Positions 1 to 53,481 of a DNA stretch of 53,481 nucleotides are shown piece by piece. This DNA comes from a virus. Its lineage: Duplodnaviria > Caudoviricetes. Under the pieces are notes generated by a model that had not been told where the DNA came from, made no database searches, and worked only from the letters and a program-made list of their open reading frames with translations. A program made the position numbers and the translations under genes. The DNA lies in the IMG/VR virus record IMGVR_UViG_3300026283_000082, positions 1 to 53,481 of that record. One strand, given 5' to 3'. The number at the start of each line of letters is the position of its first letter. Positions within the stretch are counted from its first letter, which is position 1.

Positions 1-1101
1 TCAGGAAGCGTCTGGAGACGACGGAAAGACGTGGCCGTTCCAGCCGCCATCGCCTTCGTCGGCACGGCGGGGTGCCCCCGCATGCGCCGCATACGCCTCA
101 GGAACGGCATACGCCGAGTGCATCGGCGCCGCGTTGCTCCGCGACGGCAGCGTGCCCGGCGGCGGGTTGTCGGACGTCGTCAAGGCGCGAGGTGCCATCG
201 CAATCGACTCCAACGGGGCGGGCATAGCCGGCATCGGCAGCGGCGCGTCCGGCGGGGTGGCAGGAGGCGAAGTCGCTGCTGCCGCACGCACGAGCGGCAG
301 CGGCCCACCGGGCGCTTCGGGCGGCGTGTGGAGGTAGCGTTGGTTGTTGGCGAGCACCTCGCGGGCCAAGCTCATGTAGTTGCGCGTGCCCAGGCTGGCG
401 GCGTCGTAGAGCAGCACCGGCTTGCCGAAGCTCGGCGCTTCGGCAAGTCGCACGTTGCGCTGCACGATGGTGCGGAACACCTTGTCGCCAAAATACCGGC
501 GGACTTCCTCGGCCACCTGCGTGGCCAAACGCAGACGTGTATCGTACATCGTGAGCAGCACGCCCTCGATCTCCAAATCCGGGTTGAGGTGCTGCCGGAC
601 GATCTTGATCGTGTTGAGCAGTTGCCCGAGGCCTTCGAGCGCAAAGTACTCGGCCTGCACCGGAATCAGCACCGAGTCGGCGGCGGTGAGCGCGTTGAGC
701 GTGAGCAGCCCGAGGCTGGGCGGGCAGTCGATGACGATAAAGTCGTAGCGGCGGCGGGCCTGCGCGAGCGCGTTTTTGAGCGCCCGTTCGCGCTCGGCCA
801 CGTCGATCATCTCAATCTCCGCGCCCACGAGATTGATGTGCGACGGGATGAGGTCGAGAAACGGCATTCCGGTGGGAATGGCGGCCTCCTCGGCGGTGGC
901 TTCGCCGATGAGCACCTCGTAGGCGCTCGTCGTCACGGTGCGCGGCTCGATGCCCGTACCGCTGGTACCGTTGGCTTGCGGGTCGAAGTCGAGGAGCAGC
1001 GTCGGATGCTCCGTTGCGGCGAGGCTGGCCGCAAGGTTCACCGCCGACGTCGTTTTGCCGACGCCGCCCTTCTGATTCGCCACGGCGATCACTTTACCCA
1101 T
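1..1101 (-). CDS. parA: Host chromosome-partitioning ATPase ParA/Soj with a Pro/Ala-rich C-terminal extension
   Basis: Starts [18 protein letters not shown] (deviant Walker A), with Dx[23 protein letters not shown] and [12 protein letters not shown] motifs. ATG at 1101; the longer ORF start at 1395 is unlikely. Confidence 0.95.
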
Positions 1102-1372
1102 AGACACGGGGGGCCGCTTCGGCCCGGTACGCAAAGAGGCTGGGGGGACGGGTGGAATGTAGGGCTGCCCGCTCGCGTTCCGACCCCGTGGCCCGGACTT
1201 CACGGAAACGCGGGCCGCAGGCCGATCACAACGAAACGTCAACCGCCAACTTCGCACACTTCGCGTTGAAAACGGCGGACACACACAAAAGCGTCCCCTG
1301 ACCCCGATAATGCAGCGTGCATAGCCCCGAGGACGCCCAGTATTGGGCGATTGTTGCCACGAGCGGACAGTT

Positions 1373-1392
1373 GATCCGGCGACGATCCGGCG
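1373..1392. repeat. Direct repeat GATCCGGCG x2 with 11-bp period, possible integrase arm-type sites
   Basis: gatccggcg at 1373-1381 and 1384-1392, just downstream of the integrase stop. Confidence 0.35.
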
Positions 1393-1396
1393 CAAC

Positions 1397-2512
1397 TCAT
1401 ATGATGCCCGACAGGGCTGACTCTTCCCGGCTGAGGTCGCCGGAGGGAATGAAGTGGGAGTAGATGTTGAACGTCTCCCAAGACTTATGCCCCGTGTATT
1501 CCATCACCGTCCTCGGGGGCGTCCCGCTGGCGAGAAGGCGAGACACGAATGTGTGCCTGAGCGCGTGAAGCGAGAGCTCGGCGTCCATGCCTTCAGAGTC
1601 TACGATGTCGCTCACGAGATGCGTGACTGTTGAGGGGCTTATCGGACGCCCTCTGCCGCAGAATATGACCGTCTTTGCATCCGGGAATAGCAAACGCGCA
1701 TCCATTCTGCGAAGCACAAGTTCGCGGGTCGGCCCAAACAGCGGCACGGTTCGCTCCTCGTCGGTTTTCATGCCCCTGCCGTCTCGCGCTACGAACGAGA
1801 GCGTACCCGCCGAAAGGTTTACATCCTCCCACCGAAGGCCGATCATTTCGTACCGGCGGCCGCCGGTAAAAAGCCCGAGGCGAATAAAATCGGGAAGCCA
1901 CTGTCCATGACTCTGCTCCGCCCGCTCAATGAGGCGGACAATGGCCTCAGGACTGAATACCTTGGGTATCTTCTTGGGCACCTTGGGCTTTGCGGTCTTG
2001 GCGGCCAAGGCGTCTGTGTAGCCCGGAGGACAAGCTCCGACAAGCTCGCACCAGCGAAAGAAGGCCTTTGCCTGCGACAGGTAGACGCGGCGCGTGCCCG
2101 GCTTGTGATCGCCCGACCACACGTACTCGAAAAGGTCGGCCGGGGTTACGTCTGATACCCGCCTTCGGCGTCCGACAACGCCAATCATACGGCCAAGGCA
2201 GACTCTTTTGGACGAGAGCGTGGAGGCGGACAGTCCGGGGTCGTGGGCCATGTAGGCGCTGGCCGCCTCGCCGAGCGTCATCGTGCTCTCCTTGGAGGCC
2301 CAAGGATCAAGCACGCCCGCGTCTACGCGGTGCGCAATCTGCCTTGCCTCACGCACGGCCTCCTCTTCGCGGGGGCAAGAGAGCGAGATTTGCTTTCTCT
2401 TGCCCCCGCGAGTCACCTCCACGTAATACCCCCTGCCCGGCCGGAAGTAGAGCTTTACGCCCGGAACGCCGAGGTCAGGAAGGCTTCTTGAGTTTGTTCT
2501 TCTTGTGGGCAT
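1397..2512 (-). CDS. int: Tyrosine recombinase/integrase
   Basis: Catalytic set: TGGRRYE (R), MKT (K), HALRH (HxxR), TGH, IYSH (Y). N-terminal arm-binding-like region. Start placed at the ATG of MPTRR (2512). Confidence 0.93.
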
Positions 2513-2816
2513 TGCTGGTGGTTCGCGCGGCTTTGTACCGCTCAAGTTCAGGGCGTGGTATGCGCAAAAGTGCGCCTTCTCGCGTGGCGGCAATGAGTCC
2601 TGATTCGATTCGGCGGCGCAGCGTGCGCGTGCTTATGCCAAGGCTGCTTGCGGCCGCGTCAAGCGAAAGGTCGCCTTCGACGCCGCCGTCCCGGCCCGCG
2701 AGCGACACAAGACGCTCAAGACGCAGGGCGAGAGCCTCAAGCCGGTTGATGGTTTCGTCGAGGGCCTGTGGCCCACTTGGGACGCCCTTCGCGTCCCTGT
2801 CTGCTGGGAATGGCAT
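2475..2816 (-). CDS. Excisionase-like HTH protein
   Basis: LSLDAAASSLGISTRTLRRRIESGLIAA..GALLRIPRPELERY fits a MerR/HTH_17 pattern; overlaps the integrase start; preceded by the leader motif. Confidence 0.85.
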   Translation of the reverse strand: MPFPADRDAKGVPSGPQALDETINRLEALALRLERLVSLAGRDGGVEGDLSLDAAASSLGISTRTLRRRIESGLIAATREGALLRIPRPELERYKAARTTSNAHKKNKLKKPS

Positions 2817-2884
2817 TCTTCTGGTATTTGCGCCCTCGGTAAAGGGCTGCGTCGAGATTGAAGCGTCGTCTGTGGCGGGGCCGG

Positions 2885-3247
2885 TCAGAACGCCTTGCCG
2901 CCGTGCTTGTGAGGGCGGCTCTTGTTGTAGGCTATCTTGGCGACAACAGCCTCGGCGATTCGCCAGCCACGGGCGGGGCCCATGTCCATAATGCGGATAA
3001 TCGTGTCCGCCATTTTGGCCTCGGCCCCGGAAAAGGCGGGAATCTTGTCGTCTGGCGGATTGCCCGCGCGGAGCGCCTCCAGAGCCTCTGAAAGCTCGGA
3101 GTGCATAAGCGCGATGATCTCGCCGTCATTTCTTGGCGCGTCCCACCAGCCCTTTTCTCTGGCAGTGTCGTGAACGGCCTGCGACATCTCGCCAAACGCG
3201 GCGATGAAACGCGCGTTTGGCGTTTGGCTCTTCTGATCTTGACTCAC
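2885..3247 (-). CDS. MazG-like nucleotide pyrophosphohydrolase family protein
   Basis: AREKGWW..IALMHSELSEALEALR...ADTIIRIMD...KIAYNKSRPHKHG. Confidence 0.75.
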   Translation of the reverse strand: MSQDQKSQTPNARFIAAFGEMSQAVHDTAREKGWWDAPRNDGEIIALMHSELSEALEALRAGNPPDDKIPAFSGAEAKMADTIIRIMDMGPARGWRIAEAVVAKIAYNKSRPHKHGGKAF

Positions 3248-3259
3248 GGGTACGTGGGT

Positions 3260-3787
3260 TTAGGTGTTTGGCCGACCGGCACCTCCGGGCGGCTTTTGCT
3301 GCCTCTTTCGGGGCATGGTTTCCATGTCAAGCCTTGCCTCCGACGACCCGTCAATGCCGTGGAGCCTGCGCTTTAGCGCATCCCTAACCAGAACGATTTC
3401 CGGGGGAACGCCATCAAGTCCCCTGAGCGCCTCAAGGGATCGGTACGCTGCAAGCATAAGCCCGTCATCGCCGTCTTCGGGGTTGACGCCGAGAGGAGCC
3501 GTCTCGATGCGGCGAATCTCCAAGCGGAGCCATGCCTTTAGCCGCTGAAGCTCGTCCTGCTTGAAGTGCAGGGCCTTGAGCGTCCCGGCTCGCCACTTTC
3601 TCCACTTGACCGCAGAGAGCCTTCTGCCAGTCGGAGTCACCCGATCCGGGTCGGCCAGCATGGCCTCCATGTTCTTGATGTCGAACACGGTTTTGGCGAT
3701 GCGCTCGCGCGCTCGGGCTGCGTCCTTGGGCGGCTGGAAGACAGGGGCGTCCTGTCCAGCCGTGCTGTCTTCTTTTTGTGTGGGCAT
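3260..3787 (-). CDS. Hypothetical phage protein
   Basis: 175-aa ORF in the minus-strand operon with helical composition. Confidence 0.6.
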   Translation of the reverse strand: MPTQKEDSTAGQDAPVFQPPKDAARARERIAKTVFDIKNMEAMLADPDRVTPTGRRLSAVKWRKWRAGTLKALHFKQDELQRLKAWLRLEIRRIETAPLGVNPEDGDDGLMLAAYRSLEALRGLDGVPPEIVLVRDALKRRLHGIDGSSEARLDMETMPRKRQQKPPGGAGRPNT

Positions 3788-3838
3788 CCCATTGGTGGTG
3801 GGCTTTGCGCCCGCTCGGCGCTTTTAGAATATAGCAAC

Positions 3839-4270
3839 TCAAACAGGTACGATGGTAATGAAAGTCGTTGGGCCCTCTGGTGGGGCCATCGTCTGGTCGC
3901 AGGTGAGTTTGCGCAGCGCCGAGCGGTCGTCGTCCAACACCCATCCGCTATGCCGAAGAGCGTCGAGGGGTATCTTGCACGATCCGTAGAGGTTGTCAAG
4001 GTCGAGCGCATCGCGCCGACCAACCGCCCGCACGACGTGCGCCTCAAAAGCTGGTATGGGGTTGTGCCTTGGCGAGCGCGCGGCGCGCAGAGACACCTTC
4101 CAATCCCGAAGAATCAGCGCATAGTCGCTGTGTTTCATCCGAAGCAACTCGTTCAAGCTTGGCGCAGCGCAGGGCACCTCGATGAGATACGCCGCGCCAT
4201 CGCCCTCTCCAAGGCGAGTTACGACTACGCCGCCATGTCGTATGACGTGCTGCCTCTTGATGGACTTCAT
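3839..4270 (-). CDS. RusA-like Holliday junction resolvase
   Basis: APSLN...DLDNLYGSCKIPLDALRHSGWVLDDD (DxDN..K..DAL....DD motif). Confidence 0.8.
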   Translation of the reverse strand: MKSIKRQHVIRHGGVVVTRLGEGDGAAYLIEVPCAAPSLNELLRMKHSDYALILRDWKVSLRAARSPRHNPIPAFEAHVVRAVGRRDALDLDNLYGSCKIPLDALRHSGWVLDDDRSALRKLTCDQTMAPPEGPTTFITIVPV

Positions 4271-4282
4271 TGCGATGTTGTC

Positions 4283-4645
4283 TTAGATGCCCGACTTTGG
4301 CTTGGGACCCCGTTTGCGCGGCCGATAGCGTCCGAGTCGTCTTGCCGCATAGACGGCGGCGACGAGCGCGTCTGCAAACGTGGCATCCTCGCTCCTTCTC
4401 GACAGCGCCCTCTGGTAGTGCCACACAGCCTGACTGTGAGACCGGAGGCCGAATAGCCGTGCCACTTGGCGAATAGGAATACCAGCCGCGAACCGAAGTG
4501 CGTATATGGCCGCCGTCTTTGCATCGAGCGCGTTTGGCTTCTGCGCGCCGCTTCCTCGCTTGAGCGCGTCCGAGGGCGAGGCCCCGAGTACGGCGCAGGC
4601 TGCAAGGAGCGGGGCGATTTCTTTTCGTCCAGAGATGAGCGTCAT
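4283..4645 (-). CDS. DnaA C-terminal-like HTH DNA-binding protein
   Basis: AKTAAIYALRFAAGIPIRQVARLFGLRSHSQAVWHYQR resembles the DnaA domain IV HTH; ATGA-coupled to the upstream gene. Confidence 0.6.
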   Translation of the reverse strand: MTLISGRKEIAPLLAACAVLGASPSDALKRGSGAQKPNALDAKTAAIYALRFAAGIPIRQVARLFGLRSHSQAVWHYQRALSRRSEDATFADALVAAVYAARRLGRYRPRKRGPKPKSGI

Positions 4646-5340
4646 AGCCGTACGATTACCGGCCGCGCCCGGCGCTCCCGACTGCGGGGGGCGCTTCCGG
4701 GGCGTCGAAAGTGGAATAGGTGGCCGCCGTAGTTGTACGTCCTGTCTTCGCCCGGAGGCTTAGCCCCCGGAGCGCCTTCGTGAGGGCCGGGAACGAGCAG
4801 GGCTGCCTGCTGGCGAAGACTCGGGTAGTGGTTCTTGTGGGCTCCGATACGGATTTGGTAGAACCGGAAGCCAAGGTTTGTCTTGTTCCTGATCTCGGAG
4901 AGCGTGTCCTGCGTGCAGATAGGGCCGTCGTACTTGCCTGTTTGAGAGCCAAGAAGAACCTCCATGTTGAAGTCCCGAACGGGCACGATCACGTACGGCT
5001 CAAGCGCGTGCCTAATCGGGCTCCAGTAGATGTCTCCATCCCAAAGTGCGGAGCCAGAAGCGGCAACGTGTTTGGCCTCGGCGGCGCGCGTTGCCGAAAG
5101 GGCTGGCGACTCTCCGGAGGGCCAAACCTCCACAAAACCCTTCATGTAGAGCCTTGTGAGGTTGTGCACGTAGGCGATGTTTGCGGCACTGGTCGTTTGT
5201 GGCTCCCAGTTTTCAAACGCATCGTCAAACACAACCCGCCCCTCTGCATCCGACAAGATCAAACCGTCTTGAATGGCGCGGCGAATGTCAGAGGGCGTGA
5301 CGAACTTGGCGAGCGCGGCGATGTTTTGCGCAATCGTCAT
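4642..5340 (-). CDS. Hypothetical phage protein
   Basis: 232-aa ORF, ATGA-coupled on both sides. Confidence 0.65.
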   Translation of the reverse strand: MTIAQNIAALAKFVTPSDIRRAIQDGLILSDAEGRVVFDDAFENWEPQTTSAANIAYVHNLTRLYMKGFVEVWPSGESPALSATRAAEAKHVAASGSALWDGDIYWSPIRHALEPYVIVPVRDFNMEVLLGSQTGKYDGPICTQDTLSEIRNKTNLGFRFYQIRIGAHKNHYPSLRQQAALLVPGPHEGAPGAKPPGEDRTYNYGGHLFHFRRPGSAPRSRERRARPVIVRL

Positions 5341-5693
5341 CGGCGATCACCTCCGCCGCTCTCAGGCGCAGATTCTTGGCCCGAATCGCTCCTGCGATGC
5401 CGGGCCAAAAGCGCGGCTTGGCTGTCAATGTCTTTGTAGGCTTGGGTCAAAGACTCTCGAAGAGCCTCGGCCTCGGCGTGCAGCATCTTCACCTCCCAAG
5501 CCTTCACCCAAATGACGCCCCCAGTGGCGCGGGCGAAGTCGATCTCTCGTCTGATTTCGGCCATGAGCGGCCGCCTGTCGAAAAACCACGACCCTATGGC
5601 CTCGCCAAGGCATCTTGCATAGTCTCGCAATCCAAGTCGTGGTTTTTGGGTTAGATATGGTCGCGGCTCTTTCTGTGTGACGTAGGTGTTCAT
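5337..5693 (-). CDS. Hypothetical protein with coiled-coil C-terminus
   Basis: ATG (MNTY) at 5693 overlaps the primase stop (ATGA). Confidence 0.6.
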   Translation of the reverse strand: MNTYVTQKEPRPYLTQKPRLGLRDYARCLGEAIGSWFFDRRPLMAEIRREIDFARATGGVIWVKAWEVKMLHAEAEALRESLTQAYKDIDSQAALLARHRRSDSGQESAPESGGGDRR

Positions 5694-7288
5694 CTTGGCT
5701 TCCCCTGATAGTAGCCTGCCCCGGTGGCCTTGACCGCCGAGGCAAACCGTCTCTGTAAAGAACCCTCCCGCATAGGAGGACGACATTTTGCGTTGACCTC
5801 TCGCAGCTTCTCCATCGCTACGGCCGTGTTGAGGTCACTTTCTCGCAGCAGGCCGCAGGCCGCAACGAAAAGCAGCTTGTCTCGGCCCACGAACACCCGC
5901 CCCCCGATGGGCGGATGCCACTCCTCGGCCTGAGCGCAACCCTCGTAGGCAGCGGCCATCACTGAGCCGCTGCCATCGCCATCTTCTGAAGCCAATCCGG
6001 GGCGCGATGCCGACTGAGCGCCGTAGGTCGGCATCGCGCCCGGCCGGGAGGCCTCAGCCGCTTCAACCATAACATCCACCAGTTCGTCGCACGGGATTTC
6101 GCGGCGTGGGTCTGGTGGGTCGAACACGCGAAGCTCGCGGCAGTCCTCGATCACATCCCAAACGCCTCTGAAGGCCAAAAAACGCTTCGCTGAGTAGGCA
6201 TTGCAATACAGGCCGCTTTCGTCATGGCGCGATCCGGGCAGTCGCACAGGCTGGTGCGGAAGAAGCACGCATTTGTCTACCTCCTCGCCCCACTCGGTAA
6301 GGAGCTTAGCAAAGAGCGAGAGCACCCGAAGCGCGTGCGCGGGGCTTCTGAAGACCGGCCCCCCGACCATGCCCGATGGCACGCGCACGTGAAAGCCCCG
6401 GCCCCCGGTGTACGACACCACGACGCGGGACAGGTCAGCGCCGTAGAGCCCTATCATTTCCACGATGGTTCGAGCCGAGAAAAAGGCTTCTTCCACGTCC
6501 TGCCCCCGATCCACGTCGAGCGTGATCCAGTTGAAAAGGCATGGGGCTGTATCTCGGCTGTCAAAGTCGCCGCGCTTCCACGCGCCAGAGGAAACGTATC
6601 TCGCCCCAGCCGCGCCGCGCCCAACCACCCTGACCCACGTGAGATAGTCAACCTCGAATCCGGCATCGTGCACGTCGTAGCGCGCAATGCCCCTTGTGTA
6701 GAGAAGCGGGCTTTCTGCCTGAAAGGCCTCACCAAGCGAGTCCACACGGTTGACGTAGGCGTCGGCCTCGGATTCGCCGGACGCCTGAGAAAACCTCGGA
6801 GACTGAAGAGGAATGACAGCCGCAGGCGCGGCTGGTGCCGTAGGACAGGACTCCCCGCCATCAAACCCAAGACGCCACACGCTGCCGCTACGGCCGCTTC
6901 CGACTCCCCGGAGGCGCACAAGCAGGCCGCTACTAAGCAGCGAGTCTACCGACGCGAGCACTCTTCTGTAGAAGGCGTCGAATCCGCTGTCCTGTGGCGA
7001 GGCGAAGTACCAGCGCGCCCAAAGACGGGAGGCGACAGTCTTGGCGCTTAGCACGAACTCACCGTCCTCAAGAACCTCTATCGACTCGCCAATGTCCACC
7101 GTCACGGGGCGTTCGGGGAGGGCAATAGCGGATTTCTGCATCGTCCACACAAAGCCCGAAAGCGCAGCCGCATCTGCTCTTGGGCTCTTTCGTGATCGCG
7201 CCGGAATCCCGCAGGCGACCTGCCTTGGAAGCAGGCAAAAGGCGCTTGGGTCGGCTTCGGCAAGACCGAATCGGTCTACGTGACGCAT
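5690..7288 (-). CDS. Archaeo-eukaryotic-type primase/polymerase
   Basis: ITLDVD (DxD), SYTGGRGFHV (SG.xG.H) and RLPGS motifs, with a PriCT-like C-terminus (NAKCRPPM). Start set at ATG 7288, which carries the leader motif. Confidence 0.8.
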   Translation of the reverse strand: MRHVDRFGLAEADPSAFCLLPRQVACGIPARSRKSPRADAAALSGFVWTMQKSAIALPERPVTVDIGESIEVLEDGEFVLSAKTVASRLWARWYFASPQDSGFDAFYRRVLASVDSLLSSGLLVRLRGVGSGRSGSVWRLGFDGGESCPTAPAAPAAVIPLQSPRFSQASGESEADAYVNRVDSLGEAFQAESPLLYTRGIARYDVHDAGFEVDYLTWVRVVGRGAAGARYVSSGAWKRGDFDSRDTAPCLFNWITLDVDRGQDVEEAFFSARTIVEMIGLYGADLSRVVVSYTGGRGFHVRVPSGMVGGPVFRSPAHALRVLSLFAKLLTEWGEEVDKCVLLPHQPVRLPGSRHDESGLYCNAYSAKRFLAFRGVWDVIEDCRELRVFDPPDPRREIPCDELVDVMVEAAEASRPGAMPTYGAQSASRPGLASEDGDGSGSVMAAAYEGCAQAEEWHPPIGGRVFVGRDKLLFVAACGLLRESDLNTAVAMEKLREVNAKCRPPMREGSLQRRFASAVKATGAGYYQGKPR

Positions 7289-7393
7289 CTTTCTGATAGT
7301 GACGGGCCGCCGGTTAGCGGCCTGTGGTGGATGACAATATAGAAAAGCGGACACCCTGCCCGCTGCCCATTTTGGAGGCGGCCCCTGCCTGCG

Positions 7394-9232
7394 CTACGGC
7401 CTCGAAAGGCTTAGGCCCGCCGATATGAGGTCGCTCGCCACGCCAGAGCTCGTTGCCAGATTCGCGTCGATGCCGAGCCTACGTAGCATTTGGACCTGCC
7501 CCTTGGTGGGACGCCCCCTGCGCCAAGCGGCGTCCTTCCTGACCGCCGCCGCCGCGTCGGGGTGGCGCTGGCGAAGCCCCTCGTCAACCGCCTCAACAGC
7601 CTGCTCAAGCGTGCCGTAGCGGGCCGAGCCGGTCACGCGCTTTTCGCTCAGGTACCGCCCAGCCTCTCTGTCAAAGCGCCGAGGATGTATAGCCTTCACG
7701 CGGAATCCCCCTTCGACATTGTCCGGCTCGACGCGAAGGTGCAGCGAACCGCCCGTGTCGGAAAGGCCGGGAACGTCAAGCTGCCAAGAGCCGTCGCCGA
7801 TGTTGAGCCACGTGTTGCGCGTGCACGCGAGGGAGTGGTGGCTTTTGGCTCTTGCCATAAAATCTATGCGCCGAACCTCGATCTCCACGCCGTCGAGCGA
7901 TAGCGCCGCTTTGATTGCTTCAGCCTTGTCCGGGTTCTGCTCGGACGCCGCCTCGACAACATCAACCACGTCGCGTATGATGCGCTTGCCCTCTGCGCGG
8001 AACTTGGCAGGAAGGCCAAACAGGCTCGGCACCGTGACGATGCCGTCGTAGTCGGCGTCCACAAAATCAAGGACAAGGGCCGCCGGTTTCTTGGAGGACG
8101 CAATAGCGGCAAGTCTTTCTTCGGCTGTCGGAAGGTTGCCGAGATCGCTCGGGATCGTCCGAAGGCCACGTCCGAGCATCTGCTCCATAAGCGGCTTGCT
8201 TTTGGTCGGACGGGCCATCAAAAGACACTCGACACGCCCATCGTAGCCCTCCACCCAGAGCCCGTAGTTGGCGAGCAGGTCGATCTCGCCCGATTCGTGG
8301 GCAAGCAGCATAGCGCGGCGCTCGTTGGCGTCTGTGAGATAGTCGGCGCTGGCCGCTCGTATGCCGTGGCGGCGAGCCTCGTCAGCGAGGTCGTGGGCGT
8401 GGTGCCTGTCGGCGCAAAATGCCATCGCAGACATGAGCGACCCGTCAGGCCTTCGGGCCTCTTTGAGATACGCCTTGATGATGGAGGCGTTTCGCTCTGG
8501 GTTGTTGACCCGTCGTCCGAGTTCGCCGATGGCAAAGTCCCCCATCGAAGTGCCAACACCCTTCAGGCTGGTCTTGGTTGTGATCGAGAGGGGCGTGGGC
8601 TCGCACAGGTACCCCTGCCTCACCATCTTGACCATGCCCATCGAGAAGACGATCTCCGAAAAGAACGCGGACAGGCCCACCTTGTCGTTTCGGTTGGGCG
8701 TGGCCGTAACGCCAACGAGCAGACGGTGCTGCCCGTCCGGCAGCAAGCTCGGGCCGTCCCGGCGAGACCCAAGGCCAAGCGCCGTGAGCACGGTGTCGTA
8801 CTGACTTCCCGGCCTCATGTGGTGCGCCTCATCCACAACGACAATCCCTACGTCCATGTAGGCGAGAAGCCGGGCAAGACGCGGGGATTTTTTTCGGCCG
8901 ATGGTCTGAACGCTCGCCACGACAATGCGGGCCATCGGCGATGCCCTGTGCTCAGCCTTCTCCACCTCGACAAGCACGTTGTCTCCAAGCACCAGCCGCA
9001 TCTTGGCGACCGTTTGCCAGACAAGCTCATCGCGGTGCACGAGCACGAGCACGCCATGCCGGGCAAGCTCGGGGAGCACGGCAGGCAGCGCCGAGAACAC
9101 AATGGTCTTGCCTCCTCCGGTTGCGAGGTGGACAAGAGGATCGTAAACGCCCGAGCGAACCGACGCCGCGACCGAATCGTGACAGGCGTGCTGATAGTCC
9201 CGGAGCACGAGGCCCGGTCGCATCTGAAACAT
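7394..9232 (-). CDS. SF2 DEAD/DEAH-box helicase (phage type)
   Basis: LRDYQ, LATGGGKT, VVDEAHH, TATPNR, EGYD, MARPTKS, QMLGRGLR. Confidence 0.93.
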   Translation of the reverse strand: MFQMRPGLVLRDYQHACHDSVAASVRSGVYDPLVHLATGGGKTIVFSALPAVLPELARHGVLVLVHRDELVWQTVAKMRLVLGDNVLVEVEKAEHRASPMARIVVASVQTIGRKKSPRLARLLAYMDVGIVVVDEAHHMRPGSQYDTVLTALGLGSRRDGPSLLPDGQHRLLVGVTATPNRNDKVGLSAFFSEIVFSMGMVKMVRQGYLCEPTPLSITTKTSLKGVGTSMGDFAIGELGRRVNNPERNASIIKAYLKEARRPDGSLMSAMAFCADRHHAHDLADEARRHGIRAASADYLTDANERRAMLLAHESGEIDLLANYGLWVEGYDGRVECLLMARPTKSKPLMEQMLGRGLRTIPSDLGNLPTAEERLAAIASSKKPAALVLDFVDADYDGIVTVPSLFGLPAKFRAEGKRIIRDVVDVVEAASEQNPDKAEAIKAALSLDGVEIEVRRIDFMARAKSHHSLACTRNTWLNIGDGSWQLDVPGLSDTGGSLHLRVEPDNVEGGFRVKAIHPRRFDREAGRYLSEKRVTGSARYGTLEQAVEAVDEGLRQRHPDAAAAVRKDAAWRRGRPTKGQVQMLRRLGIDANLATSSGVASDLISAGLSLSRP

Positions 9233-9340
9233 GACTCTTCTGGTTGGTCCGGATTTGTCGATCCGGGTGGTTCACCACGCGCCCTGCGGGAAGCGAGGCA
9301 TCGCTTGTTGTAGATTGGGCGCTGTTTTCTCCGGCACGCT

Positions 9341-9745
9341 ATGCGCTACGCCCTCCTGTCCGCACTCCTACTCGCCTCCGGCTGCTCGCTGCTGGCCCAC
9401 GGGCCGTCCAAAAACCGAAGCATAAACGGGGAAGTGCCTGTGCCTGCCGACATTGAGCAGCCGGAGGCGTTTCGCAGGCTGGTTGCTATGGCCGAGCGGG
9501 AGCGTTGGCATATTGAGGGTTACGCCGAGGCGTCGCGTACATTTTCGGCTTACTGGATACGAGGAGGCATCGACCAGATGGCTTCATCCTCTCCGGGGTA
9601 CAGGGCCGAGGTGACGCTTCGCGTGCTTGATCGCCGGGTGAGCTTCACCTGCGAGGCTGTAATCGTCGGGAACGCTGACGAGTTGATGTCCGAGGCCTGC
9701 GGGGGCATGGCTGCGCAGATCGAGCGGGCCCTTGCCACCGAGTAG
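9341..9745 (+). CDS. Lipoprotein, counter-oriented (moron-like)
   Basis: MRYALLSALLLASG|C type II signal peptide and lipobox; the only convincing plus-strand gene in the early arm. Confidence 0.75.
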   Translation: MRYALLSALLLASGCSLLAHGPSKNRSINGEVPVPADIEQPEAFRRLVAMAERERWHIEGYAEASRTFSAYWIRGGIDQMASSSPGYRAEVTLRVLDRRVSFTCEAVIVGNADELMSEACGGMAAQIERALATE

Positions 9746-9748
9746 TCG

Positions 9749-9916
9749 TCACCCCAAGACGCCATAGGCGATGCCGAGGGCGTTCGGTTCGCCACGCATC
9801 TCCTTTGCCTGACCGCCGCGCCCCTGCCGGGCAACGTTGTCGCCGAAGAGGTAGATGCGGTCGGGGTGGGCGCGAAGATCGTCGCGCTTGATTTGGTCTT
9901 GGTAGAGAATGGGCAT
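9749..9916 (-). pseudogene. Probably truncated phage protein of the 'FGDN...GGQA...EPNA.GI' type
   Basis: MPILYQDQIKRDDLRAHPDRIYLFGDNVARQGRGGQAKEMRGEPNALGIA stops 5 residues later, abutting the lipoprotein stop. Confidence 0.45.
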
Positions 9917-10109
9917 TACTTCAGTCGTCCAGATTGTGCGGAAGCCCCCGAAGTCGCTTGTCCCACTCCACGACGAGGTAAAAAAGCACGCGGGCGTGGG
10001 TTCCAGTCCTTCGGCGACGCGGGCGGGGTTGACCTGCTCTTTGATGTATCGAAGGAAGGCGTCCTCTTCGAACCAGAGGCGGTTGTGGCCGAGGTCGGCC
10101 CGCGCCGCG

Positions 10110-10733
10110 TCAACAGGGCGCGGCGCGGGCCAGTCTCTGCCGGATCGCCGCAATCTGCTCAGGGGTGACAGGCCCTGACTCGTCAAAGTAGCCGATTCCG
10201 GGCACAAACAAGACGTTTCCGGCGGCGTCGCCGGGTTCAACCGGCGCGGTGCGAGGTGGTAGGTGGGGGGCGTTCATTGTTTTTAGGTCTTGTTTAGCGG
10301 CGGCGGCGATGGCGACATCGGCGCGAGCCTTCTTGATGGCCGCTGCGACGACGCGCTTGGGGATGCTGTCGAGCGTCGCTTGCATCTGTCGCTCTATGTC
10401 AGGGTTTTCGTCCCTCCACTTCTCCCACGAGTCGTCGTTGAGTTTGAAGGCGATCCACTCCGGGTGGTCGGGGGATGCCTCAAACGGCTCCTTGTTTGCC
10501 TTGCAGCGGGCGCACGCCTGGACAAACTCGCCCGACTCCACCCTCTTGTACCAGAGGTGCTTGGAACAGAAGTAGAGGCCGCATCCGTGAGGCTGACCCC
10601 ACGGTTCTCCGCCGCAAACGTAGGCGAGGCCCCGGTCGATCTTCTCGTTGCAGCCGGGGTGGTCGCAGTAGGCCGGGACACCGTAGCCGATGTCGCGTTG
10701 CCAGTCGTTGTCGTAACCGATGCTCCATCCCAT
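10110..10733 (-). CDS. Cys/His-rich (zinc-binding) conserved phage protein
   Basis: MGWSIGYD..WQRDIGYGVPAYCDHPGC..IDRGLAYVCGG...GCGLYFC. Confidence 0.75.
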   Translation of the reverse strand: MGWSIGYDNDWQRDIGYGVPAYCDHPGCNEKIDRGLAYVCGGEPWGQPHGCGLYFCSKHLWYKRVESGEFVQACARCKANKEPFEASPDHPEWIAFKLNDDSWEKWRDENPDIERQMQATLDSIPKRVVAAAIKKARADVAIAAAAKQDLKTMNAPHLPPRTAPVEPGDAAGNVLFVPGIGYFDESGPVTPEQIAAIRQRLARAAPC

Positions 10734-10735
10734 CG

Positions 10736-10921
10736 TCGTTGGGGGTTAGGTGGTGTATCCCTTGTAGAAAGGCTTGCGCGGGGCACCTTCGGGGTCTTGT
10801 TTGGCCCAGCGACGATGCAGCCGGGCCGTCATCTTCTTGACGAACCGCTCCCACTTCCTGCGTCGCTTGGGAGCCGTGTCGATCTGCTCAGGACGAGTGC
10901 TCATTCTCGTTGGGGGTTAGG
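10736..10921. repeat. 15-bp direct repeat TCGTTGGGGGTTAGG flanking a small gene
   Basis: Identical copies at 10736-10750 and 10907-10921; each contains the stop codon of one gene and the leader of the next. Confidence 0.8.
10746..10904 (-). CDS. 52-aa basic, Arg/Lys-rich protein (not in ORF track)
   Basis: Translated by hand as MSTRPEQIDTAPKRRRKWERFVKKMTARLHRRWAKQDPEGAPRKPFYKGYTT; fills the gap between neighbouring genes. Confidence 0.65.
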   Translation of the reverse strand: MSTRPEQIDTAPKRRRKWERFVKKMTARLHRRWAKQDPEGAPRKPFYKGYTT

Positions 10922-11717
10922 CGTTCTTGATCTCGACCTCGCCGGGCGCTCCGACGCGGCCTCCGTGAATGACGGCGTAGGTCGTTTGGTGGCCGTCGAT
11001 GCACCACGAGCGGCCCTTCTGTCGCGCTCCGTCCGAAGCGGTGTGCCCGACAATCTGCGGCAGGGGCAGGGCATCCTCAAACTCCTCGTCCCAGTCGCAC
11101 CAAAGCAGGCCGGGGCCGGTGACGCTTGATCCCCCACGGGCACGACCGATGCGGAAGGCTGGCTGGTCGCGCCACGCGAAGCGGTCTACCCATGCCTCCT
11201 TCATCTGGCTGAGGAAGAGAGGTAGCTCGCGCAAAAGATATTCGTCTTGTGCAGAACCATCGGCTTGCCCCCACGGCCAAAGCGCCTGCACCACCCCCGC
11301 GTGCGAGAGCAGGTAGCCACCCGCTTCGGTGGCGAGTTGGCACTCGTCCCAAAAGTCCGTCCCGTCCAGCACGTGCTGGATGTCGGTGGCGCGGGTCTTG
11401 GAGTAGCCGGAGCATCCTCCGGGAACGGCGAAGGCGTAGGCCGGTGGATGCCGGGTGTGCTCAAGCATCGCGTACTGGTAGTCGTGGTTGCCCACGAGAA
11501 ACGTCACGGGGATCGGGCGTCCGCCTTGCCGTTCGACCTCGGCGTGTAGTTCCAGCAGGCAGCGAGCGACCTTCTTGGCCGTGCATTTGGGGTCGTGGGC
11601 GTCGAAGTAGTCACCGAGCAGCACGAGCCGGTCGCAGCTGCCGCGCTCGGCCCCCAGCACGCGGCTGAGCCACGGAAGGTCGTGGTGTATGTCGGGGACA
11701 ACAAGGATGCGGGTCAT
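10917..11717 (-). CDS. Calcineurin-like metallophosphoesterase
   Basis: PDIH, GDYFD, GNHD, SHAG, QIVGHT. Confidence 0.9.
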   Translation of the reverse strand: MTRILVVPDIHHDLPWLSRVLGAERGSCDRLVLLGDYFDAHDPKCTAKKVARCLLELHAEVERQGGRPIPVTFLVGNHDYQYAMLEHTRHPPAYAFAVPGGCSGYSKTRATDIQHVLDGTDFWDECQLATEAGGYLLSHAGVVQALWPWGQADGSAQDEYLLRELPLFLSQMKEAWVDRFAWRDQPAFRIGRARGGSSVTGPGLLWCDWDEEFEDALPLPQIVGHTASDGARQKGRSWCIDGHQTTYAVIHGGRVGAPGEVEIKNA

Positions 11718-11736
11718 TGTAGAGGGCACTTGGGAA

Positions 11737-11928
11737 TCACAGGCGTGATAAAGGCGGCTTGGGCATAGAGGCGGCGGTGGCGGCGGACTTCCACACAGCA
11801 GTCCGACGACACCGCAAACAAGTCACTTGCCGGTGGTTGGCTGTAATCAGCGAGCTCTTGACACCACATGCCGCCCATCCGGCGTGGAGTGCCAAGAAGT
11901 GACACGGGAGACCAAGGGGGAGAATCAT
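11737..11928 (-). CDS. Small putative zinc-finger protein
   Basis: H...ACG...VTCLRC pattern from ATG 11928. Confidence 0.45.
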   Translation of the reverse strand: MILPLGLPCHFLALHAGWAACGVKSSLITANHRQVTCLRCRRTAVWKSAATAASMPKPPLSRL

Positions 11929-11933
11929 TGTGC

Positions 11934-12317
11934 CTATTGGGGCTTTGAGGTGAAGGATTCGGCGAGCCCCTTCCTGTAAGTGCGCAGACGCCTTATCTCG
12001 TCCTCGGCGGCGGACTTGGCGCTTTCTGCGGCTTTGCGCACCTGCTCGGCAGGCAGGGCCAAGACTTCGGCCCTTGGAGGCAAGAAGGAGCGCAACATTT
12101 CCCCGGAGGCGTGATGCAACACGCCTTCCAGCTCGATGTCGAAGTAGGTAGGGTCTCCCTTTTCGTACTCCTTTTCTTGGCCGCAGCACATACAAGCAGT
12201 GCCGGGGCCGTATTCCGAGGTGGCTTTGGCGAGAAAGGCGAACTTGTTTGCGAACCGCTGCGCGCTTTGAATAGCCGCTTCAAGGCCTTCTGGTGTGTTG
12301 AGGTTGGTGCTCTTCAT
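11934..12317 (-). CDS. Hypothetical protein
   Basis: 127-aa ORF with a CxxC motif and coiled-coil C-terminus. Confidence 0.6.
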   Translation of the reverse strand: MKSTNLNTPEGLEAAIQSAQRFANKFAFLAKATSEYGPGTACMCCGQEKEYEKGDPTYFDIELEGVLHHASGEMLRSFLPPRAEVLALPAEQVRKAAESAKSAAEDEIRRLRTYRKGLAESFTSKPQ

Positions 12318-12332
12318 GGGTTATCTGGGCGG

Positions 12333-12617
12333 TTAGAAGCCGTGCGCGAATCTGTTTCGGATGTCCTTTACCCGGCGCTCTGCGGCCCGTATAGCCCGGG
12401 GATCGCCACCTGCCTCCGCCTCCGCCTCCGCCTCGCGCAGTGCCGTAAGTGCCCCCAGCATCTCCGCGCGGTACGTTTCATAGCGCCGGGCGAACCAGAC
12501 TTCATTTTCGCAGCATCGGCAGCGTGAGCCGCCGCCCGTGCCGGGGTTCCTTGTGGGTCTTGGCGGCGTACTGTCGGGCGATGGAGCTAAAAGCCAGCGG
12601 AAGAAACGGCCAATCAT
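12333..12617 (-). CDS. Hypothetical protein
   Basis: ATG MIGRFF at 12617; CRCC motif. Confidence 0.5.
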   Translation of the reverse strand: MIGRFFRWLLAPSPDSTPPRPTRNPGTGGGSRCRCCENEVWFARRYETYRAEMLGALTALREAEAEAEAGGDPRAIRAAERRVKDIRNRFAHGF

Positions 12618-12727
12618 CTCAGGCGGGGTCTTTCTGGTATCGGTAAATCGTCTTCGACCCCGCCACACCTAGAGACAAGGGTGGGGGTGGATTGTCGCAT
12701 AGCGATCTCCGGTGGGTTGTTGTGGTT

Positions 12728-12931
12728 TCAGATGCCAAAAGAAAGCTGGTCGGCTTTTCTTTGCGTTCGCTCGTAGTCGCTGAGTATGGCCGTAGCGATT
12801 TCGATTTCTCGGTCGGCCTCGGCCTCGGCCTGCGTCATACGGCCTTCGGCGACGCGCCTTGGGTAGACCTTGTACCGCATCGCAATCTCTCGTCTGAGCG
12901 ACTTGATCTTGTCTGCAAGAGTCACGTTCAT
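12728..12931 (-). CDS. Small conserved phage protein
   Basis: REIAMRYKVYPRRVAEGRMTQAEADREI-type motif. Confidence 0.7.
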   Translation of the reverse strand: MNVTLADKIKSLRREIAMRYKVYPRRVAEGRMTQAEAEADREIEIATAILSDYERTQRKADQLSFGI

Positions 12932-12950
12932 AGCCTTGCTTGGGCGTGTG

Positions 12951-13028
12951 TGGCGCTCCCGGCAGGAATCGAACCTGCAACCGCCTGCTTAGAAGGCAGA
13001 CGCTCTATCCGGCTTGAGCTACGGGAGC
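12951..13028 (-). tRNA. tRNA-Arg(UCU)
   Basis: Reverse complement: GCTCCCG TA GCTC-AAGCCGGATA-GAGC G TCTGC-CTTCTAA-GCAGG CGGTT GCAGG-TTCGATT-CCTGC CGGGAGC G CCA. Full cloverleaf, anticodon TCT, encoded CCA. Confidence 0.97.
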
Positions 13029-13253
13029 AAAGTCGGGGGCGGGCGGCGCTCAAGGCACCACGCTCCGCCCCCTTCTCGTCAGGTGAGATCGTCCGTCCTT
13101 CCGCGCCTTAGCCCAACGTAGCCTTTAGGGCCTCCGGGCTTTGCCCATGCCCTGCGCCCTCTGGTACTTGGGGCGGCGCAGGAGTAGGGAGGCGCGGCGT
13201 GTTTCAGCGGGCTGGACACGGCCCGCCTGATGGCGGAGGCCACCCCGGAATCG
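13029..13253 (-). ncRNA. Candidate structured RNA between the SSB-like gene and the tRNA
   Basis: Nested helices on the minus strand: ccgcgcct/aggcgcgg encloses cctgcgcc/ggcgcagg and agccc/gggct; also gggggcgg/ccgccccc. Confidence 0.35.
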
Positions 13254-13895
13254 TCAGAACGGGAGGTCGTCCGCGCCCTCCTCCTCTTGCACGCCCGTGG
13301 CCGCCTGCGCCCCAAATGCGGGAGGCCCGGCGGGTAGGGCTTCAGGTGCGTCGGTGGCGAGTTCGGAGGGCGCGCGGGGCGGCTCGGCGGTGTTCACGCG
13401 GATGCGCGCCTTGGTGTAGCGCGAAGCCGTAACACCGTCCTTCTTGCCCGCCGCCTCCTCGGCATCCGCCTTGGAGGGCCATAGGTTGCGCGACCATGCT
13501 CCGGTGGACCACTCAAGGTCTACCGAGTGGTTGGACATGGCCGAGAAGCGAAGCGGCGGCTCTTGCACGAACTGGGCGGCGAAAGCTTCCCACGAGGGCA
13601 GGTCGCTCTTCCACTGAAAACCCGACGCCTCGGCAAGGCGCTGAAGGTCGCCGCTGCTGCGCTGGGAGTTTTCGGGGTTCAGGCCCCACATAAACGTCGC
13701 CGTGGCCCTGCCTCCGGCGTGCTCGCCCGTGTCGGCGCGGCACTGGAACTCGACAATGTGAAGGCTCTTACCCTCAACGTACTTGTATTCGTGGCCCACG
13801 ATGGAGAAGTCAAAGACCGTACGGTCGGGCAAGACCTTGCGCTCGGTGGGCTGAGAGGCGGCAACGGCCGCGTAGGATGGGAGAGACGGAAGCAT
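13254..13895 (-). CDS. SSB-like protein (DUF669-type)
   Basis: Acidic C-terminal tail ending DDLPF; located with Gp157 and the AAA ATPase. Confidence 0.7.
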   Translation of the reverse strand: MLPSLPSYAAVAASQPTERKVLPDRTVFDFSIVGHEYKYVEGKSLHIVEFQCRADTGEHAGGRATATFMWGLNPENSQRSSGDLQRLAEASGFQWKSDLPSWEAFAAQFVQEPPLRFSAMSNHSVDLEWSTGAWSRNLWPSKADAEEAAGKKDGVTASRYTKARIRVNTAEPPRAPSELATDAPEALPAGPPAFGAQAATGVQEEEGADDLPF

Positions 13896-13966
13896 GGGCT
13901 TCTGGTAGGGTTGTCGCCCGTGGTTGCGGGCGGTGGTAAGGGGCCGCTCATGGCGGCTTGGTTTCG

Positions 13967-14494
13967 TTACTTGAGGACTTCGCCGGTCACCCGCAGGTGG
14001 CTTCCGCGTCCCAGAAGGCGAGCAAAGTGCAGCGTCTCGCCGCGCGCCAGCGCCTCGCGTATCCGGGTTTTGTCGGGCGAGTATGTGATCGTTTCGACCC
14101 GGAACCGCTCGGGAAGGTCCTTAGCGGGCATTTGGTCGATGTCCAGCGGGGCGACGCCGCCGTTTTTGACGGACACGTAGTCCGCGCTCGGCGTCGTGAC
14201 CTTGCCACCGGCCATATCAACGAGGCGCAGCATGGCCGCCTTGGCGCGGTCGGCTTTGCGCGTTTCGGCTTTGGCCGAGCTTGCCTTGACGCGGGCCTGT
14301 TCGCTGCGAAAGTCCGCAAGCATGGCGTGCTCGCTGGCGATCACGGCAAGCGCGTCAAGGGCGTCGCCGACCTGCCCAAACTCGCCCATCAGTTCGTCAA
14401 ACTCGGCGTCGAGCGCGTCGTTTGTCTCGCCGCCGCTCTCTTCGTAGGCTTCGAGTAGCGCGCGAAGGCGCTGCTCAAGCATGAAGGTGTTCAT
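13967..14494 (-). CDS. Siphovirus Gp157-family protein
   Basis: Coiled coil followed by SVKNGG..PL.I...LPERF...PDKTRIREAL..GE...FARL..RGSHLRV. Confidence 0.85.
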   Translation of the reverse strand: MNTFMLEQRLRALLEAYEESGGETNDALDAEFDELMGEFGQVGDALDALAVIASEHAMLADFRSEQARVKASSAKAETRKADRAKAAMLRLVDMAGGKVTTPSADYVSVKNGGVAPLDIDQMPAKDLPERFRVETITYSPDKTRIREALARGETLHFARLLGRGSHLRVTGEVLK

Positions 14495-14841
14495 TGTTTA
14501 TGTCCGGTCTTGATGGTGGTGAGGATTCGGTACACCGTCCGCACGCTTACTCCGAGCCCTCGTGCGATCTGCATGGGATGCTGGCCGAGCCGAATGGCAA
14601 GGGAGACGTGATCTTGTCTCTGCTTCGCCTGCTCGGCCTTGCGAAGAGCGCGGGCATTTCTGCACGTCTCGGTGAGGCCATTGTCCCTGAGCAGGCGAAG
14701 CAGCGTCGATTCGGACATGCCCTCAGAAAGGGCCACCGACCTAATGCTCATGCCCCGCACGCAGTAGTCAATCGCACGTAGAAGACTCGATTGCAGGAAG
14801 GGACTCGACTTCGACCACTTGAGGTTTTGCTTCGTAATCAT
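14491..14841 (-). CDS. Tandem HTH DNA-binding protein
   Basis: GMSIRSVALSEGMSESTLLRLL and MQIARGLGVSVRTVYRIL. Confidence 0.75.
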   Translation of the reverse strand: MITKQNLKWSKSSPFLQSSLLRAIDYCVRGMSIRSVALSEGMSESTLLRLLRDNGLTETCRNARALRKAEQAKQRQDHVSLAIRLGQHPMQIARGLGVSVRTVYRILTTIKTGHKQ

Positions 14842-15242
14842 GTCCGAACCTCCACTACGGCGTGGTTTTCTCCGTTCTCAACGACCTCAAGCCCAGCCGC
14901 AAGAATGGACACGAGCGCGCGCACCTGTTGGGTTGAGAACTCGGTATTGACCGTGACGGAAGGGTTGCCGTTCTCATTTGCCGACACGAGCACAAGCAGC
15001 GGCACGACCGGGGTGCCCATTCGCTCAAGGTTGATACGCTTCACGATGTCGCCGTAGACGCTGTCGCCAAAGTCCTTGAGGCTGCTGTGTCCCGGCGAGC
15101 CTATCCGCCTAACCTCGTAGTCGTTTTCGTCGCCGGGGTCGCGTCCTGTGGTGAAGCCCTCCTCTTGGAGAAAGCCATCTCCGGATGGCCGCTCGTCATG
15201 AGCGGGGTCTTGCGCATTGGCGCTTTGCTCTTTGGGTTTCAT
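14838..15242 (-). CDS. Hypothetical protein
   Basis: 134-aa ORF coupled to both neighbours. Confidence 0.6.
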   Translation of the reverse strand: MKPKEQSANAQDPAHDERPSGDGFLQEEGFTTGRDPGDENDYEVRRIGSPGHSSLKDFGDSVYGDIVKRINLERMGTPVVPLLVLVSANENGNPSVTVNTEFSTQQVRALVSILAAGLEVVENGENHAVVEVRT

Positions 15243-15631
15243 TAGACCGGGTGGTGAAAGATGGATGCCTGATCTCCGGTGGACTGCACGATCTGTGCGA
15301 TCCTGTCGGCTCCGGGGGCGGCCTCTCGGCAGGCGAAGAAGCCCTTGAGGTCGCTCTCGCGCTCCATCAAAAGCCGCGCGTAGTAGGGGCGCAGGTTGTT
15401 GTTGAGCTTGAAGGCGTCGCCGCGCGTGGAGACGGCGTGGTCGTACCGGACGATCTCAAAGAGCCCGCCAATCGAGTAGCGGCGAATACCGTGACTCTTT
15501 GCGCGGCGGGCGAGGCGGGCAAGCTCGTCGTAGACGTGCGGGTTAGCTCGGTGGAAGGCCACGAACCGCTCGATCAGCGTTGGCGATGGCGTCGAGACTG
15601 GTGGCGGCGAGGCGGCTTCGTTCGATTGCAT
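15242..15631 (-). CDS. Conserved phage hypothetical protein
   Basis: FVAFHRANPHVY...FKLNNNLRPYYARLLM; leader motif present. Confidence 0.75.
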   Translation of the reverse strand: MQSNEAASPPPVSTPSPTLIERFVAFHRANPHVYDELARLARRAKSHGIRRYSIGGLFEIVRYDHAVSTRGDAFKLNNNLRPYYARLLMERESDLKGFFACREAAPGADRIAQIVQSTGDQASIFHHPV

Positions 15632-15666
15632 CTTCTGGTGGGTATTGGCCCCGGTAAGGGCCGTGC

Positions 15667-15777
15667 TTAGGACAGCGCGGCAAGCGACGCTGCAATGAAG
15701 GCGAGGGCGCTAAACGCCAGCGCAAGGCACTGGTCTTTGCTCAGCGGCGACGGCGGCGGAGCGCGGTAGGTCTTCAT
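15667..15777 (-). CDS. 36-aa membrane peptide (not in ORF track)
   Basis: MKTYRAPPPSPLSKDQCLALAFSALAFIAASLAALS, preceded by the full leader motif. Confidence 0.55.
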   Translation of the reverse strand: MKTYRAPPPSPLSKDQCLALAFSALAFIAASLAALS

Positions 15778-15859
15778 GGCTCTTCTGGTTTTTTTCCTCT
15801 ACCGGGTAAGGCGAGGTTGGTGGCGGAGTGGCGATGTGAGCGGCCGCAGGGGTGGACTA

Positions 15860-16795
15860 CTACTCGGCCTCTGCGGCGCGGGCGGCGCGGGCGGCCTCGG
15901 CCCGGTCAAGCAGGCGCTCGACCTCAAGGAGCATCTCGGTGGGCAAGTCGGTCATGCGCCCCACAATGCCCCCGGAGACGTGCATAGCTGCGCGGCCCAT
16001 GCGCGATTCTGCGTTCACAGCGTTGCCGTCTTCGAGCGCAAGGAAGCGCGCGCCGAGCGCGGCGAGGCTCTGCTCTCGGCTCTCGGCGTCTGCGCCCGAG
16101 AGCCAGTCCTTCACCGCGTCCATTACGTCCGCGCCGGGGTGATGGAAGTGCTTGCCGCGAAGCGCGAAGCAGCGCGTCTTCTCGATCATCAAGCCGTTGT
16201 CGAGGTCCATCACGCCCACGATGTCGAACTCGTACTCGATGTCCTTGCCCATAATCGGGCCAAGTCCCACCTTGCGGATGGCCGTCTTGCCGTTCGCGCC
16301 GGTCTCCTGCACGTAGTCGGTCTTGGCGCGCATGGTGGCGATCACGTGCGGCGGGGCCGCGATGATGGCCTCGGTCATCTCGCGCATCTGCGGGGTTACG
16401 TCCTTCCACGCATTGAACGTGTTGCCGCTGCCGTATCGGGCTTTCTTGTCCACTTGATCGAGCGCCCCTTCCGCTCCCGTCCAAGCGTGCGAGAGGCTGT
16501 CGATGACGAGAACGTCGTAGCCGTTTTGCCCGGCCATGATAGCCGCCGTCTTGTAGGTGGTGGGCGAGAAGTCGCCGCTGAGTTCGATCACGTCGAACCC
16601 CCCGATGCTGGGCATCCCGACGTACTTGGACGCGCTGCCGTGCTCGGAATCCACGACAAGAATGCGGCCGTCTGGCCCGGCGAGCGCGCGCGCAAAAAGC
16701 AGCGCGGTGTAGGTCTTGCCTGAGCCGGAGGGGCCGTACAAGGCCATGCGAAGTTTGGCGTCAAGTTTGACGGCCTTTTTGATAGTGAGAGCCAT
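15860..16795 (-). CDS. AAA_24/Sak4-like ATPase (recombination module)
   Basis: GPSGSGKT, VDSE.GS, VIDSLSHAW, IEYEFD; start MALTIKKA at 16795. Confidence 0.9.
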   Translation of the reverse strand: MALTIKKAVKLDAKLRMALYGPSGSGKTYTALLFARALAGPDGRILVVDSEHGSASKYVGMPSIGGFDVIELSGDFSPTTYKTAAIMAGQNGYDVLVIDSLSHAWTGAEGALDQVDKKARYGSGNTFNAWKDVTPQMREMTEAIIAAPPHVIATMRAKTDYVQETGANGKTAIRKVGLGPIMGKDIEYEFDIVGVMDLDNGLMIEKTRCFALRGKHFHHPGADVMDAVKDWLSGADAESREQSLAALGARFLALEDGNAVNAESRMGRAAMHVSGGIVGRMTDLPTEMLLEVERLLDRAEAARAARAAEAE

Positions 16796-16809
16796 GTTTG
16801 GTGTTTGGT

Positions 16810-17079
16810 TTATGGTTGATGAGGCGTAGGCATGAGGTAGCCGTATCCGGCCCGCTCGAAGCATCTTCCCTGAATCACGTCTCGCTCCATCGAGGAAACG
16901 CCGTCAGAGTTTTCAAGGCACGTGTATAGGTAGTGGCCGGGTTTTAGCCGATGGGTGCGGACGCGGCCGATCATGCCGCCCACGGCGCGGCGCTTGGCCT
17001 CGGCCTTGGTCGGGTGAGACGAGAGAATCCCCTCGTCCAAGTCCACTACATGCCACTGTTTCATGAATGCGTCTTTCAT
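16810..17079 (-). CDS. Hypothetical protein
   Basis: 89-aa ORF filling an operon gap. Confidence 0.55.
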   Translation of the reverse strand: MKDAFMKQWHVVDLDEGILSSHPTKAEAKRRAVGGMIGRVRTHRLKPGHYLYTCLENSDGVSSMERDVIQGRCFERAGYGYLMPTPHQP

Positions 17080-17082
17080 CCC

Positions 17083-17622
17083 TCAGCCTCCCCGCGTGCC
17101 GCCATTCTCTTTGGCCTCGGCGATGACAACGAGTTGTTTGACAATGCCAAAGAAGGCGCTTCTTTGACTGGCGGCTTCGGCGCTGGTGCGCTTCACGCCT
17201 TGATCCGCGCCCATCTTTTCCGCGAGATCGCCGAGGTGATGCCCGTAGTAATCGGCGAACAGTCGCCTGAACGCCTTGTGGTCAAACGGCACCATTTCTG
17301 CGAGGTCGATGGCAGTCGGCGCGATGTCCTGCTCGTCGTAGCCAAGCAGCCGAAGCCCCTCGGCGTTCTGGTGGATACGCCAAGCAGGCTGGACGCTTTG
17401 CGGGAGGCGCGCCAGCGCAAGATGGCTGGCGCGCGCAACCATTCGGTGCGGCGCGTCCACCACTGCGCAGATGCTTGCGGCGCTTTGCGTGGGCGCGAGG
17501 GCGGTGAGTGAGAGGTCGTTCCACTCAGGGCCAAGGCGCTGCCTCGATACGACGACCACGAAGTGGGCGGATCGAAGAACGGCATAGGCCGCCCGGAGGC
17601 GGCTTAGAAAGCCTGCGGTCAT
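17083..17622 (-). CDS. Hypothetical protein
   Basis: 179-aa ORF with its own promoter and leader motif. Confidence 0.65.
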   Translation of the reverse strand: MTAGFLSRLRAAYAVLRSAHFVVVVSRQRLGPEWNDLSLTALAPTQSAASICAVVDAPHRMVARASHLALARLPQSVQPAWRIHQNAEGLRLLGYDEQDIAPTAIDLAEMVPFDHKAFRRLFADYYGHHLGDLAEKMGADQGVKRTSAEAASQRSAFFGIVKQLVVIAEAKENGGTRGG

Positions 17623-17690
17623 GCTCTTCTGATGTATTGGGCCACAGGTGGCGGGGCCCGGTGGTGGGCCTGCGGTGACAGGCGTATGGC

Positions 17691-17719
17691 AATATACGAA
17701 GCGCCAATGTCTGGCGCAA
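17691..17719 (-). promoter_or_regulatory. Sigma70-like early promoter
   Basis: Minus strand TTGCGC-N17-TATATT, directly followed by the leader hairpin at 17668-17683. Confidence 0.6.
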
Positions 17720-17727
17720 GAGCCTTT

Positions 17728-18360
17728 TTAGGTGGACTCTGCCTCCGAATGTTCGAGTAGCGCCAGTGGCTCAAGATCGCCCGAGTAGATGGCCTTGGCC
17801 TTGGGAGGCGCGGGCGCTTTGACTACTTGCGCTGCTTCGGCCACGCGCCCTGTTTCCGTCCATGTCAGCCCTCGGCCCCATGCCTGAACGCGGAGCGAGC
17901 CGGGGATTTCAAACGCAAACGGCACGGCCGTCCACCGTCGTCTCATTTGGTTCGCGGCGTGGTCGATACCCGGCTCCAGCGCCGCCTGACCAGTGGTCGC
18001 CATCGTAGTTTCTCGGGCGACTTGGTGCCGCCTCGCCCGTTGGTGAGCGCGCCGAATGTTATCGTCCATGGCCTGCATGTATTCTGCGCTGGACTCAAGC
18101 ACGTCCGCCCTGTCCGACAGCGCGCCGCGAACTATGCTCGCGTGGCGCGACGTTGACTGGCTGTAGCGCCCGGTGTTGACGATGCGGATGGACGGTATTG
18201 TGTCTGTCCCATCGTGAGCGACAAGCAGGGGGTGGTGATGCCCGTAGGAGTAGACGACGTAGAAGCGGCCGTAGCGGCGTCCGAAGAAGTTGCTTCCTGT
18301 GAAGGACCGCAGCGCCTGTATGTGCGCTGCGGCGTCGCGGTTGCGGCGAATGCGTGGCAT
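17728..18360 (-). CDS. Conserved phage early protein
   Basis: YVVYSYGHHHPL...NTGRYSQSTSRH motif. Confidence 0.7.
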   Translation of the reverse strand: MPRIRRNRDAAAHIQALRSFTGSNFFGRRYGRFYVVYSYGHHHPLLVAHDGTDTIPSIRIVNTGRYSQSTSRHASIVRGALSDRADVLESSAEYMQAMDDNIRRAHQRARRHQVARETTMATTGQAALEPGIDHAANQMRRRWTAVPFAFEIPGSLRVQAWGRGLTWTETGRVAEAAQVVKAPAPPKAKAIYSGDLEPLALLEHSEAEST

Positions 18361-18373
18361 GGTGGTTGATTGG

Positions 18374-18868
18374 TTAGTTGCGACTGGCCCGCTCGGGTGA
18401 TGTCTGGGCGTTCTGCAAAAGACCTGCTATGCGACTCCTTATGAGTAGGCAGATACGCCCATAAAACACACGAGACAAGTTTGCCTTGCGGTAGGCGTCT
18501 GGCGTCGTGGCGCGTAGGATGCGTGAGTACGCCCACGTGGCGTGCTGCTCGGCGTAGGCGGGGCTGGATCGGTAGCGGCTCATTGCCCCCTCTACCCCCT
18601 GCCCCGCCAGCGGGAGCGCCTGCGCTTCAAGCGGGCCGTAGTCGGACAAGCACGTGCGGCACATAAGGGTTCGGGCCTCGTGCTCGCTCGGTGCGGGCAC
18701 TTGGTGGCCGGGATAGGACGTGCAGGGCATCAGGCGAATGAGCGCCGGAGCCTCGCCCTCGGCTTCGAGGCATCGAGGGCATCCGTAGGCGGACTCCTGA
18801 TCGGGCGAGGCGGCCTCGTCGTCGTAGCGCCCGTCGTCAAGGTCGCGGCTGGGGTCTGTGAATGGCAT
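18374..18868 (-). CDS. Hypothetical protein with two CxxC motifs
   Basis: CPRC...CRTC; TCAGAAGAc ATG leader. Confidence 0.65.
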   Translation of the reverse strand: MPFTDPSRDLDDGRYDDEAASPDQESAYGCPRCLEAEGEAPALIRLMPCTSYPGHQVPAPSEHEARTLMCRTCLSDYGPLEAQALPLAGQGVEGAMSRYRSSPAYAEQHATWAYSRILRATTPDAYRKANLSRVFYGRICLLIRSRIAGLLQNAQTSPERASRN

Positions 18869-19033
18869 GTCTTCTGATGATGGCTACTCGCAGCGAAAGT
18901 GAGTCGTAGTGATACACTATTGCGTTGATAGAACCCGCATGTTCCGAATCCTCCCTAATAAGTATTAGCACATTAGGGGTGTTAGCGTGTGTGTGCGTGC
19001 GCGCCTGCGCATATGGAATGCGCACGCTTCCTA

Positions 19034-19522
19034 CTACATGGCGCGTAGGGCTTCGAGTCTAAGCATTGCCTCGTGGTAGAGGCCCTTGGCCGTCTTAGTC
19101 GCCGCTGCGCCGCGCCCGGCTTTGGCAATGGCGCGCTCGTGGCGCTGGCGCATCTCGCCAACGCGGACAATGGCCGCTGCCTCTGTTTCGCCTGTAGCAG
19201 TCACGCCAAGCGGCAGAATCATCTGCGCCCAGCGCCACGAAAGCCCGGTGATGGGGAAAAACACGCGACCTGTCGTGCCCGCCACCGGCCAGTGGGCAAG
19301 CGCATCGACGGTGCCGTGCGCCGTAAGGGTCTGGTCTTTCTCCGCAATCTCCACGAGATCAAGCCCCGCCAGATCGGCGAAGTTTTCCAGCGTGGGCTTT
19401 AGCATCGTGATGCAGCCGGTCGTCCGGTTTGACCCGCCGCCGAGATTCCGGATAAGCTGCTCCGTCGCCTCGTCGAAAAATGGCGGCTTGGGGGATAGGG
19501 TGACGCGAACATCTCTGGTCAT
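19034..19522 (-). CDS. Hypothetical protein
   Basis: 162-aa ORF with the full leader motif. Confidence 0.65.
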   Translation of the reverse strand: MTRDVRVTLSPKPPFFDEATEQLIRNLGGGSNRTTGCITMLKPTLENFADLAGLDLVEIAEKDQTLTAHGTVDALAHWPVAGTTGRVFFPITGLSWRWAQMILPLGVTATGETEAAAIVRVGEMRQRHERAIAKAGRGAAATKTAKGLYHEAMLRLEALRAM

Positions 19523-19705
19523 CTTCTTGTGGTTTTGCAGCCCGGTGTGGCTGGTGTTCGTGATTTCTTTACCTCAAGAGGCCACCATTGGGCCTGTATG
19601 GGGCTTCTGCGGGCATTCTATGACCCGTCAGAGGCAAGGTTAGGCTTTGCCGCAAATCTGCCCAAGCGGCCGCTCCTTAGCACTTTCTAAAGAGACGGGC
19701 TTGGC

Positions 19706-21184
19706 CTACCAGCTGCCCGCAAAGGGCCACCCGGCGGCGGCTTCGTCCTCGTCCTCGTCCTCGAACTCCACTCCGCCATCGTCCTTTTCTTGGCGGCTTG
19801 TAGCGTCTGCGATGATGCGCTCAAGATCGTAGAGAAGGTCGTTTTCGACCATCAGTTTTACTACGGCCTCGTCGTCTGCGGCGAGGGCGGTGTAGATCGT
19901 CTCGATGACGGCGTCTGCGGTGTGGCGTCCGAGGACGACGCCTGCCCTGCTCGAAGCGCCATGGCGGCCCGTGCTGGCGCGAAGAGCCCACTCTCCGTTC
20001 ACCTCGTCGTACGTCCAGTCGTCAACGCCGTGCGAGTAGGTACTGCCGTAGCCGCGCCCGCCAAAATAGCCGCGCGGGTCTTCGTAGCGGTCGTAGCTGC
20101 CGTATCCAAGGCCGTACCCGCGTGTGTTTCCGTGGCGTCGGGGGTCGCGCTCTGCCGGAAGGCTCTGCCAGTTCACCTGCACGGCCGCCTCGGCTACGGC
20201 CACGAGATACTCTACGTCTTGCGTCTCGCCGCTGGTGTGCTGGCCGGTGTAGCCGACCGACAGGTTGGTACATTCCGAGATGATGTTGGCAAACGAGTTG
20301 CTGTCGGTGTATACGCCCCCATTGTCGAGGCGCCACTTCGACGGAATGCCGCCGCGCCCGTCCATAGCCTTCTCAAGCTCAAGAGCAAGATCAATGGCGA
20401 ACGCCTCGGAGCATGTCTGACCCGACATCTGGTCGGTGATGACAGAGCCGAATCGCGCCCGGTCAAACGACACGCATCGGTCAGGCACGATGTCGCCTTT
20501 GGACTTGCGAATCGCCATGTCCACGCTCGCAGCCTCGGAGCCCCTGCATCCGACCTCCTCCTGCGAGAAGAAGCCGTAGGTGCCAACCACGCCTGCGCGG
20601 ATCATGTGGAGCATGATGACGACGCCTGCGCGGCAGTCGGCCCCGAGAATGCCCTTTAGGTCAGAGCCAAGCAGAGGACGCTGCGAGGCCGGGTCGCGGA
20701 AGAGTTCAAGACGCTGCTTGCGGCTTCGCCCGGTCTCGACGGTGTCAAGGTGCGAGGTGAAGAGCGTGCGAGCAGCCTCTTTCTTCTTGCCAACAACAAC
20801 CCAAAGGTTGCCGTGCTTGTCCTCTTTGATACTACTCGTCGTGGCTGTGCGCAGGCACCTGCGAATGCGGCGGATGACGAGGGCCTCGCTCTCGCCGGGG
20901 TCTTCGCAGAAGGCCACAAACTCGTGGACGATGCGGGGCGCGGCGCGCAGGTAGCTGGAGAGCGACATCATGTTGCGGGGCTTGGCGACAGGGGGCCGCC
21001 ATTGGTGTTTGGCGGGCGGCATCGGCTCAAGCGCGTTTATCCTTGTTACTGCCGTGGAGGCCGCAGCGGCAGGCGTGTTCGTAGTGGAAGCGGCCGCCGC
21101 TTTGGTTGCACGCCCTGCGCCTTCCGGCGCGCCGGTGCCCCCGTTGGTCGTCGCAGGGGTGGCTTTTTTGATTCTCATTTTCAT
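19706..21184 (-). CDS. M20/M28-clan zinc peptidase
   Basis: FTSHLDTV, LGADCRAG, QEEVGCRGS, SFDR, YTDS, NLSVGYTGQHT..E (H, D, EE, D, H ligand set). Confidence 0.85.
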   Translation of the reverse strand: MKMRIKKATPATTNGGTGAPEGAGRATKAAAASTTNTPAAAASTAVTRINALEPMPPAKHQWRPPVAKPRNMMSLSSYLRAAPRIVHEFVAFCEDPGESEALVIRRIRRCLRTATTSSIKEDKHGNLWVVVGKKKEAARTLFTSHLDTVETGRSRKQRLELFRDPASQRPLLGSDLKGILGADCRAGVVIMLHMIRAGVVGTYGFFSQEEVGCRGSEAASVDMAIRKSKGDIVPDRCVSFDRARFGSVITDQMSGQTCSEAFAIDLALELEKAMDGRGGIPSKWRLDNGGVYTDSNSFANIISECTNLSVGYTGQHTSGETQDVEYLVAVAEAAVQVNWQSLPAERDPRRHGNTRGYGLGYGSYDRYEDPRGYFGGRGYGSTYSHGVDDWTYDEVNGEWALRASTGRHGASSRAGVVLGRHTADAVIETIYTALAADDEAVVKLMVENDLLYDLERIIADATSRQEKDDGGVEFEDEDEDEAAAGWPFAGSW

Positions 21185-21186
21185 CT

Positions 21187-22266
21187 TTACCACGCTATTT
21201 CGGTGTATTGTTCGGAGCCTTCGCGTTCTCGCTGCGAGCCCAACTTGCGGTAGTCATACAAATCGCCGAAGCATATCCGAGACGGCGTTCCGTGAATGTG
21301 CTCCATCACCCACATGGTCTCGTTTTGATGCCGGGGGTAAAGCGTGCACTCGGTTATGCGAGAGGGCGGCGCGTCGCGGTTGCTTTTGTAGTGCTCGCAG
21401 TCTTTGGAGTACGCGTACTTGAACGTATCCATGTACGGGCTGCCTCCGTTGGGAACGAACGCTGCGCAGACGAACCAGTCGTCCGGGCAGTTCGGGTAGA
21501 GCCGCTCAAGGCCCTGATCGCGCGACCACCGGAGCATCATGCGCTCGATCCACGACCCGCCATCGTCGGCGCTGCTCATGCGGCAGTAGATGCGGTCGAT
21601 GCCGCGACGGTGCCCAAGAGCGTGCGTCCATACGATGGCGCGCGCCATGATAGCGCCGTCCTCGTCACGCCGCATCACAACGAGCCGCGCGTCGGTGCCC
21701 TCGTTGTCGAGCATTCGCCCGGAGTACGGCCGGTCATCGCCGGTCATGCAGGACGAGAGGCCCTTGATCTCCTCGTCCACATGGATTTTAGGGATGCTCT
21801 CCAGAACGTCCTGCGCCTGCCCCTTGGGCACGAGCCCGATGGAGACCGAGAATGGCGGCTGCGGGTTCAGGCGCTCGGCCGCCGCCGTGCCAAGGCGCTC
21901 GGCGGCCATGCTCACGACAGCCTTGTCGTACCCCATCTCGGAGAGGAGCTTGTGGTGGCGGACGAGAAACTTGCCAATGCCGTAGGCGCGCCACGACCGC
22001 TGCCCCTTTTTGGGGCCCACGGGTACGGTGTAGGGTACGCAGACCTTGTTGTCGCGGGCGCGAATGATGATGTCCCAAGCGGGGCACTTCTCGGGAAGCA
22101 CGCCGTCGCCGACGAAGCTGAGGAGGTCGCTGACTTTCTGCCTGATCTCCCGCTCCTCGTTTGTCCACTCGTCGTTTCCAGACGGGGAGAACAGGCGGGG
22201 GTGCTGCGCGGCTTCGTAGGCCACTTCGGGCAGGCGGGCGGAGTCTTCGATTTCGGATGGGGTCAT
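21187..22266 (-). CDS. Conserved phage protein with SCM / ARAIVW / DRIY / PYMDTF motifs, function unknown
   Basis: Motifs visible in translation; start MTPSEIE at 22266 carries the leader motif. Confidence 0.7.
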   Translation of the reverse strand: MTPSEIEDSARLPEVAYEAAQHPRLFSPSGNDEWTNEEREIRQKVSDLLSFVGDGVLPEKCPAWDIIIRARDNKVCVPYTVPVGPKKGQRSWRAYGIGKFLVRHHKLLSEMGYDKAVVSMAAERLGTAAAERLNPQPPFSVSIGLVPKGQAQDVLESIPKIHVDEEIKGLSSCMTGDDRPYSGRMLDNEGTDARLVVMRRDEDGAIMARAIVWTHALGHRRGIDRIYCRMSSADDGGSWIERMMLRWSRDQGLERLYPNCPDDWFVCAAFVPNGGSPYMDTFKYAYSKDCEHYKSNRDAPPSRITECTLYPRHQNETMWVMEHIHGTPSRICFGDLYDYRKLGSQREREGSEQYTEIAW

Positions 22267-22394
22267 GGCTCTTCTGGTGGTTTTGGCCCCGCTCCTCTCG
22301 GTCAAGAGGAGGGTGGTGGTGGGGCGGGGCTAAGGCGAACCCTTAGCCTTTGGTGGAACATCGGTCCCCGTGGTGACGGGGGGTGTGATGACGC

Positions 22395-22550
22395 TCACGG
22401 CGTGGTGTAGGAGGCTCCCCACACGCGCCCGTACTCGACGCGGTAGTGCGGCTGCCCCCTTGCGGGGCAGTAGACGACCGAGACCGGGCGGTGCTGGAGC
22501 GCGGCGAGTCGATTGGCGGCGCTCACGGCGAAGCGAAACGAGTTGAACAT
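22395..22550 (-). CDS. 51-aa protein (not in ORF track)
   Basis: MFNSFRFAVSAANRLAALQHRPVSVVYCPARGQPHYRVEYGRVWGASYTTP, preceded by the full leader motif. Confidence 0.6.
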   Translation of the reverse strand: MFNSFRFAVSAANRLAALQHRPVSVVYCPARGQPHYRVEYGRVWGASYTTP

Positions 22551-22699
22551 GGCTCTTCTGAGTAAAGCCCGTTGTGGCGGGCGGTGGTAGAAGCAGGAAG
22601 CGGCGGGCGACCCCCGGCGTGGGGACTCGGCCTATGTGGCCTCGCTTGGCGCAGAGGCCCGACAGGGCCGATCCGGGGGCGGCCCGCCACAGCGTTTGG

Positions 22700-23008
22700 T
22701 TATGATGCGGGTGCGTACGTCCATCCCCCACCCGCGTGGGCGAGCACAAGTCCCTGCGAGAGCGCAGCGTCGAACGTGGTCACGATAACCACAGCCTCGC
22801 GGCGATCCCCGCGCACAACGCCTCCGAAGCCCGGCACGAGGCATCTCCGGGCTTCGGAGGCGTTGACATCCGAATCAAACTCCCAGTCAATGGCCTTAGC
22901 CACGCCCCTAAGCCGGGTGTGCGCCTCGGACTTGTAGTGGTAGCCGTCTTCAAAGAACCCCACCACATACAAACGAGATGGTCGGCGTCGCTGGATAAGA
23001 GTCTTCAT
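22700..23008 (-). CDS. Hypothetical protein
   Basis: ATG 23008 is ATGA-coupled to the upstream gene. Confidence 0.6.
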   Translation of the reverse strand: MKTLIQRRRPSRLYVVGFFEDGYHYKSEAHTRLRGVAKAIDWEFDSDVNASEARRCLVPGFGGVVRGDRREAVVIVTTFDAALSQGLVLAHAGGGWTYAPAS

Positions 23009-23355
23009 AGAAACCTCCACTCATAAGCGGATTCTCTCCTGCGCACCTCGACGGTGGCGCGGTGAGAGGATCGTGAGTATTGAAAAAGGTGGTCAGCATC
23101 CATCTCCTTGGCCCAGACAGCGCCCCGAAGGTTGACGCAGACGATGTAGAGGCTGTCGCCGTCTATCATCTTCTCCGCTTCATCTCTCGCGTCTACGAGG
23201 AGGCGTTGGGGGTAGTCCATATGGACGCCCCGGTATCTTAGGTGGAAATGGATGGCAGAGACGAGCGCGCCCGTCCACCGCTCTTGCTTGTATTCGTTCA
23301 CGAGCGCGGCTGGGGCGACGCTCGGGTGATGTGTGTCAGGCGCGAGAGCATGCAT
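23005..23355 (-). CDS. Hypothetical protein
   Basis: 116-aa ORF with promoter and full leader motif. Confidence 0.65.
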   Translation of the reverse strand: MHALAPDTHHPSVAPAALVNEYKQERWTGALVSAIHFHLRYRGVHMDYPQRLLVDARDEAEKMIDGDSLYIVCVNLRGAVWAKEMDADHLFQYSRSSHRATVEVRRRESAYEWRFL

Positions 23356-23394
23356 CTTCTGGTGGTTTTGGCCTGCGGTGACAGGCGACTGTAA

Positions 23395-23424
23395 AGGATA
23401 GCACCGCCCTTACAAGATTCGCAA
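23395..23424 (-). promoter_or_regulatory. Extended -10 early promoter overlapped by an inverted repeat
   Basis: Minus strand TTGCGA-N18-TATCCT with TGn before the -10; ccgccctt/aagggcgg inverted repeat (23404-23430) spans it. Confidence 0.5.
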
Positions 23425-23429
23425 GGGCG

Positions 23430-24566
23430 GCACATATGTGAGTATGTATTTTATTTCGGCGGACCCCGTGGCATGGTCGTGGAGACTGGGTGAGAGCGGG
23501 CGCTATGCGCCTACGTGGTGGGCCTCGGCCCCGGTAGCGGGGAGCGTATTGCTCCGGCGCGGCGGGGCCCGGCCTGTGCGTGGTGGTGGACGCAAGGGTC
23601 GTGGGTGATGTGGAGCACGATGCTCCGGGTGAGTGTTGCCGCGTTTGGCACGCAAAGCCGCACACTGTGGCCGTGCGTGAGCCTCCCCGCTACGTCAAAG
23701 CAGCGGCACGCACGCACGGCACCAAAGCCGCGCGCGCTCTTGGGGAGGTAGGGCGTGTTTTTCCATTATCACGCCCCCAAAGGACGACGGGACGGCGGGC
23801 AGGTCTACGCGCATCTAAGCGTAGGGCCACAAACCGTCCACCGGGCGCACGTTCACTCTGCGCCCGGCTCTCAACCGGCGATCCTTACCGCGCACCCTGT
23901 CGGGAATAAGCGTACACCCTCAATCTTTCGGATAGGCCGAAAGATGGGCATATGCGCTGCACCCCGATGCTGCGGCTTCGTAGTGCGGCTCTTACGATCA
24001 AGCCGCTTTCCCCACACGCGCTACGCCGCCGAATACGGCCCACACGCGGGAAGCGCCGGTATCTACGACTACCGGCTTCCTCTGAATAACGCACGCCAAA
24101 GCCACCCCCACGCAGGACAAGATGCGCGGGCTATGTTGGATATGCTACCCCTGCTCGGCAGGCTGCAAGCCCCGTGAAGGGCCATTGGGAGCGGCAAACG
24201 GGAGCCTACGCGCTACCCAGTAGGATGCGCCGTCTACGGCCCTGAAACGCTTTGACTTGCGTTCCCGCTTGCTACTTACACGACATATACGATGTATAGC
24301 GTGAAGTATGTACGCTCCACCTGCTCCGCGCTGTTCGGCGCGGCTTAGGTGGCGTTCTCAGTATGTTGTGACACGGTGCCCTATCGGCACCGGCTACCCG
24401 GCATCCCTTGCCCTAAGACTTGGGATCGTATGCGGATCGTGTCACGTCGGACGATCCGCCGGGGGCACGGGACTTGGCCCGTCGCACCGTGCGCCTATCG
24501 GCGCGGTTGGGTGCGGTTGGGGATCGGTGCGGAATCGAACCGCACGGGGCGAACCTGCCCGATCCC
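23430..24566 (-). ncRNA. Candidate large structured non-coding RNA (about 1.1 kb)
   Basis: No convincing ORF; near-continuous helices and multibranch junctions; several stems extend through G-U pairs only on the minus strand. Ends approximate. Confidence 0.6.
24519..24566 (-). ncRNA. Minimal tRNA-like element (acceptor stem plus T arm, no anticodon arm)
   Basis: Reverse complement: GGGATCGG-GCAGGTTCGCCCCG-TGCGG-TTCGATT-CCGCA-CCGATCCC-C. Confidence 0.65.
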
Positions 24567-24574
24567 GGCGCGGC

Positions 24575-25231
24575 TTACGCGCCCGTTTCGGCTTGCGCGT
24601 TCGCGGCTTGCGCGTTCGTGTGAGCCTTTTCGGCTTTCGCGTGCGCCTCCTCCATAAAAGAAGCAATGGCCGGAGGTGCCGCGCCGAACCGCTTCAACTC
24701 TCCCACAAGCCACCGCTCTGTTTCCACCGTGCGCTTGACGGCGTTGTTGTGGCGCGTCAAATCCTCACCGTTCAGCCGCTCCACGTCCACGGTGGACAAC
24801 GCGAAACCGCGCCGGACGGACGAAGCAAGCCGCGCCCAAAGCTTGGCCGTGTGAGCGGCTTGCACGTCAAGCGTGGCGTTCGCATAGTCAACCGCGCCCG
24901 TGCGTTCTGCAATCGTGACCTTGCCGGACGGCGTGTAGAACACACCAAACGTGCCCGCTTCCCGTGCCGCGTATCCGAGACGATCCGCCGTTACGCGGGC
25001 GCTAAGACACGCGGTGAGGTGACGCGCCACACGGCGGCTCTTGGCGTTGCAAGCACCTTGCAGGATAGACGCAAGGCGTGTGCGGATTTCCGCTTGCGCT
25101 TGCGTGTCGCCGTGGCGCGGTTGGGCGGCTTTCTTGAAGCCGTCGAATCCTTCCGCGTCCTTCCACGCTTGCGCGTTGTCGTTTGCACGCGCCACGGCGC
25201 GTCCTTTGGTCGTCGTTTGTGCCTTTGACAT
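24575..25231 (-). CDS. Hypothetical Ala-rich early protein
   Basis: 218-aa ORF with CCAGAAG ATG leader. Confidence 0.7.
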   Translation of the reverse strand: MSKAQTTTKGRAVARANDNAQAWKDAEGFDGFKKAAQPRHGDTQAQAEIRTRLASILQGACNAKSRRVARHLTACLSARVTADRLGYAAREAGTFGVFYTPSGKVTIAERTGAVDYANATLDVQAAHTAKLWARLASSVRRGFALSTVDVERLNGEDLTRHNNAVKRTVETERWLVGELKRFGAAPPAIASFMEEAHAKAEKAHTNAQAANAQAETGA

Positions 25232-25312
25232 CTTCTGGTGTGCGCGTTACAGGACGCTTCACGCGCTTACGTCCATTGGTTGAGTAGGTGCGCCCAAGCG
25301 GGCGCGTGGATT

Positions 25313-25492
25313 TCAGCTGGTGTATTCCTCCATTGCATCCTCCACGCTTGCGTGTAGCGCACGGGGAATCCAAGCGCCAAGCACCGCGCACGTTGCAGCT
25401 TCCCAAACTGAGAAACTGCAAGCAACGTACACGATTGTGAGCGTGAAAGCGAGGTAGGGCAGAGCGTGGAGAAGGTGGAGAGCGTTGCGCAT
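25313..25492 (-). CDS. Small membrane protein, first gene of the leftward arm
   Basis: MRNALHLLHALPYLAFTLTIVYVACSFSVW... is hydrophobic; CAAGAAG ATG leader. Confidence 0.55.
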   Translation of the reverse strand: MRNALHLLHALPYLAFTLTIVYVACSFSVWEAATCAVLGAWIPRALHASVEDAMEEYTS

Positions 25493-25733
25493 CTTCTTGT
25501 ATTGGTTAGGCGGCTGGCTGGCCGCGCCGTTCGGTTGACGACTGAATAATACGCACGCTGAAAAGCGCCACAAGATCGAATCGTACATTAGAATCCGTAT
25601 GTTTTAGTGGCGATTTTGGGCTGTTTTGGGCTAATAAAACACGCAGGCAGGGCGGGGGGCTGTCGTTACAGCCACCCTCAGACACCGCTTTCTGATACTA
25701 CTGAAATCACTCTAACACGATTTCGCTTCTTCT

Positions 25734-25766
25734 TTTGTGGGTTATTTTCGCGCCTATTCGTACCTT
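25734..25766 (+). promoter_or_regulatory. Putative late promoter (terminase operon)
   Basis: TTTGTGG-N20-TACCTT, same spacing as the copies at 31436 and 52069. Confidence 0.55.
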
Positions 25767-25810
25767 TACCCGCTCGTCCGCTCACCTGCGGGCCTTTACG
25801 ACACAAGAAG

Positions 25811-26662
25811 ATGCTTACACCTCGCAGAAACGCGGCCAATCGGGGCAAAGACGCAACAGGCGGCCCGCGAGATGTGCTGCTCTCGGACGACCTGACAGAG
25901 GAGCAGGCCAGCGGGCTCATACCAGACGTTCCGGTGCTCGAAGACGTGCTTTCGGCGCTGGACGAGTCTGACCCCGACTACGACGACAAGCTGTTTGAGG
26001 CGCTAAAGTCGTATCACGCAGCGCGTAATCGCCTCGGCATTCGCAGCTCGAAGCACTCGGGCATCGGCACGGAGTCGTTTCTCCAGATGATGATGCTCTA
26101 CTTCGACGGGTGTACGTTCTCGGAGATCGCGGACTTGATGGGCGCTACGCTTTCGGGCGTGTCTCGCCAGTCCGACCGGATGCGGATTTCGGTTGACGGC
26201 ATACCTTTCACATGGCAGCAGATCAAGAAGATCGCCGATCCCAAGCGCGCGCTTGCCGCCGTGTCACGTCAGAGGCACGGGGGGCCGGTTTTCAACTACG
26301 ACGAGTGGGCCGAGAAAGACCGCGAGCGAGCGGCCGAGCGCATCGAGAAGGCGCGCAAGGCTATCGTGGAAAACCTTGACGACATGGACGACAAAGGGCG
26401 TTTCGTTGTCCCGCGCAGCGTGGCCGACCTTGCGGCGCTGGAGAAGACGGCGCTGTTGATTCGGGGCGAGGCCACCGAGATACGCGAGCAGCGCCGCACG
26501 GACGCCACGTTCTTGTTTCAGGTCGTCAAGCTCGAAGTTGAGAGCGCCCTTGGCCGGACTTCGGAGGTGAGCAGCCGAATCCTCAAGGGCATCGAGCGGC
26601 GCGTAGAGGCCTACGAGGCCACAGACGGCGACGAGAAAGTGGCGGGGCAGCTTTTGCGGTGA
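25811..26662 (+). CDS. Putative terminase small subunit (HTH)
   Basis: Directly upstream of TerL; GCTFSEIADLMGATLSGVSR HTH; start 25811 set by the leader motif. Confidence 0.65.
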   Translation: MLTPRRNAANRGKDATGGPRDVLLSDDLTEEQASGLIPDVPVLEDVLSALDESDPDYDDKLFEALKSYHAARNRLGIRSSKHSGIGTESFLQMMMLYFDGCTFSEIADLMGATLSGVSRQSDRMRISVDGIPFTWQQIKKIADPKRALAAVSRQRHGGPVFNYDEWAEKDRERAAERIEKARKAIVENLDDMDDKGRFVVPRSVADLAALEKTALLIRGEATEIREQRRTDATFLFQVVKLEVESALGRTSEVSSRILKGIERRVEAYEATDGDEKVAGQLLR

Positions 26663-26754
26663 CTGTCACGCCCCGGTGCCCATGGCGCATCCAAGGCGCG
26701 CAGCACTCTCCGCTATACGAACGAAAACGGCGGACTCTACAACCAGAAGACGAC

Positions 26755-28623
26755 ATGGGATTCTTTTCAGACGCCGCCCGAGACGCATTCTCGGACAACC
26801 GGCCCGACTACATCGACCCTTGGTCGGTCTTTGGCTCGCGCTACGACGACCCGCTCGGGCAGGGCGCGCCGCTTTGGCAGCGTTGTGCGTGGCTTGGCTA
26901 CCCCTACACCAACCCCGCGCAGGGCAACACCGTGCTCGGCGCTGTAACGGCCACGACGCCATCGGTCGTCATGGCCGCCATCGGAGGCAAAGGTAGCGGC
27001 AAGACGCTCTTTGGGGCGCTCCGCGCCGCGCACCTGATCCAGACGTATCCGGGCGGGCAGGGCTTCGTCGTTGCCAACTCCTACGGTCAGGCGTTTGGCT
27101 CGGCAGCGGCCAAGCTGGTGTACATGGCAAACGCTCTCGGCCTTCGGTATGAGTATTACACGCAGAAGACCATCAACGGCCTTCAATACAACTCGGTCTA
27201 CTACTTCCCCGACTACGACCACATCGTAGCCGTGCTGTCGTTCGACAACATCTCGCTCATCGAGGGATCGGAGTGGGACTGGATGTGGTGCGAGGAGATT
27301 CAGGATTGCTTGGAGCGAGACGTGAACGTGGCGGCCTCGCGCGTGCGGCGCGGCGTTGGAGACCACTCGATGTATTTCGCAGGCATGCCGGACGACGGGC
27401 AGCACTGGATGTACCGCTGGCTCGAAGAGCAGACCATACTGGCCGGGCCGGGCCGGGGCGAGCCCGTGCCGCTCTACGAGCCACCGCTCACCGAAAACCT
27501 CAGCAACAACCCCGAGGGGTACATGGAGGGGCTTCGTCTGCGCAACCGGAGCGTAGACATTGAACGCTACGTCTCGGGCGCTCGCATCTCGCTCGGCACA
27601 GCCCGCTGCCTGCCGTCGTTCTCGATTGACCTGCACCAGCGAAGCGAAACCGCCCTACGGCTTTCCGCCTACGACCCGTCGCTGCCCATCGGCATCTCCC
27701 TCGACTTCAACGTCAACCCGATGTGCGCGACCGTCCGTCAGGTCAAGCCGCTCGACCTCTTTGACCCCGATGGTCGCTACCGGACGACCAAGATGGTAGC
27801 CGCGCAGGTTGCCGAGTACGAGATTTTTGGGGCCACCACCGACGCCATGTGCGACGCGCTACTGGAAGACTTTGGGCGGATGGGGCGCATTGCCGGGCCA
27901 TCGGGGCACGTCGCAGGGGGGTTTGTCGTGGGCGACGCCACCGGCAGTCGCCGGGACACCCGATCCCCCGGCCTGACCGACTGGACGATCATTCGCGACC
28001 GCCTTTCTGCCCTGTCGGGGCTGCTCATTCGGCCCGGATGCGTGCTCTCGCGCCGCCCCTCGTCCGAATCGCGCGGGCGCAAGCTCGACACAGACCGCTA
28101 CTCCAACCCCCCCGTGCGCGACCGCGTGATCGCGCTGGAGCAGGCGCTCGTAGACAAAGACGGAGACATCCGGGTCACGTGGCTTCCGCACTCGGCCTTC
28201 GCCTCCGGCGGCTCGGCCCGGTCGTGCTCGTCTGCACTTTGGACAGCGGACGGCCGCATTGACGACCGGGCCGACAAAAGCTCGGATAAGGCAGCAGCAC
28301 GCACGCACTTCTTCGACGAAGAAGGCTACTACTTCTACTTCGCCCGCCACGACGGCCGCAGGATCGTCGGGCTCTTTGACGCCGACGAGGCGGACGCCCC
28401 TGCCCCCCGCCGCGCGCGCCGGGCCGACGTTCGCACGTCCGAGGCCATGCTCCGCTCGTCCTACGATGCCCCGGGCGCGCCCACAGACGCTGGCGCGCCC
28501 GGACGGGCCGCCGTCTCGGTCATGGGCGTAGCTGCGTCGCGGCCGGGCGCTGGAGCGCCGTTTGAAGCACCGCCTCTGCGCGGCGCTGCCCCAAAAGCTG
28601 CCCCGCCAAACATCGGGTTCTGA
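26755..28623 (+). CDS. terL: Terminase large subunit
   Basis: Walker A GGKGSGKT, Walker B WMWCEE, nuclease motifs LDFNVNPM, GDATG, HFFD; start 26755 (CCAGAAGAcgac ATG). Confidence 0.9.
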   Translation: MGFFSDAARDAFSDNRPDYIDPWSVFGSRYDDPLGQGAPLWQRCAWLGYPYTNPAQGNTVLGAVTATTPSVVMAAIGGKGSGKTLFGALRAAHLIQTYPGGQGFVVANSYGQAFGSAAAKLVYMANALGLRYEYYTQKTINGLQYNSVYYFPDYDHIVAVLSFDNISLIEGSEWDWMWCEEIQDCLERDVNVAASRVRRGVGDHSMYFAGMPDDGQHWMYRWLEEQTILAGPGRGEPVPLYEPPLTENLSNNPEGYMEGLRLRNRSVDIERYVSGARISLGTARCLPSFSIDLHQRSETALRLSAYDPSLPIGISLDFNVNPMCATVRQVKPLDLFDPDGRYRTTKMVAAQVAEYEIFGATTDAMCDALLEDFGRMGRIAGPSGHVAGGFVVGDATGSRRDTRSPGLTDWTIIRDRLSALSGLLIRPGCVLSRRPSSESRGRKLDTDRYSNPPVRDRVIALEQALVDKDGDIRVTWLPHSAFASGGSARSCSSALWTADGRIDDRADKSSDKAAARTHFFDEEGYYFYFARHDGRRIVGLFDADEADAPAPRRARRADVRTSEAMLRSSYDAPGAPTDAGAPGRAAVSVMGVAASRPGAGAPFEAPPLRGAAPKAAPPNIGF

Positions 28624-28636
28624 CGCAAGGCGCGCA

Positions 28637-28664
28637 AGTCGCCTCGCCTGAGTCGCCTCGCCTG
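28637..28664. repeat. Tandem repeat AGTCGCCTCGCCTG x2 between convergent genes
   Basis: Copies at 28637-28650 and 28651-28664, enclosed by a ctgacgc/gcgtcag inverted repeat. Confidence 0.8.
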
Positions 28665-28671
28665 AAGCGCG

Positions 28672-29721
28672 TCAGAAGTTGCGGTGCCCCTTGAAGAAGT
28701 AGTAGCGGCCCGTGTCGGAGAGGCGAGTGCTCACGCCCGCGCCTGCGTACGAGCGCGTGCCCGAGTCGGCGCTGCGCATGAGTTCGCGTACGCGGTCTTG
28801 CAGCGCCTCTTCGTCCTGTCGGTCAAAGAACACGAACGGCCGTGGCGGTAGGCCGCCGTTAGAGAGGCGGCGAATCCTGCCACTGCTCGACCTGCGCCGC
28901 ACGTTCTGGAGCCCGTAGTGCTGGACGATGGCGATGCGGAGGCTTCGCTGCGTAGCAAAGCCGATGCGAAACTCGAACGTGCCGATGTCAAACATCACCC
29001 GCCCCTCGCGCGGCGTGCTGCGAAGGCCAAGGCGCACGCGCATCTCCGGCGCGCTTGCCTCTGCCCGGCCCGGCACGAAGGTCGCCTTCACGCGAAGATC
29101 GCGCATCATTTGGCCGGAGAAGGAGAGGTCTACCCGCCCACTCTTCATCTGGCGGTAGCCGCCCTCAAAGCTGGCCCACCTGCGCTTTCGGCCCTTCGTG
29201 AAGACGTAGTCCCCTTGTCCGCGCCGCTCGTACCACCACTGGCCGCCGCGCTTTCCTGTGGACAGCGTTGAGCCTCGGCGCTCGGACATGTCGAAGCCCT
29301 GAAGACGCTCCGCCCACACGCGCCGCGCGAGGGGCGAGGGCTCCTCTTTGGCCGTTTTGGTAACAGGTACCCACAGCGGGTTGGACGAGTAGGGCTTGAA
29401 CGACTGCCGCGCACCGCCCGCCGCGTAGCGGCCGGTGCCATAGCCTGCCGCGCCGCGCCCGCCAGCGGTTCGTGCCCGGATAAGATCGGCCCCAAGCGCG
29501 CCAAGGCTCGACGCAATCGCCCTCTGAGAGAATGCCCCCTGCCCCATCGAGCGGTTGATGCCGACCATGAGGGCCGGATTTTTGTGTACCCGCCCGGCGA
29601 CCTCGCCAAAGGCCACGTCCGCAAGAACGCCTGCAAGGCCGCGTCGGAAGACAATCTGGCCTTCGACCCCTTTGATGCCCGTTTGAACGGCGGGGCCCGT
29701 CACTTCGACTGCGAGCGGCAT
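28672..29721 (-). CDS. Virion morphogenesis / tail completion protein (Mu gpG-like)
   Basis: C-terminal IAIVQHYG...LPPRPFVFFDRQDEEAL resembles the HqfG...IPARPF signature. Confidence 0.6.
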   Translation of the reverse strand: MPLAVEVTGPAVQTGIKGVEGQIVFRRGLAGVLADVAFGEVAGRVHKNPALMVGINRSMGQGAFSQRAIASSLGALGADLIRARTAGGRGAAGYGTGRYAAGGARQSFKPYSSNPLWVPVTKTAKEEPSPLARRVWAERLQGFDMSERRGSTLSTGKRGGQWWYERRGQGDYVFTKGRKRRWASFEGGYRQMKSGRVDLSFSGQMMRDLRVKATFVPGRAEASAPEMRVRLGLRSTPREGRVMFDIGTFEFRIGFATQRSLRIAIVQHYGLQNVRRRSSSGRIRRLSNGGLPPRPFVFFDRQDEEALQDRVRELMRSADSGTRSYAGAGVSTRLSDTGRYYFFKGHRNF

Positions 29722-29763
29722 GGGTTTGGGTATGATGTCACGGGGCTTACTCCCCGACGCCGC

Positions 29764-31110
29764 TTACTCCCCGGCGGGGGGCCTGCCCGGCTGCGGGCGC
29801 TCAGGGAGAGAGTCGCCGCCTCCGGCCTCTACGGGCACGAGCGCCCTGCCCCGCAAGTGTTCGTGCGGCGTAATGCCAAGCTCGTCGCACACAAAACTGT
29901 CGTCAAGCACACCGCCGAGCCTCTGGTAGATTTGGAATACGCGCGCCTTCTTCTCGTTGTCCTCCGGGTTGGGAATCGTCAGGCGAATCGAGGGGAGTTC
30001 GTAGGGGTCGAAGTCAGGCGAAATGTTGTGCCAAGCAGCAAAAGTCAGGAGGGCTTGGTAGCCCTCCTCCACAATGGCCCCGATGCTCTTCATCACCTCG
30101 TAGCGGATGCGGTTGTGCACGTTTGCCTTGGCGTACGAACCCTGATCACCCCCGTCGCTCGTCTGCGTCTGACCGGCAAGGCAGATCGTGATCTCGGTGT
30201 TGCACAGGTCGATGATGTCGCTGAAGATGGCAACTTGGCCCGTTCGAGAAACGTCCTTGAACTCGATCTCCATGTCCTTGGGAAAGAGCGCGAAGGCGTT
30301 GCGCTGGAGGTAGCGCATGTAGGCGATCATGTCAACCTTCTCCTCCTCGCTGGCCCCGATGTCGTAGTAGCCGAGCAGGTGGGGGTGGCCGTAGTGCGCG
30401 TTGAACTCGCCCCAGTAGAGCGCGTTGCTGTTCTTCAGGTACCACCACGGCAGGCAGGCCCGGAGCGCCCCAGCCATCTCGTACTGCCCTTCGCTCGTTC
30501 CATCGGCGAGCATTAGAAGGCTACCCGGCTCAAAGGCAGAGAGCACTTCGCCCTTGGGCTCTTTTTCGGTCGAGATTGCAAGCTGCCCGTAGGTCTTCGA
30601 GTCCTTCTTTCGGTCAACACGCAGCAGAGCCGGAGACACCTCGCGGATTTCGTTGGGAAGCTGGAAAAGCTTGCCGGTTTCGCTCTTGACATCGTTGTAG
30701 CGAGGCGCAAACACCGACACGCCAGACAGGTATGGCTGCACCATCATCCCGGTCGTGCGGTGGCGACTGGTCGTTCGCACAAGGTCACGGGCCATAGCCC
30801 CCGCCTGCCGTGCGGCGCGGCTCTTGGCCGGGCTCTCAAACACCCTGAGCGGGCTTGCCATCAGCGCGGCGCGGAAGGCCTCGCGCAGGCCCCGGATGCG
30901 CGGATCGGTCGTCTGCGAGCGCCGGTAGAGCCCTTGCAGCGGGCCAAGATTACCAGACGAAGCCTCGATAAAAGCCGAGTTGATGTCGTCGGGCGTCACA
31001 GACGACTTCTCCATCTCGCGGATGGCGTCCCTTTGCGATGGCAGCACGCGCGTGGCTACCGGCACACTGCTCCCGCCCGACGAGGAGCGTCCGATGGTGC
31101 GATTCTGCAT
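29764..31110 (-). CDS. Portal protein, Mu gp29/DUF935-like
   Basis: D.RIRG...R, WGEFNAHYGHP..GYY, IEF, EITICLAGQTQTS..G..GSYAKANVH..IR. Confidence 0.88.
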   Translation of the reverse strand: MQNRTIGRSSSGGSSVPVATRVLPSQRDAIREMEKSSVTPDDINSAFIEASSGNLGPLQGLYRRSQTTDPRIRGLREAFRAALMASPLRVFESPAKSRAARQAGAMARDLVRTTSRHRTTGMMVQPYLSGVSVFAPRYNDVKSETGKLFQLPNEIREVSPALLRVDRKKDSKTYGQLAISTEKEPKGEVLSAFEPGSLLMLADGTSEGQYEMAGALRACLPWWYLKNSNALYWGEFNAHYGHPHLLGYYDIGASEEEKVDMIAYMRYLQRNAFALFPKDMEIEFKDVSRTGQVAIFSDIIDLCNTEITICLAGQTQTSDGGDQGSYAKANVHNRIRYEVMKSIGAIVEEGYQALLTFAAWHNISPDFDPYELPSIRLTIPNPEDNEKKARVFQIYQRLGGVLDDSFVCDELGITPHEHLRGRALVPVEAGGGDSLPERPQPGRPPAGE

Positions 31111-31157
31111 AGCGTCTTCTCGTTTCTCGAACCGCCGGGTCAGGCGGGTACAGGCCC

Positions 31158-31190
31158 AAGATACGCCGAGACCCCGCGCAGCGCACCAAA
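31158..31190 (-). promoter_or_regulatory. Putative late promoter (portal operon)
   Basis: Minus strand TTTGGTG-N20 (spacer begins CGC)-TATCTT, followed by the leader hairpin at 31132-31147. Confidence 0.55.
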
Positions 31191-31259
31191 CCTCGCCCGC
31201 GCACGCGCACGCGCACGCTCGCGCACACGATCTAACGAGTGAATGATTTATGTCTCAAA

Positions 31260-31312
31260 AGTAGCACTTGTAAGGGGCGCGCCAGCGCCCCGCATCCCCT
31301 ACAAGTGCTACT
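31260..31312. repeat. Inverted repeat AGTAGCACTTGTA / TACAAGTGCTACT in the divergent portal/head intergenic region
   Basis: 13-bp perfect arms (31260-31272 and 31300-31312), extended by GGGG/CCCC after a 1-nt bulge. Confidence 0.8.
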
Positions 31313-31435
31313 CCAAGAGAAAGGATGCAAGCGGTTTCCCAAGAGAGTAGTATAGATTCACTATTAGCGCGTGCGCGCGCGGGAAAGGCTATGACATGCT
31401 CGCAGGGGATGGCGTCTTTGGCGATGGGCGGGGAC

Positions 31436-31468
31436 TTTGTGGCGCTCTTTTGACCTGCGGTGTATCTT
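31436..31468 (+). promoter_or_regulatory. Putative late promoter (head operon)
   Basis: TTTGTGG-N20 (spacer begins CGC)-TATCTT. Confidence 0.6.
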
Positions 31469-31537
31469 GCACCGAGCGTCCCGCTTCAAGCCCCGCGCCT
31501 TGCCTCTTGCCGGAGGCCAGCACATCAGAAGACCATC

Positions 31538-32074
31538 ATGCCCTACGCAACCGCCCAAGACTTGTGGCGCTGGCTCTCGCCAAGAGACGTTGGGCAGCTT
31601 GTGTTCGACAGCGACGAAGAGTATGCGAGCGCGGACGTGGACGAGGCGCTGCTCATCGCAGACGGAGTCACAGCGTCGTTCTCGCCTGAAAGTCCCGGAG
31701 ACTGGGCCACGCTCAAGCTCGCCACGGCTCTACGCGAGTCGCTGGAGTGGTCGCACAGCATCGCAGACAGCTTCCTCTCCGCCCGCCACGAACTCCCGCT
31801 CACCTTCCCCTCGGCAATCCCCTCTGCCCTCAGCGAGGCCGTTATCACGCTTGCCAAAGAGCGTCTATATGCCCGGCGCAACGCCCGGCTCCCCGAGGGT
31901 CTTGAGCGTTCAGCCGCCGAAGCCCGCGAATGGCTCAACCGCGTGTCGCTCGGACGCGCCAAGGTCGTAATCGAGCCCGCCGCCGGGCAGAGCCCCGCAA
32001 GCGCCCGTCAAATCTACGTCGGCTCACGCACGCCTCCTCCGGGCACCGTTGGCGTGGGCGGGCTCATGCTCTAA
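31538..32074 (+). CDS. Head-tail adaptor, Mu gp36/DUF1320-like
   Basis: MPYATAQDL...ADSFLSARHELPL...LYARR...AREWLNRVSLG. Confidence 0.8.
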   Translation: MPYATAQDLWRWLSPRDVGQLVFDSDEEYASADVDEALLIADGVTASFSPESPGDWATLKLATALRESLEWSHSIADSFLSARHELPLTFPSAIPSALSEAVITLAKERLYARRNARLPEGLERSAAEAREWLNRVSLGRAKVVIEPAAGQSPASARQIYVGSRTPPPGTVGVGGLML

Positions 32075-32098
32075 CGCGATCCACCCGCAGGCTAATCC

Positions 32099-32641
32099 AT
32101 GCCCGTAGACCAAGTCTTTACCCCTTCCGCCTACCTACTTGGAGCCGAACAGGCGGTGCTCGCCCGCCTTGTGGCCGCGTGCTCCATGCTTGGGCTCGCG
32201 GACGTGCAGGTGCGCGCCTACGCGGGCGAGCTTGCCGTAGACGAAAACGGTTACGTGGACGTGGAGAACGCCTTGGCTCGCGGCCCTGTGATTTTCGTGG
32301 CCTTCAACGGAAGGCAGCACGCTCAGGCCTCGTCCTCGTATGGCACGCGCGCCGAGACGATCAGCTACACCTGCTACCTGTGCGCCCGCAGCCTGCGCTC
32401 GGAGACTGAGCAGGTGCGCTCCACCTACAACCTCTCCGAGGCTTTTGATCTGGCCTTCGCCGGTTCGTCGGCAAGCACGGACATTGCCATCGACCACGAC
32501 ATGAAGCCGGAGGCGCTGGAGGCCAAGAAGTACGTCCAGCAGGGCCTTCAGGTGATGCTGGTAACGCCAGACGCTGCCATCCTCGCTGGGGCAGTTGACC
32601 TTCATATCCTTCGCTCCATTGACGGGCTTCAGACCCTCTAA
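32099..32641 (+). CDS. Putative tail terminator/neck protein (Mu gp37-like)
   Basis: Position after the gp36-like gene; VRAYAGEL..P.IFVAFNG...ARSLRSE pattern. Confidence 0.6.
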   Translation: MPVDQVFTPSAYLLGAEQAVLARLVAACSMLGLADVQVRAYAGELAVDENGYVDVENALARGPVIFVAFNGRQHAQASSSYGTRAETISYTCYLCARSLRSETEQVRSTYNLSEAFDLAFAGSSASTDIAIDHDMKPEALEAKKYVQQGLQVMLVTPDAAILAGAVDLHILRSIDGLQTL

Positions 32642-32662
32642 GTCCAAGCGCACGGCACATCC

Positions 32663-34063
32663 ATGAAATACACCAACATCCTGCTCTTTGCAGCCGCGCA
32701 TACGTGGGCGGTGCGCCCCTCGGTGGCGGAGCCCATTCTTGCCATCCTCGCCAGCCGGGCCTCAGATGCCAGTCATTCCACTCAGGCGCAGGAGCAGGCC
32801 ACGCTGCCCCCCGCTGCCCCTTCGGTGACTGGAATGCCACAGGCGCTTCCCGGGGGCGTGGCGCTCGTTCCGCTGGTTGGCATCATTATGTCACGCGCAA
32901 GCTGGCTTGATGCCGAGTGCGGAATGACCAGCCCGCAGGTGTTTGCCCGGCAAGTGCGCGACGCGGCGGCCAGAAGCGACGTGCAAACCATCGTGCTCTA
33001 CGTGGACACCCCCGGCGGAACCGTAGGCGGCGTTCACGAGGCGGCGCTTGCTATTCGCGCGGCCAAGAGCGCGGGCAAGCGCGTCATCGCCTGCGTCTCT
33101 GGCGAAGCGTGTTCGGGCGGCTACTGGATCGCCTCGCAGGCGGACGAGATCGTGCTTGGTGAGTCCGACATCGTAGGCAGCATCGGCGCTTACATGAGCC
33201 GCCGCGACATCTCGCGCGCGCTCGCCGCCGCTGGCATTTCCTACACCACCTACAAGACCGGAGAGGAGAAGGCCCTCGGCCTTGAGTACGAGCCTCCGAC
33301 CGAAACCGAGCGCGACGCTATCACGGCCCTTCTTGAGTCGCAGGTGCGCGTCTTCTACGCAGCCGTCGCCGAAGGCCGAGGCATCAAAGGCGGCGCAGAG
33401 GCCGTCCGAGAAGCGCACGGTAGCGCCCACTTGTACGTCGGCGCAGAGGCCGTCTCTGCGGGCCTTGCGGACCGCATTGGCACGCTGGACGATGTCTTGT
33501 CCGAACTCCAAGCCGAAGCCCCGTCCGGAACGCCGGGCATTCCCTCTCAAACCGCACAACCACCCACCTTCATGCAGAACGAAGCCGCGCCCACGCCCGA
33601 AACCACGATCCAAGCGAGCGCCGTGCTCGCCTCAAGCTCCGATAGCGTTACGGCCGAAACCTCGGCGCAAGAGCAGGCCGCGTCGGAGCAGGCTGTTGCG
33701 ACGCAAGAAGGCAAAGCGCCGGGACCGGGTGAAGCCCCGGCGCGCGATGCCAGTGACTCTGAGGCAGCGTCCGAATCTCGGACGACGAGCGCAGGCTCTT
33801 CCTCGGGGATGGACCCGCAGGCGGCCCGCTCGCTCGCCGAGCAGTATGTCCGCGCCCGCAGCATCACGCCTGCGCAGGCGACGGCGCTTGAGACGGCGCT
33901 TGTGGCCGACGAAGCCGCTGGCCGGGCTGTTCTGGCGGCGTTCTCCAAGCCCTCTGGCACCGCTGCGCCATCGGCGAACATCGCCGCTGCATCGGCGTCT
34001 GCCGAGAAGGACGAAGAAGGCCCCGTGACCAAGTTTCTTGCGCGACGGGGGCAGCGGGCGTAA
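32663..34063 (+). CDS. S49-family prohead protease with C-terminal scaffold-like region
   Basis: VDTPGGTV.G, ACSGGYWIASQADEI, VGSIG, GLADRIGT; low-complexity C-terminal third. Confidence 0.9.
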   Translation: MKYTNILLFAAAHTWAVRPSVAEPILAILASRASDASHSTQAQEQATLPPAAPSVTGMPQALPGGVALVPLVGIIMSRASWLDAECGMTSPQVFARQVRDAAARSDVQTIVLYVDTPGGTVGGVHEAALAIRAAKSAGKRVIACVSGEACSGGYWIASQADEIVLGESDIVGSIGAYMSRRDISRALAAAGISYTTYKTGEEKALGLEYEPPTETERDAITALLESQVRVFYAAVAEGRGIKGGAEAVREAHGSAHLYVGAEAVSAGLADRIGTLDDVLSELQAEAPSGTPGIPSQTAQPPTFMQNEAAPTPETTIQASAVLASSSDSVTAETSAQEQAASEQAVATQEGKAPGPGEAPARDASDSEAASESRTTSAGSSSGMDPQAARSLAEQYVRARSITPAQATALETALVADEAAGRAVLAAFSKPSGTAAPSANIAAASASAEKDEEGPVTKFLARRGQRA

Positions 34064-34122
34064 CTTTCCTCAACGCCTCCCAAAGGCCCGCCTGACCCGG
34101 CGGATCAAAACCAGAAGATACC

Positions 34123-34533
34123 ATGCCCCGCACCGCGACCAAGGTGATTTCCGCTCCGTACTTCCTTGCGGACGAGTTCTCTGCCACGCCCTCGTTTGGC
34201 GGAAACATTGACTGGGACGCCGTTCCGGACATCGCGGACTACAAGGACGAGGATGGCAACAAGATTCTGCCCTCGGGCACGATCCTGAAGCGTTGCGCCG
34301 ACGAGACGCTCGTTCCGCACGACTCCGTGAAGGTGGGCAACGTCGAGGGCCTGCTCCGCTACGCTACGGGCGAGAAGGCGCGCGCCCACGCCAAGACGGG
34401 GGTGGGCGTGGTCATTGGGGGCGTGGTCTACGAAGAGCTTGTCCCCGGCCTCACGCCCACGCTCAAGGACGAACTCGTCGCAAACGGCGTCGGCTGGCAC
34501 TTCCGGACTTACCAGAACAGCTTGACCGCCTAA
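34123..34533 (+). CDS. Head decoration protein
   Basis: 136 aa, between the protease and capsid genes; GNKILPSGT...GLL...G.V. Confidence 0.7.
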   Translation: MPRTATKVISAPYFLADEFSATPSFGGNIDWDAVPDIADYKDEDGNKILPSGTILKRCADETLVPHDSVKVGNVEGLLRYATGEKARAHAKTGVGVVIGGVVYEELVPGLTPTLKDELVANGVGWHFRTYQNSLTA

Positions 34534-34598
34534 GCCGCAGCTTTTAGGCGACACCAACAACACCTCCGCCTGACCCGGCGGCGACCATCAGAAGACTC

Positions 34599-35726
34599 AT
34601 GGACCTCTCGCTTCAGCCCGTCCTCGACCTCATCAACCGCGATGGCGGGGCGATGCGCATTGCCAACTCGACCCGCACGCCGAGCTCGTACTTCCTTGAG
34701 ACGCTGCTGCCCGAGCGCGGCGTGTCTTCGTACCGCGTGGACCGCTCCAAGATGATCGTGCGCTCCACGATGGCCGGTCTCGTCCCGATGGACACGTTCT
34801 ACCCGAAGGGGGGCGTGGTCGAAGTTGGCGGCATGAACGAGGACACGGCCAAGATCGCCATCGAGCAGACCTTTGGTGAGTCGCAGCTTCGCACGCTTCA
34901 GGACACGCTCTTGCGCCTCGGAAACTCCAGCATGTCCACCGAGCGGATGCTTCAGGAGTTTCTGAACTGGTACGACAAGATCATCCTCCAAGGCATCTAC
35001 GACTTCGAGGAGTACCTGCGCGGCCAAGCCCTCACTCGCGGGCAAATCAACATCCAACAAAACGGAACGTCGCTATCCGTGGACTACGGCATTCCTGCCG
35101 AGCGAATGCCCAGCACGTCCACGGTTGCCTCCGGCGCGGCGTGGCACCTGCCGGGCTCCGATCTCTGGACGAAGTTCCGCTCTGTGCGGCCACTGCTTCG
35201 TGGCGGGGTTACGAGCATCACGATGAACTCGGCGACGTACTACGCGGCCGAGGAGAACCCGGAGAACCGCCTCAAGGTGCTGTCCGAAGGCGACGGCTAC
35301 GTCGAGGTTGTCCGCTACGATGCCCGCGACGCAGGCAACGTCAACTCGGACGATAAGCGCGAGCGCCTGCGCATTCGCCTCTACGACGACGAGGCCGAGA
35401 GCCTGCGCCCGGACGGTACGACGGTGCGCCACAAGTTCGTGGAGGACGGGGCGGTCATCATCACCGGACGCCCGCAGCGCCGGGGCTACTACGTCGGACA
35501 GGGCTCGACCGACGACCCGGACAACGAACTGGCCCTTGGCTACACCCATATCGCGCCGACCACGGAAGGCACGAACGAAGGCAACCCCGGCCCCGGCCGG
35601 TGGGGCGAGATCGGGACGGTTCCGGGCCGCGCCTACCAGCTTCGCGGCGCGGGCGTGAGCAACATGCTCCCGGTGATCGAGAACCCCGAAGCCCTTGTCG
35701 TGCTCCGCACCGAACTCCCGTCCTAA
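34599..35726 (+). CDS. Major capsid protein (lambda E-like)
   Basis: 375 aa; EEYLRGQALTRGQI...VDYGIP signature; position in the head operon. Confidence 0.85.
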   Translation: MDLSLQPVLDLINRDGGAMRIANSTRTPSSYFLETLLPERGVSSYRVDRSKMIVRSTMAGLVPMDTFYPKGGVVEVGGMNEDTAKIAIEQTFGESQLRTLQDTLLRLGNSSMSTERMLQEFLNWYDKIILQGIYDFEEYLRGQALTRGQINIQQNGTSLSVDYGIPAERMPSTSTVASGAAWHLPGSDLWTKFRSVRPLLRGGVTSITMNSATYYAAEENPENRLKVLSEGDGYVEVVRYDARDAGNVNSDDKRERLRIRLYDDEAESLRPDGTTVRHKFVEDGAVIITGRPQRRGYYVGQGSTDDPDNELALGYTHIAPTTEGTNEGNPGPGRWGEIGTVPGRAYQLRGAGVSNMLPVIENPEALVVLRTELPS

Positions 35727-35819
35727 GCCTACGGCTGGCGGGCAGGGCGTTGGTGGCGCTCGTGCCCCGCGCACCGCTCTTCTCGCGGGGCCCCGCCCGC
35801 CAGCCCGAACTACAGTCCC

Positions 35820-36056
35820 ATGCCACGCACCCGGAACAGCACTCAAATAAGCGCAACCGCCCCCGCCCCCGCCGAGGCCTTGTCGGCGGGGGCGGCCGAC
35901 ACGCAGCCCTCGGAGGAGCCGGGTCAAGAGGAGGTCGAAGTCGTGGTTCCGCACTTTCTCCGCCTTGGCGGGCAAAGCTTCTTTCCGGGCACCCGGAAGA
36001 TGCCCCGTCCGCTCGCCATCGAGGCTGGCCTTCTCGCCAGCCGCGAACAAGCCTAA
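35820..36056 (+). CDS. Small hypothetical virion-region protein
   Basis: 78-aa ORF filling the gap after the capsid gene. Confidence 0.55.
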   Translation: MPRTRNSTQISATAPAPAEALSAGAADTQPSEEPGQEEVEVVVPHFLRLGGQSFFPGTRKMPRPLAIEAGLLASREQA

Positions 36057-36077
36057 CAACCAACGCCCCGAGCTACG

Positions 36078-36611
36078 ATGCCCGCCTCCTTTTCCGGCCT
36101 CGGAACCAACCTTCAGAACATTATCCATCGCGGCTCGAACGTGTACGTGTTCGACACGGGCGGCCTCGGCACTCCGTTCATCGACTACGTGAGCGTAGGC
36201 GAGGTGCGAGACGTGGATGTGAAACACACCCCCATCGTCACGAGCAAGTCCACGCGCGGTCGCAAGAAGCAGACAGCCGTGACGGTGATGGGGACGTTCA
36301 CGATGATGCAGACGACCGACAACGAGGTCTCGCAGGTGCCGAAGATTCTCCAAGAGAACCCCTTTGGCACGACCATCAAGTTCTCGACGCGAACCCGCGA
36401 TGCAGCAGAGGCACCGGGGACGGTGTTCAAGGACGCGCTGCTTCAGTACGAGGGGGAAATCAAGGGTGACGGCAACGAGTCGTTCCTCAAGTTCTCGTTC
36501 GAGGCGGAGATCGACGTAGAGGCGCTCGAAACGTTCTTGGCTCCACTGGTCGCGGGCGACGCGCTCATCGGTGACGGGATCGTCGCTGGCGACAAGGTCT
36601 TCATCTTCTAA
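36078..36611 (+). CDS. Putative major tail tube protein
   Basis: 177 aa, beta-rich, strongly biased codon usage, followed by a terminator-like hairpin, upstream of the chaperone and tape measure. Confidence 0.6.
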   Translation: MPASFSGLGTNLQNIIHRGSNVYVFDTGGLGTPFIDYVSVGEVRDVDVKHTPIVTSKSTRGRKKQTAVTVMGTFTMMQTTDNEVSQVPKILQENPFGTTIKFSTRTRDAAEAPGTVFKDALLQYEGEIKGDGNESFLKFSFEAEIDVEALETFLAPLVAGDALIGDGIVAGDKVFIF

Positions 36612-36644
36612 GCCCCATCACCCGCCATTGGCGGGCACAATCTT

Positions 36645-36681
36645 GGCCCCGTCATCCCATAGAGGGCGGCGGGGCCTCTTT
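36645..36681 (+). terminator. Possible intrinsic terminator
   Basis: ggccccgtc...ggcggggcc stem followed by tcttt. Confidence 0.5.
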
Positions 36682-36692
36682 CGTAAGACGCG

Positions 36693-37208
36693 ATGCCCAA
36701 CCGCTTCGGGACATCCGACGTAGATCACTACCCGTGGCTGACCCACGTGGTCATTAGCGTACAGCCGCAGGGAGGCGCAGTTCAGCACAACGTGCTAATG
36801 GCGTCGGGGCTTCAGGTTTGGCTGCGGCCTTTTTTCAAGGGATCGGAAAGCATCGTCACGCTCGTGAGCGGCGAGCGGGTGGAGCCGCCGCGTCACAGGC
36901 GGTTTCATGTGGACTCTATGCTACGGTGGGAGCACCAAGAGCAGTACGAATCGGCCTCGTTCAAGGCGTTGCTTGTGGCGCTCTTAGAGCGGGCCTCATC
37001 AACTTCGGTTTGGTTTTATCCGAGGGCCAACAATGCGCTGACCGGGCCTCACGCGGAGTACGACCCTATCGAAGTCGTCCCCGAACTCTCGAAAGAGCAC
37101 GTGGCAATGGCGTACGAGGCCCGCGTGTTTCAGCGTCCGGCCGAACTGTCACTTCCCGGACGATTTCCGCTACTGGCCTCGGCCATACCCGCGTGGGTCA
37201 AGCGGTAG
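36693..37208 (+). CDS. Hypothetical tail-region protein
   Basis: 171-aa ORF in the structural operon. Confidence 0.65.
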   Translation: MPNRFGTSDVDHYPWLTHVVISVQPQGGAVQHNVLMASGLQVWLRPFFKGSESIVTLVSGERVEPPRHRRFHVDSMLRWEHQEQYESASFKALLVALLERASSTSVWFYPRANNALTGPHAEYDPIEVVPELSKEHVAMAYEARVFQRPAELSLPGRFPLLASAIPAWVKR

Positions 37209-37314
37209 CACGCTGGGGCCGAGGCCTCGCCGCGCGGTAGTGGCGTCCCGCCGCGCCCGTGCTTACCTTCCTCTCACCGCCCTGCTAACCGGCAGCGCCT
37301 CTTTCCACCAGAAG

Positions 37315-37695
37315 ATGCCCCTTCCCGCAAAGAACACCTACGAGATTCAGGGCCACACGTTTGTGCTGGCCCCGACCACGCCCAAGCGCCGCGACGCGCT
37401 TGATGCGCTCATCAAGGCCAAAGACGAAGAGCAGCGCGACTTTGTCGCCGCTGTTTCGGCCGCCGAGTCGGCGGGTGTGTCTTGGGTGAGTCGCCTTGAT
37501 CTTTTGCCCGACCCACCGGACGAGTACCGCTTCTACTTCGACGTTTTTTGCGCCGTGACGGACGGGCCGCATGAAAAGCTGGTTTTCGAGGACTTTGACA
37601 CCAAGGCCGGAGAGGTGGCCCTTCAGGATTTTTTGCCCACGCAGAAGCTGACCGAGCTAAGGCTGATCGGCTTTTTGCCCTTCCCAGTTCAGTAG
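37315..37695 (+). CDS. Tail assembly chaperone (G-like)
   Basis: Upstream of the tape measure gene; start 37315 set by the leader motif; slippery heptamer near the 3' end. Confidence 0.7.
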   Translation: MPLPAKNTYEIQGHTFVLAPTTPKRRDALDALIKAKDEEQRDFVAAVSAAESAGVSWVSRLDLLPDPPDEYRFYFDVFCAVTDGPHEKLVFEDFDTKAGEVALQDFLPTQKLTELRLIGFLPFPVQ

Positions 37696-37910
37696 TCAGA
37701 GAGGGCGGCGCAGACATCAAAGAGCCTGCGTGGGCCAGCTTCCTGCGCATCCTGACACTCGATGACCAGCCGCATCTCGCCCTTTGCCTGCGCGCCGCCG
37801 CCTACAACCCCCTGCTTGCTGCTCAAATCGCCGAACGCTGCACGCTCACGCAGATCGCCGAGGCGCTGATGTACCGCGCGGCCGACCCCAACCCGACACC
37901 TCACTTCTGA
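37629..37910 (+). other. Programmed -1 frameshift site and extension (GT-like chaperone)
   Basis: T TTT TTG at 37629-37635; the -1 frame is open to TGA at 37910, 14 nt before the tape measure start. Confidence 0.7.
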
Positions 37911-37924
37911 CGCCTTAGTCTATC

Positions 37925-40900
37925 GTGGCCGATCCGACTCCCGATGTCGTCATCCGCGCCGCTCTCGAACTGAGGGCGCAGGCCGACCTTGGCTCGCTCA
38001 GTGCGGGCCTTGACGGCACCCTTGTGAAGATGCAGCAGTTGGAGAAGGAGACGGCCAAGCTGGACAAGCTGATTCGGTCAAGGCTCGACAAGGGGGGCAA
38101 TACGGAAACCAAGTTCTTCCGTGGCCTCGTGGAAAGCGCCGAGGCAAAAGCGGCCGAGCTTGATGCCCTGCTCAAGACGTTCTCGGCGCAGCAGCGCACC
38201 GAGCAGGCAGCAATCAAGGGCGCGCTGCGAACAGGCAGCGTGAACATGGAGCAGGCGGCGGCGATGCTGGAGAGTCGCCTTGCGAAGCTTCAATCGCTCA
38301 CCGGGCGGCTCTCGGTGTCGCCAAGGGTGCTCTCTGCCTCGGAGAACGTTTCGAGGCAGCTTGCCCCGATGCAGGTGACGGAAGCGGCTCCGGCGCAGTC
38401 TACCGAAACGGCCCAGACGCGGATTCGCCGCCTCGTGATGGAGACGAATCAGGCTCTTGCCGAGGGCAACATGAAGCGCCTCGATGCTCTTCGCGTTCTT
38501 GGGCAGGAGGTGCAGCAGATCAACGAATCGCTCCGAGCCAGAATCGCGGCCGGAGACCGGGCCGCCAAGCTCTCCGACGACGAGCTTGCGGCCAAAGAGC
38601 GTCTCCTCCAGATGATCCGCCGCATCCGGCGGGAAGAGGATACGGCCGCCAAGAAGGCTTCCCCGACGCCAACCAATACAGCAACACTATCGCCGAATCT
38701 TGCGGGCACAGCATCTTCGCTTACAGCCCTTCAAGGGCAGATACGGAGTCTCCAAGAGGCCGCGCGCCAGCAAAATCTTGCGCCTGAGCAGTCGGCGCAG
38801 CTTGTGCGCCTGCAAGCGGCCCAGCGTGCGCTGGCATCTGGCGGACTCCAGCAGGCCCGCGAGGAGCTTGCGCGCTACCGATCTGACCTTGCCCGCGCCC
38901 TCGATGAGATGGAGGGCAAGAGCAAAAACGTTCAGAACGATATTCGCATTGCGGCGGCGGCCAACTACGAGTCGCAGGTCGAAGGTTTGAGACTTATCAT
39001 CCGACTACTGGAGGAGTCGGGCGCAAAGGCGGCGGGGCTGCACGCCGAGGCCGCGCGCAGCGGCCGCTCGGTGGTGGACGCCTATCAAGGCGACGGGCGA
39101 TTTTCTCCTCGGCGGGGCGAGGGGGCGACATCTGCCAAGGAGCCGGGGCGGAGCTTCGCGCTCAACCTTGGCCGGGGCATCCAAGACGCGGGTATGTTTG
39201 GCTTTGGCGGGGAGTTTACCGCGCAGTCGATGTCGATGGGGTTCATGTCGATCATGAACAACATGGACATGGTCGCTATGGACTGGAGGGCTACGTGGAA
39301 GGCGTCCGAGGGAAGCGCAAATCGCATGGCAACCGTGCTCAAGGGCGTCTTCCTCGGCAGCGGCGGCCTGCTCATTGCAATCAACGCCATCTCGGCGGCC
39401 ATTATGCTGTGGCCTGCTGTGTCCAATGCGATGAAGTCGGCATCAGAGCGCGCGGCTGAGGCGGCCAAGAAGGCGGCTGACGAGGCGGAGCGCGAACTCA
39501 AGGCTCGACTGGCCCAGCAGTCCGTTCAGGTAGCGATGGGTGGTCAGGATGGGGGGAGCCGTTACCTAAATGAACTCAGCCGAGCCTACAGGCAGGCGGA
39601 TTCTTCGGCGGCTGGGCTGGTGAGACGGCAAGAAGAAATCGAGCGCCAACTCAAGGAGATGGCGAGGGTGGCGCGGCAATACAATGATGGAGGGCGAGGC
39701 AACACCCACAGCATGCCCCTTCTGTTCAACCAAGTAAACGAACAGTTCGGGGTGGGCCTCAAACCACAGGAGGTGCCTACCTTTGACAAGCTCGTTGGGG
39801 GCGCTGCCCCTGAGTTTCTTCAGGAGCAGCGCGAGGCGGCCATAGAACTCGTGCGCGAGTACGCGAACGTCGGCGCGGCTCAGGACGAGATACTGGGTGC
39901 GATGGACGAACAAAAGAATCGTTCAGGCGGCACCCGGGACGAACTCCTTCGGAACATCAGGGAGATCGAGATGGGGTACAGGCGTTTTGTGCGCGGCTAC
40001 GCGATGAATGCGCGTGCCGCCGACGACGAGATGCGTCGCAGCGCCCTTGAAACAGCCGTGGAGGTGACGCGCATTCGCAGCGAAGCCAACAAGAAGGATG
40101 TAGGCCTCTACCGGCAGTACCTCTCGGCGCAGCGCGCCCTCCGCGCCCAAGACCGACTGGAGAAGCTTCAGGCGATGAAACAGGAGGTTGAAGAAGCTCG
40201 CAGAATCTACCGAGAGACGCTGGAGAAGATGCGCACAGCGTCTGGTGCAATGATGGAGCAGTATTTGCAGGATGTGCAGGGGCTTGGCATCCGCGCGCGG
40301 ATGCTCATGCAAAGGCTCTCCCTGTTCCAGTTGACGTGGGAGGCGGAAGACGAGACAGACCCCCAAGCCATTGCCGACCGCGAGGAGGCGAACAGAAGGC
40401 GCGAGGAGGCGGAGCGCCGGAGGCAGGAGGCAGCGGAGCGCCGGAGGCAGCGGGAGGACGAGCGGATTCAGGACGTGAGAGACCGCACGGCTCAGCTTGA
40501 CGCTCAAATCGAGGCGCTCACGCAGAGACTTCAGGGGTTTACCGATGACGCTACGGGCACGCAGCAGCAGATTGAGGCGGCCATCTCTCGGTTCCGGGAG
40601 CTTACGGGGGCGCAAAATGTGACTTTCGATACCGAGACAGGCACCATGCCATCCGTCTTCAGCGGCGTTCTTGGCGGCAAGTTGGCCGTTGAGTATCAGA
40701 ACATGGTGGCGCGGTTCAACGACCTCCCCGGCGCGGCGGCCAAGCTTTCTGAGGCCCAGTCCGCGTTCCAGCAGATTATGGAGCGCGCTTACACAAAGCT
40801 GCGGGCCGACATTCTCAACCTTGTGCGTCGGCAAACGGAGATGCGAGCGCAATCGGCGCAGGCGGCGGCGCAGGCGGTGTTTGAAAACGAAGACATTCGT

Positions 40901-42184
40901 TTGCGGGGCATTGAGTCTGAGCTTGCCGCCGAGCTTCGGCTTCGCAACAATCACGCAGCGCAGATTTCGACGCTGAACGCGCAGATAGCTGCCGAGGAGA
41001 GGAAGGTAGACGGCGAACGCAGCGATGACCTGATACGTACGCTCCGCGAACGGGGCCGTCTACTCAGGGATGCGCAAGACCGGGAGATTACCCTTCTCCG
41101 CCGGGGTTTTGTGCAGCAGCGCGAGGACTTTCAAAAGGGCATCCGCGCCATGCTCCGCGAGTCTACGCGCATCCTCGAAGATGCCGAGGCCGAGTCAGAA
41201 AACACCGATGCATCTTCTCGTGGCCTCACGCGCCGCCGGGGCCTGCGCTCTTTTTTGGGCTCGTTTGGGGCTGACCGCGAGGAGCTCTCGCGTCAGATCA
41301 GGGCTATCCGCGCCGAGCGCCTTAGGGCCGCCGAAGACTTGAACCGGGACGAGCGCGAGCAGCAGCAGCAGCGCGCACGCGACGCGCGCGAAGGGCGTCT
41401 TAGCGAGGCGCAAAGCATGGCGCGAGAACTTGCCATCATTCAGACGTTTAGGGAGCGCCGCCTCGCACTGGTCAAGAGGTATGACGACAAAGAGCGCGCG
41501 GCGCAGATCGCCTTTGAACGAGAGCGACAGCAGATCATGCGCTCGTTCCTGCCTGAGACGGCGAAAGTTCTTAGCGAGGCGTGGGAGTCCTACGATCAAA
41601 TGGTCACGAACTCCCGCGTGGAAACCCTTCGCAGGCAGGGGCGCAGCGAGCAGGACGCCACGAAAATCGCCGAGCGCGAGGGTCGCAAGCGGTTTCTGAC
41701 GGGCAAGGCCATTGCCATCGCCGAAACCCTCGTCAGCACGTACTACGCGGCTCAGGAGGCGTTCGCATCGCGCTCCAAGTACGGCACGCTTGCGGCCACG
41801 GCAAGTGCGGCGCTTGCCGTGGCGTCTGGTCTTTCGCGCGTTGCCGCCATTGCCGCCACCACCATCGGTGGGCGTGGCGCTCGTTATCCGGGCGACTCCG
41901 GATCATCTGGTGGTGGCGGCATGGGCATACAAACACAAGGGACTTCGCGCTCGGTTTACGCCTCCGCCCCGCCCACGCCGCTTGCGGGCGCTCAGGCGTC
42001 TCAGCAGGCTGCGGCTAAAAACATGGCCGACGCCGCGTCGCAGGCCGTCAAAGACGTTCTTGCTTCGCACGAAACCGCGCTGAATCGGATCGCAGACCGC
42101 CCTGCCACGGCCGTCGTTTCGCTTGAACAACAAGGCGGACTGGTGGCCTCTGGCGTATCTTACGAACGAGGCATGACCCGGTAG
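37925..42184 (+). CDS. Tape measure protein
   Basis: 1419 aa, Ala/Gln/Glu/Arg-rich helical protein with a hydrophobic segment; follows the chaperone. Confidence 0.85.
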   Translation: MADPTPDVVIRAALELRAQADLGSLSAGLDGTLVKMQQLEKETAKLDKLIRSRLDKGGNTETKFFRGLVESAEAKAAELDALLKTFSAQQRTEQAAIKGALRTGSVNMEQAAAMLESRLAKLQSLTGRLSVSPRVLSASENVSRQLAPMQVTEAAPAQSTETAQTRIRRLVMETNQALAEGNMKRLDALRVLGQEVQQINESLRARIAAGDRAAKLSDDELAAKERLLQMIRRIRREEDTAAKKASPTPTNTATLSPNLAGTASSLTALQGQIRSLQEAARQQNLAPEQSAQLVRLQAAQRALASGGLQQAREELARYRSDLARALDEMEGKSKNVQNDIRIAAAANYESQVEGLRLIIRLLEESGAKAAGLHAEAARSGRSVVDAYQGDGRFSPRRGEGATSAKEPGRSFALNLGRGIQDAGMFGFGGEFTAQSMSMGFMSIMNNMDMVAMDWRATWKASEGSANRMATVLKGVFLGSGGLLIAINAISAAIMLWPAVSNAMKSASERAAEAAKKAADEAERELKARLAQQSVQVAMGGQDGGSRYLNELSRAYRQADSSAAGLVRRQEEIERQLKEMARVARQYNDGGRGNTHSMPLLFNQVNEQFGVGLKPQEVPTFDKLVGGAAPEFLQEQREAAIELVREYANVGAAQDEILGAMDEQKNRSGGTRDELLRNIREIEMGYRRFVRGYAMNARAADDEMRRSALETAVEVTRIRSEANKKDVGLYRQYLSAQRALRAQDRLEKLQAMKQEVEEARRIYRETLEKMRTASGAMMEQYLQDVQGLGIRARMLMQRLSLFQLTWEAEDETDPQAIADREEANRRREEAERRRQEAAERRRQREDERIQDVRDRTAQLDAQIEALTQRLQGFTDDATGTQQQIEAAISRFRELTGAQNVTFDTETGTMPSVFSGVLGGKLAVEYQNMVARFNDLPGAAAKLSEAQSAFQQIMERAYTKLRADILNLVRRQTEMRAQSAQAAAQAVFENEDIRLRGIESELAAELRLRNNHAAQISTLNAQIAAEERKVDGERSDDLIRTLRERGRLLRDAQDREITLLRRGFVQQREDFQKGIRAMLRESTRILEDAEAESENTDASSRGLTRRRGLRSFLGSFGADREELSRQIRAIRAERLRAAEDLNRDEREQQQQRARDAREGRLSEAQSMARELAIIQTFRERRLALVKRYDDKERAAQIAFERERQQIMRSFLPETAKVLSEAWESYDQMVTNSRVETLRRQGRSEQDATKIAEREGRKRFLTGKAIAIAETLVSTYYAAQEAFASRSKYGTLAATASAALAVASGLSRVAAIAATTIGGRGARYPGDSGSSGGGGMGIQTQGTSRSVYASAPPTPLAGAQASQQAAAKNMADAASQAVKDVLASHETALNRIADRPATAVVSLEQQGGLVASGVSYERGMTR

Positions 42185-42210
42185 TAGCCGCGCCGCCTCG
42201 CCACCAGAAG

Positions 42211-45200
42211 ATGATCCTGCTTGCCAAGACATACCGTCTTGACCCCGACGCCGCAACCGGCATCTTCGGGTCGCTGACCATCGAGCAAGTCCCCCTGCTC
42301 GATGTGGTGTCGGTGAGTCCTGTCAAGCGGGCCATCGAGACGGGCGCTGGCGTGTACCGATACGACAGCGTGACGCTCTCGTGCGTGGGCTTGCCGGACG
42401 GCTTCTTTGCACTGCACCAGTACGACGACGCCGCCGAAGTCGTGGACGAGCGTTATCCGTTCGTGGCCGAGGTTCAGTACGGGGACTACTGGGACGACCC
42501 CGGCGGCAAGTGCGTCTTCTACGGGGCACTTCGCGCCGACAGCGTGCGCGAGGACAAGGGCGTGACGACCTTCACGGTCGCCTCATTCGACGCCCTGCTG
42601 GCCGATCTTCCGCCAGTCAAAAGCAGGCCGAGCTACACGTCCTTTGCCAACTACTCGGCGGCCTTTGTAGATACGTTTTCGCTCCGCCCTGATAACCTGC
42701 CTACGGGATTCAGCGCCGTGGTGGGGCGATTCTATGCGAGGATCGCCAACATTGAAGGGCTGCCAGTAGATCACGAGAGGAGCATATGGGCCGTTCTTCG
42801 GGAGGGGTCGGTTCTTTCATGGCAGGCGACCTATCCCTCCGGCGGCACCTCCGACCATCGCCTTGTTGTGTCTCGTGCGGTGCCCGAAGGAACGTTCAAC
42901 AATGCGCTTGTTGAGTGCTTCATGTCTGATTCGGGCCTTTATCTCTCAAAAGGGCCTGTAAATACAAATCAGATTTCGCAGTGGGACGTAATCCGCCCGC
43001 TCTCCCCGAGCCAGCACGACAACACCTACGGCAACTTAGTTATCAAGGTTGCCGCACTTGAGCAGCCCATTCAGAAATATGTCGGGGGAATCTGCCGCTT
43101 TCGACCGCCGGGGTCAGACGTGCACCGTGGGGCCGTTAGGATAGAGAAGGCCGAATATTACAAATACAAGAAGGACGGGAAGGACTTTGTGGACTACGAG
43201 TGGGTGAAAATGTCGGTTATACCGGCAGTTGGCACGCTGCTCCCTGAGTTTGCAATCACGCACGGCGTGAAGGGGGCGCTGGAGTTCATTGACCCTATAC
43301 AGATGCCAACGGGCACTGAGGTCACGGTTCTCTCGCCCTCTATGTATGGGACGGGCGACCCCTACGACGCTTCCAGCCCAAACTACTCGGCCCGAGATGT
43401 TGTCAGGGGCATTATCGCTTCGCATCCGGCCCTGTCCACCTTGATTCCCGACGATGCTGCCACGGCCGTGTCTGTGCGCGGCATGCTTCGCTATATTTCG
43501 CGCCTAATCTCGCTTTCGAGCAAGCCCGCCGAGGCCCTGTCGCAAGTGCAGACCGCATCGGATGCCCTTCTTTGGATCACAGGTGCTACAGAGGCCACGG
43601 GGGCGGCCTCGCGTCTTGCCGGAGGTGCCCGCCGGATTCACACACACCTGCTCTCCCGCGATGAGGCGGCCTCGATGCCAGCCATCACTCTGCCGACACC
43701 TGTCGAGGCTGGAGGGGAGGCCGTGGGCGTGCGCCCTCGTTATGTTGTGATCAAAAGCCCAACGCGCTATAACGAGGTTTCGCTCAATATCCCCGGCACG
43801 ACCAAGATTGTGCGCCGCAAAAAGCGGTTTCTGTTCTGGGAATACGGAGAGACTGGCCCCGGCTTGGGCGTGAAGCAAACACCCGGTGTGGTGTATGACA
43901 CCTACATTGGCTGGTACCCGACCGTAGATGGACTCGGCAACGACATCATACCGCCAGAGCTCGACCAGAACGAAAAGGGCGCTCTGGAGGGAGCCATCGA
44001 GGTGTCGGCGATAGCCGCGCTCCCCGATGGAAGTGGCGATGTCTACACGAGCGGCGACCGCGTGGTACCCAATGACGCGACGTTGCAAACATTGGCGGAG
44101 CGGTATTGGAACCTGTATGGGCGATATTGGAGGCGCTTTACCGTAAAAGTCCTCGGCATTTACGATAGCGTCGAGGATGGTGTGGACGTGCCGTTGCATT
44201 ACGTTGGCGCGAAGGTGCGGTGCGTGACTGGACTGGGCGATCTTGGCAATCAGGTATGGGTCGAGGGTGTTATTCTTTCGTCCGAGGTGGATTATGCTGG
44301 CGGCACGACGACGTTCGTGCTGGCGGCCGAAGGCGCAGAAGACCAGCCTTTGGGGCCGGGCCTCAACCTCCCTCCAATCGCCCGCCTGCTCGCTCCCACT
44401 GTGATTGCCTCTAATCTACCGGCAGGGGCCAGTGGCGATCTTCGAGCCCTCGTTGTGCTGGATGCGAGTGGTAGCATTGATCCAAACGGCGATGCACTCT
44501 CCTTTGAGTGGCGCGTCAACGGTGTTATCGCAGAGGGAGAGGTTACGCCTGTTGTGGAAGTTGTCATCGAGGACGAGGCGGAGGTCAGCGTCAAGGTCGT
44601 AGATGGTGGAGGTCTATTTGCGTCGAAGTCGGCTATTGTCAAGGTCGTGGAGCCTGCCGAGGATGGCCCTCTTGACGTTTCTCATGCGCCCGTGCTTGAC
44701 GTTTCGCTTTCGGGCGAGTCTAATACCCTGACAGCATTTGTGCGCTTAGAGGGGTACAAGATCGCCTCTGACGTGCGGGTGGAGTATTACGAGGTGAGGT
44801 CGGGGTCGGCCACGAGTGTGACGACCTTGACGCATGACACCTTGGTAGATGAGGTGATCGAGGTAGATCGCCCTGAACCCGGACGCATCGTCAACTTCTT
44901 TGCCCGCGCTGTCGATGCGACGCGGGGTATCGTGGGTGAGTGGCGCACGCTCGCGGTCGGCCGCAATCCCGCAGCCGAAATCACTCAGGCTTCAGCCATT
45001 GTGGACGGCCCTTCGTCGGTGCGCGTGACGTGGCGTGGTGACACCGACACGGCGTCTGTGCGCCTTGAACTGTACCGCCACGCTGCCGGAACGTCCCTGC
45101 CCGGATTGCCTACGGCCACGCAGATGGGCGCGGCAACAGGTACGGCGACGATTCCGCTTGGCGGCTCTACGCTCTCAGCCTCCGAGGTCGTAGATGTTCG

Positions 45201-48075
45201 CGTGGTGCCGGTTCGCGGCGACGGCGCAGAGGGCGACGCCTACCTGCTCTCGGCTCAGGCGCTCTCGTCTGCCTCCACGGGTGTCCACCACTACACCAAG
45301 GCCGAGGCGGATGCAAGGTTTGTGAACGTGGATGGTGACGCGATGACGGGGCCGCTATCCACGCCTGCTCTGCACCTTGGTTCGTCCACCAGCGGCACGG
45401 TGAACCTCGTACCCTACGGCGCGGACGGCATCCGCGTGCTCGCCCCGGACGGCACGACCGGGGGCGTACTGCGCATCCAAGACCTTGTGGTGGACGGGTC
45501 GGTGAACACGGTCAACTCCACCGAGACAACGATTGAGGATCGCTACGTCCGCGTGAACGCCGGGGGCGAGGGGGGCTTTACTGTCGCATCGGGTCTGCGC
45601 GTGGAGCGAGGGCCGGGCGAGAACGACCGCTTCATCGAGTACGACCCAGCAGACGGCTGGCGAGTGCGCGAAGAGAGCGGCGTGTCGTCGCCTCTGGCGC
45701 TGCGCAGCGGCGTGCTTCAGGCAAATCTCGACAGCGAGATGTGGGGTGGCTACAAACGCGCAGACTACCTGAACCAGCCGATCAGAACAGGCGACACGCC
45801 GACATTCGCCGGACTTCTCGTGTCCGGCAACGCGAGCATCGGTGGCTTCGGATCGTTCGGCGAGGGTGCTGGCAGCACGTCGTTCGTGAGCGGCTTCGCG
45901 GGCAATGGATGGCGGATGGGTCACGGCGCGTCTGGCGCAGACGGCGAGGTGCAGAACCTGACGGTGCGCGGCGCGATGTCGGTGTACGAACTTCTGGCCC
46001 GCCGCGTGGATGCCGTGGGCGGCAACCTGCTCGTGGCTCCTCGGATGCGTGTGACAGAGATCGTAGGCGTCGGCCCGTCCTACACGCTCACCGACGAGTA
46101 CGCGAGCGCGATTGGCGGCGCGGCTGTGAGCGACGTGGAGGTGGGGTCTTACCTGATCGCGCAGCAGGCGGCGGGCACGGGCGTACAGCAGTCCATCGTC
46201 AGGGTCACGGCCAAGAGCGGCGCTGACGTGTCGGTCGCTCTGGTGAGCGGCGCAGCCCCGTGGCTCGGCGCGGTGTACGTCGCGTTCGATCACGAGAGCG
46301 ATCCTGCGAGGCGCGGGCGCGTGTACCTGAGCAGCCGGGATTCAGGTGCTCCGTTCCTGTCTGTGTCGGCCGGGAACGGCTCTGGCGTTTGGGGAACGGG
46401 CACGGAATACGTTCGCATCGGCAACCTGCAAGGCGTTACGGTTCTCGGACAGCCGTTATCGGGCGAAGGATTCTACGGCGGCCGGATGTATCTCGCGGCT
46501 GGGCAGCAGGCGATCTCGGTCGTTCCGGGGCAGGGCATCTCGTTTTCCGGCCTTGGCGGGCAGGCGGTGGCGAACATCAACGCGGACGCAGGCGGCCTAA
46601 CCATCTCGGCGCAGCGGCTTCGCATCGGCAGCGGTACGACATTCGAGGGCGGCTACGACCCCTACCGCATCGCCGAGGCGTTCGACCAGTACCGGAGAGC
46701 CAATGCGGCTGTGATGCGCGAGGTGTTTGCCCGCATCGGCGAGGGCTTTGATCGTCTCGATATCGTGGAGTCGTGGAAAGACCTTCCGACCGGCGCATTT
46801 GCGGGCCTCGACGTACGCACTTCAGCGACGGAGGCAAGCCTGACGGCCTTTGCGGGCTTCACAACCGAGGCCACGGCGGCGCTCGCGGCGCTCGACCTTC
46901 GGGCGGACGGCTTGGAGGCAAGTGCCGAGGTCACGGCCGCGTTCCGCGACGACACGACGGCATCCCTCGCAGGGCTTTCGGCTCGCGTAGACGACAATGA
47001 GGCGGCGGTCGGCGTCTTCGCTGGGCTAACGTGGACAGACCCGCAGGGCGTCACGCACTCCGGCTCGGCGGCGCTCGCGGCACTGGTAGACCAGTTCGGC
47101 AGCCACGTTGTGCTCAAGGCTCTTGCGGACGGACGGGCAGCAGGTATCACGATTAGTGTGCCCACCGATCCGGACGAGGACGCCACGATCCAGTTGGACG
47201 CCGATGCTGTCATCATCCCCGGCACGCTCACGGCGGGCGGATGGAAGGCCGCGCCGGAGGAGCTACGCTATCCCGCAACGGGAGCCGACTACACGCGCCT
47301 CGAAGCCTCTTCAGCGTTTCGGGGCATGGCCGTTCGGCGGGACGGTGCGGACATCTTCAAGGTGGGCGACTTCCTCACGGGCGGCGTTTCGGTGGGCCTG
47401 CCCCAGACGGTTCAGTCGCCCGATATCATGTCCTCGACCGGCTGGACGGAGGGTTCTGGCGCTGGCTCAGAGGGCGGCTGGACGTACGGCGGCACGGGCG
47501 CGATCCACGCGGCCACCGGCAGCCCGCCCTACGTCAACGCTTGGCTCCAGCAGCAGGTGAACGTTGGTGTGTCGCGGGCCGGGCAGACGGTGCGTCTTCG
47601 CGTGGACGTGGGCGGCTCGTACCCCGTGTACGATAGCGTGCGCATTGATCTGCTCGACGAGCCGGATGGCACGGCGCTTGGCACGCAAACACTTCTGAGC
47701 GGCGCGTACCCGGACGAGATGGAGGTGTATGCCCGCGTGCCCTCGACCGGGCTGGTCACGATCCGCTTGATGGTCTACAACGCGGCCACGAGTGGCTCCG
47801 TGCAAGCGCGGTTCACGAACGTCTGCCTCGACGTGCTCCCGCCGGTCGTAGAGCTTGGCCGCGACGGCCTGCGGCTGTGGTACGGCCCAGACGACTACCT
47901 GCTGCTCAACCAGTTGACCCGCGAACTCTCGATGCCGGTTGTTCGGGCCTCGTCGGCGGTTGCAATCGGGAGAACGTGGAGCGTGGAGGAGGGCGTTGGC
48001 GGCGAACTTCGCTTCATCAAGAGCGGCGTAGCCAAGGCGCAGATCACGAACGGCGGCACCTTCCAAACTCTGTAA
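42211..48075 (+). CDS. Large multidomain tail tip / host-specificity protein with PKD/Ig-like domains
   Basis: 1954 aa; NLPPIARL..VVLDASGSIDPNGDALSFEW (PKD-like); fibre-type motifs YTKAEADARFVN and SGFAGNGWR..NLTVRGAMSVYEL. Confidence 0.8.
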   Translation: MILLAKTYRLDPDAATGIFGSLTIEQVPLLDVVSVSPVKRAIETGAGVYRYDSVTLSCVGLPDGFFALHQYDDAAEVVDERYPFVAEVQYGDYWDDPGGKCVFYGALRADSVREDKGVTTFTVASFDALLADLPPVKSRPSYTSFANYSAAFVDTFSLRPDNLPTGFSAVVGRFYARIANIEGLPVDHERSIWAVLREGSVLSWQATYPSGGTSDHRLVVSRAVPEGTFNNALVECFMSDSGLYLSKGPVNTNQISQWDVIRPLSPSQHDNTYGNLVIKVAALEQPIQKYVGGICRFRPPGSDVHRGAVRIEKAEYYKYKKDGKDFVDYEWVKMSVIPAVGTLLPEFAITHGVKGALEFIDPIQMPTGTEVTVLSPSMYGTGDPYDASSPNYSARDVVRGIIASHPALSTLIPDDAATAVSVRGMLRYISRLISLSSKPAEALSQVQTASDALLWITGATEATGAASRLAGGARRIHTHLLSRDEAASMPAITLPTPVEAGGEAVGVRPRYVVIKSPTRYNEVSLNIPGTTKIVRRKKRFLFWEYGETGPGLGVKQTPGVVYDTYIGWYPTVDGLGNDIIPPELDQNEKGALEGAIEVSAIAALPDGSGDVYTSGDRVVPNDATLQTLAERYWNLYGRYWRRFTVKVLGIYDSVEDGVDVPLHYVGAKVRCVTGLGDLGNQVWVEGVILSSEVDYAGGTTTFVLAAEGAEDQPLGPGLNLPPIARLLAPTVIASNLPAGASGDLRALVVLDASGSIDPNGDALSFEWRVNGVIAEGEVTPVVEVVIEDEAEVSVKVVDGGGLFASKSAIVKVVEPAEDGPLDVSHAPVLDVSLSGESNTLTAFVRLEGYKIASDVRVEYYEVRSGSATSVTTLTHDTLVDEVIEVDRPEPGRIVNFFARAVDATRGIVGEWRTLAVGRNPAAEITQASAIVDGPSSVRVTWRGDTDTASVRLELYRHAAGTSLPGLPTATQMGAATGTATIPLGGSTLSASEVVDVRVVPVRGDGAEGDAYLLSAQALSSASTGVHHYTKAEADARFVNVDGDAMTGPLSTPALHLGSSTSGTVNLVPYGADGIRVLAPDGTTGGVLRIQDLVVDGSVNTVNSTETTIEDRYVRVNAGGEGGFTVASGLRVERGPGENDRFIEYDPADGWRVREESGVSSPLALRSGVLQANLDSEMWGGYKRADYLNQPIRTGDTPTFAGLLVSGNASIGGFGSFGEGAGSTSFVSGFAGNGWRMGHGASGADGEVQNLTVRGAMSVYELLARRVDAVGGNLLVAPRMRVTEIVGVGPSYTLTDEYASAIGGAAVSDVEVGSYLIAQQAAGTGVQQSIVRVTAKSGADVSVALVSGAAPWLGAVYVAFDHESDPARRGRVYLSSRDSGAPFLSVSAGNGSGVWGTGTEYVRIGNLQGVTVLGQPLSGEGFYGGRMYLAAGQQAISVVPGQGISFSGLGGQAVANINADAGGLTISAQRLRIGSGTTFEGGYDPYRIAEAFDQYRRANAAVMREVFARIGEGFDRLDIVESWKDLPTGAFAGLDVRTSATEASLTAFAGFTTEATAALAALDLRADGLEASAEVTAAFRDDTTASLAGLSARVDDNEAAVGVFAGLTWTDPQGVTHSGSAALAALVDQFGSHVVLKALADGRAAGITISVPTDPDEDATIQLDADAVIIPGTLTAGGWKAAPEELRYPATGADYTRLEASSAFRGMAVRRDGADIFKVGDFLTGGVSVGLPQTVQSPDIMSSTGWTEGSGAGSEGGWTYGGTGAIHAATGSPPYVNAWLQQQVNVGVSRAGQTVRLRVDVGGSYPVYDSVRIDLLDEPDGTALGTQTLLSGAYPDEMEVYARVPSTGLVTIRLMVYNAATSGSVQARFTNVCLDVLPPVVELGRDGLRLWYGPDDYLLLNQLTRELSMPVVRASSAVAIGRTWSVEEGVGGELRFIKSGVAKAQITNGGTFQTL

Positions 48076-48079
48076 GCAA

Positions 48080-48190
48080 ATGACCAACCCCCCGCTCGGC
48101 ATCGTTTACCTGATTCCACTTGCCATTCTTGCGCTTGCTGCGGTTCTTGGCATTGGTCTTCTCTTTATTCACACTGAGCGTCCACGCTGA
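48080..48190 (+). CDS. 36-aa single-pass membrane peptide (not in ORF track)
   Basis: MTNPPLGIVYLIPLAILALAAVLGIGLLFIHTERPR; TGATG-coupled to the next gene. Confidence 0.55.
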   Translation: MTNPPLGIVYLIPLAILALAAVLGIGLLFIHTERPR

Positions 48191-49965
48191 TGCCCTACAA
48201 CGACCTTACCGCCGCGCTGGGGCTCATCCTCTCGGATGGCGCTCCGCCCGAAACCCCGATTCACTTCCCGGCTACCGCTGCGGTGGACGCCAACCGGGGC
48301 CTGTCCATTTTGGACGGCGCTCCGTGCGGCTTCAAAGCGTCGCTGCGGGACGAGAACGGTAGCGAAGTGCTTCCCGAGGCAGGCGAGCGTGTGGGGCTTC
48401 TCGTGGCTCGCCAGTACCCTGCCGAGGAGCCTTTCGAGGTCACAGGCACGGTTGAGGACGAAGGCTATCTCTATATCTCATTCGTCGTCCCGGCAGGCGC
48501 AATGAGCCGCGACGAGCGTGCAACGGGACGCACCTACTACCACGTTCGGGCGTTCATCGAGACAGTCGGCACGCCCGGCAGTCGCGTCTACTACCCCGCA
48601 CTTCAGACGCCGCTTGTAGTCGAGGTCGTTGGCCCGTCCACGAACCGAGAATCCGATCAGGCAGCAGGCTTTGCCACGCAGGCATCGGCGGCCCGTGATG
48701 CGGCCGTGCTGGCGAAGGACGCGGTGCAGACGCTCGTGGAGAGCGTAGCGGGCCTGCGCGTGCCAGATCGGCTGCTGCTCGTAGACGCCGCGTTTGCGGA
48801 CTCGGCGGACGGCTTCACGTTTACCGACGTGGCGGTGGCAATCACAGAGGCTGAGGCGATTGTCGCGGCGGACGGGGGGCGAGTTCTCATTAGACTCTAC
48901 CACGACGCAGACGGCCAGCCGCTCGCCATTCCTGCCCCGCACACGGTGGACAGTCTCCGGGCGGCAGGCATCGACGTGGAGACTGCGGACGGCTCTGGTG
49001 ATGGCAAGGCGGCGCGGTTCGCGGCCCACCTGCTCGGCTGGTGGCTCGGCCAGCACTCGCTGGATGAATCGGTGCTGAGGGAGACGGGTTACGTCGTCAA
49101 TCTCGACGACTTGCCGTTCCCGGTGAGCGAATCCGGCGAGCCGCTGTTTCCGCCCTCAGCGCACCGGCACGACTGGGACGATCTGGACAACGTGCCGCCG
49201 CTGGTGCCGTTCGACGCTGCCTACGCCGACACGGTGCCCCCCGACCCGGCTGGCTACTCGGCAGGCGCGATCATCCACAACAGCGACGGCGACGGCGCGA
49301 TCTATGCCATCGTGGATGCTCAGGGTGGTAAACGAGTCTTGCGCCTCGGTGCGCCTGCGTGGACGGACGTACAGGACAGGCCCTCGGCGTTCCCGCCGCA
49401 GGCGCACACGCATTGGCAACGTGTGTTCTATTCGGACTTCCTCGCCACAAACCGAAGCGGCAAGACGGTCACGACGAGCGGTTACGAGTGTACGTCCACG
49501 GGCGCGACAGCGAGCGGCGGCACGTCTGGGCATCTCGTCTGCATTGGCTCGCTTGTCCAGCGTTTTGTGGCGCGGGTGTCTGTTGGCAACACCACCTCGA
49601 TGTTCGCGGGCTTCTACGCCTGTTCAACATCTGCCTCCCAAACAAATGGCGCACGGTTTCACATCATCCGTCAGGCGGGTGGATGGGTGTTCACCGGGGT
49701 GCAATATGTGGGTGGCACAGGCGGAAGCCCATCCCCGCTCAACACCACGCTAACAGGCACGCCCTCGGACGGCTCGACGTGGGATATCGTGCTCGAAACC
49801 GATGGCACAGGCACCGTCGCCGTGACCGTCACTCCGCTGGGAGGCTCCCCGCAGTCGTTCACCGTCACCGTACCGGCGGGTACGGTCGGAAGCTTTGGCG
49901 GACAACTCAACGCAGGCGGCGGCGGCTATGTGCTGTCGCTCGCAGGTTACATCAAGACATCCTAA
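48190..49965 (+). CDS. Tail fibre / receptor-binding protein
   Basis: FPPSAHRHDWDDL and WTDVQDRPSAFPPQAHTH (HxH) fibre repeats; Gly/Thr/Ser-rich beta C-terminal domain. Confidence 0.75.
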   Translation: MPYNDLTAALGLILSDGAPPETPIHFPATAAVDANRGLSILDGAPCGFKASLRDENGSEVLPEAGERVGLLVARQYPAEEPFEVTGTVEDEGYLYISFVVPAGAMSRDERATGRTYYHVRAFIETVGTPGSRVYYPALQTPLVVEVVGPSTNRESDQAAGFATQASAARDAAVLAKDAVQTLVESVAGLRVPDRLLLVDAAFADSADGFTFTDVAVAITEAEAIVAADGGRVLIRLYHDADGQPLAIPAPHTVDSLRAAGIDVETADGSGDGKAARFAAHLLGWWLGQHSLDESVLRETGYVVNLDDLPFPVSESGEPLFPPSAHRHDWDDLDNVPPLVPFDAAYADTVPPDPAGYSAGAIIHNSDGDGAIYAIVDAQGGKRVLRLGAPAWTDVQDRPSAFPPQAHTHWQRVFYSDFLATNRSGKTVTTSGYECTSTGATASGGTSGHLVCIGSLVQRFVARVSVGNTTSMFAGFYACSTSASQTNGARFHIIRQAGGWVFTGVQYVGGTGGSPSPLNTTLTGTPSDGSTWDIVLETDGTGTVAVTVTPLGGSPQSFTVTVPAGTVGSFGGQLNAGGGGYVLSLAGYIKTS

Positions 49966-49977
49966 ACCGCTACTCCA

Positions 49978-50466
49978 ATGCCCTTCTCTCTGAGGCGCGA
50001 CCTTCAACCCGAATCGCAAATCGCCGAACCCCTTGCCGCCGGTTTCGAGCGGTTCATCCAAAAGGCGGGCGGCTCCGTCGTCCACCAGATCGGCAACGCA
50101 TCGGGCGATCCGGTGAGCGTGTCGGGCGTGAGTGGCGACACCATCCCGCCGCGCCTCCGCCTACTCAACATCATTAGGGTCGAGGAGAACTTCGGCAGTT
50201 TTCAGGTGACGAGAGTGCACGATGATGGGCGAACGTGGGCGGTCACGCGCAGTAGCAACATATACCAAGTCTCCTATACCGCCATCTCTGGCGAGACCGA
50301 TGTGCCAACCGATCCAGTCGTACCCGTGCGTGCGACGGCCCAGCTAATATCGGCATCGTCAAGCCAATCCTGTCGTGTGAACAAAGGGGGGCCGCCACGC
50401 ACGTTCTCTATCAACTTCGCCGCCGACCCCGGCTCGCAGGTGACGTTTGACCTCTACATCTACTAA
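49978..50466 (+). CDS. Hypothetical tail-region protein
   Basis: 162-aa ORF in operon. Confidence 0.6.
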   Translation: MPFSLRRDLQPESQIAEPLAAGFERFIQKAGGSVVHQIGNASGDPVSVSGVSGDTIPPRLRLLNIIRVEENFGSFQVTRVHDDGRTWAVTRSSNIYQVSYTAISGETDVPTDPVVPVRATAQLISASSSQSCRVNKGGPPRTFSINFAADPGSQVTFDLYIY

Positions 50467-50467
50467 G

Positions 50468-52060
50468 ATGCCTGTCGCCGCCCTTCTGGACGATCCAGCC
50501 ACCTACAACCCTGCTGCTTCGGGCACCTTGGCCGGGCACGCTTGGGATATGGAGCAGTGGTTTCTCGCCTCCGCCCCCGGCGAGGGGTGGACGGTGCAGA
50601 TTTATGACCGATCTGGAGGCGACAGCCAAGCCCTGAGTGAGGCCCTCGCAGACGGGCGAAAGATCATCTTTGGCGGATTCAGTCCTCACAACCTCGTATC
50701 CCGCGCAGAAAACATCGCTGCGACGGGGGCCGTGCTGGTGGGGTGTATTGGAAATGGCTACGACGAGACGTTCGATATCACGCGCTTCGTCTGGCCCATT
50801 CTCGTGACAACCGTAGGCACAGCGTCAGCGGGAAACCGCTACACCAGTTACTCGACGGGTGTGTGGTGCTGCACCGAGACGTCCGACCTCTCTGTTCTGG
50901 CTCAGTCGTTTGGCGCAGCCGCCCGTGCGGCCATCCTCACGCGCTACCCAGAGAGCGCGGCCAACCCGCAAGCGGCGCTCATTCGGATGCTGGCTGGGGA
51001 AGTGCCGGTGGCGGGCGCGGCGCGGTGGACGAAGCAGGAGGGATTCGGCGTGACACGCACGTTCCTGCCGTCGTTCACCGCCGCCGCCGACCCCGCCGAG
51101 CACGCGCTGGTGCTCGGGTCGGCGGCCAACTACTCGACCGCGCCGGGCACGTCTACAGCCACGATCGCGGGTGGGCGTAGATTCGCGGGCACGGCACGAT
51201 CCGGCCTGTGCGCCTACTCCACCTACACGCTGCCGCCCAATGCTCAGGGAGCGGGCATCTCGGCGGTGATCGAAGCGGACGCTGTGAACCACGGCGCGTA
51301 CCCCGTGCTGATCTGCTCGAATCGTGGCGATGCTCAGCAGGTGCATCCCGGCCAGACGGTGCGGGTGTCGCTGGCCTACGAGAGCCGCGCCGAGGCAACG
51401 ACAGTTTCGCTACGCATCGAGGACGTGGAAAACCGCACGTTCGATGTGAGCCTGTCGAACGCCACGATGCGCGACATTCGGCCATTCGTACTGGTCGTGC
51501 CCCCTCTGCCCTCTGTTGACGGTGCGCTCTCGCCCGTGCTCACTGTGACGCCGACGGCCACACCCGGCAAAATGGTAGCGTCGTGGGTGCGCCTTGGCGG
51601 GCAGGCGGTGAACGTGCGCCTAGCGGGTGTGGTGGCGGGGACCACGACGGCTACCTCGATGCCTCTGTATGTGGGAGGCGACGAGCAACAGGTTGACGTG
51701 GTAGCGGTGCTACCCGGTGGCAGGACGACTGCGCCGCACCCGCGCTCCGTTGTCGTATTGGACGAGAGCGTCGGCTACGTCCCGCCCCCGCCGACGTTGG
51801 AGGTTCAGCGCAGCGGCGGGACGCTTTTCGTCACCGCCGAGGCCGAGGGCGCTGTCGCGTACATCGTCACCGCCGAGGCCGGAGCCGAGCCTACAACGAC
51901 GGTTGAAGGCGGGGAGGTCGCGTGGCCGCCGCATCGCCCTGCTCGCGTGGTCGCTCTGGCAAGCGGCGCAGGAGGCAACTCGGACGCCACAACCCTGCTT
52001 GTTCCTGCACAGAGGGCCTTGCCGGTTTCGGGTGTTCACCCGCGTGCGGTTTTGGGATAG
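50468..52060 (+). CDS. Virion-region protein with a degenerate subtilase-like N-terminal domain and beta-sandwich C-terminus
   Basis: GAVLVGCIGNG...ILVTTVG...TSYSTG...AQSFGAAARAA...EGFG; start ATG 50468. Confidence 0.55.
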   Translation: MPVAALLDDPATYNPAASGTLAGHAWDMEQWFLASAPGEGWTVQIYDRSGGDSQALSEALADGRKIIFGGFSPHNLVSRAENIAATGAVLVGCIGNGYDETFDITRFVWPILVTTVGTASAGNRYTSYSTGVWCCTETSDLSVLAQSFGAAARAAILTRYPESAANPQAALIRMLAGEVPVAGAARWTKQEGFGVTRTFLPSFTAAADPAEHALVLGSAANYSTAPGTSTATIAGGRRFAGTARSGLCAYSTYTLPPNAQGAGISAVIEADAVNHGAYPVLICSNRGDAQQVHPGQTVRVSLAYESRAEATTVSLRIEDVENRTFDVSLSNATMRDIRPFVLVVPPLPSVDGALSPVLTVTPTATPGKMVASWVRLGGQAVNVRLAGVVAGTTTATSMPLYVGGDEQQVDVVAVLPGGRTTAPHPRSVVVLDESVGYVPPPPTLEVQRSGGTLFVTAEAEGAVAYIVTAEAGAEPTTTVEGGEVAWPPHRPARVVALASGAGGNSDATTLLVPAQRALPVSGVHPRAVLG

Positions 52061-52068
52061 TGACGTCG

Positions 52069-52101
52069 TTTGTGGCGCAAAGCGACTTGTGTGGGTATCT
52101 T
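52069..52101 (+). promoter_or_regulatory. Putative late promoter (lysis operon)
   Basis: TTTGTGG-N20 (spacer begins CGC)-TATCTT, followed by the leader hairpin at 52108-52121. Confidence 0.6.
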
Positions 52102-52141
52102 GCCCCACCTGTCACCGCAGGCGAAGCAAACACGTCAGAAG

Positions 52142-52777
52142 ATGCCAAAGCCTATTGCATGGGCCCCGACAGAGGCGCAGCTACTTGCCGCCTATGCCAC
52201 CCAGAAGTACCCTCTGTTTGGAGGGAGCGCCGCGAGGCCGCGACCCTACGACATCAACCTGTTTGGTATTCGGAAAGAGACGAACGCCAAGCCCGGCACC
52301 TACGACGACGTGCTTGGCTACACGCTTCGTCTCGACAACGGGCGGCGTATCACGCGCTTCTTTCCGGGCACAACCGATCCCGGCCTCCCGGAACTGCTGA
52401 AGCCGACCAACAAGTCAGGCGTGGCGGTTGTCAAGCCGGGGCATTATCCGGGCCTGTGGGAGCTGGGTCTCCACAAGAGGAAGACTCCGGCGCTTGTGCA
52501 GGTAGCCCCCATCGTTGTCTACCGCGACAACAACAAGGACGGAAAGGCCGACACGAAGGGCATGAAGGAACAGCGGGGGCTGTTTGGTATCAACATGCAC
52601 CCCGAGTCGGTCTACCGAGAGGAGAACGTGATCGGTCTTTGGAGTGCGGGATGTCAAGTGCCTTACCACAACGCCGACATGGACGAGCTTCTTCGCGTCT
52701 GCCGAGAGCAGGTTCGACGTGGCTGGGGTAGGCGTTTTTCGTACACCCTATTCACCGAAAGCGAGGTCATTCAATGA
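52142..52777 (+). CDS. Putative endolysin, L,D-transpeptidase (YkuD)-like Cys enzyme
   Basis: TTDPG, VYRDNNKDG, GINMH-x14-SAGCQV (H-x14-S-x-G-C); lysis-region position; start 52142 set by the leader motif. Confidence 0.65.
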   Translation: MPKPIAWAPTEAQLLAAYATQKYPLFGGSAARPRPYDINLFGIRKETNAKPGTYDDVLGYTLRLDNGRRITRFFPGTTDPGLPELLKPTNKSGVAVVKPGHYPGLWELGLHKRKTPALVQVAPIVVYRDNNKDGKADTKGMKEQRGLFGINMHPESVYREENVIGLWSAGCQVPYHNADMDELLRVCREQVRRGWGRRFSYTLFTESEVIQ

Positions 52778-53481
52778 ATCCCGATTCGCTTGCCTACGCC
52801 GACAGTGTGTTGCTGGCCGCTCACCGAGCGGCGGCGTCGCAGCGGCTCGCCCTCGCCCTCCTTGTGCTGACCGTGCTGGCCGCGCTCGCACTCGTTTACT
52901 ACCGTCAGAGCAGGCAGATTGCAAGGGCGTCCATGACCGACGCCGAGCGCCTTGCCCTCGAAGCCATCGCCCGAAGCCCCGTGGTGCTTTGGACGGCAGA
53001 CCGAGAGGGCAACACCGAGAGGATTCGCCTGAGCGTGGGAGGCGGCCTTGCGGCGCTTGGCATCAAGCCGGGCGAGCTTGTGGGTACGTCTCTGGAGGAC
53101 TTTCACGCGGCTGATCCTAATGCCGAGGCGCTGAAAATAGCGCGACGGGTGATGGACACCGGGCACGAAGAGACCGCCGTGACCACTTATACGGTGCCCG
53201 CAACCGGAGAGACCCGTCACTACCTCACGGCCTTCGTGCCCACAACGTCCGGCAAGGTGGTAGGGCTTGCCGCAACCGTGATGGACGTGACCACTCTCGT
53301 GGATGAGGCCGAGAGTCGCAGGGTGGAGACGGTTACGCTTCGTCGCAGGCTTGACCGCCTTGACACCCGCGCTCGGGCTGCCGAACAAGAGGCCAAGGCA
53401 CTCCGATCCGGGGAAAAAGCTCGCCAGCGTGTAGGCACCCTGCTTGAGCCGAAAGACCTTGCACCCACCGATGCCGAATGA
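52774..53481 (+). CDS. Membrane-anchored PAS-domain protein with C-terminal coiled coil
   Basis: TM LALALLVLTVLAALALVYY; PAS-type PVVLWTADREG..LSVGGGLAALGIKPGELVGTSL...VVGLAATVMDVT; coiled coil; ATGA-coupled to the endolysin candidate. Confidence 0.75.
   Translation: MNPDSLAYADSVLLAAHRAAASQRLALALLVLTVLAALALVYYRQSRQIARASMTDAERLALEAIARSPVVLWTADREGNTERIRLSVGGGLAALGIKPGELVGTSLEDFHAADPNAEALKIARRVMDTGHEETAVTTYTVPATGETRHYLTAFVPTTSGKVVGLAATVMDVTTLVDEAESRRVETVTLRRRLDRLDTRARAAEQEAKALRSGEKARQRVGTLLEPKDLAPTDAE

Follow-up and report, generated by a model that had tools for sequence, protein, structure and literature searches.

A composite leader precedes about 23 genes of a prophage whose host is a Rhodothermales bacterium. 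In the window, the whole 53,481-nt stretch of DNA analyzed, the leader runs from a GC hairpin, conserved in its loop, through a linker rich in A and C to an AYCAGAAGA box just ahead of the start codon (Table 1). Hairpin and box occurred together at 19 sites and the box alone at four, and all 23 sites were in the sense of their gene. An earlier note, made from the sequence alone, had described 19 hairpins with their loops, boxes and ATGs, four box-only sites (ATG 18868, 25231, 26755, and 42211) and an orientation that follows the gene; all of them were present where it had placed them.

Occurrence of the Leader Motif

The leader motif was confirmed to be real and far above chance. A regular expression for the full motif (stem of at least 4 bp, hexaloop NNRCMN, box, ATG at most 7 nt away, ORF of at least 40 aa) matched 18 distinct starts in the window, compared with a mean of 0.71 and a maximum of 6 in 200 dinucleotide shuffles, and the enrichment over shuffled sequence was thus found. 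The start that it missed, 15777, has a bulged stem. Among all ORFs of at least 60 aa, the commonest 6-mer within 14 nt before the first ATG was CAGAAG (16 vs. 0.63 expected). The covariance model R2, which was built from 13 seeds and covers the hairpin, linker and box without the ATG, gave 17 window matches with E < 0.01, four of them non-seed. All 17 were in the gene sense and ended 0–6 nt before the ATG of the gene.

Table 1. Leaders, box-only sites, an additional hairpin and promoter-like sites in the window.
Feature	Position	Strand	Hairpin	Box or motif	ATG	Bits	Remark
HTH_17 (excisionase-like) gene leader	2814..2847	-	GCCCT-TTACCG-AGGGC, then linker	ACCAGAAGA	2816	34.8	
532-aa ORFan leader	7286..7322	-	loop TAACCG	ATCAGAAAG	7288	32.7	
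Helicase gene leader	9230..9266	-	loop CGACAA	ACCAGAAGA	9232	11	weak R2 match
Leader	13893..13932	-	loop CAACCA	ACCAGAAG	13895	34.3	
Leader	15629..15662	-	loop TTACCG	ACCAGAAG	15631	37.5	
36-aa ORF leader	15775..15816	-	bulged stem, loop TTACCC	ACCAGAAGA	15777	16.1	
Leader	17620..17683	-	loop TCACCG	ATCAGAAGA	17622	20 and 15	
Box only	18866..18877	-	no clear hexaloop hairpin	ATCAGAAGAC	18868	10.4	
Leader	19520..19553	-	loop ACACCG	ACAAGAAG	19522	32.2	
Leader	22264..22311	-	7-bp stem, loop TGACCG	ACCAGAAGA	22266	27.7	non-seed
Extra hairpin	22366..22381	-	CCCCG-TCACCA-CGGGG			15.2	leader-type loop, no box
51-aa ORF leader	22548..22582	-	loop CCACAA	CTCAGAAGA	22550	23.5	
Leader	23353..23386	-	loop TCACCG	ACCAGAAG	23355	40.1	
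Box only	25229..25239	-		ACCAGAAG	25231	12.3	
59-aa ORF leader	25490..25525	-	loop CAGCCA	ACAAGAAG	25492	28.1	
Promoter-like site	25734..25768	+		TTTG-N23-TACCTTTA			25811 hairpin begins 7 nt downstream
Leader of 283-aa gene preceding large terminase	25776..25813	+	loop TCACCT	ACAAGAAG	25811	28.6	
Box only, large terminase gene	26742..26757	+		ACCAGAAGACGAC	26755	16.8	
Portal gene leader	31108..31147	-	loop TGACCC	ACGAGAAGA	31110	20.6	non-seed
Promoter-like site	31157..31190	-		TTTG-N23-TATCTTG			portal-leader hairpin begins 9 nt downstream
Promoter-like site	31436..31469	+		TTTG-N23-TATCTTG			31538 hairpin begins 32 nt downstream
Mu gp36-like gene leader	31502..31540	+	loop TTGCCG	ATCAGAAGA	31538	32.3	
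Leader within head operon	34088..34125	+	loop TGACCC	ACCAGAAGA	34123	31.2	
Major head protein gene leader	34566..34601	+	loop TGACCC	ATCAGAAGA	34599	24.2	non-seed
Leader	37282..37317	+	4-bp stem, loop TAACCG	ACCAGAAG	37315	28.8	
Box only, 1954-aa gene behind tape-measure gene	42202..42213	+		ACCAGAAG	42211	13.8	
Promoter-like site	52069..52102	+		TTTG-N23-TATCTTG			52142 hairpin begins 5 nt downstream
Last phage gene leader	52108..52144	+	4-bp stem, loop TCACCG	GTCAGAAG	52142	28.5	

Structure and Geometry of the Leader

The 19 leaders contained 16 distinct hairpin sequences. One 16-nt hairpin was identical in three leaders, and a 14-nt hairpin core was common to three further leaders, in two of which it was 16 nt long. 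The earlier argument for an RNA-level element, that pairing is kept while the stems differ, was upheld by covariation: all five stem pairs were altered on both sides, and 96.9% of the cells were paired, compared with 57.6% in shuffles (0 of 500 matched the observed value), in a 13-row alignment that was fitted to the structure and whose rows were picked for having hairpins. The loop was asymmetric and, in contrast to the varying stems, conserved in its core NACC: position 4 was C and position 3 was a purine (A or G) in every one of the 19. In nine of the 19, the "hexaloop" could be closed by a U.G pair to leave an NACC tetraloop. The consensus of the box, A-Y-C-A-G-A-A-G-(A), was about 9 nt, longer than first described.

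The hairpin lay 15–21 nt from the ATG in 17 of the 19 leaders; the distance from hairpin to box was 7–16 nt (37 nt in one case), and that from box to ATG was 0–6 nt. These last two distances were negatively correlated (rho −0.49, p 0.04, n = 18), a weak relationship that hinges on leaving out the 17622 outlier. The sequence 3′ of the hairpin was A/C-rich, with 9% T. The long linker of the 17622 leader contained a second small hairpin, and the −7-like element TATATTG was found 6 nt upstream of the hairpin of this leader and 12 nt upstream of that of the 7288 leader. The hairpin of the 15631 leader began 4 nt past the stop of the upstream 36-aa ORF, and the extra hairpin without a box shared the intergenic region of the 22266 leader and lay upstream of that leader.

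Gene Context and Promoter-like Sites

Genes in this phage were joined in three ways: by overlapping stop and start codons, by TAA plus an A/C-rich spacer of 12–15 nt, or by the cassette at long gaps. Among genes with an upstream gap of at least 59 nt, 21 of 31 carried the motif, compared with none of the 21 genes whose gap was at most 24 nt. Other genes of the phage had A/C-rich leaders without a Shine-Dalgarno (SD) sequence. The motif was found alike on early, late and lysogeny-side genes, in support of the earlier claim that early and late genes are covered. The marked genes included the first leftward gene of the divergent region 23356–23514 (ATG 23355) and the last phage gene (ATG 52142), which had a weak PHROG match to endolysin.

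Four promoter-like sites of the form TTTG-N23-TAHHTT were detected, compared with 0.28 expected, and all were just upstream of leaders; therefore, the hairpin would be transcribed. In Flavobacterium, transcription has been described as starting 4–5 nt past the −7 element (PMC6847099). [quoted passage not shown] Most cassettes were operon-internal, with no promoter-like site near.

Phage Signal or Host Signal

The leader appeared to belong to the phage. The R2 scan of 151 Rhodothermales genomes, a set of the host's order that did not include the host's own genome, gave 14 unclustered matches at E ≤ 0.1, which was about the level of chance. The best score there was 27.2 bits, and 13 matches in the window scored at least 27.7 bits. 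The phage specificity proposed before therefore holds among these 151 genomes. The full-motif expression matched 20 times in 1.34 Mb of host-relative DNA, a density of about 0.8 per 53 kb where the window had 18, and none of the 20 had a leader-like context, save possibly one in relative L038. It was also true that the host parA gene lacks the element, in a window that holds only two host genes, both without it.

These results make it very improbable that the element is a general initiation signal of the host that becomes visible through the dense packing of phage genes. The 10-mer CCAGAAGATG outnumbered its reversed control 5–10-fold in some Rhodothermales genomes (25 vs. 2 in genome G001), which would favor such a signal. 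However, 14 of the 25 sites in G001 were inspected and none resembled a gene start or had a leader hairpin, the open frame after the ATG was short in most, and we infer that the excess reflects the antisense of the common codons ATC-TTC-TGG.

The box is not an SD site, as had been argued from its distance to the ATG. Its complements, CTTCTG and TCTTCT, were absent throughout the 16S rRNA of three host relatives, in which the 3′ end reads GGATCACCTCC(T/A)AAAGAG. Rhodothermus and Salinibacter have been described as having neither SD sequences nor the A-rich logo of Bacteroidetes (PMC3155529).

In relative L104, whose portal protein was 49% identical, upstream of the portal gene lay a hairpin of 6 bp that had another stem sequence and the loop TGATCC, with TCAGAAAG after it. 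Distances to the ATG were 56 nt for this hairpin and 13 nt for the box, and its loop had T in place of the C found in 19 of 19 window loops. To judge by these differences, conservation in this one relative is only partial. A more distant prophage, G072 (head protein 38% identical), had no such motif.

Proposed Function and Alternative Explanations

We give about an even chance to an RNA-level, start-associated leader cassette whose main job would be translation initiation on uncoupled cistrons, perhaps together with mRNA stability. From position only, we infer the role in initiation; transcription as part of the leader, action on translation or stability, and the identity of a reader are likewise deduced. 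The cassette would be a cis-acting 5′ leader on phage mRNAs, used at long gaps between genes, and would start translation of uncoupled cistrons on ribosomes of a host lineage that work without SD pairing. The hairpin, with its (Y)NACC(G) loop and a 3′ edge about 15–21 nt before the AUG, would mark off and insulate an open initiation region at its 5′ border, and it may either dock on the 30S platform or be bound by a factor. The linker, low in G and U, would thus not pair with itself, and the purine box AYCAGAAGA would provide a single-stranded contact adjoining the AUG, 0–6 nt away. A hairpin directly behind a promoter, the arrangement at three of the four late-promoter-like sites, would sit at or a few nucleotides from the transcript 5′ end and would also shield the mRNA from decay beginning there. 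The predicted openness of the start region was 0.57 both with and without the motif, so the cassette is not needed for an open start. A generic open leader could do with less information than a conserved loop and a 9-nt box contain, which points to a specific reader. No RNA-binding family was matched by Pfam or PHROGs, in searches covering the early genes with both and fewer of the late genes with one or the other. The earlier note had proposed a phage-specific regulon for translation initiation or an RNA-binding protein, and this interpretation is partly supported: "regulon" implies regulation, and the presence on early and late genes agrees no less well with a cassette for constitutive expression.

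It is possible, if doubtful, that the loop, the box or both are the site of one dedicated RNA-binding protein, encoded by phage or host, and that the marked genes form a true regulon in which this protein either represses or activates the translation of all marked cistrons or acts as an antiterminator on RNA polymerase, like lambda N with boxB. The invariant loop positions beside varying stems, the length of the box consensus and the restriction of the element to the phage among the genomes searched would all suit such a site. So would the equal openness of motif genes and other genes, since structure alone then does not account for the element. Against it, about 50 phage proteins gave no match above threshold to RNA-binding, antiterminator or sigma families in Pfam or PHROGs, which is weak evidence because most of the scanned proteins are ORFans; it would be unusual for a temporal switch to mark early, late and lysogeny-side genes alike, and N-type antitermination systems manage with few sites per genome. 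An element of RNA processing or stability seems unlikely. Here, an endonuclease would cleave polycistronic transcripts at or close to the box, or immediately 5′ of the hairpin; the downstream mRNA would then be capped at its 5′ end by the hairpin, or a very short leader would be translated like a leaderless mRNA. Hairpins do lie in the intercistronic gaps of long operons (e.g., 34123, 34599, 13895, and 15631), and at three of four promoter-like sites they are predicted at or near the transcript 5′ end; the box is so close to the AUG that a cut inside it would yield a near-leaderless mRNA. However, the variable distance from hairpin to box, once 37 nt, is a poor fit to a ruler-type nuclease, and the scanned ORFs matched no nuclease family.

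Explanations at the DNA level are less probable again, and we regard them as improbable. They include an oriented protein-binding site, as in the stoperators of cluster A mycobacteriophages or the ESAS inverted repeats; a promoter of the hairpin type that a phage RNA polymerase would use; and a recombination linker that shuffles gene cassettes, as the PeSLs of T4-type phages would. Repeated oriented intergenic motifs of other phages have been read as DNA sites in published accounts (PMC3203893, PMC7302621), PeSL cassettes are described as joining promoter, stem-loop and start region (PMC2839356), and the hairpin and the hairpin core that leaders share here could reflect copying. Yet stems that differ with pairing kept at all five pairs, unlike those of the ESAS repeats, would not be tolerable to a sequence-specific DNA binder. 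A rigid promoter would not allow such variable spacing between the parts, the host-type promoter-like sites lie upstream rather than downstream of the hairpins, and no RNA polymerase gene was detected among the proteins scanned.

Comparison with Known Systems

Stabilizer hairpins of the ompA type are stem-loops at or a few nucleotides from the transcript 5′ end and do not require a conserved loop. The same 5′-terminal placement is predicted for the leaders of 25811, 31110, and 52142, whereas most cassettes here are operon-internal and their loop is conserved. Lambda-type nut sites consist of boxA and a boxB hairpin, are few per genome and are not tied to start codons. They resemble the leader in pairing a small RNA hairpin of conserved loop with a linear box, both read in the nascent transcript, but no N-like or Q-like protein was found among the phage proteins scanned.

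An SD site is likewise a conserved purine-rich word 5′ of start codons. However, it lies about 5–10 nt from the AUG rather than 0–6 nt, and the host lineage is reported to be without SD sites (PMC3155529). In Bacteroidia, which belong to the same broad phylum, Kozak-like adenines at −3, −6, −12, and −13 are described (PMC6847099), and these likewise tune initiation without SD through A-rich unpaired sequence near the AUG. Those adenines are single fixed positions of low information, whereas the 9-nt word described here floats 0–6 nt from the AUG and is accompanied by a hairpin. The PeSLs of T4-type phages (PMC2839356) are also repeated composite intergenic cassettes before many genes, mostly ORFans. 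As described there, their stem-loops are terminators within or around sigma-70 promoters, with a normal SD in the start region; the present hairpin comes after the promoter-like site, has a conserved loop and leads into A/C-rich sequence with little T.

The earlier statement that this is not a described element stands for the sequence, which had no match in Rfam, but not for the kind, since repeated oriented motifs adjoining start codons, in some cases closely preceded by an inverted repeat, have been published in actinobacteriophages (PMC3203893, PMC7302621). The closest known kind is these start-associated sequences (SAS/ESAS). According to these accounts, SAS is a short asymmetric motif with 11–19 copies per genome in a single orientation, 3–7 bp before mostly ATG start codons; it is not in the host genome, and about half of the copies are directly preceded by an inverted repeat. 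For the Microbacterium phages of cluster EG, an inverted repeat is given as 14–22 bp before start codons, near the 15–21 nt of the present hairpin. The function of SAS/ESAS was still described as unknown as of 2025. The SAS, GGGATAGGAGCCC, includes an SD core, whereas the present box has neither an SD core nor a 16S complement. The ESAS and EG repeats are reported as conserved in sequence, with departures that go against RNA pairing, whereas the present stems covary and the loop is conserved. SAS is described on non-structural genes only; portal, head and terminase genes carry the present element too, in a prophage whose host belongs to a different phylum. The leader differs from SAS/ESAS, in short, by the covarying RNA hairpin, the box without an SD core and the use on both early and late genes. 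The phage apparently has in this leader a gene-expression signal of its own, in a group of hosts that do without the usual ribosome-binding site.

Structure and Enrichment of the Leader Cassette

The observation of the earlier note, that many genes of this phage are preceded by a hairpin and a short box next to the start codon, was confirmed: all 19 hairpin-plus-box leaders were found exactly as described in a printout of the sequence, and the four sites with the box alone (start codons 18868, 25231, 26755, and 42211) were present in the window. All 23 sites lay in the sense of the gene, with the box 0–6 nt before ATG. The stems comprised 4–8 bp; among the 19 hairpins, 16 different sequences were present. 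The loop followed (T/C)-N-(A/G)-C-(C/A)-N, in which the C at position 4 was invariant (19/19), and its outer U and G were able to pair in 9 of the 19, giving a NACC tetraloop. The sequence from the hairpin to ATG contained 41% A, 32% C, 18% G, and 9% T (A in the genome, 18%), and the box consensus was A-Y-C-A-G-A-A-G-(A). The hairpin-to-box distance was 7–16 nt, and once 37 nt; the box-to-ATG distance was 0 nt in eight of the 19 hairpin leaders and in 11 of all 23 sites; the hairpin-to-ATG distance was 15–21 nt in 17 of the 19. The first two distances were negatively correlated (rho −0.49, p = 0.04, n = 18, with the outlier 17622 omitted), a weak hint that the hairpin-to-ATG distance is the constrained quantity.

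The motif was enriched over shuffled sequence: a strict regular expression for the full motif, which misses the 19th leader with its bulged stem, matched at 18 distinct starts, compared with a mean of 0.71 and a maximum of 6 in 200 dinucleotide shuffles. CAGAAG occurred 44 times in the window (25 expected) and CAAGAAG 24 times (5.5 expected). CAGAAG was also the top-enriched hexamer in a pattern-free count over the 14 nt upstream of the first ATG of ORFs of at least 60 aa (16 vs. 0.63 expected).

MAFFT set the leader hairpins out of register, and a first covariance model was built from seven in-register rows; 13 rows realigned to it gave model R2, which covers hairpin, linker, and box and omits the ATG. 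The scan of the prophage with R2 returned 17 matches at E < 0.01 in the window, including four non-seeds (22266, 34599, 31110, and 17622), and all 17 were in gene sense and ended 0–6 nt before the ATG of that gene; 26755 and 15777 were among the next matches beyond this threshold. It had been claimed that pairing is kept while the stem sequences differ. In the 13-row alignment, all five stem pairs were changed on both sides and 96.9% of the cells were paired (57.6% in shuffles, 32–47% with the partner column slid); as the rows had been selected for possessing hairpins and aligned to fit the structure, these counts show that pairing is kept across differing sequences, not that it could be discovered by a blind search.

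Prophage Context and Host

The window (53,481 bases, GC 63%) is an IMG/VR provirus record in which the gene calls placed host DNA on both sides of the prophage. ORFans were numerous among the prophage genes. The top match of the ParA flank was a Rhodothermales sequence (L001, 83% identity), followed by Rubricoccaceae, Rhodothermaceae, and Salinibacteraceae, and the host was therefore taken as a Rhodothermales bacterium. The anticodon of the phage tRNA-Arg, TCT, reads AGA, and the box contains AGAAGA; a link between the two was not seen, because the frame of the box relative to ATG is inconstant (gaps of 0–6 nt).

For the portal protein, a 271,642-base contig is on record. Near-identical DNA was present in runs X1–X16, which are labelled wastewater or activated sludge and come from several studies, and no RNA run was found among the sequencing runs listed as holders of the phage. 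Contigs ~90–95% identical to parts of the phage were present in runs X9 and X10 (contigs of four DNA runs compared over 13500–33499 of the window), so that a population of close relatives exists which could supply orthologous leaders.

Positions of genes and promoter-like sites in the window
Feature	Position	Strand
ParA gene, host flank	1-1395	-
Integrase	1397-2593	-
HTH_17 gene	2475-2816	-
Helicase	7394-9232	-
tRNA-Arg(TCT)	12951-13028	-
Sak4-like gene	15860-16864	-
Promoter-like site, TTTG-N23-TA(T/C)CTT	25734-25768	+
Large terminase	26755-28623	+
Portal	29764-31110	-
Promoter-like site, TTTG-N23-TA(T/C)CTT	31157-31190	-
Promoter-like site, TTTG-N23-TA(T/C)CTT	31436-31469	+
Mu gp36/gp37-like genes, head protease, major head protein	34599-35726 (major head protein)	+
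Gene of tape-measure size	37925-42184	+
Promoter-like site, TTTG-N23-TA(T/C)CTT	52069-52102	+
PAS-domain gene, host flank	from 52774	+

Gene Junctions and Promoter-Like Sites

According to our own gene calls, the phage has three types of gene junctions: stop/start overlap, TAA plus an A/C-rich spacer of 12–15 nt, and long gaps. The cassette was carried by 21 of the 31 genes with an upstream gap of at least 59 nt and was missing from all 21 genes whose gap did not exceed 24 nt; two further cassettes lay in gaps of 26 and ~35 nt. It preceded lysogeny-side, replication, packaging, head, and lysis-side genes, which bears out the claim that early and late genes are both covered. Junctions of TAA plus 12–21 nt of near-pure A/C were observed at starts 3247, 4270, 10733, 10904, 12317, 18360, 36078, and 49978, as in CCTAACCCCCAACGACG-ATG, with near-identical wording at 10733 and 10904.

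The Bacteroidota-type promoter-like pattern TTTG-N23-TAHHTT occurred four times in the window (0.28 expected), always in sense and a short distance upstream of a leader (25811, 31110, 31538, and 52142), and the genes that follow were packaging, head, or lysis-side genes. These sites may be late promoters of the phage, perhaps requiring a phage activator. An extended upstream word (TTTGTGGCGC, TTTGTGGG, or TTTGGTGCGC) was common to the four. Looser −7-like words were found upstream of leaders 7288, 17622, and 23355. In Flavobacterium, the transcript starts 4–5 nt after the −7 element (PMC6847099). For leaders 25811, 31110, and 52142, this rule would put the start of the hairpin only a few nt from the 5′ end, and for 31538 ~27 nt downstream of it. 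The promoter-like sites upstream of the hairpins, together with the rule, thus led to the prediction that the hairpin lies within the RNA.

A full cassette also precedes a 36-aa ORF (15667–15777, minus strand; MKTYRAPPPSPLSKDQCLALAFSALAFIAASLAALS), whose hydrophobic tail points to a small membrane protein. A strong stem-loop at 22316–22365 (minus strand), GGCTAAGG-GTTCG-CCTTAGCC, lies between the 22266 leader and an extra hairpin with the loop TCACCA. It does not resemble the leader hairpins and may represent a terminator or some other RNA element. Within 12617–12760, CCAGAAAG stands 12 nt before the ATG at 12617 (minus strand) and is preceded by TTTACCG without a stem. Upstream of it lies a hairpin whose loop is CGACCA, and then CCGGAGA, placed 7 nt ahead of a 28-aa ORF; this is the sole start context resembling a Shine-Dalgarno (SD) sequence noticed in the phage.

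Host Signal or Shine-Dalgarno Sequence

In a scan of host relatives, R2 gave a total of 14 matches at a per-genome E ≤ 0.1 in 151 genomes of the host order, which was about the number due to chance, although only 47 first-look candidates were scored per genome and weak matches may be missed. The matches in these genomes reached 27.2 bits at best and did not cluster in any genome; 13 matches in the window scored at least 27.7 bits. The regular expression matched 20 times in 1.34 Mb of ParA-neighbourhood DNA of relatives, i.e., 0.8 per 53 kb. The only host-relative match resembling a true leader was found in a Salinivenus MAG locus (L038, minus strand near 1957), where GCCGG-TCACCG-CCGGC is followed by ACGACGAGAAAG-ATG; it may be a chance match or a prophage remnant. 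A host-wide signal might be read from the 10-mer CCAGAAGATG, which was enriched over a reversed control in some of 285 genomes (25 vs. 2 in G001). Among the 14 of the 25 G001 sites inspected, none was gene-start-like and none had a leader hairpin, and we infer that the excess is the antisense of the common codons ATC-TTC-TGG. At the host loci, first-ATG start calling, which is too crude for a host logo, yielded C-rich words only, and GGAGG was not enriched. The cassette is not a host signal among the relatives searched, and a host-wide signal is considered extremely improbable.

SD sites are complementary to the 3′ end of the 16S rRNA and are spaced roughly 5–10 nt from the start codon. The spacing of the box to ATG never exceeded 6 nt. 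The 16S rRNA 3′ end of three relatives was GGATCACCTCC(T/A)AAAGAG, and CTTCTG and TCTTCT were absent throughout the 16S rRNA of these relatives; with no box-complementary 6-mer there, the 16S rRNA as partner of the box was rejected, and the box was, as had been stated, not an SD sequence. Rhodothermus and Salinibacter are described as having neither SD sites nor the A-rich logo of other Bacteroidetes (PMC3155529). The phage genes without the cassette had A/C-rich leaders and were also SD-free.

Relatives and Database Searches

The phage lineage is poorly sampled. No close relative of the Sak4-like protein was found in genome contigs or viral contigs; the only match of the head protein among isolated phages was to a Lysinibacillus phage (31%); and the portal found distant Mu-type portals only in viral contigs and 401 genomes of the phylum. 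The only informative relative was one portal homologue (49% identity) on a 5-kb metagenome contig (L104). On the 5′ side of this portal gene, a −7-like word and a 6-bp hairpin were followed by A/C-rich sequence and TCAGAAAG. The stem sequence of this hairpin differs from that of the portal leader in the window, and its loop is TGATCC instead of TGACCC. The box and the hairpin were 13 and 56 nt from ATG, respectively, and R2 scored only 12.6 bits, via another pairing. L104 represents partial conservation in a single case. The prophage of genome G072, with a head protein of 38% identity, contained neither the cassette nor another start-associated word.

A pattern scan of IMG/VR for the shared 16-nt hairpin plus box gave no matches. 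ACCG-N12–24-CCAGAAGATG matched at least 118 stretches; none of the 80 loci listed had more than one match or a convincing repeated leader. No matching family was found in Rfam, where at E ≤ 1 only tRNA and one sub-threshold match overlying the tRNA were returned. The literature searched contained nothing on such an element for Rhodothermales or Salinibacter viruses. The statement that the cassette is not a described element held for Rfam and these viruses, but its kind resembles the start-associated sequences (SAS) of actinobacteriophages, which were already described.

Possible Function of the Cassette

The case for an RNA leader element, which would serve the expression of independently started cistrons, rests on its position, orientation, and covariation and on the promoter-like sites. 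A DNA-level site is very unlikely. A cassette for translation initiation and stability is the function we propose, with about even chances of being correct. The predicted openness of the start regions was higher than at random places (0.57 vs. 0.41, p = 6e-6), and it was 0.57 both with and without the cassette (p = 0.83). As genes without the motif were predicted to be equally open, the idea that the cassette simply serves to keep the start open was rejected. A specific reader, which would be either the 30S subunit itself or a protein, is implied by the information in the conserved loop and the 9-nt box.

A protein reader would make the cassette the target of a dedicated RNA-binding regulator, one of the two interpretations in the earlier note. 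Searches with the early genes covered Pfam as well as PHROGs, and those with a smaller set of late genes covered one of these two libraries; no RNA-binding, antiterminator, nuclease, or RNA-polymerase families were found in the early genes and the scanned late subset. Apart from HTH proteins, the only hint was a weak stretch resembling sigma region 4 in the gene preceding the terminase gene; this gene probably encodes a small terminase. The interpretation in the earlier note is supported in part, and we regard such a regulator as doubtful. RNA processing or stability alone is unlikely. As for the 30S subunit as reader, we speculated, with little confidence, that the hairpin is a structural stand-in for the SD duplex. 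The short helix with its NACC loop would dock on the 30S platform of an SD-blind ribosome 15–21 nt before AUG, and the AYCAGAAGA word would sit in the exit channel. The cassette would then be a phage-encoded mini ribosome-landing pad, a private and host-orthogonal start signal, and, if true, a new class of bacterial initiation element.

The choice of start codons in bacteria without SD pairing is a still-open question. Among the Rhodothermales, no initiation signal of any kind is on record (PMC3155529), and phage start-associated repeats have been known since 2011, with a mechanism lacking in the accounts given (PMC3203893, PMC12699233). The prophage is a compact case whose parts are clear: the RNA hairpin covaries, and both loop and box are conserved; with ~23 natural variants in one genome, mutational tests are straightforward. 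Should the proposed translation-initiation cassette indeed drive translation, the phage would exemplify a virus with its own initiation code, and the cassette would be a portable expression part for high-GC Bacteroidota relatives.

Comparison with Known Systems

An intrinsic terminator consists of a GC-rich hairpin and then a U run, whereas A and C prevail after the cassette hairpins, with T at 9%. A 5′-terminal stabiliser hairpin lies within a few nt of the transcript 5′ end. Such a position was predicted for three of the four promoter-like sites under the 4–5 nt rule (PMC6847099). The promoter plus stem-loop (PeSL) cassettes of T4-type phages comprise a strong promoter, a terminator stem-loop, and an SD-bearing start region (PMC2839356). 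The phage leaders resemble them as a repeated promoter and stem-loop module, with promoter-like sites upstream of four leaders and looser ones upstream of about three more; however, the PeSL stem-loops are terminators and their starts have SD sequences, which the cassette starts lack. The Kozak-like adenines of Bacteroidia are fixed at −3, −6, −12, and −13. The box floats over 0–6 nt without a fixed position; A occurs at −3 of the cassette genes when the gap between box and ATG is 0 or 1.

The nearest described kind is the SAS of cluster K mycobacteriophages, with which the cassette shares its logic. SAS are 13-bp asymmetric repeats, present 11–19 times per genome and 3–7 bp before start codons; they are reported as not being in the host genome, and an inverted repeat lies just upstream in about half of them (PMC3203893). 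A 2025 paper still described their function as unverified (PMC12699233). Similar repeats are described in Microbacterium phages, including an 18-bp inverted repeat 14–22 bp before start codons (PMC7302621). Like SAS, the cassette is asymmetric, has a single orientation a few nt before starts, and is present in many copies (23 sites). SAS are absent or nearly so from the host genome; for the cassette, matches stood at chance level in the 151 host-order genomes and the 1.34 Mb of relatives' DNA. The SAS consensus GGGATAGGAGCCC holds the SD core AGGAG, whereas the box AYCAGAAGA is without GGAG. SAS precede non-structural genes only, whereas the cassette is also found before the portal, major head protein, large terminase, and head-operon genes. 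The extended sequences (ESAS) are 17-bp imperfect inverted repeats of conserved sequence, whose departures do not support RNA pairing, whereas the cassette stems are 4–8 bp long and variable in sequence, with RNA-type covariation. The cassette therefore departs from SAS and ESAS in four defining features, namely the SD core, the conserved stem sequence, the lack of RNA-type covariation, and the restriction to non-structural genes.

Follow-up and report, generated by a model that had tools for sequence, protein, structure and literature searches.

A hairpin-rich non-coding gap in the early region of a tailed prophage is a candidate for a large structured RNA

We found that a gap in the leftward early region of a prophage shows no coding signal, contains stable hairpins and, in the one natural relative available for comparison, has changed in a pair-preserving way in three of those hairpins. 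The reading we prefer, to which we give roughly even chances, is that the gap specifies a structured minus-strand RNA of at least about 450 nt, carried in the leftward early transcript of a temperate phage with a Rhodothermales-like host. It is possible that the gap makes a single ornate RNA of 1.1 kb. A possibly new large phage ncRNA had been proposed at this site in an earlier note on the same DNA; the proposal gains from the lack of coding, the lack of an Rfam family, the tRNA-like start and the pairing kept by the hairpins in 24374-24459, but the strand it assumed is not settled by folding.

The window (the whole stretch of DNA that was analyzed, 53,481 bases with a G+C content of about 63%) is an IMG/VR provirus record, of which the prophage itself makes up roughly 51 kb. 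A ParA-like gene and a tyrosine integrase gene lie at its left end and a PAS-domain gene at its right end (Table 1), and the prophage boundaries are likely to be in 1-2593 and 52774-53481; no long direct repeat that could represent attL/attR was found in the window at a minimum length of 18 nt. Between the window ends is a complete-looking tailed-phage genome, with integrase, portal, terminase and capsid genes. The early genes, which include a helicase, an AAA_24 ATPase, Gp157, a phosphoesterase and others, are on the minus strand and extend to 25231. Beyond a divergent region, plus-strand genes code for the terminase large subunit, a ClpP/S49 protease, the major capsid protein and very long tail proteins, with a Mu-type portal gene on the minus strand among these structural genes. 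Because the ParA-like protein has up to 83% identity to Rhodothermales MAG proteins, the host probably belongs to the order Rhodothermales. Metagenome runs of wastewater and activated sludge, produced in several studies, contain near-identical DNA; none of the 18 runs listed is an RNA run.

The gap (23356-24574) sits between two minus-strand genes, one coding for a protein of 218 aa upstream and the other for a protein of 116 aa downstream. A 10-nt leader, CCACCAGAAG, is found at 20 sites in the window at no more than one mismatch, compared to 3.0 expected. It precedes the ATG of many genes in both arms at a distance of only 0-5 nt, is not a Shine-Dalgarno sequence, and is an unusual phage-wide start-codon context. 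The leader brackets the gap, standing before the ATG of each flanking gene, and has no site inside it. Three copies of a 22-nt repeat unit at 24583-24646 encode the Ala/Gln-rich C-terminus of the 218-aa protein, a tail with many indels between this phage and its relative.

The earlier note described the gap as the largest one without a credible gene in a tightly packed genome, and our results agree: the largest interval left uncovered by a codon-usage gene finder is 23302-24574 (1273 nt), and the next largest in the whole window is 427 nt. The G+C frame plot is flat over 23800-24500, and the codon positions are sharply separated in the neighboring genes. By codon-usage log-odds trained on long genes, each of the 11 gap ORFs has a non-coding score (-0.09 to -0.51); the score was positive in 8 of 8 held-out small genes and 3 of 3 flanking genes. 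No Pfam or PHROG family was found in the four largest gap ORFs. Recoding of stop codons (TGA as W or TAG as Q) opens no frame that spans the gap. The ORF at 23755-24177, which had been named as a possible refutation of a non-coding RNA, shows no coding signal, having a non-coding score and no relatives among 5.8 billion proteins except its own copy. We regard the non-coding status of the gap as solid. That it holds at least one small or unusual protein gene missed by these methods is very improbable. ORFs of 39-140 aa do exist there, and third-position G+C rises mildly in one phase over 23460-23760, but besides their non-coding scores these ORFs lack a Pfam/PHROG match and the leader motif. 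In addition, the relative discussed below has a 1-nt insertion at 24154, within the ORF without relatives, and a 74-to-78-nt replacement within the ORF at 24349-24657.

Two other sequence features were seen close to the gap. A second stretch of low coding signal, 22267-22700 (about 430 nt), lies between a 359-aa gene and the gene at 22700-23020; its minus-strand z values go down to -2.9, and the sole ORF in it that scores as coding has 51 aa (22395-22550). Inside the gene at 22700-23020 there is a 52-nt imperfect palindrome (22816-22865, 85% self-complementary), which has the strongest local folding z nearby (-5.1 on the plus strand, -3.9 on the minus strand).

The gap matches none of the known RNA families that we searched for. 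At gathering thresholds, the only Rfam match in the whole window is a phage-borne tRNA-Arg(TCT) at 12951-13028(-), within a 0.7-kb region of little coding signal. When 23200-24800 was searched with the 4227 covariance models of Rfam 15 (E <= 10, permissive filters) no family was matched; the four hits in the gap at E <= 10 were at noise level (12.5-18.3 bits, E 2.6-5), far below gathering scores. This search covered GOLLD, ROOL, OLE, HEARO and introns, the comparison that the earlier note had recommended, and its statement that no signature of a group I/II intron, RNase P or tmRNA could be recognized is matched by the Rfam models. The GOLLD model (RF01998) gave no hit in 23200-24800 at the gathering score or at E <= 10, with no sign of its conserved 3' domain, and the ROOL model (RF03087) likewise gave none at either level. 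With respect to the location typical of GOLLD, in a phage or prophage near tRNA genes, the candidate is in a prophage and its neighbor is only a tRNA-like minihelix, the real tRNA (Arg-TCT) being 10 kb away. ARAGORN found no full tRNA cloverleaf in the gap at default thresholds. We rejected a decayed tRNA array, for which relaxed ARAGORN searches yielded only poor cloverleaves on both strands, and a tmRNA, which ARAGORN reported (as a "permuted tmRNA") only at 90% thresholds and with a tag that is the C-terminus of the 218-aa gene, and which we judged to be an artefact.

Table 1. Coordinates of the candidate region, its predicted elements and neighboring features in the window.
Feature	Position	Strand	Remarks
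Whole candidate ncRNA region	23396-24566	-	tRNA-like element to end of closing hairpin; non-coding, no Rfam hit, 46 helices
tRNA-like acceptor/T-arm minihelix, 47 nt	24520-24566	-	fold -25.8 kcal/mol, z -2.1
First CCGAUAGG hairpin, inner stem GCGCC/GGCGC, loop GAUA	24483-24515	-	-18.7 kcal/mol, z -3.9, probability 0.98-1.0; D15
9-bp hairpin	24432-24459	-	helix 24432-24440/24451-24459
Two-tier hairpin	24403-24426	-	5-bp outer stem, AA/AA internal loop, 3-bp inner stem
Second CCGAUAGG hairpin, 7 bp, loop GAUAG	24374-24392	-	z -4.05
Sequence-conserved core	24226-24356	-	three hairpin modules, 24317-24352, 24273-24308 and 24244-24265; helix probabilities 0.94-1.0
Possible domain closed by an 11-bp long-range helix	24166-24476	-	helix 24466-24476/24166-24176, probability 0.79
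9-bp hairpin	23923-23945	-	minus-strand loop CCUAU (23932-23936); z -3.95
10-bp hairpin	23840-23868	-	I24; probability 0.96
15-bp closing hairpin	23401-23433	-	four G-U pairs on minus strand; terminator-like site
Double compensatory change, C-G to U-A	24376/24390	-	plus-strand letters 24376 G>A, 24390 C>T
Double compensatory change, A-U to G-C	24404/24425	-	plus-strand letters 24404 T>C, 24425 A>G
Double compensatory change, G-U to C-G	24411/24418	-	plus-strand letters 24411 C>G, 24418 A>C
ParA-like gene	1-1395		left end of window
Tyrosine integrase gene	1397-2593		left end, next to ParA-like gene
Downstream gene, 116 aa	23005-23355	-	no family; coding score +0.13
Upstream gene, 218 aa	24575-25231	-	no family; first gene of leftward arm; coding score +0.21
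Divergent region	25232-25606		between leftward early arm and plus-strand genes
PAS-domain gene			right end of window; 52774-53481 is the likely right prophage boundary region
CCACCAGAAG before ATG of 116-aa gene	23356-23365	-	
CCACCAGAAG before ATG of 218-aa gene	25232-25241	-	
CCACCAGAAG, further minus-strand examples	15632-15641, 22271-22280	-	
CCACCAGAAG, plus-strand examples	37305-37314, 42201-42210	+	

The candidate region starts, as the earlier note had it, with a tRNA-like element located 8 nt past the stop codon of the 218-aa gene. This minihelix has an acceptor stem of 6-8 bp and, on its T arm, the canonical 7-nt loop UUCGAUU; a 4-bp hairpin takes the place of the D and anticodon arms, and an encoded CCA is absent. 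One of the four noise-level Rfam hits, and an informative one, is the weak match of this element to tRNA-Sec (17 bits, E 3.9, with the D and anticodon arms deleted in the alignment); ARAGORN reports the element at relaxed thresholds only. We considered and rejected an origin from an att site: the integrase gene and the host flanks lie at the two ends of the window, no direct repeat matches the element, and of 285 Rhodothermales genomes only 2 contain its 3' half when up to 2 mismatches are allowed. In the relative, 24496-24569 (74 nt, including the minihelix) is swapped for 78 unrelated letters, so the tRNA-like element is not essential in that form.

At the other end, 45 nt upstream of the next start codon, is a hairpin (23401-23433) with a fold energy of -24.9 kcal/mol and z of -5.7; none of 200 shuffled sequences was as stable. 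It is terminator-like and passes a simple terminator scan, but its tail (UAUCCUUUAC) is U-poor and forms no proper U tract. No promoter-like sites were found in the gap or after the closing hairpin. TAnnTTTG, the Bacteroidetes-type promoter motif, occurs at 7 sites in the window compared to 5.7 expected, and at none in the gap.

Folding of the whole gap with a partition function places 52% of the bases on the minus strand, and 53% on the plus strand, in pairs with a probability of at least 0.6. The fold energies are -576.5 kcal/mol (minus) and -568.5 kcal/mol (plus), with 23 and 20 G-U pairs respectively. In 23396-24566 there are 46 helices of at least 4 bp with a pair probability of at least 0.6, and the number is similar on both strands. 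The earlier description of the gap as pairing almost throughout is therefore too strong, since about half of the bases are in confident pairs, and because the two strands fold about equally well the strand is not settled by thermodynamics alone. G-U pairs on the minus strand, which had been cited as an indication of direction, are indeed present–for example, four of them in 23401-23433–but their totals are similar on both strands.

Across 16 windows of 150 nt, local z averaged about -1.8 for the minus strand and -1.0 for the plus strand; z values of -3 to -5, as low as or lower than in the gap, occur in some nearby coding windows. The named hairpins have z values of -1.9 to -5.7. The z-score check suggested by the earlier note thus came out in favor of individual hairpins, which beat shuffles, but the excess over the whole gap is only moderate. 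Among pieces of 1140 nt, the gap has a minus strand (-543.6 kcal/mol) that is stabler than that of each of the 15 other left-arm pieces (mean about -477), and its plus strand (-545.9 kcal/mol) is within the plus-strand range of left-arm pieces. We found no significant internal repeats or modular duplication in the gap.

Most of the helices named in the earlier note exist as described: 23670-23679/23711-23720 (10 bp), 23841-23849/23859-23867, 23923-23931/23937-23945, 24374-24380/24386-24392 and 24432-24440/24451-24459 are all present, as are the two related hairpins sharing CCTATCGGC (family D15). The first of these helices competes with an 11-bp alternative (23727-23737/23710-23720). The helix 24194-24203/24263-24272 belongs to the full-length minimum-energy fold, but its probability is below 0.6 in the partition function. 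Evidence for the long-range domain at 24166-24476 is weak, because by our own estimate an 11-bp match in 1.2 kb is near chance. As read from the sequence, the CCUAU loop (23932-23936) complements the AUAGG found in both GAUAG(G) hairpins, and we speculate that this could be a kissing contact, either within or between molecules.

We compared contigs from four runs to 20500-27500, and the one natural relative available for the gap is in run X10. A 689-nt X10 contig aligns to 24111-24495 with 30 mismatches and 3 gaps in 385 nt (about 92% identity), and past the replacement it matches 24570-24748 with many indels; the comparison thus starts at 24111 and covers 385 of about 1170 nt, with 23400-24110 outside it. 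A second X10 contig aligns to part of the upstream gene (24965-25143) with 22 mismatches in 179 nt. The gap is therefore less diverged than the adjoining coding sequence, at 7.8% (30/385) versus 12.3% (22/179). Further left, an X10 contig joins 22692 to 23339 and skips 646 nt holding the genes at 22700-23020 and 23005-23355, and in the relative the two non-coding stretches (22267-22700 and the gap) may be adjacent.

We scored the substitutions against the minimum-energy fold of the minus strand, for whose prediction only the window sequence was used. Among the 27 of the 30 substitutions that are listed, three pairs are changed on both sides and kept (Table 1), six changes are one-sided with the pair kept, five break a pair, and 10 are in unpaired positions. 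Three compensatory pairs compare to about 0.3 expected by chance. The probability of observing at least three was 0.0016 when substitutions were placed freely, 0.0023 when they were placed within blocks so that the local substitution density was kept, and 0.026 when positions were fixed and the new bases were random. Sliding the 3' partner by 1-3 columns left only 0-1 compensatory pairs and 6-12 broken ones.

Support for structure is concentrated in three adjacent hairpins (24374-24392, 24403-24426 and 24432-24459), which lie in the most diverged stretch of the alignment. In 24374-24392, the change 24375 G>A gives a U-G pair on the minus strand only, and 24373 A>C would allow an additional pair, to 24393. 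In 24403-24426, one inner pair is broken by 24419 C>G, and two double changes keep or repair pairs. In 24432-24459, 24440 T>C replaces an A-U pair of the minus strand by G-U; in a plus-strand helix the result would be a C-A mismatch. The only substitution in the helix 24466-24476/24166-24176 is 24176 G>A, which keeps a U-G pair on the minus strand. There are 14 substitutions in 68 nt at 24373-24440, compared to two listed (at 24291 and 24300) in the 131 nt of 24226-24356. A variable part that keeps its stems, beside a part conserved in sequence, is the pattern expected of an RNA under constraint. About 90 nt have support for structural constraint, which is plausible over about 450 nt. Considering helices found on both strands, three events favor the minus strand (24375, 24440 and the reference state of 24411/24418) and one, 24300, which is among the five broken pairs, favors the plus strand. 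The minus-strand reading rests mainly on the orientation of the genes, with the strand-informative substitutions dividing 3 to 1.

We searched for further relatives. BLASTN against 50,697 phage records gave no match. Scans of IMG/VR with the 218-aa protein, a 372-aa protein and a 20-mer of the conserved core, of JGI metagenome contigs with the 218-aa protein, and of GTDB contigs with the 359-aa protein found none. The terL gene hit 68 loci in IMG/VR, all with at most about 36% identity over long segments, and 80 loci in JGI contigs, all with at most 34% identity. One relative of the 218-aa protein is known to us, P0003 (81% identity), which is encoded on 6 contigs of up to 16.9 kb, and the patterns used for IMG/VR and JGI included peptides conserved between the two proteins, so relatives are absent from the IMG/VR and JGI contigs and not merely missed. 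Among 285 Rhodothermales genomes, DNA searches with BLAST found only G+C-rich hits of 30-40 nt to the gap (in 4 of the 285), and none of the 285 had either of the flanking proteins. A single-sequence covariance model of the core (24240-24395) had a best E-value of 0.385 in 151 Rhodothermales genomes, and among 51 sources it found only the window itself. The candidate element is thus so far an orphan in the collections searched, and appears to be rare.

Several other explanations of the gap must be weighed. It could be a long structured leader or spacer with several independent cis-acting elements. These might be hairpins for attenuation or antitermination and sites of RNA processing, and they would control the share of transcription that continues beyond the first early gene into the remaining left arm, comparable to lambda nut/tL1 or HK022 put. 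The gap does lie just past the first leftward gene with 23 kb of further early genes beyond, as in those phages, and it ends in a strong hairpin close before the next start codon with no promoter-like site after it; moreover, substitution support is limited to local hairpins, and the long-range helices are thermodynamic predictions only. We nevertheless consider this explanation unlikely, as known antitermination RNAs are 70-150 nt long and the gap, at 1.2 kb, is more than 10 times longer, has no sequence or Rfam similarity to them and matches no Rfam cis-regulatory family, and the 131-nt core that is nearly without substitutions suggests constraint on sequence beyond simple stems.

Equally, the gap might be non-functional DNA, either the remains of lost genes or a recombination scar in a mosaic prophage, with hairpins of the sort that are typical at 64% G+C. 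The similar folding of the two strands with only about half of the bases confidently paired, the moderate z values that coding windows match, the orphan sequence, and the mosaic swaps in the relative (646 nt skipped at 22692-23339 and 74 nt replaced at 24496-24569) would all suit such an origin, which we judge improbable in view of the lower divergence of the gap than of the adjacent gene, the three compensatory double changes where 0.3 are expected, and the tight packing of the rest of the prophage, where the next gap is 427 nt. It is hard to credit that the hairpins act instead in DNA, as a replication origin, packaging site or recombination site. Compensatory changes would preserve DNA hairpins as well as RNA ones, and A+T content is higher in two patches of the gap (23434-23460 and 24280-24315), but the gap has no iterons and no significant direct repeats, the replication genes are 7-16 kb away, the terminase genes are beyond the divergent region, and several helices need G-U pairs on one strand.

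If the gap does produce a structured minus-strand RNA, transcription would start in the divergent region and run through the 218-aa gene into the gap. RNase P is known to accept acceptor/T-arm minihelices, and on this ground we propose that RNase P and tRNA 3'-end enzymes would cut the minihelix, splitting the transcript into the mRNA and a downstream RNA no longer than about 1.1 kb. The MALAT1-mascRNA junction is a tRNA-like processing signal that is cut by RNase P. The phage element resembles such signals in its acceptor stem stacked on a T arm, its canonical 7-nt T loop and its position at the junction of an mRNA and a candidate ncRNA; it differs in having no CCA and no anticodon arm and in being missing from the X10 relative. 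The freed RNA would then fold into a chain of hairpin modules, with its 3' end protected by the hairpin at 23401-23433, which would probably also reduce read-through into the early genes that follow. Contacts between modules or between molecules could be made by the complementary loops (GAUAG twice, CCUAU once).

By analogy with GOLLD, ROOL and other large phage RNAs beside tRNAs, the role of the RNA would most likely be that of an RNA-only scaffold or decoy. One report describes GOLLD as a large phage or prophage ncRNA of unknown function that is often beside or contains tRNAs, and ROOL as an ornate RNA encoded by phages and prophages near tRNA islands, which assembles via RNA-RNA contacts (PMC12286853). 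The candidate is similar to GOLLD in its prophage location, its size near 1 kb and the tRNA-like element at one end, but it has no match to the GOLLD model, is in another host lineage and neighbors a truncated minihelix rather than a tRNA. Its complementary loops could in principle make RNA-RNA contacts as in ROOL, but there is no match to the ROOL model and multimerization of the candidate is pure speculation. A more ambitious version of our reading is that 23396-24566 is one processed RNA of about 1.1 kb, freed at the minihelix and self-associating through the GAUAG/CCUAU loops, and that it represents a new large ornate class–the counterpart in Rhodothermales phages of GOLLD and ROOL, to which its sequence would be unrelated. 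We put this forward tentatively and think it rather doubtful.

As it stands, the case is a lead and not a discovery, built on one relative. Very few large structured RNAs of bacteria or phages are known (GOLLD, ROOL, OLE and a small number of others), and what they do is still open. The putative RNA described here occupies a definite position within an early operon, next to a candidate tRNA-like processing signal. If real, it would be a further unrelated large RNA from a different host phylum, one in which the contribution of such RNAs to phages, and the use of tRNA-like parts with them, could be studied independently.
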